Positions 1 through 64,000 of a stretch of 64,000 nt of DNA are shown piece after piece (the first letter of the stretch is position 1; every line of letters starts with the position of its first letter). The notes below the pieces were generated by a model, which saw only the letters and a program-made list of their open reading frames with translations, was not told the DNA's origin and did no database searches. The translations under genes and the position numbers were made by a program. This stretch comes from an uncultured Bacteroidales bacterium (GTDB taxonomy: Bacteria; Bacteroidota; Bacteroidia; Bacteroidales; FEN-979). The stretch is from assembly GCA_903828645.1 (NCBI GenBank), contig CAIKNA010000071.1:1286-65285 (forward strand), read 5' to 3'.

Positions 1-375
1 TTCTATGGCAGGGATTTTCTCCAGTTCATTGATGCGCCCGGCAACCTCTGCATATTCTTCAATGGTTGACCCTGAAACATTGACAATAATATGTGTATTG
101 AAATTTTTTATCCTTGGATAGATCTCCCGGCAGAAATGATCGACGCCTTTATTCTGCAAACCGACTGAATTGAGCATGCCAGAGGAAGTTTCAGCCATCC
201 GCGGGTAGGTATTGCCATCCCGGTTTTTCCCGGTCACTGCTTTTACAAAGATTCCACCCAGCCTTTCCAGGTCGATGAAGTCAAGAAATTCATCGCCATA
301 GCCAAAAGTCCCCGAAGCAGTGGTGACGGGATTTTTAAAGTGCATGCCTGCAATATGTACGGAGAGATCTGGCAT
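1..375 (-). CDS. pyrD: dihydroorotate dehydrogenase (class 1B) catalytic subunit, N-terminal part; gene runs off the left edge
   Basis: Own translation of the minus strand from the ATG (complement of 373-375) gives [30 protein letters not shown]...[12 protein letters not shown], a typical PyrD N-terminus. It lies directly downstream of pyrK. It is absent from the ORF track because it is truncated. Confidence 0.85.
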
Positions 376-391
376 ATCAGCGGGGAATATT

Positions 392-527
392 AAAAATGCA
401 AAATGCAAAATGCAAAATGCAAAGTGCAAAATAAAAATGCAAAATGCAAAATGCAAAATGGTAAATGATAAATCTCCGAAATCGTAAATCGTAAATCGTA
501 AATCGTAAATCGTAAATCGTAAATTTC
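392..527. repeat. tandem heptad array: (AAAATGC)n with two phase slips, then (AAATCGT)x6
   Basis: The T of TGC/TCG recurs at 397, 404, 411, 418, 425, then 438...466, then 482, 489, 496, 503, 510, 517. The array fills almost the whole pyrK-stop (529) to pyrD-start (375) spacer. Confidence 0.95.
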
Positions 528-528
528 C

Positions 529-1308
529 TCATCTCCAGGGCAGTCTTTTAATATTAAAAACCGGTCCTTCAACGCATACCCGTTCGTTTCCCTTGTCGGT
601 TGGCGTGATGCAGCATAGACACACACCAAAACCGCAGGCCATGGTGTTTTCGAGTGATACTTCACAATCAGTTTTATGCATCCGTGCGATTTTTGCAACG
701 GCTTTCATCATGGCATCCGGGCCACAGCAATAAATTTTTTTAAATTCAAGCCGTTCGCGCTGGAACACAGAATGGTCAACCACCAGCCCTTTTTCTCCTT
801 CGGTGCCGTCGTCGGTCATGACCAGTACTTTGCCGAAAGCCGAATAGGTTTCAATTTCAGAAACCTCTTCACTTGTGCGAAATCCCAAAAGGATGGTCGG
901 CCGGATGTTGTGCTGGCTGAGAAATTGAGCCATGAACAACAGGGGAGCAACACCGCATCCACCGCCAACAAGGAGAACATCTTTGGTGAAAGGCAGTGAA
1001 AAGGAATTTCCAAGGGGATAGATGAGGTTGAGATGATCGCCGGTTTGCAATTCCGAAAGGTGACGTGTTCCGGGTCCTTTGATCTGGATAAGCAGGCGAA
1101 GGGTGTTTTTTTTGTAATCGACCGAATGAATGGAAAACGGGCGGCGAAGAAATGTCGAAGGAGAATCTTCAACCCGCGCCTGGACAAACTGACCGGGCAG
1201 GATCAACGGGAATTTTTCGGGGGCCAGCAATTCAAGAACAACATGTCGCTTATTCAAACGGTTGACCTCAGTCACCCTTAAATCCTGGACAATTTTTTTC
1301 AACTCCAT
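529..1308 (-). CDS. pyrK: dihydroorotate dehydrogenase electron-transfer subunit (FAD / 2Fe-2S)
   Basis: Ferredoxin-reductase-like fold, with a C-terminal Cys cluster ACGFGVCLCC. I moved the start to MELKK (complement of 1306-1308) because the 307-aa track ORF overlaps the upstream gene. Confidence 0.85.
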   Translation of the reverse strand: MELKKIVQDLRVTEVNRLNKRHVVLELLAPEKFPLILPGQFVQARVEDSPSTFLRRPFSIHSVDYKKNTLRLLIQIKGPGTRHLSELQTGDHLNLIYPLGNSFSLPFTKDVLLVGGGCGVAPLLFMAQFLSQHNIRPTILLGFRTSEEVSEIETYSAFGKVLVMTDDGTEGEKGLVVDHSVFQRERLEFKKIYCCGPDAMMKAVAKIARMHKTDCEVSLENTMACGFGVCLCCITPTDKGNERVCVEGPVFNIKRLPWR

Positions 1309-1360
1309 GGATGTCCTGAATTTAGTCCGTTTGGTTGTCTTAAATCCGGAACTCCCTTCA

Positions 1361-1825
1361 TTATTCGGTTTCCCTCGGGCTATCTGCTGATGCTTCAGTT
1401 TCCGGAGCGGATCCGGTCTCCCCGGGTTCCTTTGCCTCTTCGGTGAAATCAAGAAGATCCTGCCGGACCAGTGAGTTGTACCAGCTTATCATCTTTTTGA
1501 TATCAGAAACATATACGCGGTCCTGGTCGAATTCCGGAACCATTTCAAGGAAAAAATTCTTCAGCGTTTTGTTGTCCGATTTGGGATCGATGGCAGATTT
1601 GCCAGCTAACTTTTCGTGAAAAGATTTGAATACTTCTTTCAGGGACAGGTCGTCGCCGGTTGTGAATACGCTAATCTCCTCGAGTGAACTCATCTTTTCA
1701 TGTGCGAAGGCCGGGAAACGCTTATTATCATTGAGTGACTCAACAATTACCGCATTTTTTGTCTGTGAAACTACTTTAAATAACCCGTTTTTTCCTGCAA
1801 TTGATAAGATCTTACTTAAATCCAT
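1361..1825 (-). CDS. conserved Bacteroidota hypothetical protein (DUF5606-like, recalled from memory only)
   Basis: Clean 154-aa ORF with an acidic C-terminal tail. A TATCTTTG box lies 17 nt upstream of the ATG. Confidence 0.6.
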   Translation of the reverse strand: MDLSKILSIAGKNGLFKVVSQTKNAVIVESLNDNKRFPAFAHEKMSSLEEISVFTTGDDLSLKEVFKSFHEKLAGKSAIDPKSDNKTLKNFFLEMVPEFDQDRVYVSDIKKMISWYNSLVRQDLLDFTEEAKEPGETGSAPETEASADSPRETE

Positions 1826-1842
1826 GGTCTGATAGTTTTTTG

Positions 1843-1850
1843 CAAAGATA
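1843..1850 (-). promoter_or_regulatory. Bacteroidota -7 box candidate TATCTTTG
   Basis: The complement of caaagata matches the TAnnTTTG consensus. Located 17 nt upstream of the ATG at 1825. Confidence 0.4.
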
Positions 1851-1870
1851 TAAAGAAATTAAGATATCTG

Positions 1871-1912
1871 TCACGCATCACGCATCATGTGTCACGTGTC
1901 ACGTATCACGAT
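1871..1912. repeat. tandem heptad array (TCACGNN)x6
   Basis: TCA recurs at 1871, 1878, 1885, 1892, 1899 and 1906. On the minus strand the unit is CGTGAYR, and the TGA stop of the 1899..2786 gene is one of these units. Confidence 0.9.
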
Positions 1913-2786
1913 TTCGCCTTACAATCCTGTAATTCCTGTATTCCCCGACCCGCCATCCTGTTTTCTTTTCGATAAAATGAAGAAAGACTGATTTTAACGA
2001 ATGTTTGTTATTTAAACGATCAGGGGTGAATTCCCAGTTACACCGTGCAATGCGTTCGCTCATAACCCGGGGGTGCGAAGCAGTAAACGGTGACAAAAAG
2101 TCTATCCCGGAATAATCGAAGGTGTCAGATTTTGGTACGCTTTTTTCGATCCACCGGTCTGAATGCCAGTATCTGTGAAATGTTTGCAGTTTGGCCTGCT
2201 GAGCCTGCGGGGGCTTTACCCATCCATAGTGATAAACAAAGGCGTCAACCTGCGCGACCAGCAACTTCTTTCCATTCTTTCTGAAACCCTGGGCGTCGAG
2301 AAAGGAACGGATTTGCCTGTCGTTGCGGATCACTCTTACTTCCCGCCGGTACCATTTGCGGGAGTCGCCCACGTACTGGTAAGAACCCCAGAAATGGCTG
2401 TAACTGAAAAGCAGTCCTTCTACCTTCGGGTATGATGCCCATTTTTCCATGGCAGCCCTGATTTCAGGCAGGTATTTCTCATGAATCACCTCATCGGCCT
2501 GGATGTAAAAAGCCCAGGTGCTGTCGGGTGAAATGGCATCAAAGGCTTTGTTGGTCTCCAGCGCAAGTACTTTTCCGCCTTCACGCAGTGAATCGTCCCA
2601 CGTGGTATCGATGATCCTGATTTTAGGGTCTCCGATGGAGAGGACCAGGTTCCTCGTATCATCATCAGATTTGCCGATGGCCACAACAAATTCGTCGCAA
2701 AGAGGCAATATCGAACGGATCGATTCCACCACGGGATAGTCGTATTTGATGGCATTGCGCACAATGGTAAACCCGGAGACTTTCAT
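1899..2786 (-). CDS. glycosyltransferase (GT2-like)
   Basis: MKVSGFTIVRNAIKYDYPVVESI...DEFVVAIGKSDDDT resembles GT2-type enzymes. The start at MKVSG is preferred over the track start at 2822. Confidence 0.6.
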   Translation of the reverse strand: MKVSGFTIVRNAIKYDYPVVESIRSILPLCDEFVVAIGKSDDDTRNLVLSIGDPKIRIIDTTWDDSLREGGKVLALETNKAFDAISPDSTWAFYIQADEVIHEKYLPEIRAAMEKWASYPKVEGLLFSYSHFWGSYQYVGDSRKWYRREVRVIRNDRQIRSFLDAQGFRKNGKKLLVAQVDAFVYHYGWVKPPQAQQAKLQTFHRYWHSDRWIEKSVPKSDTFDYSGIDFLSPFTASHPRVMSERIARCNWEFTPDRLNNKHSLKSVFLHFIEKKTGWRVGEYRNYRIVRRNRDT

Positions 2787-2845
2787 TGGTGTTTGGAATC
2801 GGAACGCAATATTAAGAAACATTCTTCCATCAAAAAATACTAATT

Positions 2846-3469
2846 TTGAATTTTAAAACATATGTGATAAACAGCCTTGTCAAATATATTTTCGACCGTT
2901 TGGTGGCAATGGCATCCCTGGTAATGCTTCTGCCGGTGTTTGCCCTGATTGCAATGGGGATTAAGTCATCCTCTCCGGGACCCCTGTTTTTCAGACAAAA
3001 GCGGGTGGGTAAGGACGGGAAAATCTTTGTCATTATTAAATTCCGTACCATGATTGCCAATGATGGCAGCAATACGGTTACGGTAGTCAACGACCGCAGG
3101 ATCACCCCGTTCGGGGCATTTCTCCGCAAATGGAAATTGGATGAACTTCCCGAACTTATCAACATCCTGGCGGGGGAAATGAGTTTTGTGGGGCCCAGGC
3201 CGGATGTTCCGGGATATGCCGACCAGCTTCGGGGCGACGACCGGAAAATCCTGGCGCTGCGCCCCGGCATCACGGGACCGGCATCACTGAAGTATTACAA
3301 TGAGGAAGAGATCCTCGCAGGAGTTGAAAATCCGAAGGATTACAACGACAAGGTAATTTTCCCGGACAAGGTGAGAATAAACCTGAAATACCTCGAAAGG
3401 TATTCTTTGCTTGAGGATATGAAAATAATTTTCTACACAATCATAAGAAAAAAGGACGATGAATACTAA
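2846..3469 (+). CDS. undecaprenyl-phosphate sugar phosphotransferase (small PglC/WbaP-C-type bacterial sugar transferase)
   Basis: One N-terminal TM helix, then SPGPLFFRQKRVGKDGKIFVIIKFRTM and RPGITGP motifs. No in-frame ATG precedes the conserved N-terminus, so the start is TTG 2846 or GTG 2864. Confidence 0.8.
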   Translation: MNFKTYVINSLVKYIFDRLVAMASLVMLLPVFALIAMGIKSSSPGPLFFRQKRVGKDGKIFVIIKFRTMIANDGSNTVTVVNDRRITPFGAFLRKWKLDELPELINILAGEMSFVGPRPDVPGYADQLRGDDRKILALRPGITGPASLKYYNEEEILAGVENPKDYNDKVIFPDKVRINLKYLERYSLLEDMKIIFYTIIRKKDDEY

Positions 3470-4589
3470 GATATGGTTATCGCCGCCCCATATGAGCGGG
3501 CTGGAGGAAAAATATGTCAGGGAGGCTTTCGAGTCAAACTGGATTGCCCCGCTCGGGCCAAATGTAGATGGATTTGAGCGGGAATTGTCACGATACCTGG
3601 ATGGCCGTCACATTGCCGTGCTTGGTTCGGGAACTGCTGCGATCCACCTGGCGTTAATTCTTTTGGGCGTAACCCGGGGAGATGAGGTCATTTCATCCGA
3701 TTTTACATTTACCGCCACGGTCAACCCGATCGTTTATCAGGGAGCAACACCGGTATTTGTTGACAGTGAGATGCAAACCTGGAATATAGACCCGGAACTT
3801 CTTGAAACGGCGATCGTCGACCGGATGAAAAACCATAAAAAGCCAAAGGCGATCATTTTTGCCGATATCTATGGAATGCCTGCCAGGATGGAAGCGCTCC
3901 TTGCAATCTCGCTCAAATATGATATCCCGCTCATCGAAGATGCTGCGGAAGCCCTGGGCAGCAGGTATAAAGAACAGCATTGCGGGACTTTTGGTGAAAT
4001 GGGGATCCTGTCGTTCAATGGCAATAAGATCATCACGACCTCCGGGGGAGGAGCCCTGGTTGCCACGAAGGAAAATTTTACAACAAAAGCGAAGTTCTTA
4101 GCCTCACAGGCCAAAGAGAATACCCTGCATTTTGAGCATCACGAAATAGGATACAATTACAGGATGAGCAATGTCCTTGCAGGGATCGGCCGCGGGCAAC
4201 TGGAGGTCATTGAAGAGCGTGTGGCCGCGCACCGCCACAACTATCGCCTCTACCGCGAATTGTTGTCGGATATCCGGGGTTTGATTTTTCAATCAGAACC
4301 GGATGATCACTATTTTTCAAACTTCTGGCTTACTTCAATGATTGTAAATGAGGAGGAAGCACATTTTACCTCCCAGTCGATCATCGGGATACTGGGAGAA
4401 GACAACATCGATTCCAGGCCGCTGATGAAACCTATGCACATGCAGGAGGTGTTCAAAGATCATCCTGCTTACCTGAACGGCAATTCGGAATTTCTCTATC
4501 AAAACGGATTGTGCCTGCCTTCGGGATCAAACCTGCGGGAGGAGGATATCGCCAGGATCGTGGAAGGGATCAGGAAGGTGAGCAAATAG
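3459..4589 (+). CDS. DegT/DnrJ/EryC1/StrS-family sugar aminotransferase (PglE-like)
   Basis: Family-typical N-terminus IWLSPPHMSG.E and a PLP-lysine region SFNGNKIITTSGGGAL. It overlaps the upstream transferase by 11 nt. Confidence 0.85.
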   Translation: MNTKIWLSPPHMSGLEEKYVREAFESNWIAPLGPNVDGFERELSRYLDGRHIAVLGSGTAAIHLALILLGVTRGDEVISSDFTFTATVNPIVYQGATPVFVDSEMQTWNIDPELLETAIVDRMKNHKKPKAIIFADIYGMPARMEALLAISLKYDIPLIEDAAEALGSRYKEQHCGTFGEMGILSFNGNKIITTSGGGALVATKENFTTKAKFLASQAKENTLHFEHHEIGYNYRMSNVLAGIGRGQLEVIEERVAAHRHNYRLYRELLSDIRGLIFQSEPDDHYFSNFWLTSMIVNEEEAHFTSQSIIGILGEDNIDSRPLMKPMHMQEVFKDHPAYLNGNSEFLYQNGLCLPSGSNLREEDIARIVEGIRKVSK

Positions 4590-4630
4590 AAATATTACAC
4601 GGCGGACTTGGTTCCAATTTTCCGGACGAG

Positions 4631-5659
4631 TCACCGGGTGGTCGTAATTCCACTTTTTTGTTTTTTGAAAAGGAGAAACCGAAATATGCCCACAAGGTAT
4701 CCCCATCCGTAAGAAAGGTGTAGAAAAAAGAAGATCCATGGCAGGTAGAGGAAGAGTTTAACTCGTTTTTCCTGCCTTACGATCCTGGCCGAGAAAATCA
4801 AATCCCCCAGAATGTAAAGTGCCGACCCGGTAAAAAGTAGCCAGCGCGAAAATGCAAAAAAGAAAGAACCTGCTCCCGAAAAGACCAAAAAGAGCAGGAA
4901 AACCAGGGGTACAAGATGGCGGCTCACTACAGGGCGCCCTACCTTCAGTGAAACCAGCGGATTATACAACCCATACTGGTAGTGCATCCTGAACAGTTGT
5001 TTAGTCGAACTCCTCGTAAAATAATTGATCGTCACAAAAGGGATCAGGTATATGGAACCGCCACTGTTAATAAGCCTCACATTGAATTCATAATCCTGGT
5101 TTCGCAACAACTCTTCATCGAAAAATCCTATTTTATCAAATACCGATCTTTTATAGCATCCGAACGGAACCGTGTCCACCTTGCATATCTCCCTGACACC
5201 TGTTCTGTATTTTGCATTGCCTATGCCGAAAGGCGAAGAAAGCACATTGGAGATGGCCAGTGACCGGATTGAGTCGTCTGCGGGCATCGTTTGTAAAAAA
5301 GCGCCAACATTATCGGCATTGAGTTCTGTAAGGTATTTTACAAGCACCGGAACATAATTCGCAGGATAAAATGTGTGCGCCCCGAGGATCATGATCACCT
5401 CCCCGCGTGACAACCTTATGCCGCTGTTCAGGGCGAAGGGGACATATCGCTCCCTGTTGTGTACAATGCGGATGAAAGATTTTTGTTCAGAATACTGCCG
5501 GATGATTTCAAGTGTTCTGTCGGTACTTCCTCCATCCATGACAAGCACCTCCATGAGATCATGGGGGTAATCCTGGGATATGAGGTTTTCAAGGAGCGTT
5601 CCGATGAACTTTTCTTCATTGAAACATGGAATGATGAGTGATACAAAAGGTTGTGCCAT
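4631..5659 (-). CDS. glycosyltransferase family 2 with C-terminal membrane segments
   Basis: VSLIIPCFNEE and VMDGGSTDRT motifs, with a hydrophobic C-terminal third. Confidence 0.8.
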   Translation of the reverse strand: MAQPFVSLIIPCFNEEKFIGTLLENLISQDYPHDLMEVLVMDGGSTDRTLEIIRQYSEQKSFIRIVHNRERYVPFALNSGIRLSRGEVIMILGAHTFYPANYVPVLVKYLTELNADNVGAFLQTMPADDSIRSLAISNVLSSPFGIGNAKYRTGVREICKVDTVPFGCYKRSVFDKIGFFDEELLRNQDYEFNVRLINSGGSIYLIPFVTINYFTRSSTKQLFRMHYQYGLYNPLVSLKVGRPVVSRHLVPLVFLLFLVFSGAGSFFFAFSRWLLFTGSALYILGDLIFSARIVRQEKRVKLFLYLPWIFFFLHLSYGWGYLVGIFRFLLFKKQKSGITTTR

Positions 5660-5783
5660 GCTTAAATATGCAGGATGGAAATTTTTCAGTAAAATTAGAA
5701 TTAAATTTTAATTTCAGCCCGGGTATGCAGCTTCGCGGCGTTCCCGGCAGAATCTTTTATTGACATTTTTCACCGGATTTTCA

Positions 5784-5791
5784 TATTTTTG
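5784..5791 (+). promoter_or_regulatory. -7 box candidate TATTTTTG
   Basis: Matches TAnnTTTG and lies ~60 nt upstream of the ATG at 5853. Confidence 0.35.
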
Positions 5792-5852
5792 GCTCTTATT
5801 TGCTTCCACAGGTTGTGTGTGTCAAATTTCAGGCACAATCGTTCAGTATGAC

Positions 5853-6866
5853 ATGTTTGAGTACCTTGTTGGTCAGCATTCGGATAATTTTATGGTAACG
5901 GAAAGTGGATTGCACCAGGATCGATTGAACCATCCTATCAATATTTCCATTGTGGTTCCATTTTACAGGGGGGAGGAATTTCTTCCCCGTTTGGCGGAAT
6001 CCATTATGGCAAGCTATTTAGCTTCACCGGGTAATCTTTCCTTCGAATTGATCGTGGTGGTTGACTCCATCGAATCGGATACAGTTTACCTTTCTTCAAT
6101 GCTGCACCAGATCACAGGTAACAATGACAATGTTTTCTTGCTGATTATAAAAAACGATTTAAACCTTGGTGTGGCCTGGTCAAGAATGATCGGGAATTCC
6201 TTATCAACCGGAACCTTCACTACTTTCATTGACCAGGATGATTATGTCGGGTTACCTTACTTCTCTGTTTTAGAGCGGCATCTTTCCGGTGATTTCGATT
6301 TTTTCCTTCTGAACGGCTATATCGAGTTTGAGAAACAAAAACTACACAGGCCGGTTTTCTATTATCACCCCAGGCTTACCTTCGGAAAAATTGCCAGGGT
6401 AAACTACCTGATCACACCGGGCCTGCTGATCTTCAACAGGAAAAGAATCAGCGCCGAATTCAGGCAACTCTCGGCCAAACATCCGGGGAGCGACGATTGG
6501 GCGTGTTATCTCCAGTTGCTTACGAACCCTTCACTGAAGTATAAATATCTGAAGGAAAGGCTCGTTCATTATGTGGTGCATGATACGAATTATCACCAGG
6601 ACAAATCCAATTTTATCATTTCGCAGATCAGGACAATCCAGTATTTTCGCCGGTTGTGTCCAGGGAACTTTGCGGTTAAAATAAAACTGTCTTCACTGCA
6701 ATTCAGGTTGAAGCGACATCTCTCGATGATAAAGTTATCTGCACTAACCTTGAGCGATATCTCAGGGTTCCTCTCGTTTATTTTCATTGAGTTGTTTATC
6801 TTACCTAACCTGATCTGGCTGATCTGGAGCAGGCGGCTTGCAATGCATAACAGTCGTATGGTCTAA
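5853..6866 (+). CDS. glycosyltransferase family 2 (start uncertain)
   Basis: ISIVVPFYRGEEFL and FIDQDDY motifs. The track ORF starts at TTG 5760, but a TATTTTTG box at 5784-5791 lies inside that extension, so the first ATG (5853) or 5892 is more likely. Confidence 0.6.
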   Translation: MFEYLVGQHSDNFMVTESGLHQDRLNHPINISIVVPFYRGEEFLPRLAESIMASYLASPGNLSFELIVVVDSIESDTVYLSSMLHQITGNNDNVFLLIIKNDLNLGVAWSRMIGNSLSTGTFTTFIDQDDYVGLPYFSVLERHLSGDFDFFLLNGYIEFEKQKLHRPVFYYHPRLTFGKIARVNYLITPGLLIFNRKRISAEFRQLSAKHPGSDDWACYLQLLTNPSLKYKYLKERLVHYVVHDTNYHQDKSNFIISQIRTIQYFRRLCPGNFAVKIKLSSLQFRLKRHLSMIKLSALTLSDISGFLSFIFIELFILPNLIWLIWSRRLAMHNSRMV

Positions 6867-6884
6867 GCAAATACAGGAGATTCT

Positions 6885-8039
6885 ATGCAAAAACGCGTGA
6901 CCCATCTGACCCGGGCATTTCTACCTCCCACTACATCTTTTATCAGCAACCAGATTATTCATCATGAAAGATATTGGCCTTCAGTGGTATATACGGATAA
7001 AATTGAAAGTGATCTCTATCGGAAAATCGCGTCACTATATCCTGTTTACCAGGCTCCTCATGGGATAGCCGGCAACTTCCTGTGCAGCCGGTTTTTAATG
7101 TTCACCCGTTCAGATGAACGGAAACTGATGCACTGGATTGAAGAAAAAGCTCCTGATGTAATGCACATTCACTTTGGCGTTGAGGCGATCCTCTTTTCAA
7201 ATGTGGTCAGGAAATTGAACATTCCGGCACTGGTATCATTTTACGGACATGATAGCACTTCATTCCCGGCCAAATTCCATGGTTTGGGGCTGACCATGCT
7301 TAATCGCAAGGTGTTTTTTAATCCGGCGATCAGGCTGATACTTGCCATGTCCCCGGATATGCAGGCTGGCCTTGTTGCACTGGGTTGTCCTGCGGAAAAA
7401 ATCAGGGTGCATTATTTCGGTGTCAACACACTCCAGTTTTCGATGGATCGGGATTATGGTGAAAACAGTATCGTCAGATTTTTAATAATCAGTCACCTGG
7501 AAGAGAAAAAGGGTCACCACTACCTGATCGATGCATTCAATAAAGCAACAGCCCTTACAAACAGAAAAATTCAATTAAACATGGCAGGGGACGGGAGGCT
7601 GAAAGAGGAAATCACTCAACACATTGCGAAAAGTGGTGCAACCAACATCTTCCTGCAGGGCGTTGTCGGGTACGGATCACCCGAACATCTTGATCTGTTT
7701 AAAAATGCAGATGTTTTTGTACATCCCAGCATTACCTCGCAAAACGGAAATAAGGAAGGAATCCCGGGAACGATCATTGAAGCGATGTCGGCGGGACTGC
7801 CTGTCATTTCAACTTTCCATGCCGGCATTCCTTATGTGATCGCCAATGAAATCAACGGGTTGCTTGTCAACGAAAGGGATGTGGACCAACTCTCCGCTGC
7901 CATTGTACGCCTTGCAGAGAATGCCGGTTTGCGTCAGCAACTGGGAAATGCCGCAAGAATTTCTGCTCAAACCGAGCTGGACGTTCACAAAAAGCAGCAG
8001 GAACTCGAAATGATCTATGATGAACTTTCAGGCCAATAA
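6885..8039 (+). CDS. glycosyltransferase family 4 (GT-B)
   Basis: C-terminal EX7E-type motif NKEGIPGTIIEAMSAGLPVIST. Confidence 0.8.
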   Translation: MQKRVTHLTRAFLPPTTSFISNQIIHHERYWPSVVYTDKIESDLYRKIASLYPVYQAPHGIAGNFLCSRFLMFTRSDERKLMHWIEEKAPDVMHIHFGVEAILFSNVVRKLNIPALVSFYGHDSTSFPAKFHGLGLTMLNRKVFFNPAIRLILAMSPDMQAGLVALGCPAEKIRVHYFGVNTLQFSMDRDYGENSIVRFLIISHLEEKKGHHYLIDAFNKATALTNRKIQLNMAGDGRLKEEITQHIAKSGATNIFLQGVVGYGSPEHLDLFKNADVFVHPSITSQNGNKEGIPGTIIEAMSAGLPVISTFHAGIPYVIANEINGLLVNERDVDQLSAAIVRLAENAGLRQQLGNAARISAQTELDVHKKQQELEMIYDELSGQ

Positions 8040-8059
8040 ACCCGGTTAAAACCGGGTTT
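8038..8059. terminator. hairpin between convergent genes (possible bidirectional terminator)
   Basis: AAACCCGG-ttaaaa-CCGGGTTT, an 8-bp stem. It overlaps the TAA of the GT4 gene. The only T-run is the four T residues (8057-8060) that begin inside the stem. Confidence 0.5.
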
Positions 8060-8079
8060 TGCTGACAGGAATGACCTGG

Positions 8080-9351
8080 TCATTTTACTGGTTTTACTGA
8101 ATTAACGATCCAAAGTATTACACCGGTTGAATAGAGGCTGAGCGTTCCGGATAAAAGGATCAATGTGGTGGTTGCGTTTTTAAAAAAAAGACCACCCAGG
8201 CATAACTGGATGACCATCAGCATGGCACCTGCCAGGGAAATATAAAACATCATACGGGTCTTCCCGATGATGATCGGGGTATAAGAGATGGTTGCACGGA
8301 TAAAATCAAAAAACAACCAGGGGGCCAGGATTCTTGCAAAAACCCCCGCTTCATGCCAGGCCGAACCAAACACCACTCCGATTAACCACGGACCGATGGT
8401 CAGCATGAGGATCAATGGAATGAAAGCCACGATTGCAGCCATTTTGATCGTTTTCCTGATCAATCCTGCAAGGTTTCCATCGTTCAGGTAATGTTCCGAT
8501 GCATCCTTGTAAAAAACCTGGGCAAAAGAAGTCCCGATCAGCGTAAGCGGAGCCTGAAGGAGTCGCTGGGAAAGAGAATACCACCCCACGATTTCAACAG
8601 GAAAGAAAGCCTTTAACAGGAAAATAATCCCATAAATCTGGACCAGTTCGACCAGGATTTGAGGGGTATTGGCCAAGGGAAGATCCTTGTACTTCCTGGC
8701 AAGGGATTTTTGCGAGGTGGAATCGAAGAAACGCAGGCTTCCCCTGTATCTCATGAGAATCCCGGTTATAAAAAAGAGGTTGAAAACAAGCAGTCCCAGG
8801 AAATTTCCAAGCAATAATCCCCACACCCCGATGCCAATAAATCCCAGGTACAGGGTAAGCATGTTGTTGCCTGCTGCGTTTATCACTTTTGCCATTGCGA
8901 GGGTCCGGTATTCCTTTTGCCTGTTATACCATTGCTGGAAAACGTTCCCCGCTGCCACCATGAAAATCATCACCGGGAGTAAGTACATCCATTGCCTGTA
9001 AACCGGGTTGACAACCATTTTGGGCAGAAAAATAAAATCGGAAAGAAAGACCAGGATAGTGAGAAAAAGGGACAAGGCAAAAGCGATCAGCAGGGAAACA
9101 AAAGCGACATTCACCGAATCTTTTTCTTCTTTTGCGGGAACAACCGCCATTTCATAGCGTAAAGTGGCCATGAGTCCAAGCCCTCCGACAATGGAAATAA
9201 AGAAAGTGAAAATACCAACATCCGAAGGCGTATATAACCTGGTAATCAATGGCGTAACAAGAAATGAGATCGCCTGCGCGACAGCTGTTCCTGCGACCAG
9301 TTTTGCTGAATTTTTTATAAAATCGGATCTCCCGAAAAAGACTTTACGCAT
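8080..9351 (-). CDS. oligosaccharide flippase (Wzx / MOP superfamily)
   Basis: 423 aa and polytopic, with roughly 12 hydrophobic segments. The N-terminus KNSAKLVAGTAVAQAISFLVTPLITRLYTP is typical of polysaccharide-biosynthesis flippases. Confidence 0.75.
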   Translation of the reverse strand: MRKVFFGRSDFIKNSAKLVAGTAVAQAISFLVTPLITRLYTPSDVGIFTFFISIVGGLGLMATLRYEMAVVPAKEEKDSVNVAFVSLLIAFALSLFLTILVFLSDFIFLPKMVVNPVYRQWMYLLPVMIFMVAAGNVFQQWYNRQKEYRTLAMAKVINAAGNNMLTLYLGFIGIGVWGLLLGNFLGLLVFNLFFITGILMRYRGSLRFFDSTSQKSLARKYKDLPLANTPQILVELVQIYGIIFLLKAFFPVEIVGWYSLSQRLLQAPLTLIGTSFAQVFYKDASEHYLNDGNLAGLIRKTIKMAAIVAFIPLILMLTIGPWLIGVVFGSAWHEAGVFARILAPWLFFDFIRATISYTPIIIGKTRMMFYISLAGAMLMVIQLCLGGLFFKNATTTLILLSGTLSLYSTGVILWIVNSVKPVK

Positions 9352-9376
9352 TTGACCGATACTGCTTTTTTTGATA

Positions 9377-10189
9377 TCAGGAAAATAATTTCATTCTGCC
9401 TTTCCGCAATTTGATTTTGAAGGTGCGAAAACCATCGGTGCCCTTGATGTCGATCCTCTTCAGTTCGTAAGGATCGGTGAATGGAAGTGGATTGATCCTG
9501 TTTCCGATCCGCAGGGCAAAATCAACATTGAATTCGCGGAAAAGATCTTTCATCTCACCAAGGAGGATTTTGTTCTTCCTCGGGTAGCCCCCATATGGAT
9601 AGGCAAAAACACGCACAAATTCCAGGTTGTGGAAATCCAGGGTACTTATGCATTTTGAAAGATCGTCGCGCATATCTTCAAGTGTCATCTCTTTGAAGTT
9701 CCTGTGATGAAAAGAGTGCAGTCCAAACTCGACAAGTTTGACCTTTTTGATCTCTTTTAATTCCCGGGCCGACATGATTGCATCATTGCCCTGATCCCAG
9801 AGGTTGGTTCCGCCAATGTGCGCGACCGGGATAAATACCGTTGCCTTGAGGTTGTATTTTTCCAACAGTGGCAGGGCATGGGTGGCAAAACCCTGGTAGG
9901 CGTCGTCGAATGTAATGACCACGGTTTTCGGAGGTAACCGTTGTCCTTTTTTTACCATGTCGGTCAACTCCCCGAAAAACAGGGTTTTGTATCCGCAACT
10001 CCGCAGGTAAAGAAACTGTTCATCCAGCTTCTCCACCGGAATGGTCAGTCCGTCGGCATGATGATCCGACACTTTATGGTACATGAGGATGGGAAGTCCT
10101 TTTTTTGGTGGTACCAGGAAACTGTAGGCCGTCACAAGCCAGGCAAGTAAAATGACGGCAACCAGGGCCAGGATGATAGGGAGAGTCAT
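9377..10189 (-). CDS. polysaccharide deacetylase (NodB homology) with N-terminal membrane anchor
   Basis: VVITFDDAY motif and downstream His-containing motifs. ATGA overlap with the upstream GT2 gene. Confidence 0.75.
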   Translation of the reverse strand: MTLPIILALVAVILLAWLVTAYSFLVPPKKGLPILMYHKVSDHHADGLTIPVEKLDEQFLYLRSCGYKTLFFGELTDMVKKGQRLPPKTVVITFDDAYQGFATHALPLLEKYNLKATVFIPVAHIGGTNLWDQGNDAIMSARELKEIKKVKLVEFGLHSFHHRNFKEMTLEDMRDDLSKCISTLDFHNLEFVRVFAYPYGGYPRKNKILLGEMKDLFREFNVDFALRIGNRINPLPFTDPYELKRIDIKGTDGFRTFKIKLRKGRMKLFS

Positions 10190-10941
10190 GATCGGGTTGT
10201 CATTTCAATGGTTTTGGCAATTTTGATCGTGGAGTTGAATGCGGCGATGAACGACCACATGAACCCCGGATAACCATCAAGGAACCCACCTTTGATGAAA
10301 AAATAGATCAGGAAAGTAACCGGGAATTTGATCACGACCCACAGTTTGTGATAACGCTTCCCGTTTTGCAAGTTTTGCCGGGCGCCAAGCGTGGTATAAT
10401 TGTTCGATTTGTCAAATTGATTTTGAAGGTCGCTGTAAGAATAATGAATGATCCTGCCTTTCAGCCTGCCGGCGCGGCCTTTCAGGGTGAACTTCTCATG
10501 AACCTCGGTAGGATCAAATGCCCCGGATTTCCTGTTAAAAAGCCTGGGTTTATATTCGTTTCCAACCCCGGTATGATGCATGATCTTCCCCAGGTAAAAC
10601 AGGAAGAATGGAATTTCATACCCGCAAAATGGGATCGTTTCCTGTTGAAGCAGGGCAGCTATTTCATTTTTCAGCCCTTCTGTAACCACCTCGTCAGCAT
10701 CCAGCACCAGGATCCAGTCGTTCTTAGCTTCGTTGACCGCAAACTGTTTCTGATCTGCAAATCCCCTGAACTCCCTGCGTATGACCCGGCATCCGTGGGA
10801 TTCGCAAATCTCCGCTGTTTTGTCAGTCGAAAACGAATCAACAACAAGGATCTCGCCTGCAAGGCCCCCGACGGCTTCCAGGCACCTGCCAATGTTCCGT
10901 TCTTCCTGGTAGGTAATGATGGTTATGGTTAATCCTGTCAT
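10186..10941 (-). CDS. glycosyltransferase family 2
   Basis: LTITIITYQEERNI and VVDSFSTDKT, LDADE motifs. The ATG at the complement of 10939-10941 is preferred over the TTG track start. Confidence 0.75.
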   Translation of the reverse strand: MTGLTITIITYQEERNIGRCLEAVGGLAGEILVVDSFSTDKTAEICESHGCRVIRREFRGFADQKQFAVNEAKNDWILVLDADEVVTEGLKNEIAALLQQETIPFCGYEIPFFLFYLGKIMHHTGVGNEYKPRLFNRKSGAFDPTEVHEKFTLKGRAGRLKGRIIHYSYSDLQNQFDKSNNYTTLGARQNLQNGKRYHKLWVVIKFPVTFLIYFFIKGGFLDGYPGFMWSFIAAFNSTIKIAKTIEMTTRS

Positions 10942-10956
10942 GATCGGGCTATTGGA

Positions 10957-10964
10957 CAAAGATA
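10957..10964 (-). promoter_or_regulatory. -7 box candidate TATCTTTG
   Basis: Complement of caaagata, 15 nt upstream of the ATG at 10941. The implied leader would be very short. Confidence 0.35.
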
Positions 10965-11058
10965 AAAAATACCGGGCAATTTTTACCGATCCGTGAAAAC
11001 ATACTTTGAATGTTCGTATTTTTGAAATCCATTATACTGCTTCTAATCATGACAGCCG

Positions 11059-12372
11059 ATGAATAATCAGAACAGGAGGAAGTTGTTCCATCAGAAAATC
11101 TTTTACATCCTGGTGCTGTCGATTGTCTTTTTCATCCCCCTTTTTGGAAGAATTTTACCCACACTGATTTTTTTGCTTTGCCTCAACTGGCTGGCAGAAG
11201 GATCCTGGATTAAAACGATCAGCCTGTTATTCAAAGAACGAAACCGCTCAGGGATGATTTCGTTCTCTGTTTTATATTTGCTTTATATCCTGGGATTGAG
11301 TTATTCAACCAACATGGATTACGGTCTTTTTGACCTCGAAGTGAAGTTCTCCTTGTTTCTTTTCCCGCTTATGTTTGCCACGGCTGAACCTTTTTACCTG
11401 CAGAAAGAAACATCGACTGCCATCCTGTTCTTTTTCATTGCCGGGTGTTTTACAGTCACATTGCTCCTTTACGCGCATGCATTGTATGCATTTGCTGCAT
11501 ATCACACGGAAGATGCATTTTATTACACAAAACTTTCATGGTATTTTCATCCGAGTTACCTCGCCATGTACGTCACTTTTGCGATTGCCATCCTGGCTTA
11601 CTGGCTTCTGGAAGCATATCCTGTTTTCAACCGTTATCAGTTACCCGGAATATTGTTGCTCATTGTTCATTTTTTTATTTTTATTGTCTTTCTGAATTCA
11701 AAAGCAGGATTGATCGCGCTGTTCATGGTGATATTCATTTACGCATTGTTATTTGTAATTGTAAAGCGCACCTGGATTTACGGAGCAGTGACCATCGTAG
11801 CTGCCGGTTTATTGTTCTTAGGTTGTTTAACCTTGTTTCCCAATGTTGTGGAACGTGTCAGGCAGTCGGGGAGCGATATTCACGCAATGGATTCAGCGGG
11901 GAAGGATCCCAGGAGCACCGCTGAAAGAATCGCCATATGGAAATGCTCTATGGAAATAATCAGCAAACATGTGATTTTCGGGGTGGGAACCGGTGATGTC
12001 AAAGACGCCCTGATGGAGAGTTACAAAGAGCATCAGGACGTCAAGATCCTGAGTCAGAAACTGAATGCCCATAACCAGTATTTACAGACCTTTATTTCGC
12101 TCGGTATTTTCGGTTTGATCCTCCTGCTATATATGCTCTTTTTCCCTGCCATCCGGGCATTCAGGCAAAAGGATTTCTTGTTCATGATCTTCCTGGCTAT
12201 ATTCGCCGTGAACATCATGGTGGAATCGATGCTCGAAAACCAGGCTGGCGTTATATTCTACGCATTGTTCAATGCATTGCTCTTCACATTTAACCCACCG
12301 GATCCTTCCGTAACAGCCCTTGATATCCTGGCCCGGCCGACCCGGAATTTTGTTAGGAAAATCAGTAACTAA
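11059..12372 (+). CDS. O-antigen ligase / polymerase family (Wzy_C domain) membrane protein
   Basis: Polytopic membrane protein with a periplasmic loop ending in the AHNQYLQTFISLGIFG motif typical of Wzy_C. Confidence 0.7.
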   Translation: MNNQNRRKLFHQKIFYILVLSIVFFIPLFGRILPTLIFLLCLNWLAEGSWIKTISLLFKERNRSGMISFSVLYLLYILGLSYSTNMDYGLFDLEVKFSLFLFPLMFATAEPFYLQKETSTAILFFFIAGCFTVTLLLYAHALYAFAAYHTEDAFYYTKLSWYFHPSYLAMYVTFAIAILAYWLLEAYPVFNRYQLPGILLLIVHFFIFIVFLNSKAGLIALFMVIFIYALLFVIVKRTWIYGAVTIVAAGLLFLGCLTLFPNVVERVRQSGSDIHAMDSAGKDPRSTAERIAIWKCSMEIISKHVIFGVGTGDVKDALMESYKEHQDVKILSQKLNAHNQYLQTFISLGIFGLILLLYMLFFPAIRAFRQKDFLFMIFLAIFAVNIMVESMLENQAGVIFYALFNALLFTFNPPDPSVTALDILARPTRNFVRKISN

Positions 12373-13934
12373 TCTCTCCTTGTTTTATAGAATTCCCTGT
12401 TCCGGTAAATATAGATGTTGTTGGCCTTGTTCACCTTGTTCAGCCGGTGCATGAGTTTGTCAACAAATGCCGGTTCAATAGTGGTTTCATAAACCAGCAA
12501 TGGAAAGTTCTTTCTGACAAGGATAACTCTATTCTGGAGGTTTTTATCTCCTGAAAAGAGGATAAACTGGGGATGATAAAACTTCGGTTGTGCCGCGATG
12601 GACGCGACAAGTTGATAAACAGTGGTATCCGGGGGATGTATTTCGGGATAGCTGGGCCATTTCCCGGTGTAGAACAAGGGAGGCATGGGTACCTCTCCTT
12701 TCTCATCTTCAATAATGAGGTTTTTCACATAGGGGTATTTTGAAAGATAGTACATCGATTCTACCTGTGCACGTTTGGAATACATGAAGGTGAGGCCCGC
12801 CAGCAGCAGCAGGTTCACCACCCAGAAAAACATCCAGCATGAACGTAACAATTTTTGATGCCGTGTCCAGAATCCCGACGGGGCTATATATTGATAATAG
12901 CCCATCACGCCGACCATGATGAAAAACGGGATAAACGGCAGGATAAATCGTTCCTGCTTGTTTGGAAAATAAGAATGAAAGGCGAAAAACAGGGCTGCCG
13001 GGAAAAAGAGCAGCCAGTAACGTTTCCATCCGCGGATGAAGCCATAGAAAAGGAACAGGCTAAGAGGGGGAATCATGATCCCGCCCACGGTAAGGAAATA
13101 GTTGTACCAGGGCAAATTAAAATAGGAGTTCCGGTCGGTGATGTTTACCTTGATATACCCCATGAATTCCGCAAAGGGATATCCCCAGATAATCAGGTCG
13201 ATCATGGTCTGGACCAGGAGAAACGAGCATATGACGCCTGCAACGATACCCGCCATCTCTTTCCATTTAAACCGAAAAAGCATCACTATGAAGACCCCTG
13301 CAGGGAACAACACCGCCTGGTACCTGAAATCAGTTGCCAGTCCGAAAAAAAGGCCTGCCATGAACCAGGTCCGAAAAATACCGGAGGTATTCCTGGCCTT
13401 GACTATTTGCCAGAAGCCCATCATCAGGAAAGGGATGCATATCACCTCGACAAGGTTTCTCACACCGGCCCAGGGCATGAAGAAACAGAGGGCCAGCAGG
13501 CTTCCTGCCAGCGTTGCAGATCTCTTGTCAGAGAGCGTCTCCACGATGCGATACCCGTACCAGACGGTCAAAAGTGAGAAGGCCCCAAGCGAAAATCTCA
13601 GGATGAGCATTTTGACCTGAGGGTCGTAAATGTGCATCCATTTCATCAGGGTAAACAGCAGGAAATTAATTCCGGGGTAGAAAAAGTTGTGACCACTGGG
13701 ACCAAAGTTATCTTTGCTTCCCGGGAGCCATGAATCATAGTCATAACCATATACCCAGGATTGGGGTGCTTCAATCACCAGGAAATGATCATCCATCATG
13801 CCATAGCCCTTTGCGAAAATTGCAGCCAGCAACCGCAACAGCACGGCCATCGCCATGATGACCACCAACGGCTGATCCTCCCATGATTTTTTAAGATTGC
13901 AGTATATCCGGCTTGTGTTGAAAGGGTGGATCAT
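12369..13934 (-). CDS. large GT-C-fold membrane glycosyltransferase (ArnT/PMT/GT22-like)
   Basis: 521 aa with many TM segments. It has an N-terminal acidic loop (MMDDHF) and a soluble C-terminal domain. The family assignment is approximate. Confidence 0.6.
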   Translation of the reverse strand: MIHPFNTSRIYCNLKKSWEDQPLVVIMAMAVLLRLLAAIFAKGYGMMDDHFLVIEAPQSWVYGYDYDSWLPGSKDNFGPSGHNFFYPGINFLLFTLMKWMHIYDPQVKMLILRFSLGAFSLLTVWYGYRIVETLSDKRSATLAGSLLALCFFMPWAGVRNLVEVICIPFLMMGFWQIVKARNTSGIFRTWFMAGLFFGLATDFRYQAVLFPAGVFIVMLFRFKWKEMAGIVAGVICSFLLVQTMIDLIIWGYPFAEFMGYIKVNITDRNSYFNLPWYNYFLTVGGIMIPPLSLFLFYGFIRGWKRYWLLFFPAALFFAFHSYFPNKQERFILPFIPFFIMVGVMGYYQYIAPSGFWTRHQKLLRSCWMFFWVVNLLLLAGLTFMYSKRAQVESMYYLSKYPYVKNLIIEDEKGEVPMPPLFYTGKWPSYPEIHPPDTTVYQLVASIAAQPKFYHPQFILFSGDKNLQNRVILVRKNFPLLVYETTIEPAFVDKLMHRLNKVNKANNIYIYRNREFYKTRRD

Positions 13935-13965
13935 CGTCTGAATAAAGTAAAAGGTAGGGAGATTA

Positions 13966-15318
13966 TTACAGGTTTGCGATAATCCCAGTGTAACTCTCAG
14001 GGGTGATGGCTTTTAATTCGTCTTTCACTTTTTTAGGAATTTTTAACCCGTCGATAAATTTTCCCAACGTTGCCCGGGTAATTCCTTCCCGGCCGCGGGT
14101 GAGTGTTTTCAATGCTTCATAGGGGTTGGGATAATTTTCACGGCGAAGGATGGTCTGGATTGCTTCAGAAACCACCGCCCAATTTTCATCTAGATCTTTT
14201 TTTAACCTGGATTCATTTAGGATCAGCCTGTTCATTCCTTTTAACAGCGATTTATATGCGATCAGCGAATGAGCCATCGGGACACCCATGTTCCGGATAA
14301 CGGTAGAGTCGGTGAGATCCCGCTGAAGGCGCGAGACCGGTAGTTTTGCCGACAAATGTTCGAAAATCGCATTGGCCATGCCAAGGTTTCCTTCTGAATT
14401 TTCAAAATCGATGGGGTTTACCTTGTGCGGCATGGTTGAGGAGCCGGTTTCCGTTGCTTTGACCTTTTGCTTGAAATAATCCATGGAGATATAGGTCCAG
14501 ATATCGCGGTCGAGATCGATCAGGATGGTATTGATGCGTTTCAGGTTGTCGAAAAATGCCGCAAGGTTATCGTAGTGTTCAATTTGCGTGGTGGTCTGGC
14601 AGCGCTCCAGGCCAAGGGTTCCATTGATGAATTTATTTGCGAATTTCACCCAGTCGATGCCCGGATATGCAGCATGATGCGCATTGAAATTCCCGGTAGC
14701 CCCGCCGAATTTTGCAGAAACGGGGATTGTTTCCAGCAGTGCCAGTTGCATCCCAAGCCGCTCCGCGAATACATAAAGTTCTTTGCCGACAGTTGTGGGT
14801 GAAGCAGGCTGGCCATGGGTGCGTGCAAGCATGGGTATGTGGTTCCATTCCCGCGACCGTTCCAGCAAGTCATTATAAATCGTTTCGAGCGCAGGCTCCA
14901 GGATGTCGCGCCAGGCATCGCGCATGGCCAGCGGAAAAGCAGTATTGTTGATGTCCTGCGAGGTAAGCCCGAAATGGATGAACTCCCTGAATTCACCCAG
15001 TCCCAGAACGTCGAACTGTTCTTTCAGGAAATATTCGATGGCCTTCACGTCGTGGTTGGTCTCCTTTTCTATCTCCTTCACCCTCTGTGCATCATCCGGT
15101 TCAAATTTTTCATAGATATGCCTCAGCCGGGGAAACATTTTTTTATCAAAACCCTTCAACCGGGGCAGTGGAATGCGGCATAATGCAATGAAATACTCCA
15201 CCTCGGCAAGTACGCGGTAACGGATAATTGCCCCCTCGGAGAAATAAGCAGCCAGTGGCTCGGTGATTTTACGATACCTGCCATCAACAGGGGAAATGGC
15301 ATTCAACATGGAATCCAT
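13966..15318 (-). CDS. purB: adenylosuccinate lyase
   Basis: ISPVDGRY N-terminus and the fumarate-lyase signature SSTMPHKVNP. Confidence 0.9.
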   Translation of the reverse strand: MDSMLNAISPVDGRYRKITEPLAAYFSEGAIIRYRVLAEVEYFIALCRIPLPRLKGFDKKMFPRLRHIYEKFEPDDAQRVKEIEKETNHDVKAIEYFLKEQFDVLGLGEFREFIHFGLTSQDINNTAFPLAMRDAWRDILEPALETIYNDLLERSREWNHIPMLARTHGQPASPTTVGKELYVFAERLGMQLALLETIPVSAKFGGATGNFNAHHAAYPGIDWVKFANKFINGTLGLERCQTTTQIEHYDNLAAFFDNLKRINTILIDLDRDIWTYISMDYFKQKVKATETGSSTMPHKVNPIDFENSEGNLGMANAIFEHLSAKLPVSRLQRDLTDSTVIRNMGVPMAHSLIAYKSLLKGMNRLILNESRLKKDLDENWAVVSEAIQTILRRENYPNPYEALKTLTRGREGITRATLGKFIDGLKIPKKVKDELKAITPESYTGIIANL

Positions 15319-15327
15319 AACTACTTG

Positions 15328-15376
15328 AAAATTAAAAATTAAAAATTACTTTACTTCACGTGTCACGTTTTCACTT
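15328..15376. repeat. composite heptad array (AAAATTA)x3 + CTTTACT + (TCACGTN)x2-3
   Basis: Read directly from the sequence. It fills the 52-nt spacer between the hydrolase stop (15371-15373, inside a TCAC unit) and the purB start (15318). Confidence 0.85.
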
Positions 15377-16813
15377 CCCCACATTATTCTCCAGCCATTT
15401 TCCGATCAGTTCAAGTGCTGCCGGTGAGATGGTCTCTTCGATCTTAGCATATTCTGACGGACTCCCCGTGGTGGCTGTCTGGAAAAGGTGGTTCAGTCCG
15501 GGAAGTTCTTCAATCACATAGGAGGAATTTCCACCAAAGATCAGTGCTTTTTCAATGGCCTGGAGATTTTCTTTCGGGGGCACCTGTAAATCGAGGCTCC
15601 CACCGATGGCCAGGACCGGGCAGCTCACCTTTGACAGGTAAGATTCCGGGTTGAGGGTAAGAAAGCAACGGAACCAGGGGGAGGTAAGGCTTTCGATCTG
15701 TGCGTTGATCTCCTCTTTCGACATCGCGTGGTAACTGGTATCCTTTGCATTTTTTTTGTTAAAAGCATTGATCATGATCCTGAGTTTCTCAGCCGCTTTC
15801 ACGTTGTCTTTGTTCTTTTTCAGAACCATGTACATATCCTTGCTTATTTTCTCATTTGCTTTGATGCTCCTGGCATCAGCACCTTCTGTTTTCGAGATCA
15901 GGGCTGACTGCAAGAGCAGAATTTGTTCACCAGTAAGGCCCGGTCCGGCCATCAGCACGATAAAAGCCACGTCGATGCGGCGGGATGCAATTATCGGGGC
16001 AATAAGCCCACCTTCGCTATGGCCGATAAAACCAATTTTTGCCGAGTCGATTTCCGGGAGTTTCTTCACATATTTAAATGCAGCTTCCGCATCATTCGCA
16101 AAATCAAACGAGGTGGCGGTTTTAAAATCTCCTTTCGACTTCCCCACCCCCCGGTCATCATAGCGCAACACGGCAAACCCATGGCGGGTGAGGTAATCGG
16201 CCAGGACCAGAAACGGCTTATGCCCAAGCAGTTCTTCATCCCGGTTCTGGGGTCCCGAACCGGTGATGAGAATGGCAACCGGGTATCGTCCCTCTTGTTG
16301 TGGCATGGTCAGTGTCCCGGCCAACTCAATGCCAACTGCAGTACCCGGAAAAGTGACCTCCTGAGTACGATAGGGGAAAGGCGGCTTCGGCTCCTGCGGA
16401 CGGTTCAACGAGGTTTTTTTTCCCTCCCTTACCATGGTAAGCGGGAACGACATTCCACCCTGGTGCCACGATCCGGCGATGGAATTGACCGCCTTGTTGA
16501 TTTTACCCGTGAAATTGCCCCCGATTGCTTTTGCTGAAACGAACAGGGAGTCCTCCACCAGGACCACTTTGCTGGTAGGAAGGTCAAGCACTCCCTGGTC
16601 GGGACTGTCGAAGGTGACAACCATGCTGTCGGCTTCATTGACGGAGATGTTCATGTCGAGGCGGAGCTCTTTGTTTTGAACCTTCAGTTTCCCCGACCAG
16701 GTTCCCTTAAGCTTTTTCATCAAAGAGCCATCCTGGGCATGATTTGCGAACGGCATTAGCAGTGCCATGGCAAGGATCAATAATAACCGGGCTGTCTTAT
16801 GCGTTTTTTTCAT
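15371..16813 (-). CDS. secreted alpha/beta hydrolase with an extra N-terminal domain
   Basis: Signal peptide MKKTHKTARLLLILAMALL and nucleophile elbow GHSEGG. The start was moved from 16924 to the MKKTH ATG. Confidence 0.7.
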   Translation of the reverse strand: MKKTHKTARLLLILAMALLMPFANHAQDGSLMKKLKGTWSGKLKVQNKELRLDMNISVNEADSMVVTFDSPDQGVLDLPTSKVVLVEDSLFVSAKAIGGNFTGKINKAVNSIAGSWHQGGMSFPLTMVREGKKTSLNRPQEPKPPFPYRTQEVTFPGTAVGIELAGTLTMPQQEGRYPVAILITGSGPQNRDEELLGHKPFLVLADYLTRHGFAVLRYDDRGVGKSKGDFKTATSFDFANDAEAAFKYVKKLPEIDSAKIGFIGHSEGGLIAPIIASRRIDVAFIVLMAGPGLTGEQILLLQSALISKTEGADARSIKANEKISKDMYMVLKKNKDNVKAAEKLRIMINAFNKKNAKDTSYHAMSKEEINAQIESLTSPWFRCFLTLNPESYLSKVSCPVLAIGGSLDLQVPPKENLQAIEKALIFGGNSSYVIEELPGLNHLFQTATTGSPSEYAKIEETISPAALELIGKWLENNVGK

Positions 16814-17020
16814 AGAAGATTTATGTATTAGGCGATTTCTGCTTTTAGGTTTAAACCTTTTTGTTGAAGTCTCAGGTAACAAACAGACAAAGTAACAAAG
16901 AAAATAGGAAAAAATGATGCTCATCCCTGTAGAAAGGCGAAAAGAAAAACTTTTCTGCCCTAAAATAATTTTGTATCATTTTTTACTTATTTTTGATAAC
17001 CGCAGGAAGGGAATAATTAC

Positions 17021-17069
17021 AAAATGCAAAATGCAAAATGCAAAATGCAAAATGCAAATTCAAAATTCA
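17021..17069. repeat. tandem heptad array (AAAATGC)x5 + (AAATTCA)x2
   Basis: Exact 7-nt register from 17021. It ends 28 nt before the ATG of the MetY-like gene (17097). Confidence 0.95.
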
Positions 17070-17096
17070 AAAGGTAGGATCAGGATGTAAAACACA

Positions 17097-18587
17097 ATGG
17101 ATATGGATGAGAGCGGAATGAATCGCTATTTTGAGGCTGCAGCACGTGCAGATCAGTGGCACAGGGAGTATAGGGAGCAGATGAAACAATGCCGGTTTGA
17201 TACCATTGCCACGCATGGCATCTATTCCATGCAGGAGGCGCTCGATTTCAACCAGGGGGCCATCATCGAACCGGTTTACATGTCAACTTCACAGGCCTTC
17301 CGCGATTCGGATGAAATGGAAGCCGCCCTGGGCTACAAGATACCTACATGGTGCTACTCGCGCATTGCCAACCCGACCATTTATTACCTGGAGGGAGTGC
17401 TTGCCTTGCTGGAAGGCTATGGGTCGGAAGTTGAAACATCCTGCATAGCAACCTCATCCGGTATGTCGGCCATTCAAAGTGCCGTTGACGCTTTCCTGGT
17501 GATTGATCCGAAAAACCCCGGCGCACCGATGAATTTTGTCGCCACCACCCAGGTTTACGGGGGAACCTACCAGCAGTTTTCCATGCGGAAAGACCTTGAA
17601 CATGGCATCGAATGGCGTAAGGTTGTTCACTCAACCGACCTTTCGGAATGGGAATCGCTGATCGATGAAAATACCCGGTTTCTTTACGGGGAGATGCCCA
17701 GCAACCCATGTTTATCCTTTTTCGATCTTGCAAGGGTTGCCGCACTGGCTCATAAATATGGCATTCCCCTCATCATCGATTCAACGGTGGCCACACCTGC
17801 GCTGCTGAGACCTATCCAACATGGTGCAGACATCGTCATCCAATCGGTTACAAAATCACTGGCGACCAGCGGGTTTGGAATTTCTGGGGCGGTAATCTCC
17901 CGCAGGAACCTCGTTTCGAAAATTGACAACCCCGAAATGAAGGCCGATTTCGCCAATTATCTCAAATTGTTGCCCAACCGTGACAACGGCCCGAATATCT
18001 CGCCCATGAATGCCGTGCTGGCGCTGAACGACATAAGGACTATCCGCATGCGCATGGACCACATGAGCAGAAGCACCATGAAAGTTGCACAATTCCTCTC
18101 ACAGCATAAAAATGTCGAAAGGGTCGAATACCTCGGATTGAGCAACCACCCGCTGCATGACCTTGCCTCTGAATATTTATACCTGGTTGATGCTGAATAT
18201 GATGAGCAGTATGGCGCACCGGTGAACCGGTACGGCCACCTGATGTCGTTCCTTGTCAGGGGAGATGCCGGGCAAACCCGAGATGTGTTTGATGCATTCA
18301 CCCGGATCTGGAGAGCAACCGACCTTGGCAGGATCAAATCCGTTGCGACCATCCCGGCCATCTCCACCCATTCGCAACAAGGGGAGGAAGGCCGCAAACT
18401 TGCAGGAATCCCCTCAAACCTGATCCGGCTTTGTATTGGTGTCGAACATCCCGACGATATTATCAAAGACCTCGACCAGGCTTTATCTGTGTTGGATGGT
18501 AAAAAACTGAAGGTGACATCACCCGAATTTTCGGCAGGAGGTTCCTCTTCGGCCAGGATGGGAATTAATCAGATGCTGAAATATTGA
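17097..18587 (+). CDS. Cys/Met-metabolism PLP-dependent enzyme, long divergent MetY/O-acetylhomoserine-sulfhydrylase-like form
   Basis: YSRIANPT, VYGGTY and DSTVATPALLRP motifs, plus the PLP-lysine region SVTKSLATSGFG. At 496 aa it is longer than typical family members. Confidence 0.7.
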   Translation: MDMDESGMNRYFEAAARADQWHREYREQMKQCRFDTIATHGIYSMQEALDFNQGAIIEPVYMSTSQAFRDSDEMEAALGYKIPTWCYSRIANPTIYYLEGVLALLEGYGSEVETSCIATSSGMSAIQSAVDAFLVIDPKNPGAPMNFVATTQVYGGTYQQFSMRKDLEHGIEWRKVVHSTDLSEWESLIDENTRFLYGEMPSNPCLSFFDLARVAALAHKYGIPLIIDSTVATPALLRPIQHGADIVIQSVTKSLATSGFGISGAVISRRNLVSKIDNPEMKADFANYLKLLPNRDNGPNISPMNAVLALNDIRTIRMRMDHMSRSTMKVAQFLSQHKNVERVEYLGLSNHPLHDLASEYLYLVDAEYDEQYGAPVNRYGHLMSFLVRGDAGQTRDVFDAFTRIWRATDLGRIKSVATIPAISTHSQQGEEGRKLAGIPSNLIRLCIGVEHPDDIIKDLDQALSVLDGKKLKVTSPEFSAGGSSSARMGINQMLKY

Positions 18588-18591
18588 TCAC

Positions 18592-19962
18592 ATGGAACAA
18601 CCACTGCTCTATTATTCTACCAACCTGCTGGCACCACATGTCCCATTTCACGAGGCTTTGCTCAGGGGCCAGGCACCCGACAGGGGGCTTTACCTGCCAG
18701 TATCGGTTCCTCAAATCCCGCTGGATGAAATCTACAGTTATTCCGCAATTCCCTATCCGGATATTGCCTTCGATGTCATGCGCAGGTTTTTACCAGATGA
18801 AATCTCAGGAACGGAGCTGGAGGTGCTCATCAGGGATGCATATGATTTCCCGGTGCCACTTGAAAAGGTAGCTGGCAGGAAATTCATCATGCGCCTCGAT
18901 CAGGGGCCTACTGCCTCATTCAAGGACTTCGCCGCACGCATGATGGGACGTTTGATGCAGCACTACCTGGACCGCAGTGGGAAAAAACTGCTGATCCTTA
19001 CGGCTACATCGGGAGATACGGGAAGTGCCGTTGCCAATGCGTTTTATGGAATGGATAACATCCAGGTAGTGGTTCTTTTTCCCGAATCGGAGGTGACCGA
19101 CCGGCAGCGGAAACAGATGACTACCCTGGGAAAAAACGTGCATGTACTGGCGCTGGATGCCAAGTTCGACGATTGCCAGGCACTGGTCAAGCAGGCTTTT
19201 TCCGATCCTGATCTTGACCATCTATCCCTGTCGTCGGCCAATTCCATCAACATCGGCCGGTTAATCCCGCAAACCGTTTACTATTTCTATGCTTTTTCAA
19301 GGCTGAGGATGGAAAACCATCCCGAACAGATTATCTTTTCTGTTCCGTCCGGGAATTTTGGCGACATGATGGGAGGGATACTTGCCAAAAAGATGGGGCT
19401 GCCGGTAAAAAAGTTTGTCATTGCAACCAATGCAAATGATGAGTTTCCAAATTATCTTGCCTCGGGCAATTATGAGAAGATTGAACCCTCGAGGAATTGC
19501 ATCTCCAGCGCCATGAATGTGGGCCATCCGAGCAACCTGGCAAGGCTGGTTGCACTGTATGGCGGGATGATGGATGAAAAAGGAATCATCCACCGGGCCG
19601 CGGATATGGCGATGATGAGAAAAGATATTTTTTCGGTCAGTGTCTCTGACCAGCAAACCCGGGAGACCATCAGGGAAGTTTACCAGGATTACAAGGTGGT
19701 CATGGAACCTCACGGAGCAGTGGGCTGGGCCGGAATGATGGAGTACCTGAAGGGAAATCCCGCCGATAGGGGGAACAGGCAATTGTGTGTTTCGCTTGAA
19801 ACCGCCCATCCTGCAAAGTTTCCTGAAGAAATCCTCCGGCTCATCGGGCTCGATCCACCTTTGCCAGTGAGCCTTGAAGGACTTGAGGGTAAACCTGAAT
19901 TTGTGAAGACTTTGCCGGTGGATTACAAGGATTTTAAAAATTACCTGATTAATACTTTTTAA
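18592..19962 (+). CDS. thrC: threonine synthase
   Basis: PTASFKDFAARMMG (PLP lysine) and TSGDTGSA motifs, with E. coli-type domain order. Confidence 0.85.
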   Translation: MEQPLLYYSTNLLAPHVPFHEALLRGQAPDRGLYLPVSVPQIPLDEIYSYSAIPYPDIAFDVMRRFLPDEISGTELEVLIRDAYDFPVPLEKVAGRKFIMRLDQGPTASFKDFAARMMGRLMQHYLDRSGKKLLILTATSGDTGSAVANAFYGMDNIQVVVLFPESEVTDRQRKQMTTLGKNVHVLALDAKFDDCQALVKQAFSDPDLDHLSLSSANSINIGRLIPQTVYYFYAFSRLRMENHPEQIIFSVPSGNFGDMMGGILAKKMGLPVKKFVIATNANDEFPNYLASGNYEKIEPSRNCISSAMNVGHPSNLARLVALYGGMMDEKGIIHRAADMAMMRKDIFSVSVSDQQTRETIREVYQDYKVVMEPHGAVGWAGMMEYLKGNPADRGNRQLCVSLETAHPAKFPEEILRLIGLDPPLPVSLEGLEGKPEFVKTLPVDYKDFKNYLINTF

Positions 19963-20005
19963 TAAAAATTCAAAGTGCAACGTGTAAAATCAAAGTGCAA
20001 ATAAA
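19963..20005. repeat. degenerate A-tract short-period repeat (AAATTCA/AAGTGCA/AAATCAA...)
   Basis: TCAAAGTGCAA occurs twice (19970-19980 and 19990-20000). It fills the thrC-thrH spacer. The register is imperfect. Confidence 0.5.
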
Positions 20006-20016
20006 CCAAAACAACA

Positions 20017-20616
20017 ATGTACATCCTGTGTTCCGACCTCGAAGGTGTGTTTGTTCCAGAAGTCTGGGTAAATGTTGCCGACAAAACCGGTATTGAAGAA
20101 CTTCGCCGCACCACCCGCGATGAGCCCGATTACAACCTGCTGATGCGCAGCCGCATGAAAATCCTCGATCAGCATGGGCTGAAGCTTCACGACATCCAGG
20201 AGGTCATCGCACAGATCGAGCCCCTTCCGGGTGCAAATGAATTTATCGGCTGGGTGAAGGAGAGGACACAGCTGATAGTGGTTTCCGACACGTTCATCCA
20301 GTTTGCGGAACCGCTTATGAGACAACTGGGCCGCCCCACCCTTTTTTGCCATACACTGGTGATGGATGAGACCAACAGGATCATCGATTATACTTTACGC
20401 CAGCCGGATCCCAAACGAAAAACGGTGGAAGCCATACAGGGACTCAATTATAAGGTCATCGCAATGGGAGATTCCTACAACGATATCAGCATGCTTAAAC
20501 AGGCCGATATCGGTATTCTTTTCCGCCCGCCCCAAAACGTGATCAGCGACTACCCTGAATTTCCCGTGGTGACCGATTATTTAGCGCTGAAAATGATTCT
20601 TTCCTCGTACCTTTGA
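20017..20616 (+). CDS. thrH: ThrH-type HAD phosphatase (phosphoserine phosphatase / homoserine phosphotransferase)
   Basis: CSDLEGV (DxD-type HAD motif I variant), TTRDEPDYN, LRQPDPKR and GDSYND motifs are co-linear with Pseudomonas ThrH as I recall it. Confidence 0.8.
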   Translation: MYILCSDLEGVFVPEVWVNVADKTGIEELRRTTRDEPDYNLLMRSRMKILDQHGLKLHDIQEVIAQIEPLPGANEFIGWVKERTQLIVVSDTFIQFAEPLMRQLGRPTLFCHTLVMDETNRIIDYTLRQPDPKRKTVEAIQGLNYKVIAMGDSYNDISMLKQADIGILFRPPQNVISDYPEFPVVTDYLALKMILSSYL

Positions 20617-20695
20617 CCCATAATGAAACCGGTTAGTAATTTGAGACAAGGGCCATCTTCCCTTAAGTCTGTCATACTTGTAATACTTTTATTAA

Positions 20696-20724
20696 CCCCC
20701 CCCAATCGTAAATCGTAAATCGTA
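20696..20724. repeat. C8 homopolymer followed by (AATCGTA)x3
   Basis: CCCCCCCC at 20696-20703, then exact heptads at 20704, 20711 and 20718. Located 20 nt upstream of the ATG at 20745. Confidence 0.9.
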
Positions 20725-20744
20725 AATCCAAAACCCTACTTCCC

Positions 20745-21935
20745 ATGCAACAAGACCCCTCAACAAAAATCTTTGATCTCCTTCAGTTCGGCGAATATGG
20801 AGACGTAAACCCGTCCGTTTGCGATTCTGCCACCTTTACTTTTATGCAGGCCAAAACCATGCTCGACACCTTCCAGGGAGATGCAGAGGGATGCTTCTTA
20901 TATTCCCGCCACTGGAACCCCAGCAACAAGTACCTCGCCGACGCCCTTTCGGCGATGGAAGGCACAGAATCGGCATGGGTTACTGCTTCAGGAATGGCCG
21001 CCATCACTTGCTCCATCCTGCAAATTTGCAACAGCGGAGATCACGTCGTTTGCAGCCTGACAACCTATGGCGGAACTTTTGCTTTCCTTTTCAATTATGT
21101 GAAGAAATTTAACATCGATGTCACCTTCGTGGATATTACGAACCTCGACCTTGTGGAGCAGGCCATCCGTCCGAACACGAAGATGATCTATACCGAGTCG
21201 ATGACCAACCCCCTGCTGCAGATATCCGATATCCCTGCACTGGCCAGGATAGCCAATGATAACAACATCAAACTTGTAGTTGACAATACTTTTACCCCGA
21301 TGATTATCGCCCCTTACCGTTTGGGTGCACATGTTGTGGTTTACAGCATGACAAAGTTCATCAATGGCAAGAATGATTGTGTTGCGGGTGCCATCTGTGC
21401 ATCAAGGGAGTTTATCGATTCACTGAGTGATGTCAATGCCGGTACCGCGATGTTGCTGGGCCCCGCACTGGATCCGTTGCGGTCGTCAAGCATCCTGAAG
21501 AATATGCATACGTTGCACATTCGCATGAAACAACACAGCAAAAATGCCCTTTACCTTGCCGAAAAATTCAGGGAGTATGGCATGAAGATCAACTACCCTG
21601 GTCTTCCTGGAAATAAAGGCCATCAAAAACTGGCAGAGATGATGAATCCCGAATTCGGTTTTGGAGGGCTGATTGCCATCGATATGGTCACTGCCGACCG
21701 TGCAGCGAAGCTGATGGAGATGATGGAGAAGGCCGGCGTGGGTTACCTGGCGGTGAGCCTCGGCTATTTCAAAACCCTTTTCAGCAATTCCGGTAAAAGT
21801 ACCTCCTCTGAGGTGCCTGAAGAGATCCAGCGTGAAATGGGATTGTCGGAAGGACTCGTCCGTTTCTCGGTAGGTCTCGACAACGACATTGAAAATAGCT
21901 GGCAGAAAATAAAAACCTGCCTGGAACAACTTTAG
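20745..21935 (+). CDS. Cys/Met-metabolism PLP-dependent enzyme (methionine gamma-lyase / cystathionine gamma-synthase-like)
   Basis: YSRHWNPS, TYGGTF and VDNTFTP motifs, with the PLP-lysine region YSMTKFINGKND. Confidence 0.75.
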   Translation: MQQDPSTKIFDLLQFGEYGDVNPSVCDSATFTFMQAKTMLDTFQGDAEGCFLYSRHWNPSNKYLADALSAMEGTESAWVTASGMAAITCSILQICNSGDHVVCSLTTYGGTFAFLFNYVKKFNIDVTFVDITNLDLVEQAIRPNTKMIYTESMTNPLLQISDIPALARIANDNNIKLVVDNTFTPMIIAPYRLGAHVVVYSMTKFINGKNDCVAGAICASREFIDSLSDVNAGTAMLLGPALDPLRSSSILKNMHTLHIRMKQHSKNALYLAEKFREYGMKINYPGLPGNKGHQKLAEMMNPEFGFGGLIAIDMVTADRAAKLMEMMEKAGVGYLAVSLGYFKTLFSNSGKSTSSEVPEEIQREMGLSEGLVRFSVGLDNDIENSWQKIKTCLEQL

Positions 21936-21987
21936 CACCCCTCCCTTTTTCAGGGAAGGAAAAGAAAGTCCGGTTCCGATTTTTTGT

Positions 21988-24846
<2,859 letters not shown>

Positions 24847-24879
24847 TTGGATGTGTTTTTGAGGATTTTGAATGTGTCG

Positions 24880-24887
24880 CAAAAATA
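24880..24887 (-). promoter_or_regulatory. -7 box candidate TATTTTTG upstream of gcvP
   Basis: Complement of caaaaata, ~33 nt upstream of the ATG at 24846. Confidence 0.4.
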
Positions 24888-24962
24888 CCAAAAGTTTGTG
24901 AATTTGTAAACAAATAAACCTGCCCGAAACGCGATTCACGAGGGTTGCTCCGGGCTTTAAAA

Positions 24963-24994
24963 AAAAACCGCCACGGAAATCCGGGACGGTTTTT
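24963..24994 (-). terminator. weak hairpin + U-run downstream of the 1183-aa T9SS cargo gene
   Basis: On the minus strand: AAAAACCG...(16-nt poorly paired interior)...CGGTTTTT, continuing into a run of nine T. The stem is AU-rich and imperfect. Confidence 0.35.
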
Positions 24995-25014
24995 CAGGCG
25001 TGTTGACTGAAATG

Positions 25015-28000
25015 CTACCTGGTCTTTGCCAGTTTGGTATGAATTTCCATCCCTGCATTTGAAGATAACCGAAGGGTGTACAGGCCGGTGGGTAATGAGG
25101 CAGTTGAAAGGGAAATCGTGTTATTGCCGGTCTGCAGAACCACCTCCAAGGTCGTCAGCAACTCTCCTGCAAGGTTTCGGAGTTCAACGGAGACCTTCAT
25201 CTCCTTTTTAATTTCCAGGCTGATCGTTAGTTGATCGTTCACAGGATTCGGATAGGCCACCCATGAAGTTATTCCGGAGGCGATGTCGCTTATACCGGAA
25301 ATATTGGTCCCGGTATAGGTCAGGATCACTGAAGGGTCCGGTTTTTCCCCGGAGATGACCACCTTGATGAGATCACTGGCGATCCCTGCCATTTCGGCTT
25401 TAAGATAGTACGTCCCATAAGCCAGCGATGCAAATGAAAAATGCCCGCCCGGTTTCACCGGATCATAAAAAATTGCTGTACCATTTGAGTTCAGAAGCAA
25501 CATCGTGATTTTTTCAACAAAGTTTGTTTTCAACCCGGAAGTGCTTATCTGCCCGGTGATCGATCCATTGCCCGAATACATTGTTGCGGCACCCACAAGG
25601 TGGATGTTATATGGATTTCCCGGTGTTCCCAGGTGGATGATGGATGCATCTTCCCAGAATAGAACATCCCCGTAAAAAGTCGGAAGATATCCGGTTAAAT
25701 TCACCGGGATAGCATTTACATAATAATCACCCTGGGGGACCATGTCGAAATGGTAGGTCCCGGCTGAATCAACAAGGGTAGTCGCCAGGTATGGCAGGTA
25801 AGGCGGGATGGTATCCACTGAAAAAAGGTTGACAATGCCTGCCTGGATGGGAACCGCATCGGCAAACACCTGCCCGTATATATTATTGGAACCTGTACTA
25901 TCGCTTGTTGTAAAATAGGAGTCATCACCATAAGATATCCCGCCGGCGCTTGACCCGACAATACGGAAGTGATACAGGGTCGATGGCATCAGGTTGAAAA
26001 CCTGCAGGGCTCTCTCATCCGTGTTATTTCCATTAATTGTCCCGTAGGTGGCGGTTGATCCGTATGCCGGGGTTAAACCGTATTGAAAAGTGATGGTGGT
26101 CGATTCGCCATTTGCATTTGCGTCACCCCTCAGCACTGCATTTGTTGCACAGTAATAATAGCAGGTTTTAGTGATTACCGTTGGGGGAAGTATGCCGGCA
26201 GCTGGTGTTGTGAATGTTTCATCATTGCCGTATGATGTTCCTGCACTGTTTGAGCCTTTTAACCGGAAATGATACAATGTCTGAGGCAGGACGCTGATCG
26301 TTCTTTCAACAGGCTGCATAGTGTTCCCGTAGACATGCCCGTAATTATAGGTTGATCCGTATGAGGATGTTAATCCATATTGAAAAGATACATCTGTTTC
26401 AAGCCCGTTTGGGTTTACGTTGCCATTGAGGTTCGCCAGCGTAGAGGTTACATTCGATGCAGGCATCGTGATAACATCCGGAGAAAGGTTTACCGTGGTC
26501 GTGAAAACGGTATCCAGCCCGTATGAGGCGCCGGTTGCGTTCACCCCCACGATCCTATAGTGGTAGGTTGTATAAGGCGTAAGGCCGGTTAGGATGGCAT
26601 TGGCCCAGGTGATCAGTGAATCACCTGATATGGATGCCGGATTTGCCGTCACAGTAGAACCATAGCTTGTTGTAAGGCCGTAATTGAATGTGATTGCCGT
26701 TGTGGAACCGTTTGGATAAACCAATCCGTTTAATGTTGCAGTGGAGAGTCCGACATTGGTGGCGTGAACAGTACGAACCTTCGGCAGCGTATCTGCAGTG
26801 GTGAAAGTCACATCACTCCCGTAACTCGTGCCACCGGCATTGGTGCCCACAGCCCTGTAATGGTAAACATGGCTTGGAAGCAGGTAGTAAATATAAGGTT
26901 CAGTAGTTACCGGTGTATTCCCCGAAATATTTCCGCATTGCAATGTCATGTCATAGGATGCGGTCAATCCATACTCGAACATGACAGCAGTCGGGTTCCC
27001 GTTTGCATTGAAGGTGCCGGAAACATATGAGTAGGTGGCACCGGTCATCGGAGGAGGGTTGGTGGTAACTGCAGGAGGGAGAATGACAGTTGTGGTAAAA
27101 ACGCTGTCGCTCCCGTAGGAAGTGCCGTTTGCATTGACCCCAACCGCCCTGAAATGGTACACGGTCCCGGGCAACAACCCGTTAATGTTCATGTTTACCG
27201 GGGTCATGGTGGTTCCGTATACCATTCCATAGGTAACGGTCGAACCGTAAACCGGTGTCAATCCATACTGAAAAGTGACATAGGCTGGTGTTGCGTTTGC
27301 GTTTACATTTCCATTCAGGGTTGCCCCGGTCGATGAAATCGCAGTTGCATGTGTTGTAATCACCGTCGGAGGGAGGGTGCCAGTGGTTGTAAGGATGGTG
27401 TCAATCCCATAAGAGGTACCTCCTGCGTTCACCCCGGTAATCCGGAAATGGTAGGTCGTGCTTGGCGAAAGGCCTGTCAGTACTGCCCTGGCCCAGGTTT
27501 CGGTAGAATCACCTGAAATGGTTGCGGGGTTCGCATTGATGGTTGTACCATAGCTTGCCGTCAGGCCATAATTGAACGTGATCGTTGTTGTTGAACCGTT
27601 GGGATATACCGATCCGTTAAGCGTTGCCGTTGAAGGACCGATGTCGCTGGCCTGGTGGGTAAACACTTCAGGTAGTGTGTCTAAGGTGGAAAATGTTACA
27701 TCATTCCCATAGGTTGTTCCGCCAACATTGGTCGCGACGGCCCTGCAATGATACAAATGCCCGGGTATCAGTGGGTATGGATATCCGTTAATGCTGGTTG
27801 CCGTGTTTCCGGTTACAGTTCCTGCTGAGGTGGTTGATCCGTAACTTGTAGTCAATCCATATTGAAACGATGCGTTCGTGGTATTTCCGTTAGCATTTAC
27901 AATTCCGGCCAGGTAAGTATATTCTGATCCTATCCAGGTTGGTGCAAGAGTTGTTGCCGCAGGCGGGGATGGAGCCGTTGTGTAACCGGTAACATGAACG

Positions 28001-28566
28001 AGGTCAAGATGACAGTTGTCTCCATAACTTGAACTGAAAAGAAAAGCGATATAAAGAACCGGTTGATTTATTGCACCTGCCGGCAATGGAACAACCTCAT
28101 ATTGCCAGGAGATGGTGTTCGAAAACCGTTGTATTGTCGCAGCAGTTGACCATGTTGTTCCGTTTGTGGACCACTGAACGGCCACGTTGTCATTGCATCC
28201 CGGGTAGCCGTTGCTGGTAAACCATTCAAAATCAACAGAAATCATGGCATAGCTGTTGGTTTGAACGGGTGTTGTACATTTCAGGCGGTTGGAGGTTCCT
28301 GATGCAGCATAAAACGATTGAAACTCAACCATTCTGCTCCCATTGAAGGGATAACTGGAGGGAAAGTTTCCAGTCTGGAGAAAATGGATGTAATTGGCAC
28401 CGGAAACTGGATCAATTGCCCAACCGGCCGGAGGCGTTTGCCCGGTTGCGACAGTTTCCCAGTCTTCGGTGAAAAGAATGGTCTGACATGTCACCTGTTG
28501 GAGGAGCAACATGGAACAGCCAATGAGAAGTACCCTTAGGCTGAAGTTTTGTAATTTTTTTTTCAT
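25015..28566 (-). CDS. T9SS-secreted surface protein with four parts: an N-terminal beta-sandwich head, seven fn3-like repeats, a shared stalk module, and a Por/T9SS C-terminal sorting domain
   Basis: Signal peptide present. The repeated motif is (F/Y)QYGLT..YGST...Y(H)FR..G.N.GGTSYG.D..FTT. The C-terminus WVAYPNPVNDQLTISL...LPTGLYTLRL is typical of the T9SS CTD. Confidence 0.75.
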   Translation of the reverse strand: MKKKLQNFSLRVLLIGCSMLLLQQVTCQTILFTEDWETVATGQTPPAGWAIDPVSGANYIHFLQTGNFPSSYPFNGSRMVEFQSFYAASGTSNRLKCTTPVQTNSYAMISVDFEWFTSNGYPGCNDNVAVQWSTNGTTWSTAATIQRFSNTISWQYEVVPLPAGAINQPVLYIAFLFSSSYGDNCHLDLVHVTGYTTAPSPPAATTLAPTWIGSEYTYLAGIVNANGNTTNASFQYGLTTSYGSTTSAGTVTGNTATSINGYPYPLIPGHLYHCRAVATNVGGTTYGNDVTFSTLDTLPEVFTHQASDIGPSTATLNGSVYPNGSTTTITFNYGLTASYGTTINANPATISGDSTETWARAVLTGLSPSTTYHFRITGVNAGGTSYGIDTILTTTGTLPPTVITTHATAISSTGATLNGNVNANATPAYVTFQYGLTPVYGSTVTYGMVYGTTMTPVNMNINGLLPGTVYHFRAVGVNANGTSYGSDSVFTTTVILPPAVTTNPPPMTGATYSYVSGTFNANGNPTAVMFEYGLTASYDMTLQCGNISGNTPVTTEPYIYYLLPSHVYHYRAVGTNAGGTSYGSDVTFTTADTLPKVRTVHATNVGLSTATLNGLVYPNGSTTAITFNYGLTTSYGSTVTANPASISGDSLITWANAILTGLTPYTTYHYRIVGVNATGASYGLDTVFTTTVNLSPDVITMPASNVTSTLANLNGNVNPNGLETDVSFQYGLTSSYGSTYNYGHVYGNTMQPVERTISVLPQTLYHFRLKGSNSAGTSYGNDETFTTPAAGILPPTVITKTCYYYCATNAVLRGDANANGESTTITFQYGLTPAYGSTATYGTINGNNTDERALQVFNLMPSTLYHFRIVGSSAGGISYGDDSYFTTSDSTGSNNIYGQVFADAVPIQAGIVNLFSVDTIPPYLPYLATTLVDSAGTYHFDMVPQGDYYVNAIPVNLTGYLPTFYGDVLFWEDASIIHLGTPGNPYNIHLVGAATMYSGNGSITGQISTSGLKTNFVEKITMLLLNSNGTAIFYDPVKPGGHFSFASLAYGTYYLKAEMAGIASDLIKVVISGEKPDPSVILTYTGTNISGISDIASGITSWVAYPNPVNDQLTISLEIKKEMKVSVELRNLAGELLTTLEVVLQTGNNTISLSTASLPTGLYTLRLSSNAGMEIHTKLAKTR
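25960..27980 (-). repeat. seven in-frame ~95-aa fn3-like coding repeats arranged as a triplet super-repeat (X-A-B, X'-A'-B', C)
   Basis: Read from the translated protein. For example, A is TLPEVFTHQASDIGPSTATLNGSVYPNGSTTTITFNYGLTASYGTT... and A' is TLPKVRTVHATNVGLSTATLNGLVYPNGSTTAITFNYGLTTSYGST.... Coordinates are approximate. Confidence 0.8.
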
Positions 28567-28744
28567 GGGTTATGAGTTTTGAGGAAACAAAACTGGAAGG
28601 GAAAATATAATTGCAATGTACATATAAGACGTGGATCAATATGTAAAGTTGCCTGCCAATATCAATTTTTTCATCCTGGGAATGACCAGATTCAGATGGG
28701 ATTTGATCATATGGATGGGAGTATTTGGTTCCAAAGTGATGAAT

Positions 28745-28789
28745 TAAAATGAAAAGCGCTGTTTTCTCCCGGAAGCAGCGCTTTTCATT
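28745..28789 (-). terminator. rho-independent terminator after the 751-aa PKD/T9SS gene
   Basis: Perfect 14-bp stem, AATGAAAAGCGCTG (28748-28761) paired with CAGCGCTTTTCATT (28776-28789). On the minus strand it is followed by TTTAATT. Located 20 nt past the stop at 28809. Confidence 0.75.
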
Positions 28790-28808
28790 AAAACCATTCA
28801 AGTCAGGT

Positions 28809-31064
28809 TTACCTGGTTATTATGAGTTTGGTTGTCAGGATCAATCCTTCGCCTGAAAGGAGCCGCAGGGTGTAGATTCCCGCTGGCAGCGAAGCTGTGG
28901 AGATCCGCGTAGTGTTGGTTCCCTCATTCAGTCTGATCTCGCTGCCTGATACCCGCTCGCCGGTCACGTTGTACAGATCAATCGCTGCAGTTGTTGCCTG
29001 CTTCAGGTCGATGTGTAGATCCAGGTGATCAATAACAGGGTTCGGGTAAACCGACCAGTGGTTCACCAGTGATAATTCGTCCCGGATACCCATGATCTTC
29101 TTCCCGTTGAAGGTCATGACAACATCTGCATGCGGTTTTGAAGGGGTGAGGACAATCATGACCTCGTCGCTGGTAACACCGGGCATTTCCGGGTGCAAAT
29201 AATAGGTGCCATAGGCCATCGACGGAAAGGTGAATGCACCGGACGTGGAGACTTTTGTAAAGCCTATCGGCTGACCCTGTGAATTCTTGAGGATCATATT
29301 GACTTTATCCACCAGCGAACTCTTCAGTTTGCTCAGGTTGATCTGGCCAGCTGTAGAACCGGGTCCCGGAGTCATCTGGTCGGAGGGAACAAGGTTGATG
29401 TTGTAAGGATTGTTCTCAGTTCCAAGGGTGATCATTGTAGCCTGCTCCCATGTGATGGTGTTCCCGTAGTAAGTCGGCAGGTAACCATTGGAATCAAAAG
29501 GCAGGGCCAGGATATAGTAGTTGCCGTTTGGAACCATGTTGAAGAAGTACATTCCGGCGGAATCGATCGGAGATACCCCGACAAATGGCTGGTAATTTGG
29601 ACTGGTGTCAAATGAGAAGATCATCGCCAATCCATTGGAAAGGGGAACATTACCTGCGAATACCTGTCCGAAAACCTGGTGAAAATTCATGCTGTCGATG
29701 ACTGAAACATTTTTACAAAATACGCTTGTACAGTTGTTGCCGGTGATGGTGAGGCATACATTATAAATTCCCGTTGAACCAAAGACATGAACAGGGTTCT
29801 GAATGGTTGAGGAGGTGCCGTCGCCAAAACTCCAGAACCAGGATGTGGGATTTCCTTCTGAAAGATCGGTGAAATCGACCGTATAATTCCCAACTGCCGG
29901 ACAGGTGTAAGTGAAATATGCCTGGCATCCAGGACCGCCTCCGGCAACCACGGTGTTGCAGTGGGTATCATAACACGTGCTGTCGGCTCCGTGCACGGTA
30001 AGGCATACATCATAGGATCCCGGTGAACTGAAGACATGGCTGGGATTCCGGAGTGTTGATATGTTGCTGGTTCCGCTGGCGGGATCACCAAAAGACCAGC
30101 TCCAGCTTACAAGGTTGCCCAGGGATTGATCAATGAAATGGACATTCGGGGCAGAAGTCAGCGAATCGGTATAATAGGTGTAGTATGCATGGCATCCCGG
30201 TGTTGTTCCGACAACCAGGGTATCGCAGGTGATATCGAAACAACTGCTGTCCACTCCCTGGATCTTCAGACAGACCATGTATATACCAGGTTGTGAATAA
30301 GTATGGACCACATTCGGGTTTCCCGGAACGATAACGACCTGTGACAGACCATCCCCGAAATTCCAGGTGTAGGAGGCTATGTTGCCGGACGACTGGTTGA
30401 TGAAATGATAGGTGTTTAGCGTATTCATGCTGTCGGGAATGGCAAAAAAAGCTGCATGACAGCCGCCTCCGGTCGAATCCCAAACATAGACTGTTTGCGT
30501 GGTAACCTGGTAGCAGGTTGTTCCGAGGGCGCCGATTGACAGGGTCACGTTATAATAACCGGGCATGCCATAGGTGTGAATCGGGTTCAGCTCAGAGGAG
30601 TTTGCCCCATCGCCGAACATCCAAAGCCGTGTACTCCCGCCCCCTGTGGAAGCATCCATGAACTGCACGGTAAGAGATTGCTGTTGCTGGGTTGTGAAAT
30701 TTGCCTGGCAGGGATTGTTGAAATAGCAGATTGCAAAATCAACGGTAAAGGTGGTAGCAGGCGGGGCTAAGGTCAGTGTAACCTGGTGCCTGTAGTTCTG
30801 GCAATCATAGGTACTCACATATAAAACACACTGGATGTTAGGCGGAACAGGAACACTGTCGGCGTAGAAACCGCTGTTATTGGTGTAAACAGTCTTGTAA
30901 TAAAACCATCCGGTGGCCGAGTCGCTTGAAATGTACACCGCCTGGTTGGGAATTGGATTGCCAGTACCCGTATCAGTGACGGTACCAATTACGGTGAAAA
31001 AATTCTGTGACATGGCTGGCAGCAGCAGCATAACAAATAAAATCTGTAGAAGGAGCTTTTTCAT
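28809..31064 (-). CDS. T9SS-secreted PKD-repeat surface protein (4 PKD domains + shared stalk module + CTD)
   Basis: Four W.FGDG......NP.H.Y...G.Y.V.L units. The C-terminus WSVYPNPVIDHLDL...LPAGIYTLRL is CTD-like. Confidence 0.75.
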   Translation of the reverse strand: MKKLLLQILFVMLLLPAMSQNFFTVIGTVTDTGTGNPIPNQAVYISSDSATGWFYYKTVYTNNSGFYADSVPVPPNIQCVLYVSTYDCQNYRHQVTLTLAPPATTFTVDFAICYFNNPCQANFTTQQQQSLTVQFMDASTGGGSTRLWMFGDGANSSELNPIHTYGMPGYYNVTLSIGALGTTCYQVTTQTVYVWDSTGGGCHAAFFAIPDSMNTLNTYHFINQSSGNIASYTWNFGDGLSQVVIVPGNPNVVHTYSQPGIYMVCLKIQGVDSSCFDITCDTLVVGTTPGCHAYYTYYTDSLTSAPNVHFIDQSLGNLVSWSWSFGDPASGTSNISTLRNPSHVFSSPGSYDVCLTVHGADSTCYDTHCNTVVAGGGPGCQAYFTYTCPAVGNYTVDFTDLSEGNPTSWFWSFGDGTSSTIQNPVHVFGSTGIYNVCLTITGNNCTSVFCKNVSVIDSMNFHQVFGQVFAGNVPLSNGLAMIFSFDTSPNYQPFVGVSPIDSAGMYFFNMVPNGNYYILALPFDSNGYLPTYYGNTITWEQATMITLGTENNPYNINLVPSDQMTPGPGSTAGQINLSKLKSSLVDKVNMILKNSQGQPIGFTKVSTSGAFTFPSMAYGTYYLHPEMPGVTSDEVMIVLTPSKPHADVVMTFNGKKIMGIRDELSLVNHWSVYPNPVIDHLDLHIDLKQATTAAIDLYNVTGERVSGSEIRLNEGTNTTRISTASLPAGIYTLRLLSGEGLILTTKLIITR

Positions 31065-31084
31065 GATCTTTATTATTTAAGGGG

Positions 31085-33601
31085 TTAATTGATTTTGATA
31101 AGTTTTGTGGTTATGAACAACCCGTCTCCGGAATTGATATGCAGGGAGTAAATCCCCGGTGGCAGGGAGGTTGTTGATATCTCGATGTGGTTTACTCCCC
31201 TCGTCAGGGTTGCCTGGGTGCTTGCGGCCATCTTTCCGGTAATGTTGTAAATGCTTATATTGACATTAGTTGCATGCTTGAGGTCGAGGAGAATGGTAAG
31301 CAGGGCTGCAACAGGATTCGGGTAAACCGACCACCTGTTCAAAAGGGTTGCTTCTTCCGGGATGCCCAGTATCTTTTTACCGCTGAAGGTCATCACGACA
31401 TCAGCATGAGGTTTTCCCGGAGAGAGGGTCACCTTCACATAGTCACTGGTAATTCCCGGCATCTCAGCATGCATGTAATAAATGCCGTAAGCCAGCGATG
31501 GAAAGTTGAATGTCCCTGAGGTGGATACGCGGGTGAAGCCGATCGGTGTACCCTGGGCATTCAACAGCACCATGTTGATTTTGTCGGTGATGGAACTCTT
31601 CAGTTTACCCATGTTGATCTGGCCTGAGGCTGAACCCGGACCCGGGGTCATCTGGTCCGACTGAGCAAGGTTGATGTTGTAAGGATTGTTCGCTGTTCCA
31701 AGCGTGATGGGTGAGGTCTGCTCCCAGGTGATCGTATTGCCAAAATACGTTGGCAGGTAACCGCTTGAATCAGACGGAGTGGCCAGAATGTAATAGACCC
31801 CGCCTGGAACAGTGGTGAAGAAATAAACACCGTTTGTGTCGATAGGAGATACGTCAACATAGGGCTGGTAGTTTCCCGTTGTGTCCGAGGAAATGATCAT
31901 GGCAAGGCCGGCAGTTGCCGGGAAACTTCCATTGAAAACCTGGCCGTAAATCTGGTGGTAAACCACGGTATCATGGATGGTAACATCCTGGCAGAATGTA
32001 CTGTTGCAATAGTTGCCCGAGATGGTGAGACATACATGATAAGTACCGGAAGCCGCATAGGAATGTATGGGGTAACGCAGGGCTGATGAATCCCCGTCAC
32101 CAAACTCCCACAGCCATTGTGAAGGCGTACCGGAGGAAAGGTCGGTAAATTGTACCATCTTCGGGCCTGTCACGGGGCTAGTGGTGTAGGTAAAGCCGGA
32201 CTGGCATGGAACAAGTGAATCTGTGATCAGAACAGGTCTTGCGTAACTCTGCCAGCAGGTGGTTGTAAAGTTGCCTACAGATAGGATCACAAGGTACAAA
32301 CCCGGCTTCCTGAAAGTGTGCTGAGGGTTTGCCAGGGAGGAAGTATCTCCGTCCCCGAAGTACCATGACCTGATGTTGCTGCTTCCATAAGAAAGATCCT
32401 GGAATTGAATCGTCTTTGGCAACTGGGTATTGGAAAAACTGAAACTGGCATTGCACAGGAGCGAATCAGCTAACCGGATTAGCTTGGTTGTCGTGTTTGA
32501 ACACCCGGTTATGTTGTTGACAGTGGAAAGGGTCACAAGGAAATCTCCCTGTGAACCATAGGCATGGATGGGGTTCTCAGTGGTCGAGGTGGCCCCGTCT
32601 CCAAAATTCCAAACCCTCGAACTGACACCTCCGGTTGACTTGTCTTCAAACTGCACCGTAAGTATCCCTGCCGCGGAAACCTTCATTTTAGCCTGGCAGG
32701 GAGGGTTAATTTCACAATTGAGAAAAAAATCCTGGTGCAGGTGGTAGTTGAAAGAATTATATGAACCGGACAATTCTTCTGTATACCCGCAATCCTGGGT
32801 CCAGACATAGTAGTTTCCGCTTATCACCCCGACAGACAGGAGCAGTGAATCTGTATAAAAACCGTTGCTGTCGGTGTAAATCGTGCGCGGGGCAACCAGC
32901 GTGTCGTCGATCCCCCACGTCACAGCATGGCCGGGCATGGGGATGCTTGTCAGCGAGTTTGTAATGGTCCCGCTGATTGTGAGATAAACCGGGGTACTCG
33001 TCGTGTCGCCGGCGTATACATTTTTGACAATATTGGCAGAACAACCCGAATTGTTGGAAATGGAGAGTGTTACCGGGTGCCAGCCGGCTGCCCCGTAAAT
33101 ATGTTGCGGGTTTTGAACCGTTGAAGTTCCACCGTCACCGAAATTCCAGTCCCAGGTAACCGGGTTTCCCTGCGTCTGTGACAGGTCTGAAAACTGGAAT
33201 GACCTGCTTGCAAACTGGTTGTAAGTGAAATTAGCTATGCATGGTGTGTTGAAATTGCAGATCGCAAAATCGACTGTGAAATTGTAGCTGGCCGGGTTGT
33301 AATTTAATACAACCTGGTGCTGGTAGTTCTGGCAATCGATGGTGCTAACATACAGTGTTCCGGGACTTCCGCCGGGAACCGGTGTAATGACAGTGTCCCG
33401 GTAAGATCCATTGATATCGGTATAGACTGTATGGTAATAGAACCAGCCGCCGGAGGAATCGGCAACGATGGTCACCGCATGGTTTGCGATCGGTGCGCTC
33501 GTGGCCGTATCCGTTACGGTTCCTCCTATGTTTATAATTCCCTGCGACATCCCCGGAAGGATAACCATGAGGAAAAGGATATGAAGCAGTAGTTTTTTCA
33601 T
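31085..33601 (-). CDS. T9SS-secreted PKD-repeat surface protein, paralog of 28809..31064
   Basis: Same N-terminal signal and first domain, four PKD units, a duplicated carboxypeptidase-regulatory-like N-domain, the shared stalk and a CTD. It lies only 20 nt upstream of its paralog. Confidence 0.75.
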   Translation of the reverse strand: MKKLLLHILFLMVILPGMSQGIINIGGTVTDTATSAPIANHAVTIVADSSGGWFYYHTVYTDINGSYRDTVITPVPGGSPGTLYVSTIDCQNYQHQVVLNYNPASYNFTVDFAICNFNTPCIANFTYNQFASRSFQFSDLSQTQGNPVTWDWNFGDGGTSTVQNPQHIYGAAGWHPVTLSISNNSGCSANIVKNVYAGDTTSTPVYLTISGTITNSLTSIPMPGHAVTWGIDDTLVAPRTIYTDSNGFYTDSLLLSVGVISGNYYVWTQDCGYTEELSGSYNSFNYHLHQDFFLNCEINPPCQAKMKVSAAGILTVQFEDKSTGGVSSRVWNFGDGATSTTENPIHAYGSQGDFLVTLSTVNNITGCSNTTTKLIRLADSLLCNASFSFSNTQLPKTIQFQDLSYGSSNIRSWYFGDGDTSSLANPQHTFRKPGLYLVILSVGNFTTTCWQSYARPVLITDSLVPCQSGFTYTTSPVTGPKMVQFTDLSSGTPSQWLWEFGDGDSSALRYPIHSYAASGTYHVCLTISGNYCNSTFCQDVTIHDTVVYHQIYGQVFNGSFPATAGLAMIISSDTTGNYQPYVDVSPIDTNGVYFFTTVPGGVYYILATPSDSSGYLPTYFGNTITWEQTSPITLGTANNPYNINLAQSDQMTPGPGSASGQINMGKLKSSITDKINMVLLNAQGTPIGFTRVSTSGTFNFPSLAYGIYYMHAEMPGITSDYVKVTLSPGKPHADVVMTFSGKKILGIPEEATLLNRWSVYPNPVAALLTILLDLKHATNVNISIYNITGKMAASTQATLTRGVNHIEISTTSLPPGIYSLHINSGDGLFITTKLIKIN

Positions 33602-33716
33602 AAATCAAGTGTTTTTATAATGGTGGACGAAGGAAATTTTAAGAACCTGGATCCGGATGTTCTACGAAGTAATAACCCGCTCATGATAAAAGGTTGTCCG
33701 AAGTTACGAAAAAAAA

Positions 33717-35153
33717 TTATAATGATATAACGAAAGCTGTACGAAGGCCGATTGACCATGGTTTGGTATTATTAACCGGCTTCTCATAAACCGAATTAAA
33801 ATAATACCTGACATTGGGTTCAATTTCAAATTTTAGGAGTTCTGAAATACGAAAAGAGGTATTCATGCCTGCCATCAATTGCCAGTTCAGACTGACCTGC
33901 CCCGGAGAAATGTCGTTGATGCTGATGATTCGTTTTGTTCCCGGGTCATATGCAGCAGACAATTGTTTTGAAGAGAGCAGCACAGACAACACCGGCCCTA
34001 CCCGCACGCCTATCGAAATTCGTTCTGTCTGGAAGAAATCGTATCCCATGATCATGGGGATCTGAAGATAGGTATATCGTTTGACTACCTTTGGATTATC
34101 GAGTTTCATCAGGCTGTCCCATACGTTCTGTTTTGACAGGTACATGGTCGGGATATAATTATGCGCCGGATCGCTCCATGTGAATTTCATTGAATCCAGT
34201 TTGTTATAAGCGCCAAGGAAATCATTGTACTCCACGATCAGTTCATTTGTTCCGCTCGCAACAGATAAGCCGGCTCCTGTGCGTACAGAGAACCTGCCGA
34301 AATGGAAAGTTCCCTCGAAACCGAAGTTGTTTACAAACTTTGTCCCTTCAAGGGTGTTGAACATCCACTCGGGGGTATAATAAATTCCGGGATCAATGGT
34401 CCAGTTGCCAGGCTTCCGGTATCTATCTGCCGGTTTACCCTCAGGTATGGGAGCGGGTTTAACCAATGAATCAGGCTTTTTTATCAATGAAGTTGTATCC
34501 AAACCTGGTGTATTGGGAGTTACCGGAACATTGTTCTGCACTTTCCCGGCATCCGGAGCAATGGTAGCTGCAAGTGGAACCGGTTCGCCTTCTCTGGCTG
34601 TCAGTCCTGCCGCGACAGGTGTTTCCGGATGAGATCGTTGGAGCTGGCTGTTTTGCTCAGCCGTTTTTTGCAGTTGTGGTGTTTCTTGGGTCCGGCCAGT
34701 CTGGCTTCCTGAGACACAAGCTGACCTTCCTTGTTTGCTGATCAGTGTTTGCGCAGGGGGGGGGAGGAATTTCTGTTTTTGCGGTTGATGTTCAGTAAGA
34801 TTGTTGTAAAGTTTGCCGGTATTTTTCAGTTGTTTTATTTCATTTGAATTTGTTTTTTCTGATGAGGTGGTATTCATGGCTGACATAGGGGAACCTTTCA
34901 TGGAAGCCTTGATTTTCCTAATGGGTTCAACGGAGAATTCATGAGAAGAGTTACCCCAGATGAAAATTCCTGAAACAACCAGTAAGGTTACCGCTGATAG
35001 AAGGATCAACCCTTTTCTTCCCTTATTTTTCGGTGGGGGTATTTGCATAACATCCTTCAGAAACGCCTGTCTGGCATCATCCGAAGGAGTCATCCGGTGA
35101 TCCCTGAGAGCCTCCCTCAGGAATTCATCTGTTGGATGATTATACTTTTTCAT
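33717..35153 (-). CDS. anti-sigma-like membrane protein: short cytoplasmic N-terminus, one TM, Pro/Gln/Thr-rich linker, C-terminal beta-rich (barrel-like) domain
   Basis: The start overlaps the ECF sigma stop by 14 nt. The TM segment is GLILLSAVTLLVVSGIFIWG. The C-terminal ~230 aa has alternating hydrophobic/polar strands. The function is inferred from position only. Confidence 0.45.
   Translation of the reverse strand: MKKYNHPTDEFLREALRDHRMTPSDDARQAFLKDVMQIPPPKNKGRKGLILLSAVTLLVVSGIFIWGNSSHEFSVEPIRKIKASMKGSPMSAMNTTSSEKTNSNEIKQLKNTGKLYNNLTEHQPQKQKFLPPPAQTLISKQGRSACVSGSQTGRTQETPQLQKTAEQNSQLQRSHPETPVAAGLTAREGEPVPLAATIAPDAGKVQNNVPVTPNTPGLDTTSLIKKPDSLVKPAPIPEGKPADRYRKPGNWTIDPGIYYTPEWMFNTLEGTKFVNNFGFEGTFHFGRFSVRTGAGLSVASGTNELIVEYNDFLGAYNKLDSMKFTWSDPAHNYIPTMYLSKQNVWDSLMKLDNPKVVKRYTYLQIPMIMGYDFFQTERISIGVRVGPVLSVLLSSKQLSAAYDPGTKRIISINDISPGQVSLNWQLMAGMNTSFRISELLKFEIEPNVRYYFNSVYEKPVNNTKPWSIGLRTAFVISL
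34756..34764 (-). repeat. G9 (C9 on the coding strand) homopolymer inside the anti-sigma-like CDS
   Basis: The plus strand reads gcgcaGGGGGGGGGagg. The coding strand reads ttc ctC CCC CCC CCt gcg and encodes L-P-P-P at about aa 130-133. Confidence 0.95.
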
Positions 35154-35724
35154 AGGTCGGTTGTGTTTGAATATTGACCAGTTGATTCATTTTTTTTCTA
35201 AGCATGGAACGGGCTTTCGAAAGTTGCGACTTTGAAGTGTTTTCCGAACACTTCAAAAGTTCTGCGATCTCCTTGTGCCCGTATTGGTCAAAAACGAAAA
35301 GGTTTAACACAGTGCGATACCCGGAAGGCAGTTCGCAGATCAGTTTCATGATCTGTTCCCGGTCAACACTCAGGTATATATCTTCGGGGTCGTTCTCCGG
35401 TTCATTGTGAAGATCGATTTTTTCCTGGATAGGGTCGATATCGATGAAGTTTTTCTCTTTCAGGCGGCCTCGTAAAAAATTCAGGGCCGTATTGACCATG
35501 ATTTTCCTCATCCAGGCTTCCAGGCTTCCTTCTGACCGTATCTTAAATGTCTGAATTTTCTGAATGATCTTGATGAATCCGTCGTGAAGAATATCCTCCG
35601 CATCATCCCGGTTTCCGCAGTAACGAAAACACACGCTTAACAGGATTGGCGCATAACGGTCGTACAGCGCTTCAATGGCGCCGGCATCCCTCGCAATCGC
35701 TTTTTTGATAAGGTCTTCCTCCAC
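35140..35724 (-). CDS. ECF-type RNA polymerase sigma-70 family factor
   Basis: Region 2 (RDDAEDILHDGFIKI) and a region 4 helix-turn-helix (IAELLKCSENTSKSQLSKARSMLRKKM). Confidence 0.85.
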   Translation of the reverse strand: MEEDLIKKAIARDAGAIEALYDRYAPILLSVCFRYCGNRDDAEDILHDGFIKIIQKIQTFKIRSEGSLEAWMRKIMVNTALNFLRGRLKEKNFIDIDPIQEKIDLHNEPENDPEDIYLSVDREQIMKLICELPSGYRTVLNLFVFDQYGHKEIAELLKCSENTSKSQLSKARSMLRKKMNQLVNIQTQPTYEKV

Positions 35725-35786
35725 GGGTTTTCAGTATCCTGTATAAAGATAACACAACTGTTTATAAAGGTTGCCCCGGATGTTAA

Positions 35787-35827
35787 AAAAAAGAGGCTGC
35801 CGGAAACATTCCGGCAGCCTCTTTTTT
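35787..35827 (-). terminator. rho-independent terminator after hppA (hairpin flanked by A-run and T-run, potentially bidirectional)
   Basis: Perfect 13-bp stem, AAGAGGCTGCCGG (35791-35803) paired with CCGGCAGCCTCTT (35811-35823), with a 7-nt loop. It has TTTT on the plus side and T-runs on the minus side. Confidence 0.85.
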
Positions 35828-35842
35828 GCAAGTAGTTGAAAG

Positions 35843-38278
35843 TTAGTCTCTGATACGCATTTTGTAAAATGAACGGTAAACAAAATATAGGGCAACGGCA
35901 AAAAAAGCAAGTCCGATGTAGTGGGCGACCGGCCGGAAATGCACAGACAGGGCAATTTCCATGGCCAGTAAGCCAAACAGGGTAGTAAACTTGATGATGG
36001 GATTCATGGCAACCGATGAGGTGTCTTTGAAAGGATCACCAACGGTATCGCCAACAACGGAAGCGGCATGAAGTTCTGTTCCCTTTTCTTTCATATCAAC
36101 CTCAATAACCTTTTTTGCATTGTCCCAGGCGCCACCGGCGTTGGCCATGAAAATGGCCTGATACAAGCCGAAGAAGGCAATCGAGATCAGGTAACTCACG
36201 AAAAGCGATACCGGCAAGGCATAATTCAGTTTTTCTGTGCCCGTCATCGATTCAGTCAACCCGGTAGGGGAGGACAAAAACGCAAAGGCCAGTGCAAAGG
36301 AGAAAATTGCTATGAAAATGTTTAGCATGCCCTTCTGTGCATAAACAGTGCAGATTTGAACCACCTCTTTCGATTTGGCCGTGTCGGCTTTTTTGGGAGC
36401 GTTGGGGTCGAGGTTGATATTCTTCTTAATGTAAGCAACCGCGCGGCTTGCTCCTGTGGTAACTGCCTGGATGGATGCCCCGCTGAACCAGTAAATGACA
36501 GAGCCGCCTAACAGAAATCCTAAAATGGTGTAAGGATTTAAAAGCGTAAGGATCTGTTCAGGCTCGATGCCAAGCGATTTTTTGATCACCAGGATGAGCG
36601 AAAAGATCATCGTTGTGGCACCCACAACCGCGGTGCCGATCAGAACGGGTTTTGCGGTGGCTTTGAAGGTGTTTCCGGCTCCGTCATTCGCTTCCAGGTA
36701 ATGTTTGGATTTTTCGAAATCAGGTTTGAAACCGAAATCCCGCTGTATTTCAGCGCTTATCCCCGGAATTTCCTCAATCAGCGACAGTTCGTAAATGGAT
36801 TGGGCGTTGTCGGTCACAGGTCCGTAACTGTCGACCGCGATGGTAACCGGGCCCATGCCAAGCATGCCGAAGGCCACCAGGCCGAAAGCAAAAATGGATG
36901 GATAGATCATGAAGTTGATCAACCCGAAAGTGCTTGCATAGTATGCAATGAACATGAGCAGGAAAAAGACCATGCCCTGCCAGAAAGCGCTGAAGTTACC
37001 CGCAACAAGTCCCGAAAGGATGTTGAGCGATGCCCCGCCTTCCTGGGAGGCAACTACGACCTCTTTTACATGCGTCGATTTGGGACTCGTGAAAAGCTTT
37101 GTGAATTCGGGGATCAATGCTGCTCCAAGTGTTCCGGCACTGATGATGACTGACAGGATGATCCACAGGTCGCTTGGAAGACCGTTGATCTGAATGTCTT
37201 TTATTGTCAGAAAACTGATTGCGAAAGTAACGACGATGGATAAGATCGAAGTTATCCATACCAGGGAGGTCAAAGGTTTTTCGAAATCAAGATCATCAAC
37301 CTTGTCGTATTTTGCCTTGCTGATAGCGCCATTGATCCAGAAGGATACAATGGAAGTGATGATCATGAAGATGCGCATCACGAAAATCCAGGTGAGCAGT
37401 TGAACCTGAACGGCAGGGTCTTTAACTGCAAGTACGATAAATGAAATGAGGGCCACACCTGTTACACCATAGGTTTCAAAACCGTCGGCAGTGGGGCCAA
37501 CGCTGTCGCCGGCATTGTCGCCTACACAATCGGCAATGGTTCCCGGGTTTCTCGGATCATCTTCGCCGATTTTGAAGATCACTTTCATCAGGTCCGAACC
37601 AATATCAGCGATTTTGGTGAAAATACCACCCGCAATTCTCAATGCGGAGGCGCCTAAGGATTCACCGATGGCAAACCCGATAAAACTTGCCCCTGCATAC
37701 TCTCCGGGAACAAACATCAGGATGATCAGCATCATGATGAGCTCCAGCGAGATCAGTACAACGCCGATGCTCATTCCCGCGTTTAAAGGGATGTTAAGCA
37801 GTTTGATAGGTTTCCGCTCCAGGGAGGCAAAAGCCATCCGCGCATTTGCCAGGGTGTTCATCCTGATTCCAAACCATGCTACACTGTAGGAGCCCAGGAT
37901 TCCGATTATGGTCCAACCCAGGATCATCAATACCCCACCGATTCCGAAGTTGGCATCTGAGAGCCATCCAAAATAAAATGCCACGGCAGAGCCGATAAAT
38001 ACGAAAAGAATTACTAAAAATTTCCCCTGCTGAATGAGATACGTCTTCGATGTTTCGAAAATAACCTGTGCAACATCCAGCATGGATTTATGTGCACCGA
38101 TTTTTTTAACTTTAAGAAATTGGAATAATCCAAACATAAAACCTGCGAAAGTGATCAAAAAACCCCAATAAAGGATGGACTGATCTCTAATCCCTGCAGG
38201 AATTACAAGATTCGCTTCGCCTGCCATTGTGAAAAATGGCAATAGCAAAGCCATAAGAAATGCACTGGCTCTTTTCAT
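35843..38278 (-). CDS. hppA: membrane-integral H+/Na+-translocating pyrophosphatase
   Basis: GGIFTKIADIGSDL, DCVGDNAGD and VGDTVGDPFKDT motifs in a polytopic protein. Confidence 0.9.
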   Translation of the reverse strand: MKRASAFLMALLLPFFTMAGEANLVIPAGIRDQSILYWGFLITFAGFMFGLFQFLKVKKIGAHKSMLDVAQVIFETSKTYLIQQGKFLVILFVFIGSAVAFYFGWLSDANFGIGGVLMILGWTIIGILGSYSVAWFGIRMNTLANARMAFASLERKPIKLLNIPLNAGMSIGVVLISLELIMMLIILMFVPGEYAGASFIGFAIGESLGASALRIAGGIFTKIADIGSDLMKVIFKIGEDDPRNPGTIADCVGDNAGDSVGPTADGFETYGVTGVALISFIVLAVKDPAVQVQLLTWIFVMRIFMIITSIVSFWINGAISKAKYDKVDDLDFEKPLTSLVWITSILSIVVTFAISFLTIKDIQINGLPSDLWIILSVIISAGTLGAALIPEFTKLFTSPKSTHVKEVVVASQEGGASLNILSGLVAGNFSAFWQGMVFFLLMFIAYYASTFGLINFMIYPSIFAFGLVAFGMLGMGPVTIAVDSYGPVTDNAQSIYELSLIEEIPGISAEIQRDFGFKPDFEKSKHYLEANDGAGNTFKATAKPVLIGTAVVGATTMIFSLILVIKKSLGIEPEQILTLLNPYTILGFLLGGSVIYWFSGASIQAVTTGASRAVAYIKKNINLDPNAPKKADTAKSKEVVQICTVYAQKGMLNIFIAIFSFALAFAFLSSPTGLTESMTGTEKLNYALPVSLFVSYLISIAFFGLYQAIFMANAGGAWDNAKKVIEVDMKEKGTELHAASVVGDTVGDPFKDTSSVAMNPIIKFTTLFGLLAMEIALSVHFRPVAHYIGLAFFAVALYFVYRSFYKMRIRD

Positions 38279-38308
38279 ATTTACCTATTTAATTATTTGA
38301 ACTGTCTA

Positions 38309-38316
38309 CAAAAATA
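38309..38316 (-). promoter_or_regulatory. -7 box candidate TATTTTTG upstream of hppA
   Basis: Complement of caaaaata, ~30 nt upstream of the ATG at 38278. Confidence 0.4.
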
Positions 38317-38377
38317 GAACAAATTTTATGAAAACATAAATTTTTGAACAACTTTTGTCTGTTAGGGAAATTTCCCG

Positions 38378-38385
38378 TAGGTTTG
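38378..38385 (+). promoter_or_regulatory. -7 box candidate TAGGTTTG upstream of the bifunctional nuclease gene
   Basis: Matches TAnnTTTG, 25 nt upstream of the ATG at 38411. Confidence 0.35.
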
Positions 38386-38410
38386 TATTTGGTAAAACCC
38401 GCAGGACCCG

Positions 38411-38995
38411 ATGGAAAAAATACGACTTGATATCATTGGAATGTCATACAGCCAATCCCAAAGCGGGGCGTATGCACTTATCCTCGGGGAGCGCGACGGG
38501 AACCGGCGTTTGCCGATAATCATCGGAGGATTTGAAGCACAATCCATCGCCATCGAGCTTGAAAAAATCAGGACCCCGCGACCGCTCACCCACGACTTGT
38601 TTAAAGCCTTCGCCGATGCCTACAAAATTGAAATTTCCGAAGTGGTCATCAGCAAATTCAGCGAGGGGGTTTTTTATGCCAAACTGGTATGCACCGACGG
38701 GGAGTCTGTTCAGGAGATCGATTCCCGCACCTCCGATGCCATTGCCCTTGCCTTGCGTTTTGCCTGCCCGGTCTTTACCTATGAAAGCATTATGTCTGCC
38801 GCGGGCATCCTGATGGAAGAGGAGGCTGAACTGCTTAAACAGGATGAGCCTGCCCGGGAAGAGTATCAAAAGGAGATGGTTTCCTATTCAGATACTTCGC
38901 TTACAGAACTCATGGAGATGCTGCATGCCGCCATCGAAAATGAAGAGTACGAAAAAGCTTCCAAAATCAGGGATGAATTGAACAAGCGAAAATAA
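38411..38995 (+). CDS. bifunctional nuclease family protein (DUF151/BFN) with C-terminal UVR motif
   Basis: RRLPIIIG..EAQSIA and RPLTHDL motifs, with a C-terminal EEYEKASKIRDEL UVR-like helix. Confidence 0.75.
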   Translation: MEKIRLDIIGMSYSQSQSGAYALILGERDGNRRLPIIIGGFEAQSIAIELEKIRTPRPLTHDLFKAFADAYKIEISEVVISKFSEGVFYAKLVCTDGESVQEIDSRTSDAIALALRFACPVFTYESIMSAAGILMEEEAELLKQDEPAREEYQKEMVSYSDTSLTELMEMLHAAIENEEYEKASKIRDELNKRK

Positions 38996-39037
38996 ATTTC
39001 CAGAACCTGACTTATTAACACTTAAAAGAAAATCCTG

Positions 39038-40297
39038 ATGGGAATAAAACTTCGTTTAATACTGATGAATTTTTTCCAGTTCTTTGTATGGGGAGCCTGG
39101 CTCATAACTATTGGAACCTATTGTTTTAATGCTAAAGGGTGGACAGGAGCTCAGTTTGGAGCAATCTTTTCAACACTTGCAATTGCTTCAATCTTTATGC
39201 CGGCGCTTACCGGAATTATTGCCGACAAATGGATAAATACCGAAAAACTCTATGGAACGCTGCACATTTTATATGGATGCGTGTTGTTCTTTGTACCACA
39301 AGTCAATGACCCGGATACCCTGTACTATGTGATATTATTGGCAATGATTTTTTATATGCCAACCATATCGCTTTCTAACTCCATTTCCTATTCAATATTA
39401 AAAAACAATAATTTTGAAGTTGTGAAGGCATACCCCCCAATTCGGGTTTGGGGAACCATCGGCTTCATTATCGCCATGTGGTGTACCAATTTATCCGGCA
39501 GTAAGGCTAATGCCAATCAGTTCATTATTGGAGCAGTTGCAGCTATTGTTTTGGGGATCTATTCATTTACTTTACCAAAATGTCTCCCCCAGAAATCAAT
39601 ATCTAAAGATGCTTCCATTATTGAACAATTGGGGTTAAATGCTTTTAAACTTTTTTTGAATTACAAAATGGCGTTATTCTTTATTTTCGCCATGTTCCTG
39701 GGTGCTGCATTGCAGCTAACCAATATGTATGGCGATTCTTTCCTTGATGATTTCAGGAATGTTCCGGAATACGCCGAATCATTTGTTGTAAAATATTCTA
39801 CGATTATAATGTCGATTTCCCAGATGTCCGAGACCCTTTTTATTCTCACCATACCTTTTTTCCTGCGGCGCTTTGGAATTAAGAAAGTTATGCTTTTCAG
39901 TATGATCGCCTGGGTGCTTCGGTTTGGATTATTCTCTTTTGGAAATCCTGCCGGCGGTTTATGGATGATAATTTTGTCTTGTATTGTTTATGGTATGGCT
40001 TTCGATTTTTTCAACATCTCTGGTTCCTTATTTGTTGAAAGCACTACCGATTCTAAAATAAGATCGAGTGCACAAGGTCTTTTTATGATGATGACCAATG
40101 GTTTTGGCGCATACTCAGGCAGTAAAATAAGCGGATTCATTATTGATAAATTTTATACACACGCTCAGGGTAAAGACTGGCATGGAATCTGGCTTGCTTT
40201 TGCAATCTATGCCTTGATTGTGGCAGTTGCGTTTGCCATCCTCTTTAAACATAAACACGACCCCAAAGACTTTTCTTCTTCAGCCATTCAGCATTAA
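39038..40297 (+). CDS. nucleoside:H+ symporter family MFS permease (NupG/XapB-like)
   Basis: A 12-TM MFS protein whose N-terminus LRLILMNFFQFFVWGAWLITIG is typical of the NupG family. Confidence 0.75.
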   Translation: MGIKLRLILMNFFQFFVWGAWLITIGTYCFNAKGWTGAQFGAIFSTLAIASIFMPALTGIIADKWINTEKLYGTLHILYGCVLFFVPQVNDPDTLYYVILLAMIFYMPTISLSNSISYSILKNNNFEVVKAYPPIRVWGTIGFIIAMWCTNLSGSKANANQFIIGAVAAIVLGIYSFTLPKCLPQKSISKDASIIEQLGLNAFKLFLNYKMALFFIFAMFLGAALQLTNMYGDSFLDDFRNVPEYAESFVVKYSTIIMSISQMSETLFILTIPFFLRRFGIKKVMLFSMIAWVLRFGLFSFGNPAGGLWMIILSCIVYGMAFDFFNISGSLFVESTTDSKIRSSAQGLFMMMTNGFGAYSGSKISGFIIDKFYTHAQGKDWHGIWLAFAIYALIVAVAFAILFKHKHDPKDFSSSAIQH

Positions 40298-40304
40298 ATT
40301 AATA

Positions 40305-40444
40305 TTTGCACTTTGACTGTGCACTTTGATTTTGCACTTTGACTTTGCACTTTGATTTTGCACTTTGACTTTGCACTTTGACTTTGCACTTTGACTTTGC
40401 ACTTTGACTTTGCATTTTGACTTTGCATTTTGCCCTTTGCATTT
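40305..40444. repeat. compound tandem array: nine 13-nt units (TTTGCAC+TTTGAY), then three heptads (TTTGCAT/TTTGCCC/TTTGCAT)
   Basis: GCAC/GCAT recurs at 40308, 40321, 40334, 40347, 40360, 40373, 40386, 40399, 40412 and 40425 (13-nt period), then at 40432 and 40439 (7-nt period). It fills the permease-thyA spacer. Confidence 0.95.
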
Positions 40445-40449
40445 AACAA

Positions 40450-41244
40450 ATGAAACAGTATCTTGATCTTCTTGATTTTGTCCTGAAAAACGGCATCCAA
40501 AAACCCGACCGCACCGGCACCGGCACGATCAGCGTTTTCGGATACCAGATGCGGTTCGACCTGCGAGAGAGTTTTCCGCTCCTAACCACCAAAAAATTGC
40601 ACCTCAGGTCGATCATCCATGAACTGCTTTGGTTTTTGCAGGGTTCAACCAACACCAGGTACCTTACGGATAACAAGGTAACCATCTGGAACGAATGGGC
40701 CGACAAGCAGGGAAACCTCGGCCCGGTATACGGGTATCAATGGCGCTCGTGGCCAAAGACCGATGGCTCGCATGTTGACCAGATCCGTCAGGTTGCTGAT
40801 TCAATCCTTCAGAATCCTGATTCACGCCGTCACATCGTTAGCGCATGGAATGTTGGGGACCTGGACAAAATGGCTCTGCCACCCTGTCACTTGCTTTTCC
40901 AGTTTTATGTGGCCAACGGCGAACTCTCCTGCCAGATGTACCAGCGCAGCTGCGACATCTTTCTGGGTGTGCCGTTCAACATCGCCTCTTATGCCCTGCT
41001 CACGTTGATGATGGCCCATGCAACTGGGCTCAAACCCGGGGAGTTCATCCATACACTGGGGGATGCGCACATTTACCTGAACCACCTCGACCAGGTACAA
41101 CTCCAGTTGTCACGCGAGCCATTGCCCCCACCGCAAATGAACCTGAACCCGGAGGTGAAAAACATTGACGACTTCCGCTTTGAGGATTTTCAACTGGTCA
41201 ACTACCAGTCGCACCCCCACATCAAGGGTGACATTGCAATCTGA
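40450..41244 (+). CDS. thyA: thymidylate synthase
   Basis: MKQYLDLL...DRTGTGT...catalytic LPPCH...; full-length 264 aa. Confidence 0.95.
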
Positions 41245-41256
41245 AAAATATTGTAA

Positions 41257-41298
41257 TTTTGCCATTTTACTTTTGCATTTTCCATTTTGCACTTTCCT
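41257..41298. repeat. T-tract short-period repeat (TTTTGCC ATTTTAC TTTTGCA TTTTCCA TTTTGCA CTTTCCT)
   Basis: T-runs start at 41257, 41265, 41271, 41278, 41285 and 41293 (spacing 6-8 nt). The array abuts the folA ATG at 41300. Confidence 0.8.
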
Positions 41299-41299
41299 T

Positions 41300-41788
41300 A
41301 TGATATCAATCATTGTCGCAATAGCAGAAAACCGGGCCATCGGGAAAAACAACGATCTCCTCTGGCATATCCCGGCCGATCTGAAGCGTTTTAAAAGCAT
41401 CACGAACGGTCACCCGGTCATCATGGGTAAAAGAACCTGGGAATCACTTCCACGGAGGCCACTGCCAAACCGCAGGAACATTGTGATTACCGACATTCCC
41501 GGCGAACAGATCGAGGGTTGTGAGATGGCATATTCAATCTCCGGTGCGATTGCCATGTGCAGCCCGGATGAGGAAAATTTTATCATCGGGGGCGCTTCGG
41601 TTTATAGCCAGTTTTTACCTCATACCGACCGGCTCTACCTCACGCTGGTCCATAAATCGTTCGATGCGGATGTCTTCTTTCCGGAAATAGATTTTTCAAA
41701 ATGGAAACTGCTTTCAAAGGAGGAGTTCCTGCCCTGTGAAGTCAACGATTTTGCTTATTCAAACGAGACCTACGGCAGAATTATGTGA
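41300..41788 (+). CDS. folA: dihydrofolate reductase
   Basis: MISIIVAIAENRAIGKNNDLLWHIPADLKRFK. The track ORF (41165) overlaps thyA, so it was trimmed to the ATG at 41300. Confidence 0.9.
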   Translation: MISIIVAIAENRAIGKNNDLLWHIPADLKRFKSITNGHPVIMGKRTWESLPRRPLPNRRNIVITDIPGEQIEGCEMAYSISGAIAMCSPDEENFIIGGASVYSQFLPHTDRLYLTLVHKSFDADVFFPEIDFSKWKLLSKEEFLPCEVNDFAYSNETYGRIM

Positions 41789-43084
41789 TCAGGTTTTTCT
41801 TTTTTGCTTTTTAGCCGCCGGGAATAGTATGTTATTTAGGATCAGCCGGTATCCCGGTGAATTCGGATGAAGTTTGAGATCGGTGGGAGGATCCCCGACA
41901 AGGTGCTGGTAATCTTCAGGATCATGCCCCCCAAGGAATGTCCATGTTCCTTTACCAAAGTCACCATGAATGTACCTCGCTTCGTCCAGCGACTTCGTTT
42001 CGCCCAGTACGAGCACGTTAGACTTGATGTATTTTTTATTGAATGCCGTGGTTTGTCCCATGAATCCATGGATCAGGGTTTCGTGATCCTGGCAGAGCAT
42101 GCAGGGTACCGGGTCCCATTTGGCGGAAAAATCAAACAAGGTAAAAAAATCGTTCTCTCTTTTGATGTTTTTAGGCCGGGTCTCCGTTACATCGATCGAT
42201 GAAATTTCATACTGGTAGGGGTTTGTCACCAGGGTGAAATTTTCGAAGGCAAAACAATTGGCGAAATTTATTTTTGACTGTGCATTGGGATCGGGCGGAT
42301 CTCCGTCGAACATCACGTCGCAAATGTCAACGCCATCGGCTGCCAGCGCAACATCATAACTGTCGGGGGCCGAACACATGGCGAAAAGATACCCTCCGCC
42401 TGCGACAAAGTCGCGGATCTTTTTAACGACCGCAAGCTTCATCTGCGAAACTTTTGAGAAGCCTAACTTTTTCGCCATCTCCTCTTGGATATTCACATCC
42501 TCCTGGTACCAGGGAAACCCCTTATAAGCCCCCCAGAATTTGCCATACTGCCCGGTAAAATCCTCGTGATGAAGATGGAGCCAGTCGTACATCGGCAACA
42601 ACCCGGCCATGATCTCCTCGTCATAGAGGATGTCATATGGAATTTCCGCATAGGTCAGAACCAGTGTCACCGCATCGTCCCATGGCAGTTTGTTTTTTGG
42701 GGAATATACGGCGACCCTGGGAGGTTTGTGAAGTTTGATGTTCTCCATGTTCACCTGCGCATCGGAAATTTCCTCGAGAATGGCCGCAGCCTGGGCGTCG
42801 GCTATGGTCTGGCAGGTAACTCCCCGGATGTTGCACTCCTCTTCAAATGCCTTGACATACTGGAACATGAAACTCCCGCCGCGGTAGTTCAGCAGCCAGC
42901 TCACCTCCACATCTTTTTTCAATACCATGTAGGCAATTCCGTAAGCTTTCAGATGGTTCTTCTGGGCATCATCCATGGGCACGAGGAGGAAAGCCCCGAA
43001 AGAGGTCCGGACAAGGCAAAGCATCAGGAAAATAATCAGAAAACCTGCAGGATTAAAACGGTGCATCATGGTGCTCATCATCAT
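41789..43084 (-). CDS. conserved hypothetical protein with N-terminal signal/anchor
   Basis: 431-aa ORF with a hydrophobic N-terminus. I could not recognise a catalytic motif with confidence. The 5' end overlaps the dnaB stop by 14-32 nt, depending on which Met is used. Confidence 0.5.
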   Translation of the reverse strand: MMMSTMMHRFNPAGFLIIFLMLCLVRTSFGAFLLVPMDDAQKNHLKAYGIAYMVLKKDVEVSWLLNYRGGSFMFQYVKAFEEECNIRGVTCQTIADAQAAAILEEISDAQVNMENIKLHKPPRVAVYSPKNKLPWDDAVTLVLTYAEIPYDILYDEEIMAGLLPMYDWLHLHHEDFTGQYGKFWGAYKGFPWYQEDVNIQEEMAKKLGFSKVSQMKLAVVKKIRDFVAGGGYLFAMCSAPDSYDVALAADGVDICDVMFDGDPPDPNAQSKINFANCFAFENFTLVTNPYQYEISSIDVTETRPKNIKRENDFFTLFDFSAKWDPVPCMLCQDHETLIHGFMGQTTAFNKKYIKSNVLVLGETKSLDEARYIHGDFGKGTWTFLGGHDPEDYQHLVGDPPTDLKLHPNSPGYRLILNNILFPAAKKQKRKT

Positions 43085-44561
43085 TCATTTTTGACATCAC
43101 GGTTCGTGTTCGCATTGAACCATCAAACGATGAATTGGGTTGAATAGTATTAGTGGATTGATAGTCCATTTCGGCATCAACGAATTTGGCATATTTGGAG
43201 ACGAATTTTATCCTGATATCCTTCAACGGGCCATTCCTGTTTTTGGCAATGATGATTTCGGCCACCCCTGCCGTGGAATCGCCGCTTTCATCCACATCGA
43301 TCTTGTAATATTCGGGGCGGTAAATGAACATCACCATGTCGGCATCCTGTTCGATGGAGCCGGATTCGCGCAAATCTGAAAGGATCGGTTTTGCGGCAGC
43401 GGATCGTTTCTCGGAGGCTCGGCTTAGCTGTGACAGTGCAATGACCGGCACATCCAGCTCCTTGGCCAGGGTTTTCAGTGCCCGGGAAATGCTGCTGATC
43501 TCCTGCTCGCGGTTGCCCCTGGTATCCTGGCTTCCCTGCATCAGCTGCAGGTAGTCGACAATGATCATCTGGATGTCGTGATGGGCCTTAAGCCGCCGGC
43601 ACTTGGCCCGAAGGTCGAAAATAGACAGGGCAGCGGTATCGTCGATAAACAGCGGCGCCTCAATGAGGGGAGTGATCCTGGCGTTCAACTGGGCCCACTC
43701 GTGATCCTCCATGGTTCCCTTGCGGAGTTTTTCCTGGGGAATCTCGGTCTCGCTCGACATGAGGCGGGTGACAAGCTGGATTGATGACATTTCAAGGGAG
43801 AACACGGCAACAGGTTTCTTGAAATCAATCGCTGCATTTCGCGCCATTGTCAGTGCGAAGGCAGTTTTTCCCATCCCGGGGCGTGAAGCGATGATCACCA
43901 GGTCCGATTTCTGCCAGCCAGAAGTGATCCGGTCCAGTTCGGTAAACCCCGATCCGACACCTCGCAGCTTCCCCTCCTGATTCCGGCCGGCATTGATTTC
44001 CTTGATGGCTTCCGCAATGATCGACTGCATGTTCATGTACGATTTGCCGATGCTGCCTTCGCTGATGGAAAAGAGCCCGTTTTCAGCCTTGTCCAGCAGA
44101 TCGAACACATCAGTTGTATCCTCATAGGCATCTTTGATGATCTCCGAAGATACCCTGATCAGTTCGCGTTGGATGAACTTCTGCAGGATGATCCGGGCAT
44201 GAAATTCAATATTGGCTGTGGATGCAATGCGGTTGGTCAGCATTGTGATGAAATAGGGGCCGCCTGCCACTTCGAGTTCTCCGCTTTTTCGCAGCTCTTC
44301 GGTCACGGTAAGGATATCCACCGGCTCGTTCTGTGCGAACAATCGCATGATGGCTGAAAAGATGATCTGGTGATTTTCCTTATAAAACGCATCCGGTTTA
44401 AGTACCTCGATGACCTCGGCCAGCCGGTTGCTTTCAAGCATCATTGCCCCAAGAACCGCCTCTTCCAGGTCAAGCGCCTGGGGAGGGATCTTCCCGTGCT
44501 CAAAGACCACTTCGTTCAACCCCGGTTTGCGGGTACGCTTCCTGATGTTCTTATCTTCCAT
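43053..44561 (-). CDS. dnaB: replicative DNA helicase
   Basis: N-terminal PPQALDLEEAVLGAM and Walker A SRPGMGKTAFAL. No intein-sized insertion. Confidence 0.95.
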   Translation of the reverse strand: MEDKNIRKRTRKPGLNEVVFEHGKIPPQALDLEEAVLGAMMLESNRLAEVIEVLKPDAFYKENHQIIFSAIMRLFAQNEPVDILTVTEELRKSGELEVAGGPYFITMLTNRIASTANIEFHARIILQKFIQRELIRVSSEIIKDAYEDTTDVFDLLDKAENGLFSISEGSIGKSYMNMQSIIAEAIKEINAGRNQEGKLRGVGSGFTELDRITSGWQKSDLVIIASRPGMGKTAFALTMARNAAIDFKKPVAVFSLEMSSIQLVTRLMSSETEIPQEKLRKGTMEDHEWAQLNARITPLIEAPLFIDDTAALSIFDLRAKCRRLKAHHDIQMIIVDYLQLMQGSQDTRGNREQEISSISRALKTLAKELDVPVIALSQLSRASEKRSAAAKPILSDLRESGSIEQDADMVMFIYRPEYYKIDVDESGDSTAGVAEIIIAKNRNGPLKDIRIKFVSKYAKFVDAEMDYQSTNTIQPNSSFDGSMRTRTVMSKMNDDEHHDAPF

Positions 44562-44624
44562 ACGGCAAAAATAGAGCTAATCCGGCTTGGTTTTCCCGGT
44601 AATCCCGATTTTAGTTTTCAACAA

Positions 44625-45947
44625 TTACAGGCTGAAGGTGAGGGCGAGATGCACCCATTTGTGCCACCAGCCATTGTGAAATTCAGGACTCAGGATAAAT
44701 TGTTCCACATCAAGACTGATCCCGTTGCAGGAAAATGTGACTCCTCCGCTTCCCTCGAACACCATCCGTGAGATTTCATCGGCCGCCAGGATGTAAGCGC
44801 TCGATGTGTTGAAGAGCCCTCCCTGCAGGGTAGCATCGTAACCCACCAGTTTGCCGGTTCCTTTAACAAAAAAGAAAAACTGGATCTTATTCAATCCCGC
44901 ATCTTCAAGCACCTGCTTTTTTGCAACGCCAAGGTTTGCAAAGTAAGGATTGATTCTTCCTGTCCTGAGTTCAGCCCCAGCCGAGACGTTGGTGTACAGT
45001 GTTCCGAGATTCCCGGCAGAGGATAGCAGCAAATCAGCATGTTTCCAGTTAAAAACTCCTTTTTCAAACGTGATGGAATAGTTCAGCACCAGGTCGTTCT
45101 TTACCTGGTATTCCCAACCCAGGGGTTCGTTGTTTGTGGGAACGGCATTGTGAAAAGAACGCTGAACCCATTCTCCATAAGAATTGGGCCCCACAATGCC
45201 CGCATCCAGTTCACTGGTTTGCCTGAAGTTGTGTTCAGGATCGTTTGTGATTTTAAAACTACCCACATACAGGTAGGCCGCATAGGGTCGGTCGCCGTAT
45301 AAAATCCCCCCTTTTTTAGTGGTCGACGGCGTAAACATATTCTGAACCAGCGAAACTCCGTAATAGTTTGTGCCCGAACCCCAGTAAGGAATCATCAGCC
45401 GGCTCAGCGGGTTCATCTGCAACCCCGGTGATATGATCTCAATCTTGATCCCGTTGGTGTAAAAGCGGTCGGTATAGTCCAGAATGTCATTGTCAAAATC
45501 GACCTTTAAATAAGATTCACGGCCCAGGGTGATCATTGTGGGGAACTGCCGGTTGTCGACGGGAGAAAAAAGGTACTTCCTGGAGACCGGCTCATTCAGG
45601 TCGGCTTGGATACTGTTGGTCCGGAGATATTTCAAATGGCTGATAAACAGTGAATCCGACCTTTTTCCTGTCCATGGCTGCCCACCGGAGGGCTGAACAG
45701 ATTGCCGGGCTTTTCTTTTTTTAATCCGTCTTTTCTTCTGTGCAACCGCCTCCCTGGATAAGGATGGTTGAATGGCCGGGCCATGGGTGTTACCCATGCC
45801 AAATTGGTTTCCGGCCAAGGTTTCCATAGGTACACCCCCATTTATGACTCCCGGGAGTGTCTCATCGATTTTTTCACAATGGCTGAACAAAAGTAGAAAA
45901 AAAAAGAAAACCAGGCCTCTTTTCATGCAGACCACAAAGGTAATCAA
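44625..45947 (-). CDS. LpxR-like lipid A deacylase family (DUF2219) outer-membrane protein with ~130-aa N-terminal extension
   Basis: FYTNGIKIE, MFTP and GDRPYAAYLY motifs resemble LpxR/DUF2219. The alternative start MKRGL (45926) gives a lipoprotein-like signal ending in FSHC. Confidence 0.55.
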   Translation of the reverse strand: MITFVVCMKRGLVFFFFLLLFSHCEKIDETLPGVINGGVPMETLAGNQFGMGNTHGPAIQPSLSREAVAQKKRRIKKRKARQSVQPSGGQPWTGKRSDSLFISHLKYLRTNSIQADLNEPVSRKYLFSPVDNRQFPTMITLGRESYLKVDFDNDILDYTDRFYTNGIKIEIISPGLQMNPLSRLMIPYWGSGTNYYGVSLVQNMFTPSTTKKGGILYGDRPYAAYLYVGSFKITNDPEHNFRQTSELDAGIVGPNSYGEWVQRSFHNAVPTNNEPLGWEYQVKNDLVLNYSITFEKGVFNWKHADLLLSSAGNLGTLYTNVSAGAELRTGRINPYFANLGVAKKQVLEDAGLNKIQFFFFVKGTGKLVGYDATLQGGLFNTSSAYILAADEISRMVFEGSGGVTFSCNGISLDVEQFILSPEFHNGWWHKWVHLALTFSL

Positions 45948-45972
45948 ATACTGTTTTTTTTCTTAACTTTAC

Positions 45973-46476
45973 ATGACCATTCGAACGATGAAAAAAAATC
46001 TTTTACTGCTTCTTTTTTATTTCATTACTGGTTGCCTGTTTGCTCAAAAAACCCTTTTGGTTGAAAAATTAGGTGGATCGGGAAGGTATTATTATCATTC
46101 CGGCGACATTATGAAGCTAAGGGTTTCCAAACTGGACACTATTCTGATCGGAAGATTATGGGCTATTCATGACAGCGTCATCTCCATTTCAGAGCTCCGG
46201 CCATTTGATGTCAGGATCAAAGATATCGGTTCGGTTTACAAGCAGTATGCCTATGCAAAAAAGTTTGGCAAGTACGCGGCAATCGGAAGTGTGACTTTTT
46301 TTGCCATCATCACCTTCAATCATCTCATCAATCATCAGCAGGTTTTCTCCCCCGACGTGTTTATCGTCTCCGGGGCATTCCTGGGGGCAAGCCTCATTTC
46401 ATTATCACTGAGCGAAAAACGGTGCAGAACCGACAGGGGCTGGAAAATTAAAGTCCTGGATATCGATGTGAATTGA
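45973..46476 (+). CDS. hypothetical membrane protein
   Basis: Signal-like N-terminus (MKKNLLLLLFYF) and two C-terminal hydrophobic segments. Confidence 0.4.
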   Translation: MTIRTMKKNLLLLLFYFITGCLFAQKTLLVEKLGGSGRYYYHSGDIMKLRVSKLDTILIGRLWAIHDSVISISELRPFDVRIKDIGSVYKQYAYAKKFGKYAAIGSVTFFAIITFNHLINHQQVFSPDVFIVSGAFLGASLISLSLSEKRCRTDRGWKIKVLDIDVN

Positions 46477-46486
46477 CCGGAGATCG

Positions 46487-47338
46487 TTAACCGGCGATCA
46501 TCTCCCTGATGATGCGTGTCATGACTGGCTCAACCGCACTTGCTGCATCAATCACATGTTTATGGGTTATTTCTACAATCTTTCCGGGAACACCCAGGTC
46601 GGAAATGATGGAAACCGCGAAACATTTCAACCCCATGTGGCGTGCCGCGATCACCTCAGGAACGGTAGACATTCCAACGGCATCCGCACCGATGGTACGG
46701 ATGTACCTGTATTCGGCGGGCGTTTCATAGGTGGGTCCGGAAACGGCGGCATAGACCCCCCGCTGCAATTTAATTCCATGATTCCGGGCAATTTCGAGGG
46801 CTTTCCCGATCAACTCGGCGTCATAAGCCTGTCCCATGTCAGGGAAACGCGTGCCGACCTCATCCTCATTTTTCCCGATCAACGGGTTATCTTTCATAAG
46901 GTTGATATGATCGTCGATCACCATGATATCTCCAACTTCAAAATCAGGATTCACCCCTCCGCTGGCGTTGGAGAGCACCAGCAACTCAATGCCTAAAAAC
47001 TTCATCACCACCACGGGGAAGGAGATCTCCTGCATGGTATACCCCTCATAATAATGAAACCTCCCTTGCATCGCCACAATGTTTTTTCCTGCCATGGTCC
47101 CGAAAATGAGTTGCCCGTGATGTCCTGCAACGGTAGAAACCGGGAAATTGGGAATAAACTCATATTGCAGCGTATGCTGTATGTCGATTTCATTTACCAG
47201 TCCCCCCAATCCTGTGCCAAGGATGATGCCGATTTCAGGTTTTGCGGAGATCTTGCTTTTAAGGTATTCAACGGTCTCTTTAATTTTTATTAACATATCG
47301 TAAAATCTCGTTATCGAATTTTTCTTTATCGGAGCCAT
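46487..47338 (-). CDS. purine nucleoside phosphorylase (PunA/trimeric type)
   Basis: GIILGTGLG, GRFHYYEGY and LSNASGG motifs. The alternative start at 47296 would overlap lpxK less. Confidence 0.85.
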   Translation of the reverse strand: MAPIKKNSITRFYDMLIKIKETVEYLKSKISAKPEIGIILGTGLGGLVNEIDIQHTLQYEFIPNFPVSTVAGHHGQLIFGTMAGKNIVAMQGRFHYYEGYTMQEISFPVVVMKFLGIELLVLSNASGGVNPDFEVGDIMVIDDHINLMKDNPLIGKNEDEVGTRFPDMGQAYDAELIGKALEIARNHGIKLQRGVYAAVSGPTYETPAEYRYIRTIGADAVGMSTVPEVIAARHMGLKCFAVSIISDLGVPGKIVEITHKHVIDAASAVEPVMTRIIREMIAG

Positions 47339-48335
47339 GAAAATCTATCTCCATTGGAACGCAAAATAACGGTAAATTTTTCATATAACCGCTAAGTTCC
47401 GGAGTTTTCAACCGCATCACATCTTTCTCAGTCGTTACAATGATTTTTTTCTGTGTGGGCAGGTCATCGAACTTCCGGATGATATCTTCCACATCTTTAA
47501 CGGAATATGCATGATGATCAGTAAATTTCAACACCACCAGTTCGCTGCACATCCGTTCAAGGTGCTCCCTGAGGGGGTAATCGTTTGCAATGCCGGTAAA
47601 GAGAAGTATGTTGGTCACCCTGGCCGGAAATGGAATGTTCATTGTGTCAAAAACAGCTACCGGATCGGTATATTTGATATACGAAAAATAGATTCGCTGA
47701 TGGCTGTCAGGCTTTAATTCTTCAATGATCCTCCTGCGCGTGATGGGGGAGAAAATTTTTGGAGTTTTGGTCACCACGATAATGTCGGCACGTTTGGACC
47801 CGTTGCGGAATTCACGAAGTGTGCCCGAAGGAAGAACTACATCTTCCGAATAAAGACGATGATAATCGGTCAGCAGGACAGATAACCCGGGTTTTACATA
47901 CCTGTGCTGGAAAGCATCATCAAGAAGGATGACATTCAGACCTGGGTGTTTCTCCAGCAGCAGACGGATGCCCCTGCTTCGTTTTTCATCAACGGCAACC
48001 TTGACGCTTTCAAACTTTTTCAGGAACTGCAAAGGTTCATCCCCGATATATTTGACGCTTGACCGTTTGGAAGCAAGAATAAAGCCGTTGCTTTTCCGTC
48101 CGTATCCCCGGCTCAGGGTTGCCACAAACATGGCAGGGGTTAAAAGTCTGATCAGGTATTCAATGTGGGGTGTTTTCCCGGTTCCGCCAAAGGTAAGGTT
48201 GCCGACGGAAATAACTGGTTTGTCAAATGTTTTGGATGACAGGATGTGCAGGTCGAAAAGCAAATTCCTTACCTGCATGGCCAACCCATAAAGTAAAGAA
48301 ACAGGGAGCAATATAACCTGGAGTATCCGTGTCAT
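47280..48335 (-). CDS. lpxK: tetraacyldisaccharide 4'-kinase
   Basis: P-loop VGNLTFGGTGKTP. The length and membrane-proximal N-terminus are typical. Confidence 0.85.
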   Translation of the reverse strand: MTRILQVILLPVSLLYGLAMQVRNLLFDLHILSSKTFDKPVISVGNLTFGGTGKTPHIEYLIRLLTPAMFVATLSRGYGRKSNGFILASKRSSVKYIGDEPLQFLKKFESVKVAVDEKRSRGIRLLLEKHPGLNVILLDDAFQHRYVKPGLSVLLTDYHRLYSEDVVLPSGTLREFRNGSKRADIIVVTKTPKIFSPITRRRIIEELKPDSHQRIYFSYIKYTDPVAVFDTMNIPFPARVTNILLFTGIANDYPLREHLERMCSELVVLKFTDHHAYSVKDVEDIIRKFDDLPTQKKIIVTTEKDVMRLKTPELSGYMKNLPLFCVPMEIDFHGSDKEKFDNEILRYVNKN

Positions 48336-48361
48336 AAATGAAGCTCCTAAATTAGGAAAAA

Positions 48362-48766
48362 TTATTGTCCGTCGGGCAGGACTTTTTCCCGGGCGAGATA
48401 ACGGATATTCTTCAGCAGATCAGAAATGCCGGCATCCGGATTCCTGGTCTTGGCCACAAAATCGCAGGCTCCGGCGGTTATAAGCTTCCCGGGAATCTGC
48501 GAATCCTCAAAAGTGTCAAAAACAATAATCCGGATTGATGGATGAATTTCCAGCACACAGCGTAAAAATTCAAACCCGGTAAGTTCGCCGGTAAAAAAAC
48601 TTGTGATCAGAAAATCGGGTGGGGAATCTTTGCGGAGGCGATATAAACACTCTTCACCCGAAGGAAACGCATGTATGTTTGCAAACCTGTTTAGTTCCAG
48701 GTTGTACCTGATGAGGTTCCGGTGTATCGGGTTTTTATCGACGACAAATATCGCAGGTGTTTTCAT
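48362..48766 (-). CDS. stand-alone response-regulator receiver domain lacking the canonical phospho-acceptor Asp
   Basis: CheY-like alpha/beta pattern (IFVVDKN...PDFLITSFF...IIVFDT...FVAKT). By eye, the position aligned to CheY D57 is Ser. Confidence 0.6.
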   Translation of the reverse strand: MKTPAIFVVDKNPIHRNLIRYNLELNRFANIHAFPSGEECLYRLRKDSPPDFLITSFFTGELTGFEFLRCVLEIHPSIRIIVFDTFEDSQIPGKLITAGACDFVAKTRNPDAGISDLLKNIRYLAREKVLPDGQ

Positions 48767-49046
48767 AATTCCCTCCGGGGCTGAATTTAACTGTCAAAAG
48801 TTGTGATTTTTCATACATGATCGCCTGGATGCAGGCGAAACTTGTAAACAGGTTATGAACATCCTGTAGCAGGATTGGTTTTCCTTTACCAGGTGAAAAT
48901 TATTACCTTTCCTAAACTGTTCATTTGCATGATTGCGTTGCGCCAGCCTCGATTCTCAAGCATTGAAAAACTGATCATTGATTTCCTTTACCTTTTCAGG
49001 TTCCATCACAATATATGCTATCGTAGCAAAATTTCGCAGAATACTT

Positions 49047-49054
49047 TATCTTTG
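49047..49054 (+). promoter_or_regulatory. -7 box candidate TATCTTTG
   Basis: Matches TAnnTTTG, 87 nt upstream of the ATG at 49142, inside an otherwise unassigned 375-nt gap. Confidence 0.3.
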
Positions 49055-49141
49055 CCATGAAGTGCTGAAAAATACCGGCCTTAGGTGTGTGCCTTACATT
49101 GAAAAGCCACGATCCATTTAAACTAACAATAAATCCGGAAC

Positions 49142-49861
49142 ATGAATATCAGACTTACTCTCTTTTTCTTTTTTAGCGGGACAATGATGATGTTGGCCCA
49201 GCAGCAGGTTCCCCGGGATACCTTCGATATTACGAAGTCAGCCATGCAATTCCCGCATCATTATAAACTATTTGGATTCCAGGTTTCAGCGGGACTCTCC
49301 ATGGTCCAGCCACCGAAAGATCTCCTGGAAAGCACCTACCAGGCCCCGCTGGTAAACATTCACGCCACGTTTGGACTTCCCTGTAACTTTTCGCTCGAAG
49401 GCGATCTGTCGACCCTCATTGTTTCAAACCAGCTGGCCCTGGGCCCCCGTTTCAGTTATCTGTATAAGAATCTTGGTGTAAAACTGGGATGGGATATTGC
49501 CTTTGTTTATGGACAGCTGAAGCAGTTGGGGTTTGACAACAGTACCAAGGTCTGGATGCATTACCCGAATCTCTCGGTTGGCTATAAACTGAGAAAAATG
49601 GCTTTTACCGTTAAAGGCGAGATGGTCATTGTTGCCAAGTCTTCTACAAAATCGGGAGAAAATGAAGTAAATGTTTCAAAAAATTTTGTCAATGGCGGCA
49701 CCCTTGCATTGTATGTTGAGCAGAGGATCCATAAAAACATGGTCTTTGTGTTCGGGGTGAAAGATAATTATGTGAAAGAATATTGGCCTGTGTGGATGAT
49801 CTTTACCACGTTTAACCGGTATTATAATATTCCTGAACTTTATTTAAGCTGGATTTTATGA
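49142..49861 (+). CDS. hypothetical outer-membrane beta-barrel-like protein
   Basis: Signal peptide ...MMLAQQQ and alternating beta-strand pattern. ATGA overlap with the next gene. Confidence 0.4.
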   Translation: MNIRLTLFFFFSGTMMMLAQQQVPRDTFDITKSAMQFPHHYKLFGFQVSAGLSMVQPPKDLLESTYQAPLVNIHATFGLPCNFSLEGDLSTLIVSNQLALGPRFSYLYKNLGVKLGWDIAFVYGQLKQLGFDNSTKVWMHYPNLSVGYKLRKMAFTVKGEMVIVAKSSTKSGENEVNVSKNFVNGGTLALYVEQRIHKNMVFVFGVKDNYVKEYWPVWMIFTTFNRYYNIPELYLSWIL

Positions 49862-51111
49862 AAAATATGTTTTCAAATCTGATCGGGTCGCTTCTGGTTC
49901 TTTTATTTCTTTACAGTTGCAACAAGGATTCTACAGTACCCATCCCCTCACCCGGGCTCGTTTCTGTTTTGACCGATGCAAAACCTTTGCCGGCAGGTTC
50001 GAAACTTCTCATGGAAGGTGTTTACCATGTTACTTCCGGATCGGAGATGTTCGGAGATTACATGGTCGTTAAATGGAACCGCACCAGTGTCATGTTTGCC
50101 AACAACAATGGAAAGCACTTTATCATGCAGGCGGGTCATCTCGATTCGGTGGTTTTTGTTCAGGGTTACTGGCGCGATGGATACAGCGATGCGACTGGGT
50201 TGTGCAGTATGATCATAACCAGGGAAGAAGGCGGAACCACGATCGTTACCGGTAATGGTGCCCAAAAGATCATCATCCTGGGTGCCTATGGAAAGGATAG
50301 CGGTTTGCCCGACCAACCCCTGAGGCTGGAGTACCTTCGGCCATTTTCCGATAAAGTAAAGAATAGCAAGTTCTATATTCTTGCCCACCGGTCGGGAGGA
50401 CGCAATTCAGACCGGCTCCCGGTATCTGAAAACAGCATTGCCATGGTCAGTTATACGGAAAAGCTTGGTACTACCGGCGTTGAGGTGGATCCCCGGATAA
50501 GCCGTGATGGGGTCCCATTCATTTATCATGATGCCGATATCAACACCCGGCTTACCCAAAAAGGCCCCCTCGCCGGAGATGTCAGTGCCTATACATGGCA
50601 CGAGTTATCAACCTTTGTCAGGCTGATTCATGGCGAAAAGATCCCTTCCGTAGAAGAATTGCTGACCTACGTGGTGGACAGCACCCAGCTTCGTTTTGTC
50701 TATCTTGACATGAAAAGCGCAGATGCAGTTCCTGCAGTCATTCCAATACAATTGAAAGCCCTGAAGCGTGCAAAAGATAAAGGCCGCGATGTCATGATTG
50801 TAGTAGGAATCCCATCAACGGATGTGCTGAATGCCGTGCTCGCCTACCCCGATTACCAGAACGTTCCTACCTTGTGTGAACTGACAGTGGATGATGTCAG
50901 GAAAGCCAATTCTAAAGTATGGTCTCCGCGATGGACACTTGGAACACAGAATAACCTGGTTCAGCAGATGCAAAACGAGGGCCGGCTTGCCATTTGCTGG
51001 ACAATCGACACCCCAAGCTGGATTCAGAATTACATTGAGACCGGATTGTTTAACGGATTGCTGACAAATTATCCCTATGTGGAGGCATATTATCACTATA
51101 TACAGGAATAA
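49858..51111 (+). CDS. glycerophosphodiester phosphodiesterase family lipoprotein
   Basis: Lipobox-like LLFLYSC, then GDPD motifs AHRSGG..ENS and GVEVDPRISRDGVPFIYHD. Confidence 0.7.
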   Translation: MKNMFSNLIGSLLVLLFLYSCNKDSTVPIPSPGLVSVLTDAKPLPAGSKLLMEGVYHVTSGSEMFGDYMVVKWNRTSVMFANNNGKHFIMQAGHLDSVVFVQGYWRDGYSDATGLCSMIITREEGGTTIVTGNGAQKIIILGAYGKDSGLPDQPLRLEYLRPFSDKVKNSKFYILAHRSGGRNSDRLPVSENSIAMVSYTEKLGTTGVEVDPRISRDGVPFIYHDADINTRLTQKGPLAGDVSAYTWHELSTFVRLIHGEKIPSVEELLTYVVDSTQLRFVYLDMKSADAVPAVIPIQLKALKRAKDKGRDVMIVVGIPSTDVLNAVLAYPDYQNVPTLCELTVDDVRKANSKVWSPRWTLGTQNNLVQQMQNEGRLAICWTIDTPSWIQNYIETGLFNGLLTNYPYVEAYYHYIQE

Positions 51112-51115
51112 CGCT

Positions 51116-51703
51116 ATGGGCAGGATAAAAACAGAATTTACCGTGGTAATGGTTTTCTTTACCCTTGTTGCATTTTCACAGCAAAAGGACAGTGTGAAGG
51201 TTCGACTCAACCACTATACGCTTACCATTGGTGCAGGCTGGAGCCACTACATTGACAACCTGGATAACGGGGACAAGGATATCCGCAAGGATTTTGCAGG
51301 GGTTTCCTTTAAATTCTACTGGGAGCCTGAGTACCGGCTGAGCCTTGGTCTTGAAACCGGGTATTACAAGTTGTTCACCACCACCAACCAGATTGCCCCG
51401 GATACTACCTATCATGTCGACCGGATCGTGGTTCCCATGTTGCTCCTGGTAAGAATGAGGATCATCGACAATGTTTATCTTGGAGCAGGGATGGGACTTG
51501 CTTTCATTACAAGTAAAGTTTACGGGGCAGGGGAGAATCTCGTTACAAAAACAACCTCAATGGCCAATTTTGAACTTTCCGTAGCTTATATTTACCCGCT
51601 AAGCAAACACATGCGTGTGGGAGGGGAGTTTAAAGGTTTCCATTTCGGAAATCTCAACGACTGGATGTATTCCCTCCAGGCAACATTTGCCGTGAGGTTA
51701 TAA
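51116..51703 (+). CDS. small outer-membrane beta-barrel (porin-family-like) protein
   Basis: Signal peptide ...LVAFSQQ, beta-strand periodicity and an aromatic-rich C-terminus. The start was trimmed to MGRIK. Confidence 0.4.
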   Translation: MGRIKTEFTVVMVFFTLVAFSQQKDSVKVRLNHYTLTIGAGWSHYIDNLDNGDKDIRKDFAGVSFKFYWEPEYRLSLGLETGYYKLFTTTNQIAPDTTYHVDRIVVPMLLLVRMRIIDNVYLGAGMGLAFITSKVYGAGENLVTKTTSMANFELSVAYIYPLSKHMRVGGEFKGFHFGNLNDWMYSLQATFAVRL

Positions 51704-52011
51704 AGATAGGTGCCGGTGGTTTACCATCCTGATTATTAACCATCTGTCATGGTAAGCCCCCCACAGATTTTCTGGATCAATTCCTTTTACTGCTGCAAAT
51801 GAATGCTCTTCAGCTGGGAATTTTAAATTGATTTTGTGACCTGTTACGACCTTGTTATCCGGTTCGAATATGCCTTTCCTTTGATCTACACAAATGGACT
51901 CTTTTTTGGATTTATAATGCCAATTTAAAATGATTTGTAAATTTGAAGAATAGTTCATTGCATTGTTTGCATAGTTTGCATTGTTCCAGCTTTACCATAA
52001 ACCTTCATCAA

Positions 52012-53334
52012 ATGAAAAACCCTCTGCCCTCACTTCTCCCTCTGATATCTTTCCTGCTTGCAATATCTGGTCTGCATGCCCAGCAAAAAGCGTCAACCGG
52101 TGAATCCAGAATGCCCGCATCAGATACCCTGAAAGCCATACCAGCAAAGGATTGTCCTCAGAAAGCCATCGGCGACCTCTTCAGGAAGAAGGAGGAAGCA
52201 CCGAAGCCGCCAAAAAAATTCATGGCACTTATCCTGCCCAACATCAGCTCCAACCCGTCAAATGGCTTCGTGCTCGGGGTGGGGGGGACATTCGGATGGT
52301 ATATGGGACCCAAGGAAGAAACCAGGGTTTCATCCGCCCCATTCACGATAGCTGTTACTTCCAAACAACAACTGATTACCTTCGTGAAATCCAATATCTA
52401 TACGAAGGAGAACAAATTTTTCCTCCAGGGCGACTGGCGTTATTATGTTTACAGTCAACCCACCTATGGGCTGGGCACCAATGCCCCGGATACCGGTAAT
52501 CTTCCGAACAATTTTCATTGGCAGGGCGAAGGAGGTTCCACAAATACATTGTCATTTCCGATGAAATACAATTATTTCAAATTCAGCGAGATAGTGAACA
52601 TCAAAATTCGCGAGAATTTTTATGCCGGAATCGGGTATCACTTCGATTACTATTATGCCATCAATGACGAAAAACTTCACCTGGATTCAATCCCGGCAGA
52701 GGTTACACCCCATTATGTTTATTCGGATACAAACCGTTATAGCACAACCCAATACAAAATGTCGGGATTGAGTGCCAACATTGTTTATGACAGCCGCGAC
52801 AACCAGGCGAATCCCTACAAGGGAATTTATGCGAATATCAACTACCGGTATAACTTCAAGTTTCTTGGAAGTGACCAGGATGCGTCGGAACTATGGACGG
52901 AATTCAGGACTTATGTCAGCCTTTCGAAAAAGCGGGCCCGCAACCTGATAGCTTTCTGGGCATTCGGCGATTTTAACGTTACAGGGGATCTGCCTTACAT
53001 GACGCTGCCTGCTCTTGGAGGAGATCAGCGCGCCCGTTCCGGGAGAGGTTATGTCAATGGCCGTTACCGTGGAAAAGACCTTGTTTACGGCGAGGTTGAA
53101 TGGCGCTTTCCCATCTCACCATGTTCACAGATCCTGGGCGGGGTACTTTTCGTCAATGCCACAACAACCGACAACCCTGCACGAAATGTGGCCCTGTTTC
53201 AATATATCCGGCCTGCAGTCGGTTTTGGCATACGGGTGATGATCAATAAATACTTCAGGACCAACATCAACCTCGACTTCGCCATCGGCTCCAAATCACA
53301 GGGATTCTATTTTTCAGGGCAGGAGACTTACTAA
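52012..53334 (+). CDS. Omp85/bacterial-surface-antigen-like outer-membrane protein
   Basis: Signal peptide ...GLHAQQ. YDSRDNQANPYKG resembles the D15/BamA barrel motif. Tentative call. Confidence 0.5.
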   Translation: MKNPLPSLLPLISFLLAISGLHAQQKASTGESRMPASDTLKAIPAKDCPQKAIGDLFRKKEEAPKPPKKFMALILPNISSNPSNGFVLGVGGTFGWYMGPKEETRVSSAPFTIAVTSKQQLITFVKSNIYTKENKFFLQGDWRYYVYSQPTYGLGTNAPDTGNLPNNFHWQGEGGSTNTLSFPMKYNYFKFSEIVNIKIRENFYAGIGYHFDYYYAINDEKLHLDSIPAEVTPHYVYSDTNRYSTTQYKMSGLSANIVYDSRDNQANPYKGIYANINYRYNFKFLGSDQDASELWTEFRTYVSLSKKRARNLIAFWAFGDFNVTGDLPYMTLPALGGDQRARSGRGYVNGRYRGKDLVYGEVEWRFPISPCSQILGGVLFVNATTTDNPARNVALFQYIRPAVGFGIRVMINKYFRTNINLDFAIGSKSQGFYFSGQETY

Positions 53335-53336
53335 GT

Positions 53337-53843
53337 TCAGTACCTCCCTTTCTGGGAAGGGGGAAGCAGGAGGGATGGGGCTTTAGAAGATTCAATTTTT
53401 CTTTCGAGAAACATTTTTAACTCATTGGCATCTATGCCCATGTCGGAGATTTTGATTCTGAAGTCCGCATTTTCCCATTTGATGACCAGCATTATATGTT
53501 TCCTGAAATATTTCTTCACTTTGAAAAGGATAAAAAGCGGGCCGCCAATGAAAATGAACATCAGCAGAGATATACTGTGTTTCCTGTTGTAGAACCCGCT
53601 TCCGGGCACATGTGCCTGATCATCAATACTTCCCCTGATAAACAGAAAAAATATTCCGAGAATGACAATGAAAGCAAGCACACCCGTAACCAGGTATAAA
53701 AGCCATTTTCTGCTCAACCTGGTGTTTTTAATGCCGATTGATTTGATATCCTTGTAGTTCAGTCTGATATTTTGTTCTTTTATTTTGATATGGTCCTGGC
53801 CGATTTCTATTTTTGGCCCGCTGTAGAATTGCTTCTTCATCAC
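53337..53843 (-). CDS. hypothetical membrane protein
   Basis: 168 aa with two central TM segments and no recognised motif. Confidence 0.4.
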   Translation of the reverse strand: MMKKQFYSGPKIEIGQDHIKIKEQNIRLNYKDIKSIGIKNTRLSRKWLLYLVTGVLAFIVILGIFFLFIRGSIDDQAHVPGSGFYNRKHSISLLMFIFIGGPLFILFKVKKYFRKHIMLVIKWENADFRIKISDMGIDANELKMFLERKIESSKAPSLLLPPSQKGRY

Positions 53844-54098
53844 ACTTGTTACTTTGCCGGAGAGTAAAATTACACCAATAAATGACTTGGAACCAATTAC
53901 GTTAAATTCGCCTGGTCAAAATCAGGCGACTGTATTCATGTTGGGTAAGTTCAAAATTGAAAAAATGCAGTTTCACCAATCTCACTTAAACAATTGAATG
54001 GAACACAGATGGCATATATCGGATTGGTTACTGCATGCTGAACAAGATGAAGGTCCCATGTACACAATGTTGCCTTTCTGATCCATTCTGAAAATGTT

Positions 54099-54106
54099 TA
54101 TCTTTG
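54099..54106 (+). promoter_or_regulatory. -7 box candidate TATCTTTG upstream of the Nif3-like gene
   Basis: Matches TAnnTTTG, 20 nt upstream of the ATG at 54127. Confidence 0.4.
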
Positions 54107-54126
54107 TTTTCTTGAAAAATCGCCCC

Positions 54127-55221
54127 ATGAAAATCGCAGAAATTACCCGGTATCTCGAATCGCTCTCCCCGCTTGCGTTGCAGGAAGAGTATGACAACTG
54201 TGGATTGCTGTTGGGTGACCCGGAATGTGAATTTCACAAAGCATTGCTGTGCCTTGATCTTACCACTGAGGTGATGACGGAAGCCATTGAAAACGAGTGC
54301 AACCTCATAATTTCACACCATCCGTTCATTTTCAGGGGGCTGAAAAAATTAACTGCCGGCCAGTCCGAAACAGGAATCATTACCGCGGCTGTCAGGCACA
54401 ACATTGCCATCTATGCAATTCATACCAACCTCGACAATACCCTCCATGGGCTCAATGCCCTGGTACTGTCCAAAATCGGCATATCGAACTACCACATCCT
54501 TAGCCCAAAACCCGGTTTGCTCCTGAAACTGGCCGTTTTCTGCCCTCTTGAACATGCCGGAAAAATAAGAGACTGCCTGTTTGATGCGGGAGCCGGCCGG
54601 ATAGGCAATTACGATTGCTGCAGCTACAATGTAAATGGTGAGGGAACTTTTCGTGCTTCTGAACTCGCCAACCCTTACGTCGGTGAAAAAAACAAGATGC
54701 ACGTTGAACCTGAAACCCGGATTGAGGTCGTTTTCCCGGGATACCTTGAAGCCGGGGTTGTCGCAGCATTGCTTGCAGCACATCCTTACGAGGAGGTTGC
54801 TTACGACATCTATCCGCTTCGCAATAACCCTCCTTTCGCAGGTGCCGGCCTGATCGGTGAATTGGACGAACCTTGCAATGAGGTGCAATTTCTTGAACGC
54901 GTCAGGAAGAATCTTGGCATCGCCGTGATAAGGCATTCATCCTTTATTTCAAAACCGGTAAAAATAGTTGCATTGTGCACAGGTTCAGGAAGTTTCCTCA
55001 TAGGTGAAGCAATCAGCGCCAAAGCCGATGTATATCTTACTGCTGATTTGAAGTACCACGACTTCTTTGGCATGGAGAACAGGCTGTTGCTTGCAGATAT
55101 CGGTCATTATGAGAGCGAAAATGGGGTAAAAGAATGGCTTCATGCTGCGCTTATTGAAAAATTTCCTAACTTTGCATTCCTTATTTCAGAAGTAAATACC
55201 AATCCTGTTCATTATTTTTAA
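54127..55221 (+). CDS. Nif3-like dinuclear metal-centre protein (GTP cyclohydrolase 1 type 2 homolog)
   Basis: MKIAEI...EEYDNCGLL, ISHHPFIF and YAIHTNLD motifs. A TATCTTTG box at 54099-54106 supports the ATG at 54127. Confidence 0.85.
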   Translation: MKIAEITRYLESLSPLALQEEYDNCGLLLGDPECEFHKALLCLDLTTEVMTEAIENECNLIISHHPFIFRGLKKLTAGQSETGIITAAVRHNIAIYAIHTNLDNTLHGLNALVLSKIGISNYHILSPKPGLLLKLAVFCPLEHAGKIRDCLFDAGAGRIGNYDCCSYNVNGEGTFRASELANPYVGEKNKMHVEPETRIEVVFPGYLEAGVVAALLAAHPYEEVAYDIYPLRNNPPFAGAGLIGELDEPCNEVQFLERVRKNLGIAVIRHSSFISKPVKIVALCTGSGSFLIGEAISAKADVYLTADLKYHDFFGMENRLLLADIGHYESENGVKEWLHAALIEKFPNFAFLISEVNTNPVHYF

Positions 55222-55231
55222 AAAAGAGTTT

Positions 55232-56149
55232 ATGGCAAAAACAACGAATACGCCTATCGCTACCTCCAAGCCATCAAAATTAGCAAAGAAACCTGTTGTC
55301 CAAGAGGCAGCTCCGGCAACTTCAGAGGTTGCAAAAAGTGAAGAGGTGGTCGAAGCAAATGCTGTGATAGCGGTTGCTCCCAGACCCAGGGCAGAAGGTA
55401 TTGATGAGAAGGCCGAAATCACCATTGAGAAAAAATTAATAGCACTCTACAGCCTGCAGCAGGTTGATTCGCAGGTTGATAAAATCCGTATTATCCGGGG
55501 TGAACTTCCGCTGGAAGTCCAGGATCTCGAAGATGAGATTGCAGGTCTTGAAACCCGTGTCGACAACCATATCCAGGAAACGGTCTCCATCGAGAAATCA
55601 ATCACTGAAAAAAAGACCGCCGTCAAAGATGCCTATGCCCTGATCAAAAAGTATGAAGATCAGCAGATGAACGTGCGCAACAACAGGGAGTATGACTCAC
55701 TGACAAAGGAAATCGAGTACCAGAACCTCGAAATTCAATTGTCCGAAAAAAGGGCAAAAGAGTTCCAGATAAGCCTTGACCTGAAAAAGGAGGAGATTGA
55801 ACGCTATCAGAAACTTTTGCAGGATCGTAAGAATGACCTCGAAATCAAACGCAATGAACTGGATGACATCATTGCAGAAACTGAAAAAGAAGAGAGCGAC
55901 CTGATTAAAAACTCTGAAGACAATAAACAGTTTATTGAAGACCGCCTGCTCACCGCCTATTCCCGGATCCGGAAAAATGCCCGCAACGGGCTTGCAGTGG
56001 TTCAGATCGAACGTGATGCATGTGGTGGCTGCTTCAACAAAATACCGCCGCAACACCAGTTGGATATCAGGATGCATAAAAAGATCATAGTTTGCGAATA
56101 TTGTGGAAGGATACTTGTCGATGATGGAATCGTGAACGCAATGCATTGA
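55232..56149 (+). CDS. coiled-coil zinc-ribbon protein (COG1579-type, the usual Nif3 partner)
   Basis: Long coiled-coil region and a C-terminal CGGC...CEYCGR zinc ribbon. The first ~65 aa are low complexity. Confidence 0.7.
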   Translation: MAKTTNTPIATSKPSKLAKKPVVQEAAPATSEVAKSEEVVEANAVIAVAPRPRAEGIDEKAEITIEKKLIALYSLQQVDSQVDKIRIIRGELPLEVQDLEDEIAGLETRVDNHIQETVSIEKSITEKKTAVKDAYALIKKYEDQQMNVRNNREYDSLTKEIEYQNLEIQLSEKRAKEFQISLDLKKEEIERYQKLLQDRKNDLEIKRNELDDIIAETEKEESDLIKNSEDNKQFIEDRLLTAYSRIRKNARNGLAVVQIERDACGGCFNKIPPQHQLDIRMHKKIIVCEYCGRILVDDGIVNAMH

Positions 56150-57702
56150 TGGTTATTAAAATGACTATGCGGAAGGCATCTTGGGTCAGGTTTATCCTGG
56201 TCACGGGTGCCTTCCTGCTTTTACTGCCGCTCACGCGGGCGCAGCAATACAACTACGATGCCAATTGCGAGCATGCCTACGCATCCATATTGTCGCTCAG
56301 GTTCCTGGAAGCGCGCCAAATGATTGCACTGGAAAAAAAGGCGGTTCCGGGAAACCTCCTCCCGCTTTACCTCGACAACTACATCGATTTTTTAACGCTG
56401 GTGATCGGCGAAGAACGCAATGTATATAACCAGTTAAAAGATAAAAAAGGAGAAAGGATCACGAACCTTGAAAAAGGACCCAGGGATTCTCCTTTTTACA
56501 ATTTTTGCCTTGGAGAAGTTCATATGCAATGGGCATTTGCCCGGCTCAAATTCGGCGATTATGGCACTGCGGCGTTTGAGATTCGAAAGGCTTATGGTTA
56601 CTTCTCTGCCAATGAACAACGGTACCCATCTTTTATCATAAATAAAATGGGGCTTGGGATGCTGCATGTCATTGTGAGCCTTGTGCCTGAAAACTTCAAA
56701 TGGGTGAGCACCCTCGTCGGACTGAAAGGAGATATGGAACTCGGCTTGAACGAGATCAGGCAGGTTGCCGGGTACCCTGGTCCTGATAAAATCACCCGGC
56801 TGTATAAACCTGAGGCCTCTTTTTTCCTTGCTTTTCTGGCCGTTAACCTGCAAAAAAACAAGAGGGACGCCATGCCTGTTCTGGATCTCTTGAAAAGTCA
56901 ACGGGATGGTGATCAGACACTGGAAAGCCCTTTGCTGATTTATGCCAGGGCCTCTGTCCTGATGAAAAACGGGTTCAACGATGAAGCTTTGGTTGCGCTG
57001 CAGGAGCGGTCATCCCTTGCCCCGTCATTCAATTTTTACTATCTTGATTATCTTGAAGGAATGGCCAGGCTTAACAAACTGGATTATGGCGCCTCTGCTT
57101 ATTTTGAGCGTTTTCTGGCAGGTTTCAGAGGACGGAACTATATCCGTTCTGCATACCAGAAATTGGCATGGATTGCCATCCTGGGTGGTGATACAGCGGG
57201 TTACTATCGCAAGATCAGACTGGCATTGACACGGGGGGAGGCAGTCGTGGATGAAGACAGGCAGGCAGGCTTCGAGGCCGTGAGTGATGTTGCTCCAAAT
57301 CTTATGTTGCTTCGTGCGCGGTTGCTGTTTGACGGGGGTTATTACAACCTGGCGCTAGGTGTACTACTGAATAATTCTCTTACAACAACCTTAAAATCAA
57401 AACGTGATCTTGTAGAATACACGTACCGGCTTGGCAGGACCTACCATGAAACGGGAAATTTCGCAAGGGCCGTTGAGTATTACCGGCAAACTGTTTTGAA
57501 TGGTAAAATGGAACCCTGGTATTTCGCAGCAGGTGCTGCTTACCAGATGGGGTTGCTTTTTGAGAACAAAGGTGCCTTTTCAAGGGCTGACAGCGCCTAC
57601 CGTCTTTGCCTTTCAATCAAGTCCCCCGAATATAGAACCAGCCTTGACCAGAAAGCCAGGGCTGGTTTGAACCGGTTGAAAACAGCACAGCCTAAAATCT
57701 GA
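56146..57702 (+). CDS. secreted TPR-like helical-repeat protein
   Basis: Signal peptide ...LPLTRAQQ, then helical-repeat-like sequence. Start uncertain. Confidence 0.45.
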   Translation: MMVIKMTMRKASWVRFILVTGAFLLLLPLTRAQQYNYDANCEHAYASILSLRFLEARQMIALEKKAVPGNLLPLYLDNYIDFLTLVIGEERNVYNQLKDKKGERITNLEKGPRDSPFYNFCLGEVHMQWAFARLKFGDYGTAAFEIRKAYGYFSANEQRYPSFIINKMGLGMLHVIVSLVPENFKWVSTLVGLKGDMELGLNEIRQVAGYPGPDKITRLYKPEASFFLAFLAVNLQKNKRDAMPVLDLLKSQRDGDQTLESPLLIYARASVLMKNGFNDEALVALQERSSLAPSFNFYYLDYLEGMARLNKLDYGASAYFERFLAGFRGRNYIRSAYQKLAWIAILGGDTAGYYRKIRLALTRGEAVVDEDRQAGFEAVSDVAPNLMLLRARLLFDGGYYNLALGVLLNNSLTTTLKSKRDLVEYTYRLGRTYHETGNFARAVEYYRQTVLNGKMEPWYFAAGAAYQMGLLFENKGAFSRADSAYRLCLSIKSPEYRTSLDQKARAGLNRLKTAQPKI

Positions 57703-59143
57703 ATCCGACAGTAGTGGAAACGGTATTCGTATAATAGCTGACTGCTGCGGGGTTCACCATCCGGGAATCATACAGGTAATAATCCTGGTCCATCTTCGAC
57801 CAAACATAGGTTACATCGGTAAAAAAATGCTTTGCCCTGAACCCGAGTCCCCCCGAAACCTGGTAACGGGCACTGTTGTTTGTCCCGCCTTTATACGGAT
57901 TGCTGAAATAAGCGAACCCTCCCCTGATCCTGAAGTTTTGCAACCTCCATTCGGTACCGGCCCTGATATTTCCCCAAGATTGATAATCTGCTTTGATCGC
58001 GTTGTTTACATCGGTATAGCCGTCGTAGGATGAACTGAAACGAGCTTGCGAATAGTTGACATACTCATAATCGGCACTTACAAGTCCATATTGCCCGATG
58101 ATAAAGGCAATGCTTCCCATGGCACGGAAAGGAGTGGTTAAATGGTAGTCATACGACCCGACCGGGGAGGATTGCACGGCATTCCAGTCAGGGTTTGTAA
58201 AGGTCGATTGCATGCTGCTCGACCATACATCCCTCATTGTGGGATACCATGTTGGCGTATGAATACTTGCCCCGATTCTTACCCAGCCGGCAGGTTTATA
58301 AATAATCCCCATTTTAAAGTTGAGCCCTGTACCGCGCGTATGAAGGTTATACTGGTAGTGCAGTGAGATGAAGTTGGGAATGGTGTCCTTTGTCCGGGTT
58401 TCAGTGTATGTGCTGTTTTCGTAATAGTTGATACTGGGAACCCCGAAGGTCATGCCTACAAAAAGTTGATCCGAAAAGTTTGCACCGAGAGAGAAATCCA
58501 GTTCATTCATCGACCCGTAAGTATCTATTAATTTATTCTGAATGACACCTCCATAGGCAGCATCACAATAATATTTATTGGTAGCGGAATCATGAAAAAC
58601 GAGGCCGGTCCCAACAGCAAGATCAATATCAAATGGATAATCGCCCGGTTGGCTGTTATTTTCATTCAGGGTGTTTGCATAACTCTGCATCATGGAGTTT
58701 TTAGTATTGACCCCGGTAATTACCGTTCGGTTGTTAAAGTCGTTTTGCCGGTTGAAACCAATACCGATATTTACATTTTTCAGCACGCCTGATTTGTTTT
58801 TATCGTATGGGGGAATGCTGAAGATGGCGCCGAAATTTCCAACGCCCGCATTCACCCGGTCATCGGTACACAAGCTACCATTGTAGATGGAGGAAGAATA
58901 TCCGACGGTCGGTGCAATGGTGAAGGTCATTTCCGATCCTTTGTATAATCCGATTCCGGCAGGGTTGGTCGCAAGGGTGGAGAAGTCGGCGCCAACAGCG
59001 CCAAAAGCCCCGCTCAATCCGTTAAACCTTGCTGTACCACTGTAAAAAACACGGGAATAACGCAAGGCATCTTCCGCAGTCTGGGCGTTGACAAACATGT
59101 ATGATGACGTGAATATCAGGATGATCATGGATGCTTTTCTCAT
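57692..59143 (-). CDS. FadL/OmpP1/PorV-superfamily outer-membrane beta-barrel
   Basis: Signal peptide ...VNAQT, then DALRYS...GTARF.GL.GAFGAVGADFS...NPAG. It ends in an aromatic residue (F). Confidence 0.55.
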   Translation of the reverse strand: MRKASMIILIFTSSYMFVNAQTAEDALRYSRVFYSGTARFNGLSGAFGAVGADFSTLATNPAGIGLYKGSEMTFTIAPTVGYSSSIYNGSLCTDDRVNAGVGNFGAIFSIPPYDKNKSGVLKNVNIGIGFNRQNDFNNRTVITGVNTKNSMMQSYANTLNENNSQPGDYPFDIDLAVGTGLVFHDSATNKYYCDAAYGGVIQNKLIDTYGSMNELDFSLGANFSDQLFVGMTFGVPSINYYENSTYTETRTKDTIPNFISLHYQYNLHTRGTGLNFKMGIIYKPAGWVRIGASIHTPTWYPTMRDVWSSSMQSTFTNPDWNAVQSSPVGSYDYHLTTPFRAMGSIAFIIGQYGLVSADYEYVNYSQARFSSSYDGYTDVNNAIKADYQSWGNIRAGTEWRLQNFRIRGGFAYFSNPYKGGTNNSARYQVSGGLGFRAKHFFTDVTYVWSKMDQDYYLYDSRMVNPAAVSYYTNTVSTTVGFRF

Positions 59144-59172
59144 GGCAGTCAGTGTTTTATATTAGAAAAAGG

Positions 59173-60471
59173 TTACCTGTGTCTTCCGCCGCCGCCACCG
59201 CTGCCTCCGGAAGATGAACCACCGCTGTTTCCACCACCTGACCTTCCTCCTCCGCCTGAACCGGAAGGTGAGGAGTTGGATCCGCCTGAACGTGTGGACC
59301 CGCTGCCTGAGCTACGCGAAGGGGTTGAATAACCTGAAGAACCTGACCTGTTGGATCCGCCGCCTGACCTGTTGTAACTATTGTCAGGGGTTGCACTTTG
59401 ACGGGTAACATTGTTCGCCCCGGATCCTGCCCGTACAGCTGGATTGGCCGCTCTTGTGGTTCCGGGATTCTGAGACCTGGGTGCAAGGTACTCCTGGCTC
59501 GATTTTGGTTGTCTGTAAACCGGTGAAGAATAACTTTGAACAACGTTTGCCGAACGCTGCTGTGCCGCATTGACATTTTCCGGTTTGGCATATCTTGGGG
59601 CTGGTTGCTGGCGGTTCATTTGATTCTGAACCTGGCTGTTTCTTGTCGTACTTCTCTGGTTTTCGGTTTGTCCTGAGGTTGCAGGACGTGTATACCGGTA
59701 TTTTTCCTGCGCCACGGGTGTGGTACGGGCAGTTGGAGGTGCGGTTCGTGGTGAAGGGACGATTGTGCTCCTTTCATTACGCGAATAAGCGCTGTTTCCG
59801 TTAGCCTGGGTTGCACGCACGCTGGGGGCACCTGACCGGCCGTCGGTACGGTAAGTAGAACTCCTTGAACCGTAATAATAGGAGTTGCTGGTGTAGTAAG
59901 GATTATACCAGTCGTTGTAACCGTTGCAATAACAGCAGGGGTAGTATCCTCCGTAATAGTAAGGGTAGCCCAATCCGTAGCCATAAAATCCGCCATAATA
60001 AGGGTAGCCCCAACCGTAATCCCAGCCCCACACGGAGTAAGGATAACCAAACCCAAAAGAAAGGGAGGGTGCATAGTAGCTGCCATATCCCAAATCATTG
60101 CCAAGATAAATATTGACGTTGGGGTTATTACCACCCTGTGTTCCTGTGGTGGCTGAACCGGTGTAGGATTTGTCAAAATATCCAACCGTTGTGTCCTTGC
60201 TGCTGAAACGGTCGATCCTGTTGGCATAGGAATAGTCATTGTAATCATCTGCAAAGGTCGAGGAAGCAGGCTTTTGCCCTTTGGCCAAATCGGGAGATGT
60301 GACCACCTGGGCACCCTGATTCTGTGAAGGTGCCACGGGCGTTTTTACTAGTACGGGTTCGGAGGATGTGTTGTAAACCTCATCGCCGACATAGGTCGTG
60401 GCATGTTTCTGAGATGTGCACGCACTGATTGCCAGGGCAATGATCGCGATAATCCAGGCTGATTTTTTCAT
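59173..60471 (-). CDS. low-complexity Tyr/Gly- and Ser/Gly/Arg-rich lipoprotein
   Basis: Lipobox ALAISAC, a central GWDYGWGYPYYGGFYGYGLGYPYYYGGYYPCCYC block and a C-terminal (S/G/R)n tail. The start was trimmed to MKKSAW. Confidence 0.6.
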   Translation of the reverse strand: MKKSAWIIAIIALAISACTSQKHATTYVGDEVYNTSSEPVLVKTPVAPSQNQGAQVVTSPDLAKGQKPASSTFADDYNDYSYANRIDRFSSKDTTVGYFDKSYTGSATTGTQGGNNPNVNIYLGNDLGYGSYYAPSLSFGFGYPYSVWGWDYGWGYPYYGGFYGYGLGYPYYYGGYYPCCYCNGYNDWYNPYYTSNSYYYGSRSSTYRTDGRSGAPSVRATQANGNSAYSRNERSTIVPSPRTAPPTARTTPVAQEKYRYTRPATSGQTENQRSTTRNSQVQNQMNRQQPAPRYAKPENVNAAQQRSANVVQSYSSPVYRQPKSSQEYLAPRSQNPGTTRAANPAVRAGSGANNVTRQSATPDNSYNRSGGGSNRSGSSGYSTPSRSSGSGSTRSGGSNSSPSGSGGGGRSGGGNSGGSSSGGSGGGGGRHR

Positions 60472-60532
60472 AAGGCATTCTCTTTTATATTGCTGATGTA
60501 CCGTTTGCATTGAGGGATCGGGATAATTTTTG

Positions 60533-60540
60533 TATTTTTG
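60533..60540 (+). promoter_or_regulatory. -7 box candidate TATTTTTG upstream of proS
   Basis: Matches TAnnTTTG, ~52 nt upstream of the ATG at 60593. Confidence 0.4.
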
Positions 60541-60592
60541 CTGTCTAACAATGCAACATAGAAATTAACAACTTTCATACCAAACCTATAAA

Positions 60593-62068
60593 ATGGCTAA
60601 AGATTTTCCTTCAAGGGCAGAAAATTATGCTCAATGGTACAATGATCTGGTTATCAAGGCCGATTTAGCTGAAAATTCAGCAGTTCGCGGATGCATGGTT
60701 ATAAAACCTTATGGCTATGCCATCTGGGAGCGGATCCAGGCGGTTCTGGATAAAAAATTCAAGGATACGGGCCACTCGAATGCTTATTTTCCGATTTTCA
60801 TCCCTAAATCCTTTTTCAGCAAAGAGGCGAGCCATGTTGAGGGTTTTGCAAAAGAGTGTGCCGTGGTGACTCACTACCGCTTGAAAAATTCCCCCGACGG
60901 AAAGGGGGTCATCGTTGATGAAGATGCCAAACTCGAGGAAGAATTGATCGTGAGGCCTACTTCAGAAACCATTATATGGGATACTTACCGCACCTGGATC
61001 AAGTCTTATCGCGATCTTCCGTTACTGATCAACCAATGGGCCAACGTGGTGCGCTGGGAGATGAGGACCAGGTTGTTTTTGAGGACGACCGAGTTTTTAT
61101 GGCAGGAGGGACATACTGCGCATGCCACCCGCGAGGAGGCTGTTGCTGAGGCTGAAACAATGCTGGGTGTGTATGCCGACTTTGCAGAGAATTGGATGGC
61201 CATCCCTGTTATCAAAGGAACAAAGTCGCCGGCAGAAAGGTTTGCAGGTGCCATTGACACTTATGCCATTGAAGCCCTGATGCAGGATGGGAAGGCGCTC
61301 CAGGCTGGTACTTCCCACTTCCTGGGACAAAATTTCGCTAAGGCCTTTGATGTGAAGTACCTCAACCGCGAAAACCAGCTTGACTTTGTGTGGGCTACTT
61401 CATGGGGTGTCTCCACCCGGTTGATGGGGGCCCTGATCATGTCGCATTCCGATGACCATGGGCTGGTACTCCCTCCGAAACTTGCCCCGATCCAGGTTGC
61501 CATCGTTCCGGTGTTTAAAACTGCTGAACAACTGGCACAGATTTCTGAGACAGTCATCCCGATAAAAAAAGCGTTGGAAGCGAAAGGCATCGCCGTTAAA
61601 TATGACGACCGGGATACCCACAAACCGGGATGGAAATTCACGGAATATGAATTCAAAGGGGTTCCGGTGCGCATGACAATCGGCCCCAGGGATATCGAAC
61701 AGGGAACCGTCGAGGTGGCCCGCAGGGATACCCTTGAAAAGGAGACCCTCCGGATTACCGACATTGAAAACAAGATCGTTCACCTGCTGGATCAGATTCA
61801 GAAGAATTTATACGACCGGGCGCTCTCCTTCCGCGAAAACAACACTTTCAGGGTGGATACCTGGGATGAGTTCAGGAAGGTGCTCGACGACAAAGGGGGG
61901 TTTATTTCTGCACACTGGGACGGAACCACAGAAACTGAGGAGAAGATCAAAGAGGAAACGAAGGCCACCATCAGGGTTATCCCGATTAACAACCAGCCGG
62001 AAGCGGGGAAATGCGTTTTTTCGGGGAAGCCTTCAAGCCAGAGGGTGATTTTTGCCCGGGCCTATTAG
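60593..62068 (+). CDS. proS: proline--tRNA ligase (archaeal/eukaryote-like type)
   Basis: [25 protein letters not shown] and [10 protein letters not shown] motifs. The C-terminal domain ends in Y. Confidence 0.95.
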
Positions 62069-62076
62069 CCTTTTTT

Positions 62077-62820
62077 TCAATAGGCAAGCAACTTTCCTGT
62101 GCCTGTGATCGTAGCCTTGATTTCCTGGGGATTTCCGGAATAGTAAATATTCCCGATGGAGGTGATTGTGGCCTCAAGGGAATGGGTGGCGCTCACATAG
62201 CAATCGTTTGAACCGCTGTTGGTTACAAAGGAATATCCTGTTCTCAGTCCGCTAAGCTGGAGCAATCCGTAATCCCCGGCATATACGCTGCTGATGTTGC
62301 AGATGCCATTCAGCACCAGGGTTGCCGTACCCATATGCTGGATGAAAAATCCATCTCCCACATTTACCTTCAGGTCGATGGTGCCGCACCCTCCCCACAT
62401 GTCGATTTTCAGGTACCCTGTCCTTATCGTATCTGTACAACTGATATTCCCCGACGACTCATAATGTATTTTCAGCAGGTTTTTTACTGAGACATATACA
62501 TTAAGTGGTTTGGAATAACTCCGCAGCCAGTTGCAGGTATTGGTGTTCCTTAATACCAGTTCCCTTCCTGACAATTCGGTGACGATACCCCCGATGATAT
62601 TCTCACCAGTTTCAACCCTTACACTGTTGGCTGAATCCTGCTTCAGGATAACGTTTACATTATCCAGTACGCGGATGCTGTCGAAGGCTGAAATTAAGCG
62701 GTCCTGGAGGATGATCCGGCCGGTGGAGGAGACACACCTGCCCCCGTCTTTCCCGCAACTGCTCACAATGAGCCCGAGAAGAAACACGGAAATATAAACC
62801 GGGTATAAGGAATTTTTCAT
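62077..62820 (-). CDS. DUF2807 / head-GIN-domain lipoprotein
   Basis: Lipobox IVSSC, with repeated beta-helix-like segments (V.L.G....V..G). Confidence 0.6.
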   Translation of the reverse strand: MKNSLYPVYISVFLLGLIVSSCGKDGGRCVSSTGRIILQDRLISAFDSIRVLDNVNVILKQDSANSVRVETGENIIGGIVTELSGRELVLRNTNTCNWLRSYSKPLNVYVSVKNLLKIHYESSGNISCTDTIRTGYLKIDMWGGCGTIDLKVNVGDGFFIQHMGTATLVLNGICNISSVYAGDYGLLQLSGLRTGYSFVTNSGSNDCYVSATHSLEATITSIGNIYYSGNPQEIKATITGTGKLLAY

Positions 62821-63995
62821 TTCAAAGTTTTTTTACCATACACAACGTCGAACCTGTAACCTAAACCCCAGCCGATATAATCAGCTCTTCCCCAGTGCAC
62901 TTTAATCATCACCGTGGCAAACAGGTCTTTTGCAAAACCATATTGAACGGATATTTTCTCGTACAGTGGTCCATTGCTTTTTTCTTTTCCCCCGAGATAA
63001 TAACCGAGGTTGACGATAAACCCCAGCCGCGCCATGACCAGCTGGTATGCCCCGTTGATCCCTGGCCGGATTATACTCATCTTATTGGTGACCGGGATCC
63101 CGGCCCTCTCCAGGGTAGTGATCTGCGACGGGTCATAGGAGAAATCAAGGCCGATCCCGAATTTACTTTTCGGACTGACCTGCAGGAAGGAGTTTCCGTA
63201 AAAATGGGTAATCCAATAGTTCTTACCATACACGGCCTGCATGTTTTTATATCCCAACAGTCCCCCGACATCGATTCCGATGGTCTTCCTGAGAATGGCC
63301 GAGTATGGTTCGACTGGGGCATAGAACCGGTCGGTGATGTTGTGGTTCTCCCTGAACGGACGATATGCGACCCCGACGTTAACGAGCATTAAATTGATGC
63401 CGTAATTCGGCTGTTTGAGCGACCCGTTTGAAAAATGCTGAAGACTCGCCCCGGCAGTGACGGTGAGAAAATAGTTGATACGATACCGTACTTCGGCCAT
63501 CAGGTTCACTGCTGCATTCAGATGTGACCCGATTGCCAGGTTCCTGAAGTTTGTAATACGGTTGAATGGCTTTGTGATGTAACCGACTCCCAGGGCAAAC
63601 CTGAACCCGGCCGTGAAACGGTTGTTTTTATACAGTGGAAAGTTGAGAAATGGCATGGCAGCATAAGCACTGCCCAGCGATGGGTTGTTGCCAATGCCTG
63701 AGTAAAACATGGAAACACCAATGAGCGGGTAGTTATAATCGCGTTCCCACTTATGTTTCCCGTATGTCAGTTTCTCCACAATTAGTTCGAAAGCAGGAAA
63801 GTGAGCATTGAAGAGTTCCAGTTCAAGGTGCTGGGCATATAAGAACCCGTAATTTATTTTGCCTTCGATTACAAGATTGGAAGAAACAAGCTTGTGTTCA
63901 AATTGCGCCTGGACAGGGTTTGCTTGAAACGTGATTATCAGAATTATACCTATAAACCTCAGAAATACCGACATCTTTGTTGTGTAATGATCCAA
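62817..63995 (-). CDS. acyloxyacyl hydrolase / PagL-like outer-membrane lipid A deacylase family
   Basis: ASLQHFSNGS (His-x-Ser-Asn motif) in a beta-barrel context. The start is 63995 or 63974 (MSVFLRF). Confidence 0.6.
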   Translation of the reverse strand: MDHYTTKMSVFLRFIGIILIITFQANPVQAQFEHKLVSSNLVIEGKINYGFLYAQHLELELFNAHFPAFELIVEKLTYGKHKWERDYNYPLIGVSMFYSGIGNNPSLGSAYAAMPFLNFPLYKNNRFTAGFRFALGVGYITKPFNRITNFRNLAIGSHLNAAVNLMAEVRYRINYFLTVTAGASLQHFSNGSLKQPNYGINLMLVNVGVAYRPFRENHNITDRFYAPVEPYSAILRKTIGIDVGGLLGYKNMQAVYGKNYWITHFYGNSFLQVSPKSKFGIGLDFSYDPSQITTLERAGIPVTNKMSIIRPGINGAYQLVMARLGFIVNLGYYLGGKEKSNGPLYEKISVQYGFAKDLFATVMIKVHWGRADYIGWGLGYRFDVVYGKKTLK

Positions 63996-64000
63996 GGATA

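Follow-up and report, generated by a model that had tools for sequence, protein, structure and literature searches.

Heptamer arrays in the intergenic spacers of an uncultured lake Bacteroidales bacterium belong to a long-known class of bacterial tandem repeats

We analyzed a window of 64,000 nt from an uncultured lake Bacteroidales bacterium, using TRF to detect tandem repeats and Pfam together with public gene calls to define the gene context. The array-bearing junctions are pyrK–pyrD, a pfam-less 307-aa ORF and a DUF5606 gene, an α/β-hydrolase gene and purB, nupG–thyA and thyA–folA, together with a divergent pair of a hydrolase and a Cys/Met-PLP gene, thrC–HAD, and HAD with a Cys/Met-PLP gene. 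The window contains nine arrays of period 7 or 8 with at least three copies, compared to 0.18 per dinucleotide shuffle; at a TRF score of at least 40 the numbers are seven and 0.01. Every strong array is located outside the ORFs, i.e. in about 6% of the window. Within ORFs, period-7 matches were observed only at 10695–10717 and 46316–46337, with TRF scores of 30–32 corresponding to chance level. A preliminary description had listed eight intergenic arrays of non-uniform orientation. TRF recovered seven of these loci as head-to-tail arrays, and the ORF map and the shuffles confirmed the intergenic position, the mixed orientation and an abundance far above chance. The remaining locus, 19963–20005, contains no heptamer array, only a pair of separated 15-nt copies. 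One array beyond the earlier list was found at 51958–51985. Positions and units are given in Table 1.

Table 1. Tandem arrays and related features of the window.
Feature	Position	Unit and copies	Location	Basis
Array 1a	393..460	AAAATGC x9.9 on + strand; GCATTTT on sense strand of pyrK->pyrD	pyrK–pyrD spacer	TRF, sequence, gene calls
Array 1b	479..524	AAATCGT x6.6 on + strand, antisense to pyrK/pyrD		TRF
Array 2	1869..1910	imperfect TCACGYR x5.7, 84% matches	pfam-less ORF stop to DUF5606 gene	TRF, sequence
Array 3	15328..15376	AAAATTA x3 (TRF 15328-15348), then degenerate TCACGTG/TCACGTT units	hydrolase–purB	TRF, sequence
Array 4	17020..17072	CAAAATG x7.7	divergent hydrolase / Cys/Met-PLP gene spacer	TRF, sequence
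Locus 5	19966..20000	two 15-nt copies, AAATTCAAAGTGCAA / AAAATCAAAGTGCAA, 20 nt apart	thrC–HAD spacer	
Array 6	20704..20728	AATCGTA x3.6, sense orientation	HAD–Cys/Met-PLP spacer	TRF, sequence
Array 7	40305..40441	compound 13-mer TTTGCAC+TTTGAC x10.5	fills nupG–thyA spacer	TRF, sequence
Array 8	41256..41297	imperfect ATTTTGC/ATTTTCC/ATTTTAC x6 (ATTTTSC, 75% matches)	fills thyA–folA spacer	TRF, sequence
Extra array	51958..51985	TTGCATTGT x3.1, period 9	upstream of ATG at 52013	TRF, sequence

Arrays 1a and 1b are bridged by degenerate units at 461–478. Array 2 overlaps the pfam-less ORF (1899–2822, minus strand) by 12 nt at its stop and lies upstream of a −7-like motif at 1843–1850 (minus strand). 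Array 3 takes up the whole 52-nt spacer, and array 6 is preceded by a C8 run. Because array 4 is located downstream of two −7-like motifs (16966 and 16988), the gene that begins at 17097 probably carries it in its 5′ UTR, as judged from the sequence. Arrays 4, 6, 7 and 8 are found 3–24 nt upstream of start codons; array 7 stops 8 nt short of the thyA ATG and array 8 stops 3 nt short of the folA ATG, with two −7-like motifs (41254 and 41268) inside the latter. A −7-like motif (51938–51945) precedes the extra array by 13 nt. No rule for the position of arrays relative to −7-like motifs was found: they lie upstream, downstream or across.

A comparison of strains with identical flanking proteins revealed that pure arrays change by whole units. 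Array 1b (read as ACGATTT) is present in 3 copies in L217, 6 in the window and 7 in L214; array 6 (AAATCGT) in 3, 5 or 6 copies, with spacers of 128, 142 and 149 nt; and the 13-mer of array 7 in 10.5 copies in the window and 7.5 in strain L085. The imperfect arrays 2, 3 and 8 are constant across five, four and nine strain contigs, respectively. Such a dependence on purity is classic for slippage, and these strain comparisons directly bear out the earlier suggestion that the spacers are prone to slippage and variable in copy number. Array 1a carries a point variant in L217, and the spacer of array 4 is 7 nt longer in one strain contig according to gene coordinates. In the thrC–HAD spacer, strain L090 has real GCAAAGT/GCAAAAT arrays in inverted orientation, and in a strain variant a hairpin of 33 bp precedes a U-run. 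Locus 5 is what is left, in degenerate form, of an element of the GCAAAGT family and no true array.

Heptamers flanking the arrays in register are degenerate versions of the unit, with a Hamming distance of 4.3 compared to about 5.2 for random, and variant sub-arrays adjoin each other (AAATCGC beside AAATCGT). Among 87 arrays no conserved array junction was found (IC ≤0.3 bit). In three loci (L021, L022 and L026) the array begins within thrC, 9–11 nt before the gene's 3′ end. The spacer downstream of thrC contains at least 31 different units across 52–57 relatives. The closest relatives mostly lack the window's arrays in their orthologous spacers, array 4 being missing from most orthologous spacers of relatives, and at orthologous spacers arrays are lost or swapped for other words.

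Heptamer arrays are not peculiar to the window; they also occur in related Bacteroidales. In 61 related loci (1.04 Mb) we counted 114 intergenic arrays of period 7 and 45 of period 8, compared to 0, 2 and 6 of periods 5, 6 and 9, respectively. Arrays occur in 51 of the 61 loci, which come from many studies, with copy numbers from 3 to 22 and a density of 1.4–1.8 per 10 kb or, by extrapolation, several hundred arrays in a 5-Mb genome. Of 176 arrays, just 6 are located far within long ORFs, and the GC content of the arrays (0.39) is similar to that of spacers (0.376). Among 189 arrays there are 132 different units, 92 of them heptamers and 40 octamers, and at least four unrelated word families are found within 41 kb of the source genome. 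The A3–4/T3–4 tract, previously thought to be a shared property, holds for the words of the source genome and not for the class, since it is present in 32% of the 189 relatives' units compared to 40% of random spacer heptamers. The related claim that the period rather than the word is conserved is correct insofar as the period is very sharp. Identical words, however, are shared across unlinked spacers and genomes 4–10 times more often than expected by chance: 61 pairs at non-orthologous positions of different genomes compared to 7.4 and 13.7 for two null models, and 14 in different spacers of one locus compared to 0.6 and 1.3. AAATCGT arrays were also found in contigs with 34–67% GC, some of them without the Bacteroidota −7 promoter signal.

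The arrays add to spacer length. The median array-bearing spacer is 133 nt long, or 79.5 nt without its array, and array-free spacers measure 80 nt; the thrC–HAD spacer has 10–30 nt when empty and 42–193 nt when occupied. With respect to spacer type the arrays are indifferent (occupancy of 18% for tandem, 18% for divergent and 23% for convergent spacers). Conserved junctions differ strongly in occupancy, with 56%, 50% and 44% compared to 0% for spacers of 131–176 nt (chi-square p=3.5e-10). The arrays are equally indifferent to orientation: T-rich and A-rich sense strands occur at a ratio of 52:49, neither an A/T nor a purine skew was seen relative to transcription, and AAATCGT, present in both orientations within the source genome, is sense at 18 and antisense at 17 independent metagenome loci. 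Many arrays stop 0–10 nt before a start codon. In the Bacteroidales set 45% of units contain a stop triplet when read in sense and 21% when read in antisense (p=0.0005; p=0.006 for distinct units), whereas stop triplets in ordinary spacer heptamers are symmetric between strands. This asymmetry was not reproduced in a mixed-taxon set (46% versus 44%), and the sense-strand stop-codon bias is weak.

The preliminary description could name no described element class that matches. The cyanobacterium Calothrix PCC 7601 has tandem heptanucleotides, the STRR (short tandemly repeated repetitive) sequences, which were reportedly first described by Mazel et al. 1990. They are, together with the heptamer-dominated long simple sequence repeats (LSSRs) and the TAACTGA repeats, of the same class as the arrays described here (PMC4679880, PMC4692102). 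The arrays thus belong to a long-known, still unexplained class of bacterial repeats; new is the lineage, not the element type. As relayed by later papers, LSSRs have units of 5–11 nt with heptamers dominant (Mrazek, Guo & Shah 2007 via PMC4679880, PMC4692102, PMC11868660), and DNA-polymerase slippage was proposed as their origin (Mrazek 2007 via PMC4679880, PMC4692102). According to these secondary accounts they share with our arrays the head-to-tail units of 7 (or 8) nt, the modal heptamer, lengths far beyond chance for the genome composition, the confinement of units that are not a multiple of three to intergenic DNA, the patchy phylogenetic distribution and the proposed slippage. Distinct are the high density, the octamers as a strong second class in many relatives, and the lineage of uncultured freshwater Bacteroidales near Prolixibacteraceae/Draconibacterium, for which we found no earlier report.

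TAACTGA direct repeats are located upstream of start codons in Beggiatoaceae, Cyanobacteria and five Bacteroidetes (MacGregor 2015, PMC4679880). They, too, are intergenic heptamer arrays that often stop a few nt before a start codon, with one word in distant lineages without an evident transfer mechanism, relatives of the same gene order with shorter, repeat-free spacers, and, in Gramella and Aequorivita, other heptamer arrays that share these spacers (PMC4679880). Here, in contrast, many words coexist with none dominant, there is no forward-orientation rule, and convergent spacers are equally filled; TAACTGA was absent, even as a doublet, from the window and the 160 loci scanned (L001–L080 and L094–L173). 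The Calothrix heptanucleotides, as cited in PMC4692102, and the GGGAATC/GGGGAYT repeats of Xanthomonas and Nostoc are likewise tandem heptamers of few lineage-specific word families, intergenic and often intra-operonic (e.g. pecE–pecF); length and sequence at the same junction differ among close relatives, and inverted pairs can form hairpins (PMC4692102). They come from other phyla, and the words found here differ and lack G-quadruplex potential. Neither STRR nor G-rich words occurred as arrays in the loci scanned. Functional heptad arrays are known from the ctxAB promoter (TTTTGAT, used by H-NS and ToxT; 10.1101/2021.05.14.444153), from hmw1A, whose phase variation is governed by 7-bp repeats (PMC8262952), and from SARP-binding direct repeats (PMC5930380). 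The 7-nt period, the position upstream of genes and, for ctxAB and hmw1A, strain-variable copy numbers are common features. Those are single loci, each linked to a single regulator and a single gene for virulence or an antibiotic, whereas here hundreds of loci per genome, with many words, stand beside housekeeping genes in any type of spacer.

Short-read assemblers may create or collapse repeats, and contigs L086, L088, L089 and L216 indeed terminate inside arrays (three short-read contigs within array 7), which indicates that assemblers struggle with them. The probability of an assembly or sequencing artefact is nevertheless close to nil. Identical arrays were recovered across samples, projects and assemblers that are independent of each other (ENA ERZ273..., BUCK21, JGI 3300022555, 3300009175, 3300025316) and in several lake metagenomes, relatives that other groups assembled contain such arrays as well, unique coding sequence lies on both sides in long contigs, and a 5.27-Mb single-chromosome MAG (L030) is among the array-bearing loci. 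Transcribed arrays could also serve as unstructured standby or re-initiation platforms in a non-Shine-Dalgarno lineage, or bind OB-fold (S1/Csp type) proteins with about one heptamer per domain, as MacGregor hypothesized for TAACTGA (PMC4679880). The lineage has Bacteroidota-type promoters and an SD-like core in 12% of its ORFs compared to 61% in Cloacimonadota loci, CspB binds heptamers (as cited in PMC4679880), and the frequent array ends close to start codons and the stop-triplet excess of the Bacteroidales set would fit. We still consider a role in RNA very improbable: the folding of real units resembles that of permuted ones (percentile 0.498, p=0.9), and the folding of arrays that of ordinary spacer DNA (−0.132 versus −0.140 kcal/mol/nt), which argues against selection for low folding and, together with the balance of T-rich and A-rich sense strands, against the A/U-rich platform suggested earlier. 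A word used in both orientations, the lack of skew, the occupied convergent spacers and the missing stop asymmetry in the independent set point in the same direction, and no test supported an RNA-level word.

Lineage-specific duplex-binding proteins, nucleoid-associated or regulator-like, might recognize heptamer or octamer words and maintain the arrays by recruitment. This is unlikely on our analysis, even though shared word families, orientation independence (expected of a duplex-binding site), hot and cold junctions, the sharp period and the known regulator-binding heptads (10.1101/2021.05.14.444153; PMC5930380) are all in its favor. The diversity of words in the source genome and among relatives, unconstrained and strain-variable copy numbers beside housekeeping genes, convergent spacers occupied as often as promoter-bearing ones and the loss or exchange of orthologous arrays speak against it, and no candidate protein was identified. 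It is also improbable that copy-number shifts in a promoter or 5′ UTR stochastically tune the downstream gene, as happens with the hmw1A 7-bp repeats of Haemophilus or the uspA2 AGAT repeats. Copy numbers do differ between co-existing strains, four arrays directly precede start codons, array 8 includes −7-like motifs, and one strain variant forms the hairpin between thrC and the HAD gene, all of which would fit. The genes concerned, however, are core biosynthetic ones (pyrD, purB, thyA, folA, thrC) rather than surface or host-interaction genes, placement relative to promoter motifs is inconsistent, convergent spacers are no less filled, and the observed density would require hundreds of contingency loci per genome. 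The earlier idea of TTTG (−33) promoter arrays is not supported either: both arrays with TTTG on the sense strand stop just before the start codon (8 and 3 nt), most words of the relatives lack TTTG, convergent spacers hold arrays no less often than the other types, and placement relative to −7-like motifs follows no rule.

The arrays are probably best explained as long simple sequence repeats with heptamer units (and octamer units too in relatives), i.e. hypermutable microsatellites without a dedicated common function. They would start in place out of local spacer sequence and expand, contract and decay by slipped-strand mispairing during replication, a mechanism that we infer from its footprint. 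They would persist only where indels that are not a multiple of three are harmless, in non-coding DNA away from tightly coupled junctions and from those dense in signals, and most of them are presumably selectively near-neutral length on top of an otherwise ordinary spacer. Blind slippage with purifying selection does not predict the sharp period of 7 or 8, as 6-mers and 9-mers should be tolerated equally in non-coding DNA, nor the shared words, the uneven junction occupancy and the sense-strand stop bias. The unit of 7–8 nt may be a property of the replication and repair machinery of these lineages, as proposed by Mrazek. Local side effects do occur, such as a −7-like promoter motif within an array or a hairpin arising from an array duplication in inverted orientation.

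Tandem Repeats Finder recovered repeat arrays at seven of the eight spacers in which the preliminary description had placed them, and every locus was also inspected directly. The arrays are composed of contiguous units arranged head to tail, with periods of 7 and 13 (7 + 6) nucleotides and 3 to 10.5 copies. The eighth locus (19963–20005) did not hold up as a tandem array, as it comprises merely two 15-nt copies that lie 20 nt apart. One further array (51958–51985) is absent from the preliminary description. For coordinates, units and copy numbers see the table.

Repeat arrays detected in the window by Tandem Repeats Finder
Array	Position	Unit	Copies
1a	393–460	AAAATGC	9.9
1b	479–524	AAATCGT	6.6
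2	1869–1910	TCACGYR	5.7
3	15328–15348	AAAATTA	3
4	17020–17072	CAAAATG	7.7
6	20704–20728	AATCGTA	3.6
7	40305–40441	TTTGCAC+TTTGAC (13-mer)	10.5
8	41256–41297	ATTTTSC	6
	51958–51985	TTGCATTGT	3

The observation is real and highly significant. The window contains nine period-7/8 arrays of at least three copies, compared with 0.18 expected from 100 dinucleotide-preserving shuffles; at a Tandem Repeats Finder score of at least 40 the corresponding numbers are 7 and 0.01. All strong arrays are located in the approximately 6% of the window that lies outside ORFs. Pfam and public gene calls confirm the gene contexts originally named for the arrays, i.e. pyrK|pyrD (arrays 1a and 1b), hydrolase|purB (array 3) and thyA|folA (array 8), as well as the context downstream of thrC, which is specified as thrC|HAD phosphatase; array 7 lies at nupG|thyA. 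A convergent arrangement around array 1 was considered and discarded, since public gene calls put pyrD on the minus strand and pyrK|pyrD therefore holds.

To describe the arrays in related genomes we used 61 Bacteroidales-like loci (1.04 Mb) and counted intergenic arrays of at least three copies. Period 7 is represented by 114 arrays and period 8 by 45, compared with none at period 5, two at period 6, six at period 9 and zero to six at each of the other periods. At least one array is present in 51 of the 61 loci, and the density in the window (1.41 per 10 kb) is somewhat under the clade mean of 1.81. The 20 loci from other phyla (0.28 Mb) yielded just seven period-7/8 intergenic arrays. The units of the relatives are highly varied and frequently G+C-rich (GGTGACA, CATCCCG, ACAGGGTG). 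The A/T tract, which had been taken as a shared property, is a feature of the words in this genome and not of the class as a whole, where a run of A3 or T3 is found in only 32% of the units versus 40% of random spacer heptamers. Many relatives (L001–L055) have octamer arrays in addition to heptamers, some with as many as 16 copies, for example at L001:7006–7120, L003:6389–6493 and 8246–8373, and L012:5441–5551. There are no strong octamer arrays in the window and almost none in the mixed-taxon metagenome contigs retrieved with AAATCGT (6 vs 190); the 8-nt class seems to be specific to certain Bacteroidales lineages.

The species of the window is not among the GTDB representatives. The best relatives of its threonine synthase (at most 81% identity) come from freshwater Bacteroidales MAGs labelled Prolixibacteraceae, Draconibacterium or Lentimicrobiaceae. 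Shine-Dalgarno (SD)-like motifs precede 12% of the ORFs in the Bacteroidales loci, compared with 61% in Cloacimonadota loci in the same scan, and the Bacteroidales spacers show a strong sense-strand enrichment of TAnnTTTG, the Bacteroidota -7 promoter motif (84 vs 14).

Within the Bacteroidales-like loci, occupancy is independent of spacer type: arrays are found in 84 of 457 tandem, 21 of 118 divergent and 23 of 101 convergent spacers (23% for the latter). Only 6 of 176 arrays lie deep within long ORFs. Spacers with an array have a median length of 133 nt, which drops to 79.5 nt after removal of the array and then equals that of array-free spacers (80 nt); the arrays are additions to ordinary spacers. 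A-rich and T-rich sense strands are balanced (52:49), and the G+C content of the arrays (0.39) is close to that of the spacers (0.376). The median distance from array to start codon is 36 nt, with arrays 7 and 8 among those abutting starts. In the window, array 2 lies upstream of a -7-like motif, array 4 lies downstream of two and array 8 contains two, so that array position follows no rule relative to these motifs.

Occupancy differs strongly between junctions. Across 17 conserved gene pairs (chi-square p = 3.5e-10) it reaches 56% at thrC|HAD (31 distinct units), 50% at the lpd→rmlC junction (15 units) and 44% at one convergent pair (a hydrolase facing a T9SS-type protein), and it is 0% in several conserved spacers of 131–176 nt. 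The three hot junctions have empty spacers of only 12–40 nt and carry 6–31 different words each (L001–L073). The thrC|HAD spacer measures 10–30 nt when empty and 42–193 nt when it holds an array, and nearly every genome has its own word there. The coupled junction of the upstream Cys/Met-PLP gene with thrC (-1 to 4 nt) is never occupied where the genes are adjacent. The comparison of orthologous spacers suggested in the preliminary description was carried out and found the CAAAATG array of the window absent from most of them. The uneven occupancy can be explained by purifying selection acting on spacers that are dense in signals.

Exact-protein look-ups in other lake metagenomes provided strain loci with identical flanking proteins. 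Among these strains, AAATCGT is repeated 3, 5 or 6 times ahead of the Cys/Met-PLP gene, the pyrK|pyrD spacer holds 3, 6 or 7 copies of ACGATTT, and the 13-mer upstream of thyA is present 10.5 or 7.5 times. The imperfect arrays 2, 3 and 8 do not differ across 4–9 contigs. The proposal that the spacers are prone to slippage and vary in copy number is borne out by these differences next to identical proteins, and hypermutability of the arrays is effectively shown. The flanks of 87 AAATCGT arrays share no common junction sequence (at most 0.3 bit per position); variant sub-arrays and degenerate copies in register with the array are found there. Three relatives have an array that starts within the last codons of thrC. 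Whole-unit variants, in-register degenerate flanks and starts inside thrC together are the trace of arrays that grow and decay in place, from which we infer slipped-strand mispairing as the mechanism.

In one strain the thrC|HAD spacer (L090:100–196, orthologous to window 19963–20016) consists of GCAAAGT/GCAAAAT units, then the reverse complement of these units, and finally a T8 run. A perfect hairpin of 33 bp is predicted for this repeat (-43.4 kcal/mol, z = -9.7). It resembles a terminator and has no counterpart in the strain of the window; the two strains may therefore differ in thrC-HAD co-transcription. Inverted array pairs of one word recur within a spacer or flanking 0.1–1.5 kb (L003:6389–6550, L005:21071–21134, L030:16441–16509, L015:3496–3767, L098, L103, L133, L143, L159) and would form long hairpins or cruciforms. 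In L103 the two inverted arrays have 25 nt of left flank in common as well, suggestive of an inverted duplication.

The functional roles put forward for the arrays were examined against these data. An unstructured A/U-rich platform is disfavored, as arrays of real units fold like arrays of permuted units (mean percentile 0.498, p = 0.9) and about as stably as length-matched ordinary spacer segments (-0.132 vs -0.140 kcal/mol/nt). Promoter arrays based on TTTG are not supported either: the two arrays with TTTG on the sense strand stop 8 and 3 nt short of a start codon, and most words outside the window lack TTTG. A word read at the RNA level gained no support: the 10:1 sense bias of AAATCGT in the thrC-linked loci is attributed to non-independence of these loci, a set of 80 unrelated metagenome loci retrieved through (AAATCGT)3 gives 18 sense and 17 antisense arrays, and the genome of the window itself has the word in antisense at pyrK|pyrD and in sense at HAD|Cys/Met-PLP. 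A stop triplet in a unit places stops in all three frames, and in co-directional Bacteroidales spacers such units are more frequent in sense (45%) than in antisense (21%; p = 0.0005, distinct units p = 0.006), whereas the two strands are alike in heptamers from ordinary spacers (0.379 and 0.386). Three-frame stops were nevertheless rejected as the purpose of the arrays, because the sense frequency equals the null with depletion confined to antisense, no excess is seen in convergent spacers, and the bias is absent from the independent mixed-taxon set. Carriage by mobile elements was discarded for lack of conserved junctions, and seeding by an abundant single-copy motif because single AAATCGT words have the median rank among permuted words and single GCAAAAT words are merely high. 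Rfam families are absent from the window, and sigma-70 promoter-like and terminator-like sites in its spacers are at chance level, so that known RNA families, sigma-70 promoters and intrinsic terminators were set aside too.

The mechanism with the best support is that the arrays arise, grow and decay through slippage and are near-neutral filler of the spacers, and we consider it probable that they are of this kind. Blind slippage leaves four features unexplained, two of them being the uneven junction occupancy and the sense stop bias given above. Hexamers and nonamers are rare although non-coding DNA should tolerate them. Identical canonical units occur at non-orthologous positions of different genomes 61 times, compared with 7.4 for permuted units or 13.7 for random spacer k-mers, and in different spacers of one locus 14 times (0.6 or 1.3 expected). 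AAATCGT arrays are present in contigs of 34–67% G+C from soil, peat, lake and gut samples (L094–L173); those below 50% G+C carry the Bacteroidota -7 signal (13:1) and those of at least 50% do not (3:3). The latter seem SD-poor (8–17%), although crude start calls make this weak evidence. The arrays could alternatively be the footprint of an active, word-aware process at the DNA level that is common to SD-poor lineages and goes beyond slippage debris. This process would involve either heptamer- or octamer-reading DNA-binding proteins with the arrays as genome-wide cis-elements, or a repeat-generating activity that seeds one word at unlinked sites. It would jointly explain the 7/8 period, the words shared within and between genomes and also across lineages of 34–67% G+C, the refilled junctions and the sense stop bias, and would be interesting if true; we regard it as unlikely. 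The sharp period and the word sharing are long-standing open features of the heptamer repeat class.

Bacterial heptamer arrays have been recorded since 1990. The cyanobacterial STRR are known from the words CCCCAGT, TTGGTCA and CAACAGT, which form no arrays in the window or the loci. With many intergenic heptanucleotide arrays per genome the window lineage works like the STRR, yet its arrays are not members of that class, whose host is a heterocystous cyanobacterium and not a Bacteroidales bacterium. The definition of long simple sequence repeats (LSSR) goes back to Mrazek and colleagues (2007), who, according to PMC4679880 and PMC4692102, observed that heptamers outnumber every other long class and proposed approximately 7 nt as the segment in contact with DNA polymerase. 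The arrays agree with the LSSR, whose units have 1–11 nt, in their head-to-tail units of 7 and 13 (7 + 6) nt, in their non-coding location with units that are no multiple of three and heptamers as the commonest long class, and in their excess over random composition in the window (9 vs 0.18), measured against dinucleotide shuffles. In Beggiatoaceae, Cyanobacteria and five Bacteroidetes, MacGregor (PMC4679880) found arrays of TAACTGA shortly before start codons, with shorter, repeat-free spacers in relatives, suggested binding of S1, Csp or CsrA, and reported other heptamer arrays in Gramella and Aequorivita spacers. TAACTGA doublets or longer arrays are absent from the window, L001–L080 and L094–L173, and our arrays do not share the forward, start-proximal placement, being neutral in orientation and occupying 23% of convergent spacers. 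GGGAATC and GGGGAYT arrays of Xanthomonas and Nostoc vary in length between close relatives and form inverted pairs (Rehm et al., PMC4692102), and a preprint on Nostoc reports modest effects on a reporter upon deletion of heptamer repeats (10.1101/2022.06.06.494920). Functional heptads are known at single loci (ctxAB, hmw1A, SARP regulators); neither their words nor those of Xanthomonas and Nostoc form arrays here, except one TTTTGAT array (three copies) in the related locus L012. Strain-to-strain copy-number variation is shared with phase-variable contingency SSRs, but the flanking genes (pyrK/pyrD, purB, thrC, thyA, folA, Cys/Met-PLP enzymes) are not surface, host-interaction or restriction-modification genes. 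The contiguous units, the lack of a conserved flank around 87 AAATCGT arrays and the absence of an Rfam family set the arrays apart from CRISPR, REP/BIME and MITE elements, in which unique spacers separate the repeats or the unit has conserved ends or terminal inverted repeats. We found no published report of such arrays in Bacteroidales; they are a described repeat class in a lineage and at a density without earlier report.

Heptamers were shown to be the dominant long microsatellite class in 2007. For the question of why the period is 7 nt and whether the arrays have a general function, the lineage offers a dense and clean natural data set: each genome holds hundreds of arrays, the relatives fall into the sharp period classes 7 and 8, copy-number alleles can be seen in public lake metagenomes, and some junctions have been independently refilled by dozens of words. 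In practice, the arrays are high-resolution strain markers for uncultured Bacteroidales and break short-read metagenome assemblies. Contigs often terminate inside them, at the 5' ends of L086, L088 and L089 (array upstream of thyA) and the 3' end of L216 (pyrK|pyrD), as well as in L092 and L093, so that the repeats fragment assemblies of this organism. They also mislead gene callers into repeat-peptide ORFs: across stop-free arrays, 'hypothetical proteins' of 58 or 66 residues, depending on copy number, are predicted in public data (L221:1229–1405, equivalent to window ~16925–17090). These small ORFs, including 390–698(-) in the window, are almost certainly annotation artefacts.

The AAATCGT array ahead of the Cys/Met-PLP gene begins right after a C8 homopolymer (20696–20703), whose length is constant in all five readable sequences (window, L090–L093). 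The additional array at 51958–51985 consists of three tandem 9-mers in the order TTGCATTGT, TTGCATAGT, TTGCATTGT. It is located 13 nt downstream of a -7-like motif, TAAATTTG (51938–51945), and approximately 27 nt upstream of an ATG at 52013, and may represent either a site for a regulator or one more array formed by slippage.

Follow-up and report, generated by a model that had tools for sequence, protein, structure and literature searches.

We analysed a window of 64,000 nucleotides from an uncultured Bacteroidales bacterium (GCA_903828645.1, CAIKNA010000071.1:1286-65285). Five consecutive minus-strand ORFs, encoding an ECF sigma factor, a 478-aa protein and three T9SS type-A cargo proteins, form a block at 25015-35724, in agreement with the first-pass annotation of the same DNA:

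35140..35724, minus strand: ECF sigma factor, 194 aa, GTG start (Sigma70_r2 and r4_2 in Pfam; TIGR02937, 98 bits)
33717..35153, minus strand: predicted Dma-type anti-sigma factor, 478 aa (AF2, Foldseek, alignment, PF13568 and hhalign)
31085..33601, minus strand: cargo A, 838 aa, with a signal peptide, an N-terminal beta-sandwich, PKD repeats, a two-sandwich 'stalk' and a T9SS type-A CTD
28809..31064, minus strand: cargo B, 751 aa, with the architecture of cargo A
25015..28566, minus strand: cargo C, 1183 aa, with a different head (Fn3-like repeats) and the same stalk and type-A CTD

The sigma gene directly adjoins the 478-aa gene. The proposed 14-nt overlap between the sigma stop and the start of the second gene was located at 35140-35153 and is kept across related loci, suggesting translational coupling. 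Above cut-off, the sigma has only superfamily-level matches in NCBIfam, and it is 40-55% identical to sigmas encoded beside other barrel-type anti-sigma proteins, the range being 40-48% where these carry PF13568. The three large proteins had been called secreted with T9SS C-terminal domains, and all of them exceed the cut-off of 23 bits for TIGR04183 / Por_Secre_tail (cargo A, 49.6; B, 43.2; C, 34.6 bits), with N-terminal hydrophobic leaders visible in each. T9SS machinery is encoded in the same genome (SprA, 2592 bits; GldM, 297 bits). In Pfam, cargo A and B each show CarboxypepD_reg and four PKD domains. In Foldseek, the AF2 model of cargo A matches best with GhpA, S-layer proteins and adhesion receptors, and conservation along the cargo is highest in the stalk. 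With 20 nt between the end of cargo A and the start of cargo B, the two are probably co-transcribed. Two hairpins delimit the transcription units:

35787..35827, minus strand: terminator hairpin and T run 3' of the H+-pyrophosphatase gene (-32 kcal/mol, z -8.6)
28745..28789, minus strand: intrinsic terminator at the end of the cargo A/B unit, -23.7 kcal/mol, z -5.0

The upstream hairpin shields the sigma operon from transcription entering from the neighbouring ORF (35843-38278, H_PPase). Folding bears out the second as the strong terminator that had been proposed between cargo C and cargo A/B.

To the 478-aa protein the first-pass annotation had assigned a cytoplasmic part of ~45 aa, one TM helix, a linker of ~170 aa and a barrel-like C-terminal domain. 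The AF2 model has the same parts:

35022-35153, minus strand: predicted sigma-binding N-terminus, aa 1-44, with helices at 7-15 and 25-36 (AF2)
34938-35021, minus strand: TM helix, aa 45-72 (AF2)
34422-34937, minus strand: disordered tether, aa 73-244, pLDDT <50 and without secondary structure (AF2)
33720-34421, minus strand: 10-strand OM beta-barrel, aa 245-478, with ten long strands across 251-476, mostly at pLDDT >90 (AF2)

The hydrophobic TM stretch, GLILLSAVTLLVVSGIFIWG, directly follows KNKGRKG. An alignment of 43 homologues shows strong conservation over the first 45 residues and, beyond them, a tether that is variable in length and of low complexity. Other barrel proteins encoded directly after ECF sigmas have a homologous N-terminus, and no anti-sigma model in Pfam or NCBIfam matches this region of our protein. 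The barrel assignment held up in Foldseek, where the top matches are all OM barrels (OmpA, Ail, NspA, OmpX, OmpT/Pla and OpcA), and in hhalign, which gave 98.4% probability against other sigma-adjacent OMP_b-brl_2 proteins. Against PF13568 our protein reaches 23.6 bits, under the Pfam cut-off of 27, and two paralogues in the same genome reach 31-35 bits; the domain is also recorded for many homologues. A C9 run in the tether (34756-34764) was considered as a source of phase variation and rejected, as homopolymers of at least 7 occur in only 3 of ~77 related genes, at other positions.

The combination of domains had been thought unusual. It is not unprecedented, because the same architecture was published in 2024 as the Dma family of anti-sigma factors, described in gut Bacteroides only (PMC10927553). 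Dma proteins have four features, a short N-terminal sigma-binding region, a TM helix, a disordered tether and a PF13568-type barrel (PMC13088901), and their genes lie beside sigmas of group ECF21; Dma1(1-40) binds Das1, and the presence of one polypeptide in both membranes was addressed by fractionation of doubly tagged protein (PMC10927553). Our protein resembles Dma1 in this four-part architecture, with its sigma-binding region a predicted one, in its gene position directly after an ECF sigma, in belonging to a Bacteroidota-restricted family and in its predicted envelope or surface targets. It differs in having 10 predicted strands (AF2) where 8 are reported for Dma1, and in its predicted targets, which are T9SS-secreted PKD proteins rather than NigD-type lipoproteins. 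Moreover, the predicted target gene is tied in cis to a further copy of the promoter, and there are several paralogous modules per genome. A canonical Dma1 orthologue was sought in this genome and rejected: of its 16 PF13568 matches, only those in three modules are adjacent to an ECF sigma. Among 300 genomes sampled across the phylum, a full-length barrel match was found in this genome alone and matches outside this lineage were N-terminal only, which argues for a subfamily separate from Dma1, Dma2 and Dma3 (BT_4721, BT_1558 and BT_2778).

Among the closest known systems, the Dma2/Das2/BT_1557 operon of B. thetaiotaomicron likewise consists of a sigma, a Dma protein and a third gene; however, BT_1557 is described as a protein of unknown function (PMC13088901), whereas the third gene here is a T9SS type-A cargo, usually with its own sigma-type promoter. 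As in FecA/FecR/FecI, a signal at the OM would act on an ECF sigma by way of an anti-sigma that spans the membrane, with adjacent genes driven by the sigma, yet here receptor and anti-sigma are one polypeptide without a TonB-dependent transporter or a FecR domain. PorXY-SigP and PorA of Porphyromonas gingivalis share an ECF sigma tied to the T9SS and a CTD-bearing protein in signalling (PMC4800418, PMC7712824), but SigP is under a two-component system and drives the T9SS machinery, whereas we find a Dma-type anti-sigma, cargo genes and no motif at por or gld. A fixed link of a Dma module to secreted cargo was not found in the literature searched, in which the architecture itself is known; the conserved gene order, the promoter motif shared by sigma and first cargo genes and the sister promoter of cargo C go beyond that literature.

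The gene neighbourhood, whose conservation the first-pass annotation had left to be checked, is conserved. Comparing 80 related loci, we found the order sigma, Dma-like gene, PKD/T9SS cargo in every one of the ~75 with enough flank for the triad to be counted. The genome itself holds three paralogous sigma-Dma-cargo modules, one of them on contig C127, so that the arrangement, present in 3 loci here and ~75 elsewhere, is far from chance. The triad persists to the 150th-ranked representative of the family, and at 50% identity the subfamily counts 395 representatives. Among distant relatives, cargo and anti-sigma genes directly abut in one operon. Judging from these sequences, the three-gene unit is kept together in hundreds of uncultured Bacteroidales.

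A class-1 motif, aGGCAACCwTT-N10-G(G/T)GTTA, lies upstream of the sigma gene and again ahead of the first cargo gene, in the latter case 19 nt past the anti-sigma stop codon:

35750..35775, minus strand: predicted class-1 ECF-type promoter of the sigma operon, -35 GGCAAC at 35775-35770, -10 GTGTTA at 35755-35750
33673..33698, minus strand: predicted class-1 ECF-type promoter of cargo A/B, -35 GACAAC at 33698-33693, -10 GGGTTA at 33678-33673

The former is predicted to make the sigma operon autoregulated. Using a PWM trained on other genomes, we found that the sigma-operon promoter is the best match in the 5.1-Mb genome (30.8 bits) and the cargo A/B promoter the third best (25.3 bits); two modules account for the four best matches, each with its sigma promoter and its cargo promoter. 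Across related loci the motif precedes the sigma in 55-64 of about 70 and lies between anti-sigma and first cargo in 58 of the 61 with a spacer >45 nt (chance rate, 0.079 per kb per strand), location statistics that are partly circular in the training loci, since the training sites were picked by regular expression. The PWM scan of the genome itself is free of that circularity, and so is an unbiased 6-mer test, which showed GGCAAC in 58 of 71 sigma-upstream regions versus 3.7 expected, an enrichment of 14-16 fold. In three other genomes, five of seven exact pattern matches fall at modules. Further regulon members did not emerge, as PWM matches under the top four are mostly intragenic or without a downstream gene, and the genome scan found no T9SS machinery gene (por, gld) with the motif. 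Extra motif copies 3' of the cargo in three related loci (L075, L084 and L086) have no convincing downstream ORF.

Downstream of the cargo promoter, the leader contains a conserved element, ACATCCGGATCCAGGTTCTT (33641..33660, minus strand), that is kept in close relatives. RNAalifold gave no consensus pairs for the leader and single-sequence folds were weak (mean z -0.6), so we take the element only as conserved sequence.

Gene order, protein architecture, conservation, the promoter motifs with their genome-wide specificity and the presence of a T9SS come from the sequence analysis itself, and we consider it likely that the block combines a cross-envelope sigma/anti-sigma switch of the Dma type with the genes that it controls. 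In the mechanism that we infer, the first ~45 residues of the 478-aa protein would hold the ECF sigma in the cytoplasm, one helix would anchor the protein in the inner membrane, and the disordered tether of ~170 residues would cross the periplasm to the terminal beta-barrel, predicted to sit in the outer membrane. Following the Dma1 model, a disturbance at the barrel, or of the barrel itself, would lead to proteolysis of tether and anchor and thereby free the sigma; the genome codes for a site-2 protease homologue (RseP). Once released, the sigma would transcribe from GGCAAC-N14-G(G/T)GTTA promoters, the copy before its own operon giving positive feedback and the second copy driving cargo A and B, which are predicted to be T9SS-secreted, bead-on-a-string surface proteins.

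For cargo C, which lies behind the terminator, the promoter search gave a different result. The first-pass annotation had suggested looking for a shared ECF-type promoter upstream of positions 35724, 33601 and 28566; it was found before the first two, whereas 28566 is preceded only by a related but distinct version:

28627..28653, minus strand: predicted class-2 ECF-type promoter of cargo C, -35 GGCAAC at 28653-28648, N15, -10 ACGTCT at 28632-28627

The class-2 motif also precedes cargo-C-like genes at the related loci L011, L017, L018 and L042. The adjacent sigma might nevertheless control all three cargo genes, with class 2 as a tolerated variant. The -35 is the same GGCAAC, the -10 elements share GxGT, and cargo-C-like genes adjoin class-1 modules in four other genomes. 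However, the class-1 PWM gives the cargo C promoter no score. Furthermore, the C127-type sigma of the third paralogous module has an autoregulatory promoter of the very form GGCAAC-N15-ACGTCT, highly conserved in five genomes, and this match suggests cross-locus wiring. A C127-type module is present in all four genomes with cargo-C-like genes. We regard a single regulon as rather unlikely. Going by motif identity alone, cargo C is probably driven by the paralogous C127-type sigma, and would be read by that sigma/Dma module. The one sigma circuit that had been proposed for the whole cargo family therefore fits cargo A and B, with their class-1 promoter, but probably not cargo C.

Two other readings concern the barrel protein. 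It could be an ordinary OM protein with a long uncleaved leader that is co-transcribed with the sigma by chance, the true regulator being encoded elsewhere; the N-terminal domain is indeed very short and lacks an anti-sigma match. We hold this to be highly improbable given the conservation of the N-terminus across a variable linker, its homology to proteins directly 3' of other ECF sigmas, the gene overlap and the fact that the equivalent 40 residues of Dma1 suffice for sigma binding. Alternatively, with the protein taken as an anti-sigma, the cargo may be both output and input of the switch: after T9SS export its stalk or head would touch the barrel loops, or the tether would feel failed export, such that the sigma reports cargo or T9SS status rather than general envelope stress. 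Every module has one barrel per cargo, including several paralogous modules in one genome, the stalk is the best-conserved part of the cargo, and PorA of P. gingivalis offers a precedent of a CTD protein signalling into a T9SS sigma pathway (PMC7712824). Such tight linkage would be equally expected if the cargo were merely the target. Type-A CTD cargo is, in addition, normally anchored to A-LPS and needs no barrel partner. This loop accordingly seems doubtful to us, and sensing of T9SS status by the module is speculation.

Taking the block as a cross-envelope switch with its own targets, a wider and equally doubtful picture would be a lineage of uncultured Bacteroidales with a network of paralogous cross-envelope modules, each hard-wired to its own T9SS fibre. 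Promoter sub-classes, set apart by a single base in spacer length and by their -10 hexamers, would insulate or cross-connect the modules, and the exported fibre would feed back on the barrel in a closed loop gauging its own arrival at the surface.

For annotation, where a gene labelled 'outer membrane beta-barrel' or 'hypothetical' stands between an ECF sigma gene and a PKD/CTD gene 3' of it, a Dma-type anti-sigma factor is its likely product. The modules are suited to studying the signal sensed by the barrel, specificity among paralogous modules and any coupling of secretion to transcription. This subfamily offers an unusually clean case, in which the predicted regulon scarcely extends beyond the module, the promoter can be read from sequence and the predicted targets form a defined class of surface proteins secreted by the T9SS.

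The first-pass annotation described five consecutive minus-strand genes, and the ORFs were found at exactly those places in the window. The block lies between an H+-pyrophosphatase gene upstream and gcvP downstream and consists of the following genes:

35140-35724, minus strand: ECF sigma factor, 194 aa, Sigma70_r2 and r4_2 (TIGR02937, 98 bits)
33717-35153, minus strand: Dma-like gene for the 478-aa putative anti-sigma, overlapping the sigma gene by 14 nt
Three genes after the 478-aa gene, minus strand: cargo A, B and C (838, 751 and 1183 aa)

The terminator claimed at 28745-28789, behind which cargo C lies, is a good intrinsic hairpin (-23.7 kcal/mol, z -5.0). A second terminator at 35787-35827 separates the sigma gene from the H+-pyrophosphatase gene and is predicted to insulate the one from the other.

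The T9SS C-terminal domains were likewise borne out, as all three cargos carry a type-A sorting domain above the NCBIfam cut-off. All three begin with a signal peptide, and genes for the T9SS translocon SprA and for GldM are present in the same genome. Using Pfam, we found a CarboxypepD_reg-like head and four PKD domains in cargo A and B, and Fn3-like repeats in cargo C; a C-terminal ~280-aa 'stalk' plus CTD is common to all three. No enzymatic domain was detected in the cargo. The cargo structure model is a chain of beta-sandwich domains, and its best Foldseek matches are GhpA (the T9SS-secreted grappling-hook filament of Aureispira), S-layer proteins and adhesion receptors, so that 'surface fibre or adhesin-like' is a fair description of the proteins as modelled. 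Cargo A has an extra segment of ~100 residues (201-300; window 32702-33001) that is absent from most homologues; its sequence resembles a second CarboxypepD_reg-like repeat, with an AF2 pLDDT of about 30.

The 478-aa protein was examined using an alignment of 43 homologues, which was also fed to AlphaFold2. In the alignment, a strongly conserved N-terminus (MKKxxHPxDDFFRExLxDHxxxPSxxAKKAFL) is followed by a hydrophobic helix, a low-complexity linker of varying length and a very conserved C-terminal domain of ~230 residues, whose last residue is hydrophobic or aromatic. AlphaFold2 predicted short helices at 7-15 and 25-36, a TM helix at 45-72, disorder at 73-244 (pLDDT <50) and ten long beta-strands at 251-476 (pLDDT mostly >90). 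The suggestion that the C-terminal domain is barrel-like agrees with a Foldseek search against the PDB, in which the top matches were all outer-membrane barrels (OmpA TM domain, Ail, NspA, OmpX, OmpT/Pla and OpcA). OMP_b-brl_2 (PF13568) scores 23.6 bits on this protein, slightly under the Pfam cut-off, which both own-genome paralogues and many homologues pass. A C9 run at window 34756-34764, within the tether-coding part of the gene, was ruled out as a conserved switch: just 3 of ~77 related genes have a run of this kind, at differing positions.

This architecture had been called unusual. The domain layout is confirmed; however, it was already published in 2024 for Dma proteins. In Dma1, the anti-sigma of a Bacteroides pair, 40 residues of the N-terminal region are enough to bind the ECF21 sigma Das1; the remainder comprises a single TM helix, a long disordered tether and, at the C-terminus, an OMP_b-brl_2 barrel located in the outer membrane and vesicles (Pardue et al. 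2024, PMC10927553). A 2026 follow-up defines the Dma family by these four features, N-terminal region, TM helix, tether and barrel, and places Dma2 in a three-gene operon (PMC13088901). The 478-aa protein, as modelled, shows all four architectural features, with sigma binding putative. A profile search of a 300-genome phylum sample gave weak N-terminal matches, and those inspected were proteins with PF13568 barrels encoded directly after ECF sigmas. The entire barrel aligns to these proteins in hhalign (98.4% probability), and the window sigma is 40-48% identical to the sigmas beside them. At the sequence level, the 478-aa protein is thus homologous at both ends to Dma-type proteins from elsewhere in the Bacteroidota. 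A separate subfamily is suggested by two results: the 300-genome sample yielded no full-length match outside this lineage, and ten strands are predicted, against the 8 reported for Dma1. An exhaustive profile search put this putative subfamily at 395 representatives at 50% identity (E <= 1e-30).

Sigma, Dma-like gene and PKD/CTD cargo follow one another in this order at three places in this genome (the window and contigs C278 and C127). Scanning one genome per species, we collected 80 related loci; almost every one comes from an uncultured Bacteroidales bacterium of lake, peat or sediment origin. The neighbourhood is conserved, with sigma, Dma-like gene and cargo A/B homologue in this order in every locus whose flanks reach far enough. 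The 14-nt overlap is usual in these loci, several genomes hold two modules, and the triad persists in the family representative ranked 150th. In another family of the same class, locus L088 (3019-6745) encodes an ECF sigma, then a 592-aa protein sharing a homologous N-terminus with the window anti-sigma (hhalign 93.6%) and lacking any Pfam match at its C-terminus, then a 421-aa protein with CarboxypepD_reg and T9SS-CTD; these three genes possibly form an independent triad of sigma, anti-sigma and T9SS cargo, with another outer domain. Directly 3' of the C127 cargo gene lies a second ECF sigma (L006, 6244-7392; 183 aa), whose 195-aa partner has no Pfam match. One C127-type anti-sigma gene, L093 (G301:C9:27893-29290), is interrupted by one in-frame TAA, perhaps owing to decay into a pseudogene or to an error in the assembly.

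Inspection of the spacers revealed a common motif, aGGCAACCwTT-N10-G(G/T)GTTA (class-1). A permissive pattern occurs upstream of the sigma gene in 56/70 loci and between anti-sigma and cargo in 58 of the 61 spacer-bearing loci, against a genome background of 0.079 per kb per strand. In an unbiased 6-mer count, GGCAAC occurred in 58 of the 71 regions upstream of sigma genes, where 3.7 were expected, and in 55 of the 61 upstream of cargo genes, where 3.9 were expected; GTGTTA and GGGTTA were next most enriched. We then scanned the 5.1-Mb genome with a weight matrix trained solely on sites from other genomes; promoter location counts from this matrix reuse the training loci. The top four matches (30.8, 28.9, 25.3 and 22.8 bits) lie at the promoters predicted for sigma and cargo in the window module and on C278, and those below are lower-scoring and mostly intragenic. 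Exact AGGCAAC-N14-GKGTT matches in three independent genomes fall at modules in 5 of 7 cases. Where cargo and anti-sigma genes lie directly against each other, as in the C127 module and the most distant relatives, a single autoregulated operon is predicted to give equivalent wiring. On this evidence, the regulon is predicted to consist of little beyond the module itself.

The cargo leaders have features of their own. A conserved element, ACATCCGG(A/T)(A/T)CCAGGTTCTT, follows the -10 of the cargo promoter at a distance of about 15-35 nt (window 33641-33660) and recurs in the leaders of related loci L007, L017, L018, L025, L026, L042 and L070. It holds small imperfect palindromes; RNAalifold predicted no structure in common, and sequences folded singly gave weak structures. 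In several related loci, the leader between promoter and cargo start is filled with tandem heptanucleotide repeats (CAATGNA-type in L010, L011, L013, L018, L019 and L029; AATCGTA-type in L056).

The expected common ECF-type promoter motif precedes the sigma gene and cargo A, but the class-1 motif was not found at cargo C. Instead, GGCAAC-N15-(A/G)(C/G/T)GTCT(T/A)AT (class-2) stands before cargo C and cargo-C-like genes of four other genomes. The predicted autoregulatory promoter of the C127-type sigma is nearly invariant and of class-2 form, AGGCAACTTAATTTCCTGATTTACGTCTG; it is present in the own genome and in 4/4 genomes with cargo-C-like genes, as is the C127-type module in those four. Solely because the class-2 motif is identical to this promoter, the paralogous C127-type sigma, not the neighbouring sigma, is the more likely driver of cargo C. 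The proposal of one circuit for the whole cargo family would thus hold for cargo A and B, with the class-1 promoter, but probably not for cargo C. Besides cargo C and the C127 sigma, further genes of the own genome have an intergenic class-2 site upstream: an orphan cargo on C130 and a gene for a large secreted protein on C31. The orphan cargo (C130:13166-15196, minus strand; 676 aa) belongs to the same family, and the C31 protein (C31:1-3579, minus strand) exceeds 1193 aa; each has a putative GGCAAC-N15-GTCT promoter, and neither has an adjoining sigma/anti-sigma.

In summary, the first-pass reading of the block is supported. Cross-envelope sigma/anti-sigma architecture was published before; to this the present loci add, as read from the sequences, a fixed partnership with T9SS cargo, a pair of readable promoters and promoter classes that differ between paralogues. 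The fibre or the T9SS might feed back on the barrel; that a CTD protein is able to act in T9SS signalling is known from PorA of P. gingivalis (PMC7712824). An RseP homologue is encoded in the genome. By analogy with Dma1, the sigma would be held at the inner membrane by the N-terminus of the 478-aa protein, whose barrel would be seated in the outer membrane. Proteolysis, set off by some event at the barrel or the tether, would free the sigma, which would boost its own operon and turn on the surface-fibre genes.

Follow-up and report, generated by a model that had tools for sequence, protein, structure and literature searches.

A young heptad-derived tandem array fills the spacer upstream of thyA in an uncultured lake Bacteroidota and is one of many such arrays in its genome

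Intergenic heptamer repeats of bacteria have been recognised since those of cyanobacteria, the STRR (short tandemly repeated repetitive) heptamers of Calothrix, Nostoc and Anabaena. These fall into a few families, each of them present at many intergenic sites of one genome, and they vary so much that they serve to fingerprint strains. These cyanobacterial repeats are mentioned by Rehm et al. 2015 (PMC4692102), who also cite Mrazek et al. 2007 for a general over-representation of intergenic heptamers among bacterial SSRs, including the GGGAATC repeat of Xanthomonas. In Beggiatoaceae, Cyanobacteria and five Bacteroidetes, MacGregor (2015; PMC4679880) described direct repeats of the heptamer TAACTGA that lie a few nucleotides upstream of start codons in the place of a Shine-Dalgarno (SD) sequence, and also between the genes of operons; the closest relatives whose neighbouring genes are the same lack them, assemblies break at them, and other heptamers occupy the same spacers. 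Finally, the hmw1A and hmw2A genes of Haemophilus influenzae carry a pyrimidine-rich 7-nt repeat, (ATCTTTC)n, between the transcription start and the start codon (PMC12721329). Here we describe an array of heptad-derived repeats in a 64,000-nt stretch of DNA (the window, below) from an uncultured Prolixibacteraceae-like Bacteroidota of anoxic lake water.

The array in the permease–thyA spacer

The array occupies positions 40305–40442 of the window (about 137 bases, plus strand) and fills the 152-nt non-coding spacer between a Nuc_H_symport permease gene (nucleoside:H+ symporter; 39038–40297, plus strand; Pfam PF03825, E = 6.8e-127) and thyA, which encodes thymidylate synthase (40450–41244, plus strand; PF00303, E = 6.3e-127) and is followed by the dihydrofolate reductase (DHFR) gene folA (41300–41788, plus strand; PF00186, E = 1.6e-57). 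Tandem Repeats Finder reports the array as 40305–40441, with a period of 13, 10.5 copies, 92% matches, no indels and a score of 223, and a parse of its register finds 21 TTTG anchors (one of which reads TGTG) whose spacing follows a 7,6 pattern through nine repeats and closes with 7,7. It is thus built of nine compound 13-nt units (TTTGCAC/T + TTTGAC/T; 40305–40421) and, at its 3' end, three plain heptads, TTTGCAT, TTTGCCC and TTTGCAT (40422–40442). This layout, like the three gene identities, had been given in a preliminary description made from the sequence alone, and both are upheld by Tandem Repeats Finder and the register parse in the one case and by Pfam in the other. The 13-nt unit is a pair of heptads of which the second is short by one base (TTTGCAC + TTTG-AC; 7+6), with variants in unit 2 (TGTG), units 2 and 4 (GAT) and unit 9 (GCAT), and toward the 3' end the compound units grade into pure heptads of the unit that also makes up the pure heptad arrays at 393–460 and 17020–17072. 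We count 21 occurrences of TTTGCAYTTTG in the window, where shuffled sequences lead one to expect 0.27.

Seven bases, ATTAATA (40298–40304), separate the permease stop codon from the first unit, and seven more, TTAACAA (40443–40449), which contain no SD core, separate the array from the thyA ATG at 40450. Read in the sense direction, the array contains a single GTG and no ATG. As the preliminary description stated, all three forward frames are closed (3, 3 and 5 stop codons in the spacer), a trivial consequence of the fact that TGA recurs with a period indivisible by three. Each unit directly follows the last, without the unique spacers of similar length that mark a CRISPR.

The sole complete Bacteroidota-type promoter match upstream of this string of genes, TTTG-N20-TAGGTTTG at 38354–38385 (plus strand), lies 33 nt before a BFN-domain gene that starts at 38411, and its sequence is kept in the relatives L090, L091 and L119. 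We infer that it is the promoter of an operon; the BFN, permease, thyA and folA genes probably form one transcription unit, with the array transcribed inside it.

The array itself has no promoter, terminator, structured-RNA or hairpin signal. The 191-nt region that contains it folds at -25.5 kcal/mol, no better than shuffled sequences (z = -1.5), and the centroid RNA fold leaves the array core unpaired. The self-complementary TGCA cores to which the preliminary description drew attention do give hairpins on the bottom DNA strand, of 4 bp only. No match to Rfam 15 reaches the gathering score anywhere in the window. The only match to an intrinsic terminator is a 5-bp stem made by the T-to-G variant of unit 2, and such matches are no more frequent than in shuffled sequences. 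A Rho-utilisation site likewise appears excluded by the base composition of the unit, which has no YC dinucleotides because each of its Cs is preceded by G or A.

The 152-nt spacer is identical in six metagenome contigs that come from different samples, assemblers and pipelines and whose thyA genes are 99.6–99.9% identical, which rules out an assembly artefact. Six of the seven full-length strain copies of the array are identical, internal variants included, and the array is more stable than a freely slipping one might be, though these strains are at least 99.6% identical in thyA. The remaining copy, in contig L006, has exactly three units fewer (7.5 rather than 10.5), in a short-read assembly in which collapse is possible. 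Invariance across strains had been named beforehand as a result that would speak against the preliminary description's reading, and array length proves to be mostly, not wholly, invariant. Two further strain contigs terminate inside the thyA array, and contig L092 terminates at the first unit of another array of the window (AATCGTA, 20704–20728). The array at 17020 is identical in L092; an apparent change in the length of that spacer was due to a different start-codon call.

The gene order H+-PPase / BFN-permease-thyA-folA / DnaB is conserved across many metagenome relatives, and neither the permease–thyA nor the thyA–folA spacer is conserved among them. Of the named relatives, the nearest among the GTDB representatives returned have 83% ThyA identity and are MAGs of anoxic freshwater Prolixibacteraceae/Bacteroidales. 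In the syntenic relatives the permease–thyA spacer ranges from 24 to 237 nt and carries other units or none. It is 24 nt long with no array in L119/L120, and its length is 24 nt in P0014, 40 nt in P0007 and 68 nt in P0016; L121 has 46 nt with one 14-nt tandem duplication; L090 has 96 nt, with (TTGTCAC)x9.3 and a single TTTGCAC remnant before the ATG; L091 has 237 nt, with (AGACGCAA)x6.4 in a long inverted repeat (hairpin) flanked by GAGATTT heptads; and L011, a more distant Prolixibacteraceae MAG (83% ThyA identity), has (CTCTTRA)x5. This series suggests that a short spacer of about 24 nt is probably ancestral and that arrays probably arose in it independently in at least four lineages. The recent expansion proposed in the preliminary description is borne out, in that the thyA array is missing or replaced by unrelated arrays in every syntenic relative and is three units shorter in L006.

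The thyA–folA spacer (41245–41299, plus strand) holds degenerate TTTTGCA-type heptads, recognised by Tandem Repeats Finder and by comparison with relatives. This array (41256–41297) exists, as had been claimed, though it is degenerate and far weaker than the one before thyA (75–82% matches, score 40–54). It is the older of the two, since a degenerate TTTGCA/TTTRAY array is common to the thyA–folA spacers of the window, L090 (96 nt) and L119/L120 (60 nt). In L090 an identical 12-mer, TTTGCACCTTGA, stands just before the start codons of both thyA and folA, which suggests copying between neighbouring spacers and makes the ongoing homogenisation proposed in the preliminary description plausible.

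Similar arrays in the window and in other genomes

The thyA array has the top Tandem Repeats Finder score in the window, so that it is indeed the largest, as first described, but it is not isolated: related arrays stand at six other sites, and short-period arrays are found in 7–8 of the 30 window spacers of at least 20 nt, or about a quarter. Two of them, (TTTTGCA)x9.9 at 393–460 and (TACGATT)x6.6 at 479–524 (both on the minus strand), together fill the spacer that immediately precedes a minus-strand gene like that of dihydroorotate dehydrogenase (Pfam DHO_dh; ATG at about 375). Others are (TCACGYA)x5.7 at 1871–1910, whose unit family is common to L091 (GTCACGC x8.9 there); (AAAATTA)x3 at 15328–15348, 9 nt upstream of a minus-strand gene start at 15318; an array at 17020–17072, read as (TTTTGCA)x7.7 on the minus strand and (CAAAATG)x7.7 on the plus strand, which lies in a divergent spacer 24 nt upstream of a plus-strand gene at 17097; and (AATCGTA)x3.6 at 20704–20728 (plus strand), 16 nt upstream of a gene at 20745. 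TTTGCAY-type arrays other than the one before thyA are those at 393–460, 17020–17072 and 41256–41297. The window arrays stop 2–24 nt short of start codons, and the genes next to them are mutually unrelated by Pfam (a peptidase, Cys/Met PLP enzymes and a HAD hydrolase, for example).

The window lineage is rich in such repeats. In 290 kb of lineage contigs we found 55 arrays, of which 31 have a period of 7, six of 13, six of 14, four of 20 and one of 21, so that 7 and its combinations (13, 14, 20, 21) account for 48 of the 55; the recurrent families include TACGATT (seven arrays), TTTTGCA, TGTCCCG and TTGTCAC. A set of 80 diverse genomes (1.33 Mb) is likewise dominated by period 7 (23 arrays, against 11 of period 8, two of 6, two of 9 and three of 10), in agreement with the heptamer excess of Mrazek 2007 as it is cited in PMC4692102. 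About 2.7% of the spacers in these genomes carry arrays, which makes the window lineage roughly ten times richer per spacer, and spacer class has no influence among them (co-directional 2.7%, convergent 2.4%, divergent 2.8%).

An impression that arrays favour thyA or pyrimidine genes came from those that adjoin pyrD, thyA and folA in the window and thyA in nine of the 80 unrelated genomes. Such a specificity was rejected, as the enrichment is not significant: 5 of 96 thyA-adjacent spacers carry arrays against 17 of 727 others in the 80 genomes (p = 0.17). That result, together with the quarter of window spacers filled next to unrelated genes, lends no support to a reading of the arrays that link permease, thyA and folA, as the preliminary description put it, as a regulatory device. 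A thyA-specific control element is not supported, and nothing points to a dedicated thyA/folA switch.

The compound unit is itself dispersed. An exact-pattern scan of public metagenomes returned 26 stretches with two consecutive compound units, representing at least ten distinct other loci, mostly in the same boreal-lake samples. In co-directional spacers the unit stands in sense orientation directly upstream of a start codon (L095/L101, L103, L113, L094/L110); elsewhere it lies immediately upstream of a TATCTTTG -7 box (L098/L102, L114) or 3' of convergent genes (L093, L104/L111). An element of about 150 nt, with conserved flanks and 2–5 internal compound units, occurs in differing surroundings in at least six metagenome loci, and six loci with this element give no Rfam match. 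At what is apparently one and the same locus, L106 has one 13-nt unit more than L096/L117, again in short-read assemblies where collapse is possible.

Origin and possible roles of the array

What the evidence shows is a tandem repeat that is young, specific to its lineage and derived from heptads, one of a genome-wide population of similar arrays. We think it reasonably likely that it is a slippage-generated intergenic SSR of the heptamer class, probably transcribed with its operon and tolerated as an unstructured leader without AUG or SD. It would have begun as a TTTGCAY heptad pair in which one member was shortened by a base, in an originally short (about 24 nt) spacer inside the probable BFN-permease-thyA-folA operon, and would have grown and changed in length by slipped-strand mispairing or unequal recombination in the 13-nt register. 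Co-transcribed from the BFN promoter, it would act in the polycistronic mRNA only as a U-rich unstructured leader that lacks AUG and SD.

What is known of translation in this group makes such tolerance understandable. Bacteroidia ribosomes do not use SD sequences (PMC6847099; similar statements are made in PMC7797042 and PMC9976891), and in the model for their initiation the 30S subunit binds to an unstructured, AUG-poor region and diffuses laterally to the start codon, near which AUG is depleted (PMC6847099). An SD core, even of 4 nt, precedes just 8 of 49 genes in the window, as is expected of ribosomes that ignore it, and the start regions preceded by arrays are the window's least structured (-5.1 versus -7.8 kcal/mol, p = 0.052; coding 70-mers, -14.0). 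Since initiation that ignores SD needs little beyond an unstructured region, a leader of this kind should be tolerated, or mildly favoured, next to a start codon, which would explain both the accumulation of arrays before starts and their quick turnover. Avoidance of AUG is not a strict rule, because some family arrays stand in their A-rich, AUG-containing orientation upstream of the genes at 17097 and 20017. Copy number may shift thyA translation slightly.

Local slippage does not by itself account for one feature of these arrays, which is that a few units (TTTTGCA, TACGATT, TGTCCCG, TTGTCAC and the 7+6 compound) turn up repeatedly at many sites that are not linked; units must in addition be copied by some process, or certain of them be favoured by selection. 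The same puzzle of few units at many unlinked loci is common to the STRR, GGGAATC and TAACTGA repeats (PMC4692102, PMC4679880).

The array could be an mRNA landing pad for an OB-fold protein (a cold-shock protein or bS1) that controls thyA translation. Each domain would cover 6–7 nt and bring in ribosomes or open up structure, and the cold hypolimnion is where such control might operate. The unit length equals the heptanucleotide footprint of CspB, which prefers the pyrimidine-rich 5'-GTCTTTG/T-3' (PMC1904285), and the array read in another register offers GACTTTG six times (one mismatch) and CACTTTG eight times (two mismatches); MacGregor proposed S1 or Csp binding to the TAACTGA heptads (PMC4679880), the arrays stop just short of start codons, and recurrence of the compound unit at ten or more loci is simpler if something recognises it. 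Arrays of the family nevertheless occur in both orientations to the downstream gene (about eight sense versus three antisense within 50 nt of the start) and also 3' of convergent genes, the unit sequence is wholly different in the same spacer of close relatives, and the window has no csp gene. On balance we consider such a pad unlikely.

A broader proposal, which seems to us rather improbable, is that the 13-nt unit TTTGCAY/TTTGAY makes up, together with the lineage's other recurring heptad families, a dispersed, sequence-specific system of cis-elements, and that these repeats are not the product of passive slippage. In one version each array would be a docking site for an OB-fold or single-strand-binding protein that sets the translation of SD-less genes, with unit number as the dial; in the other the repeats would be laid down by templated copying, which would explain both the presence of few units at many unlinked spacers and the independent colonisation of the same spacer in at least four related lineages.

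Length differences raise the possibility of a contingency locus comparable to hmw, a rheostat in which changes of copy number would set the level of thyA/folA expression by degrees, heritably and reversibly. The shorter array of L006 and the one-unit difference between samples at the L106 locus are of the kind it calls for, contig breaks inside arrays fit length heterogeneity within a sample, and there is precedent in the (ATCTTTC)n repeat of the hmw 5'-UTR, where expression is inversely related to n (PMC12721329). The hmw mechanism, however, needs a G-rich complementary arm and a hairpin for RNase III, and no complement to the array is present within 38200–41900, and structure prediction leaves the array RNA unstructured. 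Of the seven strain copies six are the same, the shorter allele may be a product of short-read assembly collapse, and thyA and folA, unlike genes for surface antigens, have housekeeping roles. We therefore hold a rheostat to be very doubtful.

A role at the level of DNA is more doubtful still. The array presents TTTG every 6–7 bp and might be a run of Bacteroidota -33 elements, or a transcription-factor array, that makes or boosts a thyA promoter; family arrays lie directly upstream of TATCTTTG in L098/L102 and L114, and the thyA–folA spacer has two Bacteroidota -7-like boxes, TAATTTTG at 41254 and TACTTTTG at 41268. Against this, the -7 box TAnnTTTG, sought 17–23 nt 3' of a TTTG, is absent from 40298–40449, in or after the array; the array spacer has no sigma-70-type promoter above shuffle expectation; the 7 nt left between the array and the thyA ATG offer no room for a promoter; and relatives in which the spacer is 24 nt long express the same string of genes. 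In the window as a whole the box is concentrated in intergenic DNA, with 16 of its 45 matches there. Least credible of all is delivery of the array by a small mobile or dispersed element with TTTGCAY/TTTGAY units, or its survival as a remnant of one, for although such units occur in the 150-nt element in differing surroundings, neither of its conserved flanks is found in the window with three mismatches allowed, and the other family loci have no flanks in common with the thyA spacer.

The slippage-generated SSR that we favour has some wider use. A single operon spacer provides a natural series, from 24 nt without an array to four or more unrelated arrays in sister lineages, within a lineage in which a quarter of the spacers are filled and compound 7+6 units recur across loci. 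If unit number affects translation on ribosomes that ignore SD, the arrays would be a simple, evolvable control of expression; if it has no effect, they are useful for tracing a mutational process peculiar to the lineage, and in practice they break contigs in metagenome assemblies.

Relation to known heptamer repeats

The thyA array, with its compound 7+6 unit, adds a member to the known, functionally unexplained class of intergenic heptamer repeats. It has the head-to-tail units, intergenic site, unlinked recurrence and rapid turnover of that class. As far as the class of Mrazek et al. is described in PMC4692102, the likeness extends to units of about 7 nt without unique spacers, one unit at many loci, wide variation of length and sequence even among close relatives, the lack of an established function and a proposed origin by polymerase slippage; the differences are that the unit here is T-rich and, unlike GGGAATC, cannot form a G-quadruplex, that the main array is built of a compound unit of 13 nt (7+6), and that the host is an uncultured Bacteroidota. 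The STRR heptamers resemble it in forming dispersed heptamer families and differ in phylum and in unit sequence. The hmw repeat shares the pyrimidine-rich array of about 7-nt units, in about ten or more copies before the downstream gene and variable in number in hmw, but its repeats pair with a G-rich arm into a hairpin that RNase III cleaves, an arm that the thyA array lacks, and the genes downstream are adhesin genes in place of genes for housekeeping enzymes. The TAACTGA system agrees in position, in that the thyA array too ends a few nucleotides (7) before an ATG that has no SD core. It agrees as well in lying between genes of one operon, in the presence of other heptamer arrays in the same spacers, in the lack of the repeats in the nearest relatives that keep the gene order, and in assembly breaks inside them. 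The units here are TTTGCAY/TTTGAY in place of TAACTGA, and orientation to the downstream gene is less consistent.

Array periods across phyla and facing pairs

Short tandem arrays with periods of 7 and 8 far outnumber those with periods of 6, 9 and 10 in the 80 loci that we sampled from genomes of diverse phyla (L010-L089, 1.33 Mb); the counts are 23 and 11 against 2, 2 and 3, respectively. The excess of heptads and octads is general and is not confined to the window's lineage. In MAGs of the Gammaproteobacteria/Chromatiales, heptad or octad arrays are also found in pairs of opposite polarity that face one another (L037, 10801-10907 and 17491-17617; L043, 1795-1935), for example (AGTTTCG)x4 ... 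(TCGAAAC)x4 and (CGCAAAGG)x3.9 ... (CTTTGCGC)x3.9. Such opposed pairs would form long hairpins made of repeats, directly 3' of genes that include thyA.

Spacers of relatives and a dispersed element

The permease-thyA spacer of the close relative L091 is 237 nt long (11258-11494) and contains a long, imperfect inverted repeat, CACCGCGGAGACGCAAAG...CTTTGCGGTG, with an A/T run after it; an octad array, (AGACGCAA)x6.4, supplies one of its arms, and GAGATTT heptads lie on either side. In a second relative with the same gene order, L090, the identical 12-mer TTTGCACCTTGA is present in the segments 11330-11356 and 12220-12247, 3 nt upstream of the start codons of thyA and folA, a sequence identity that hints at copying from one of these adjacent spacers to the other. 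Outside the window, at the metagenome loci L097, L099, L108, L112, L118 and L096/L106/L117, 2 to 5 TTTGCAY/TTTGAY units lie between conserved flanks, GTCTTATCTTTCGATTTGATGTTTTTATTGGCATAAAATCATAGACAAAGGCCTTTGT ... TTCTGGCTTGTCCAGGTTAGG; together they form an element about 150 nt long that is dispersed, with genomic surroundings that differ between loci. The element has no match in Rfam; a MITE-like carrier and a small-RNA/terminator module are two possible readings of it.

Arrays and contig ends

The metagenome contigs L007, L009, L092 and L105 have ends that fall within arrays or at their first unit. Since contigs repeatedly end in this way, arrays are a practical cause of fragmented assemblies in the window's lineage, and array lengths taken from short-read assemblies need caution. 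L118, a contig from the same metagenome population, carries very long arrays, (CTGATGTG)x32 and (CGGGACA)x30 (513-768, 2327-2422 and 7576-7783).

Reading frames and start codons in the window's arrays

An antisense ORF of 68 aa with a TTG start (window 40294-40500, minus strand) spans the entire main array and overlaps the thyA start. It stays open across the array because the bottom-strand unit lacks a stop codon in all phases, and it is almost certainly not a gene. At window 16925-17096, upstream of the plus-strand gene at 17097, the sister heptad array is in the CAAAATG orientation, so that AUG recurs at 7-nt intervals in what is probably the 5' leader of that gene; two Bacteroidota -7-like boxes lie upstream of it at 16966 and 16988. 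This recurrence of AUG runs contrary to the AUG depletion that has been described near start codons in Bacteroidetes.
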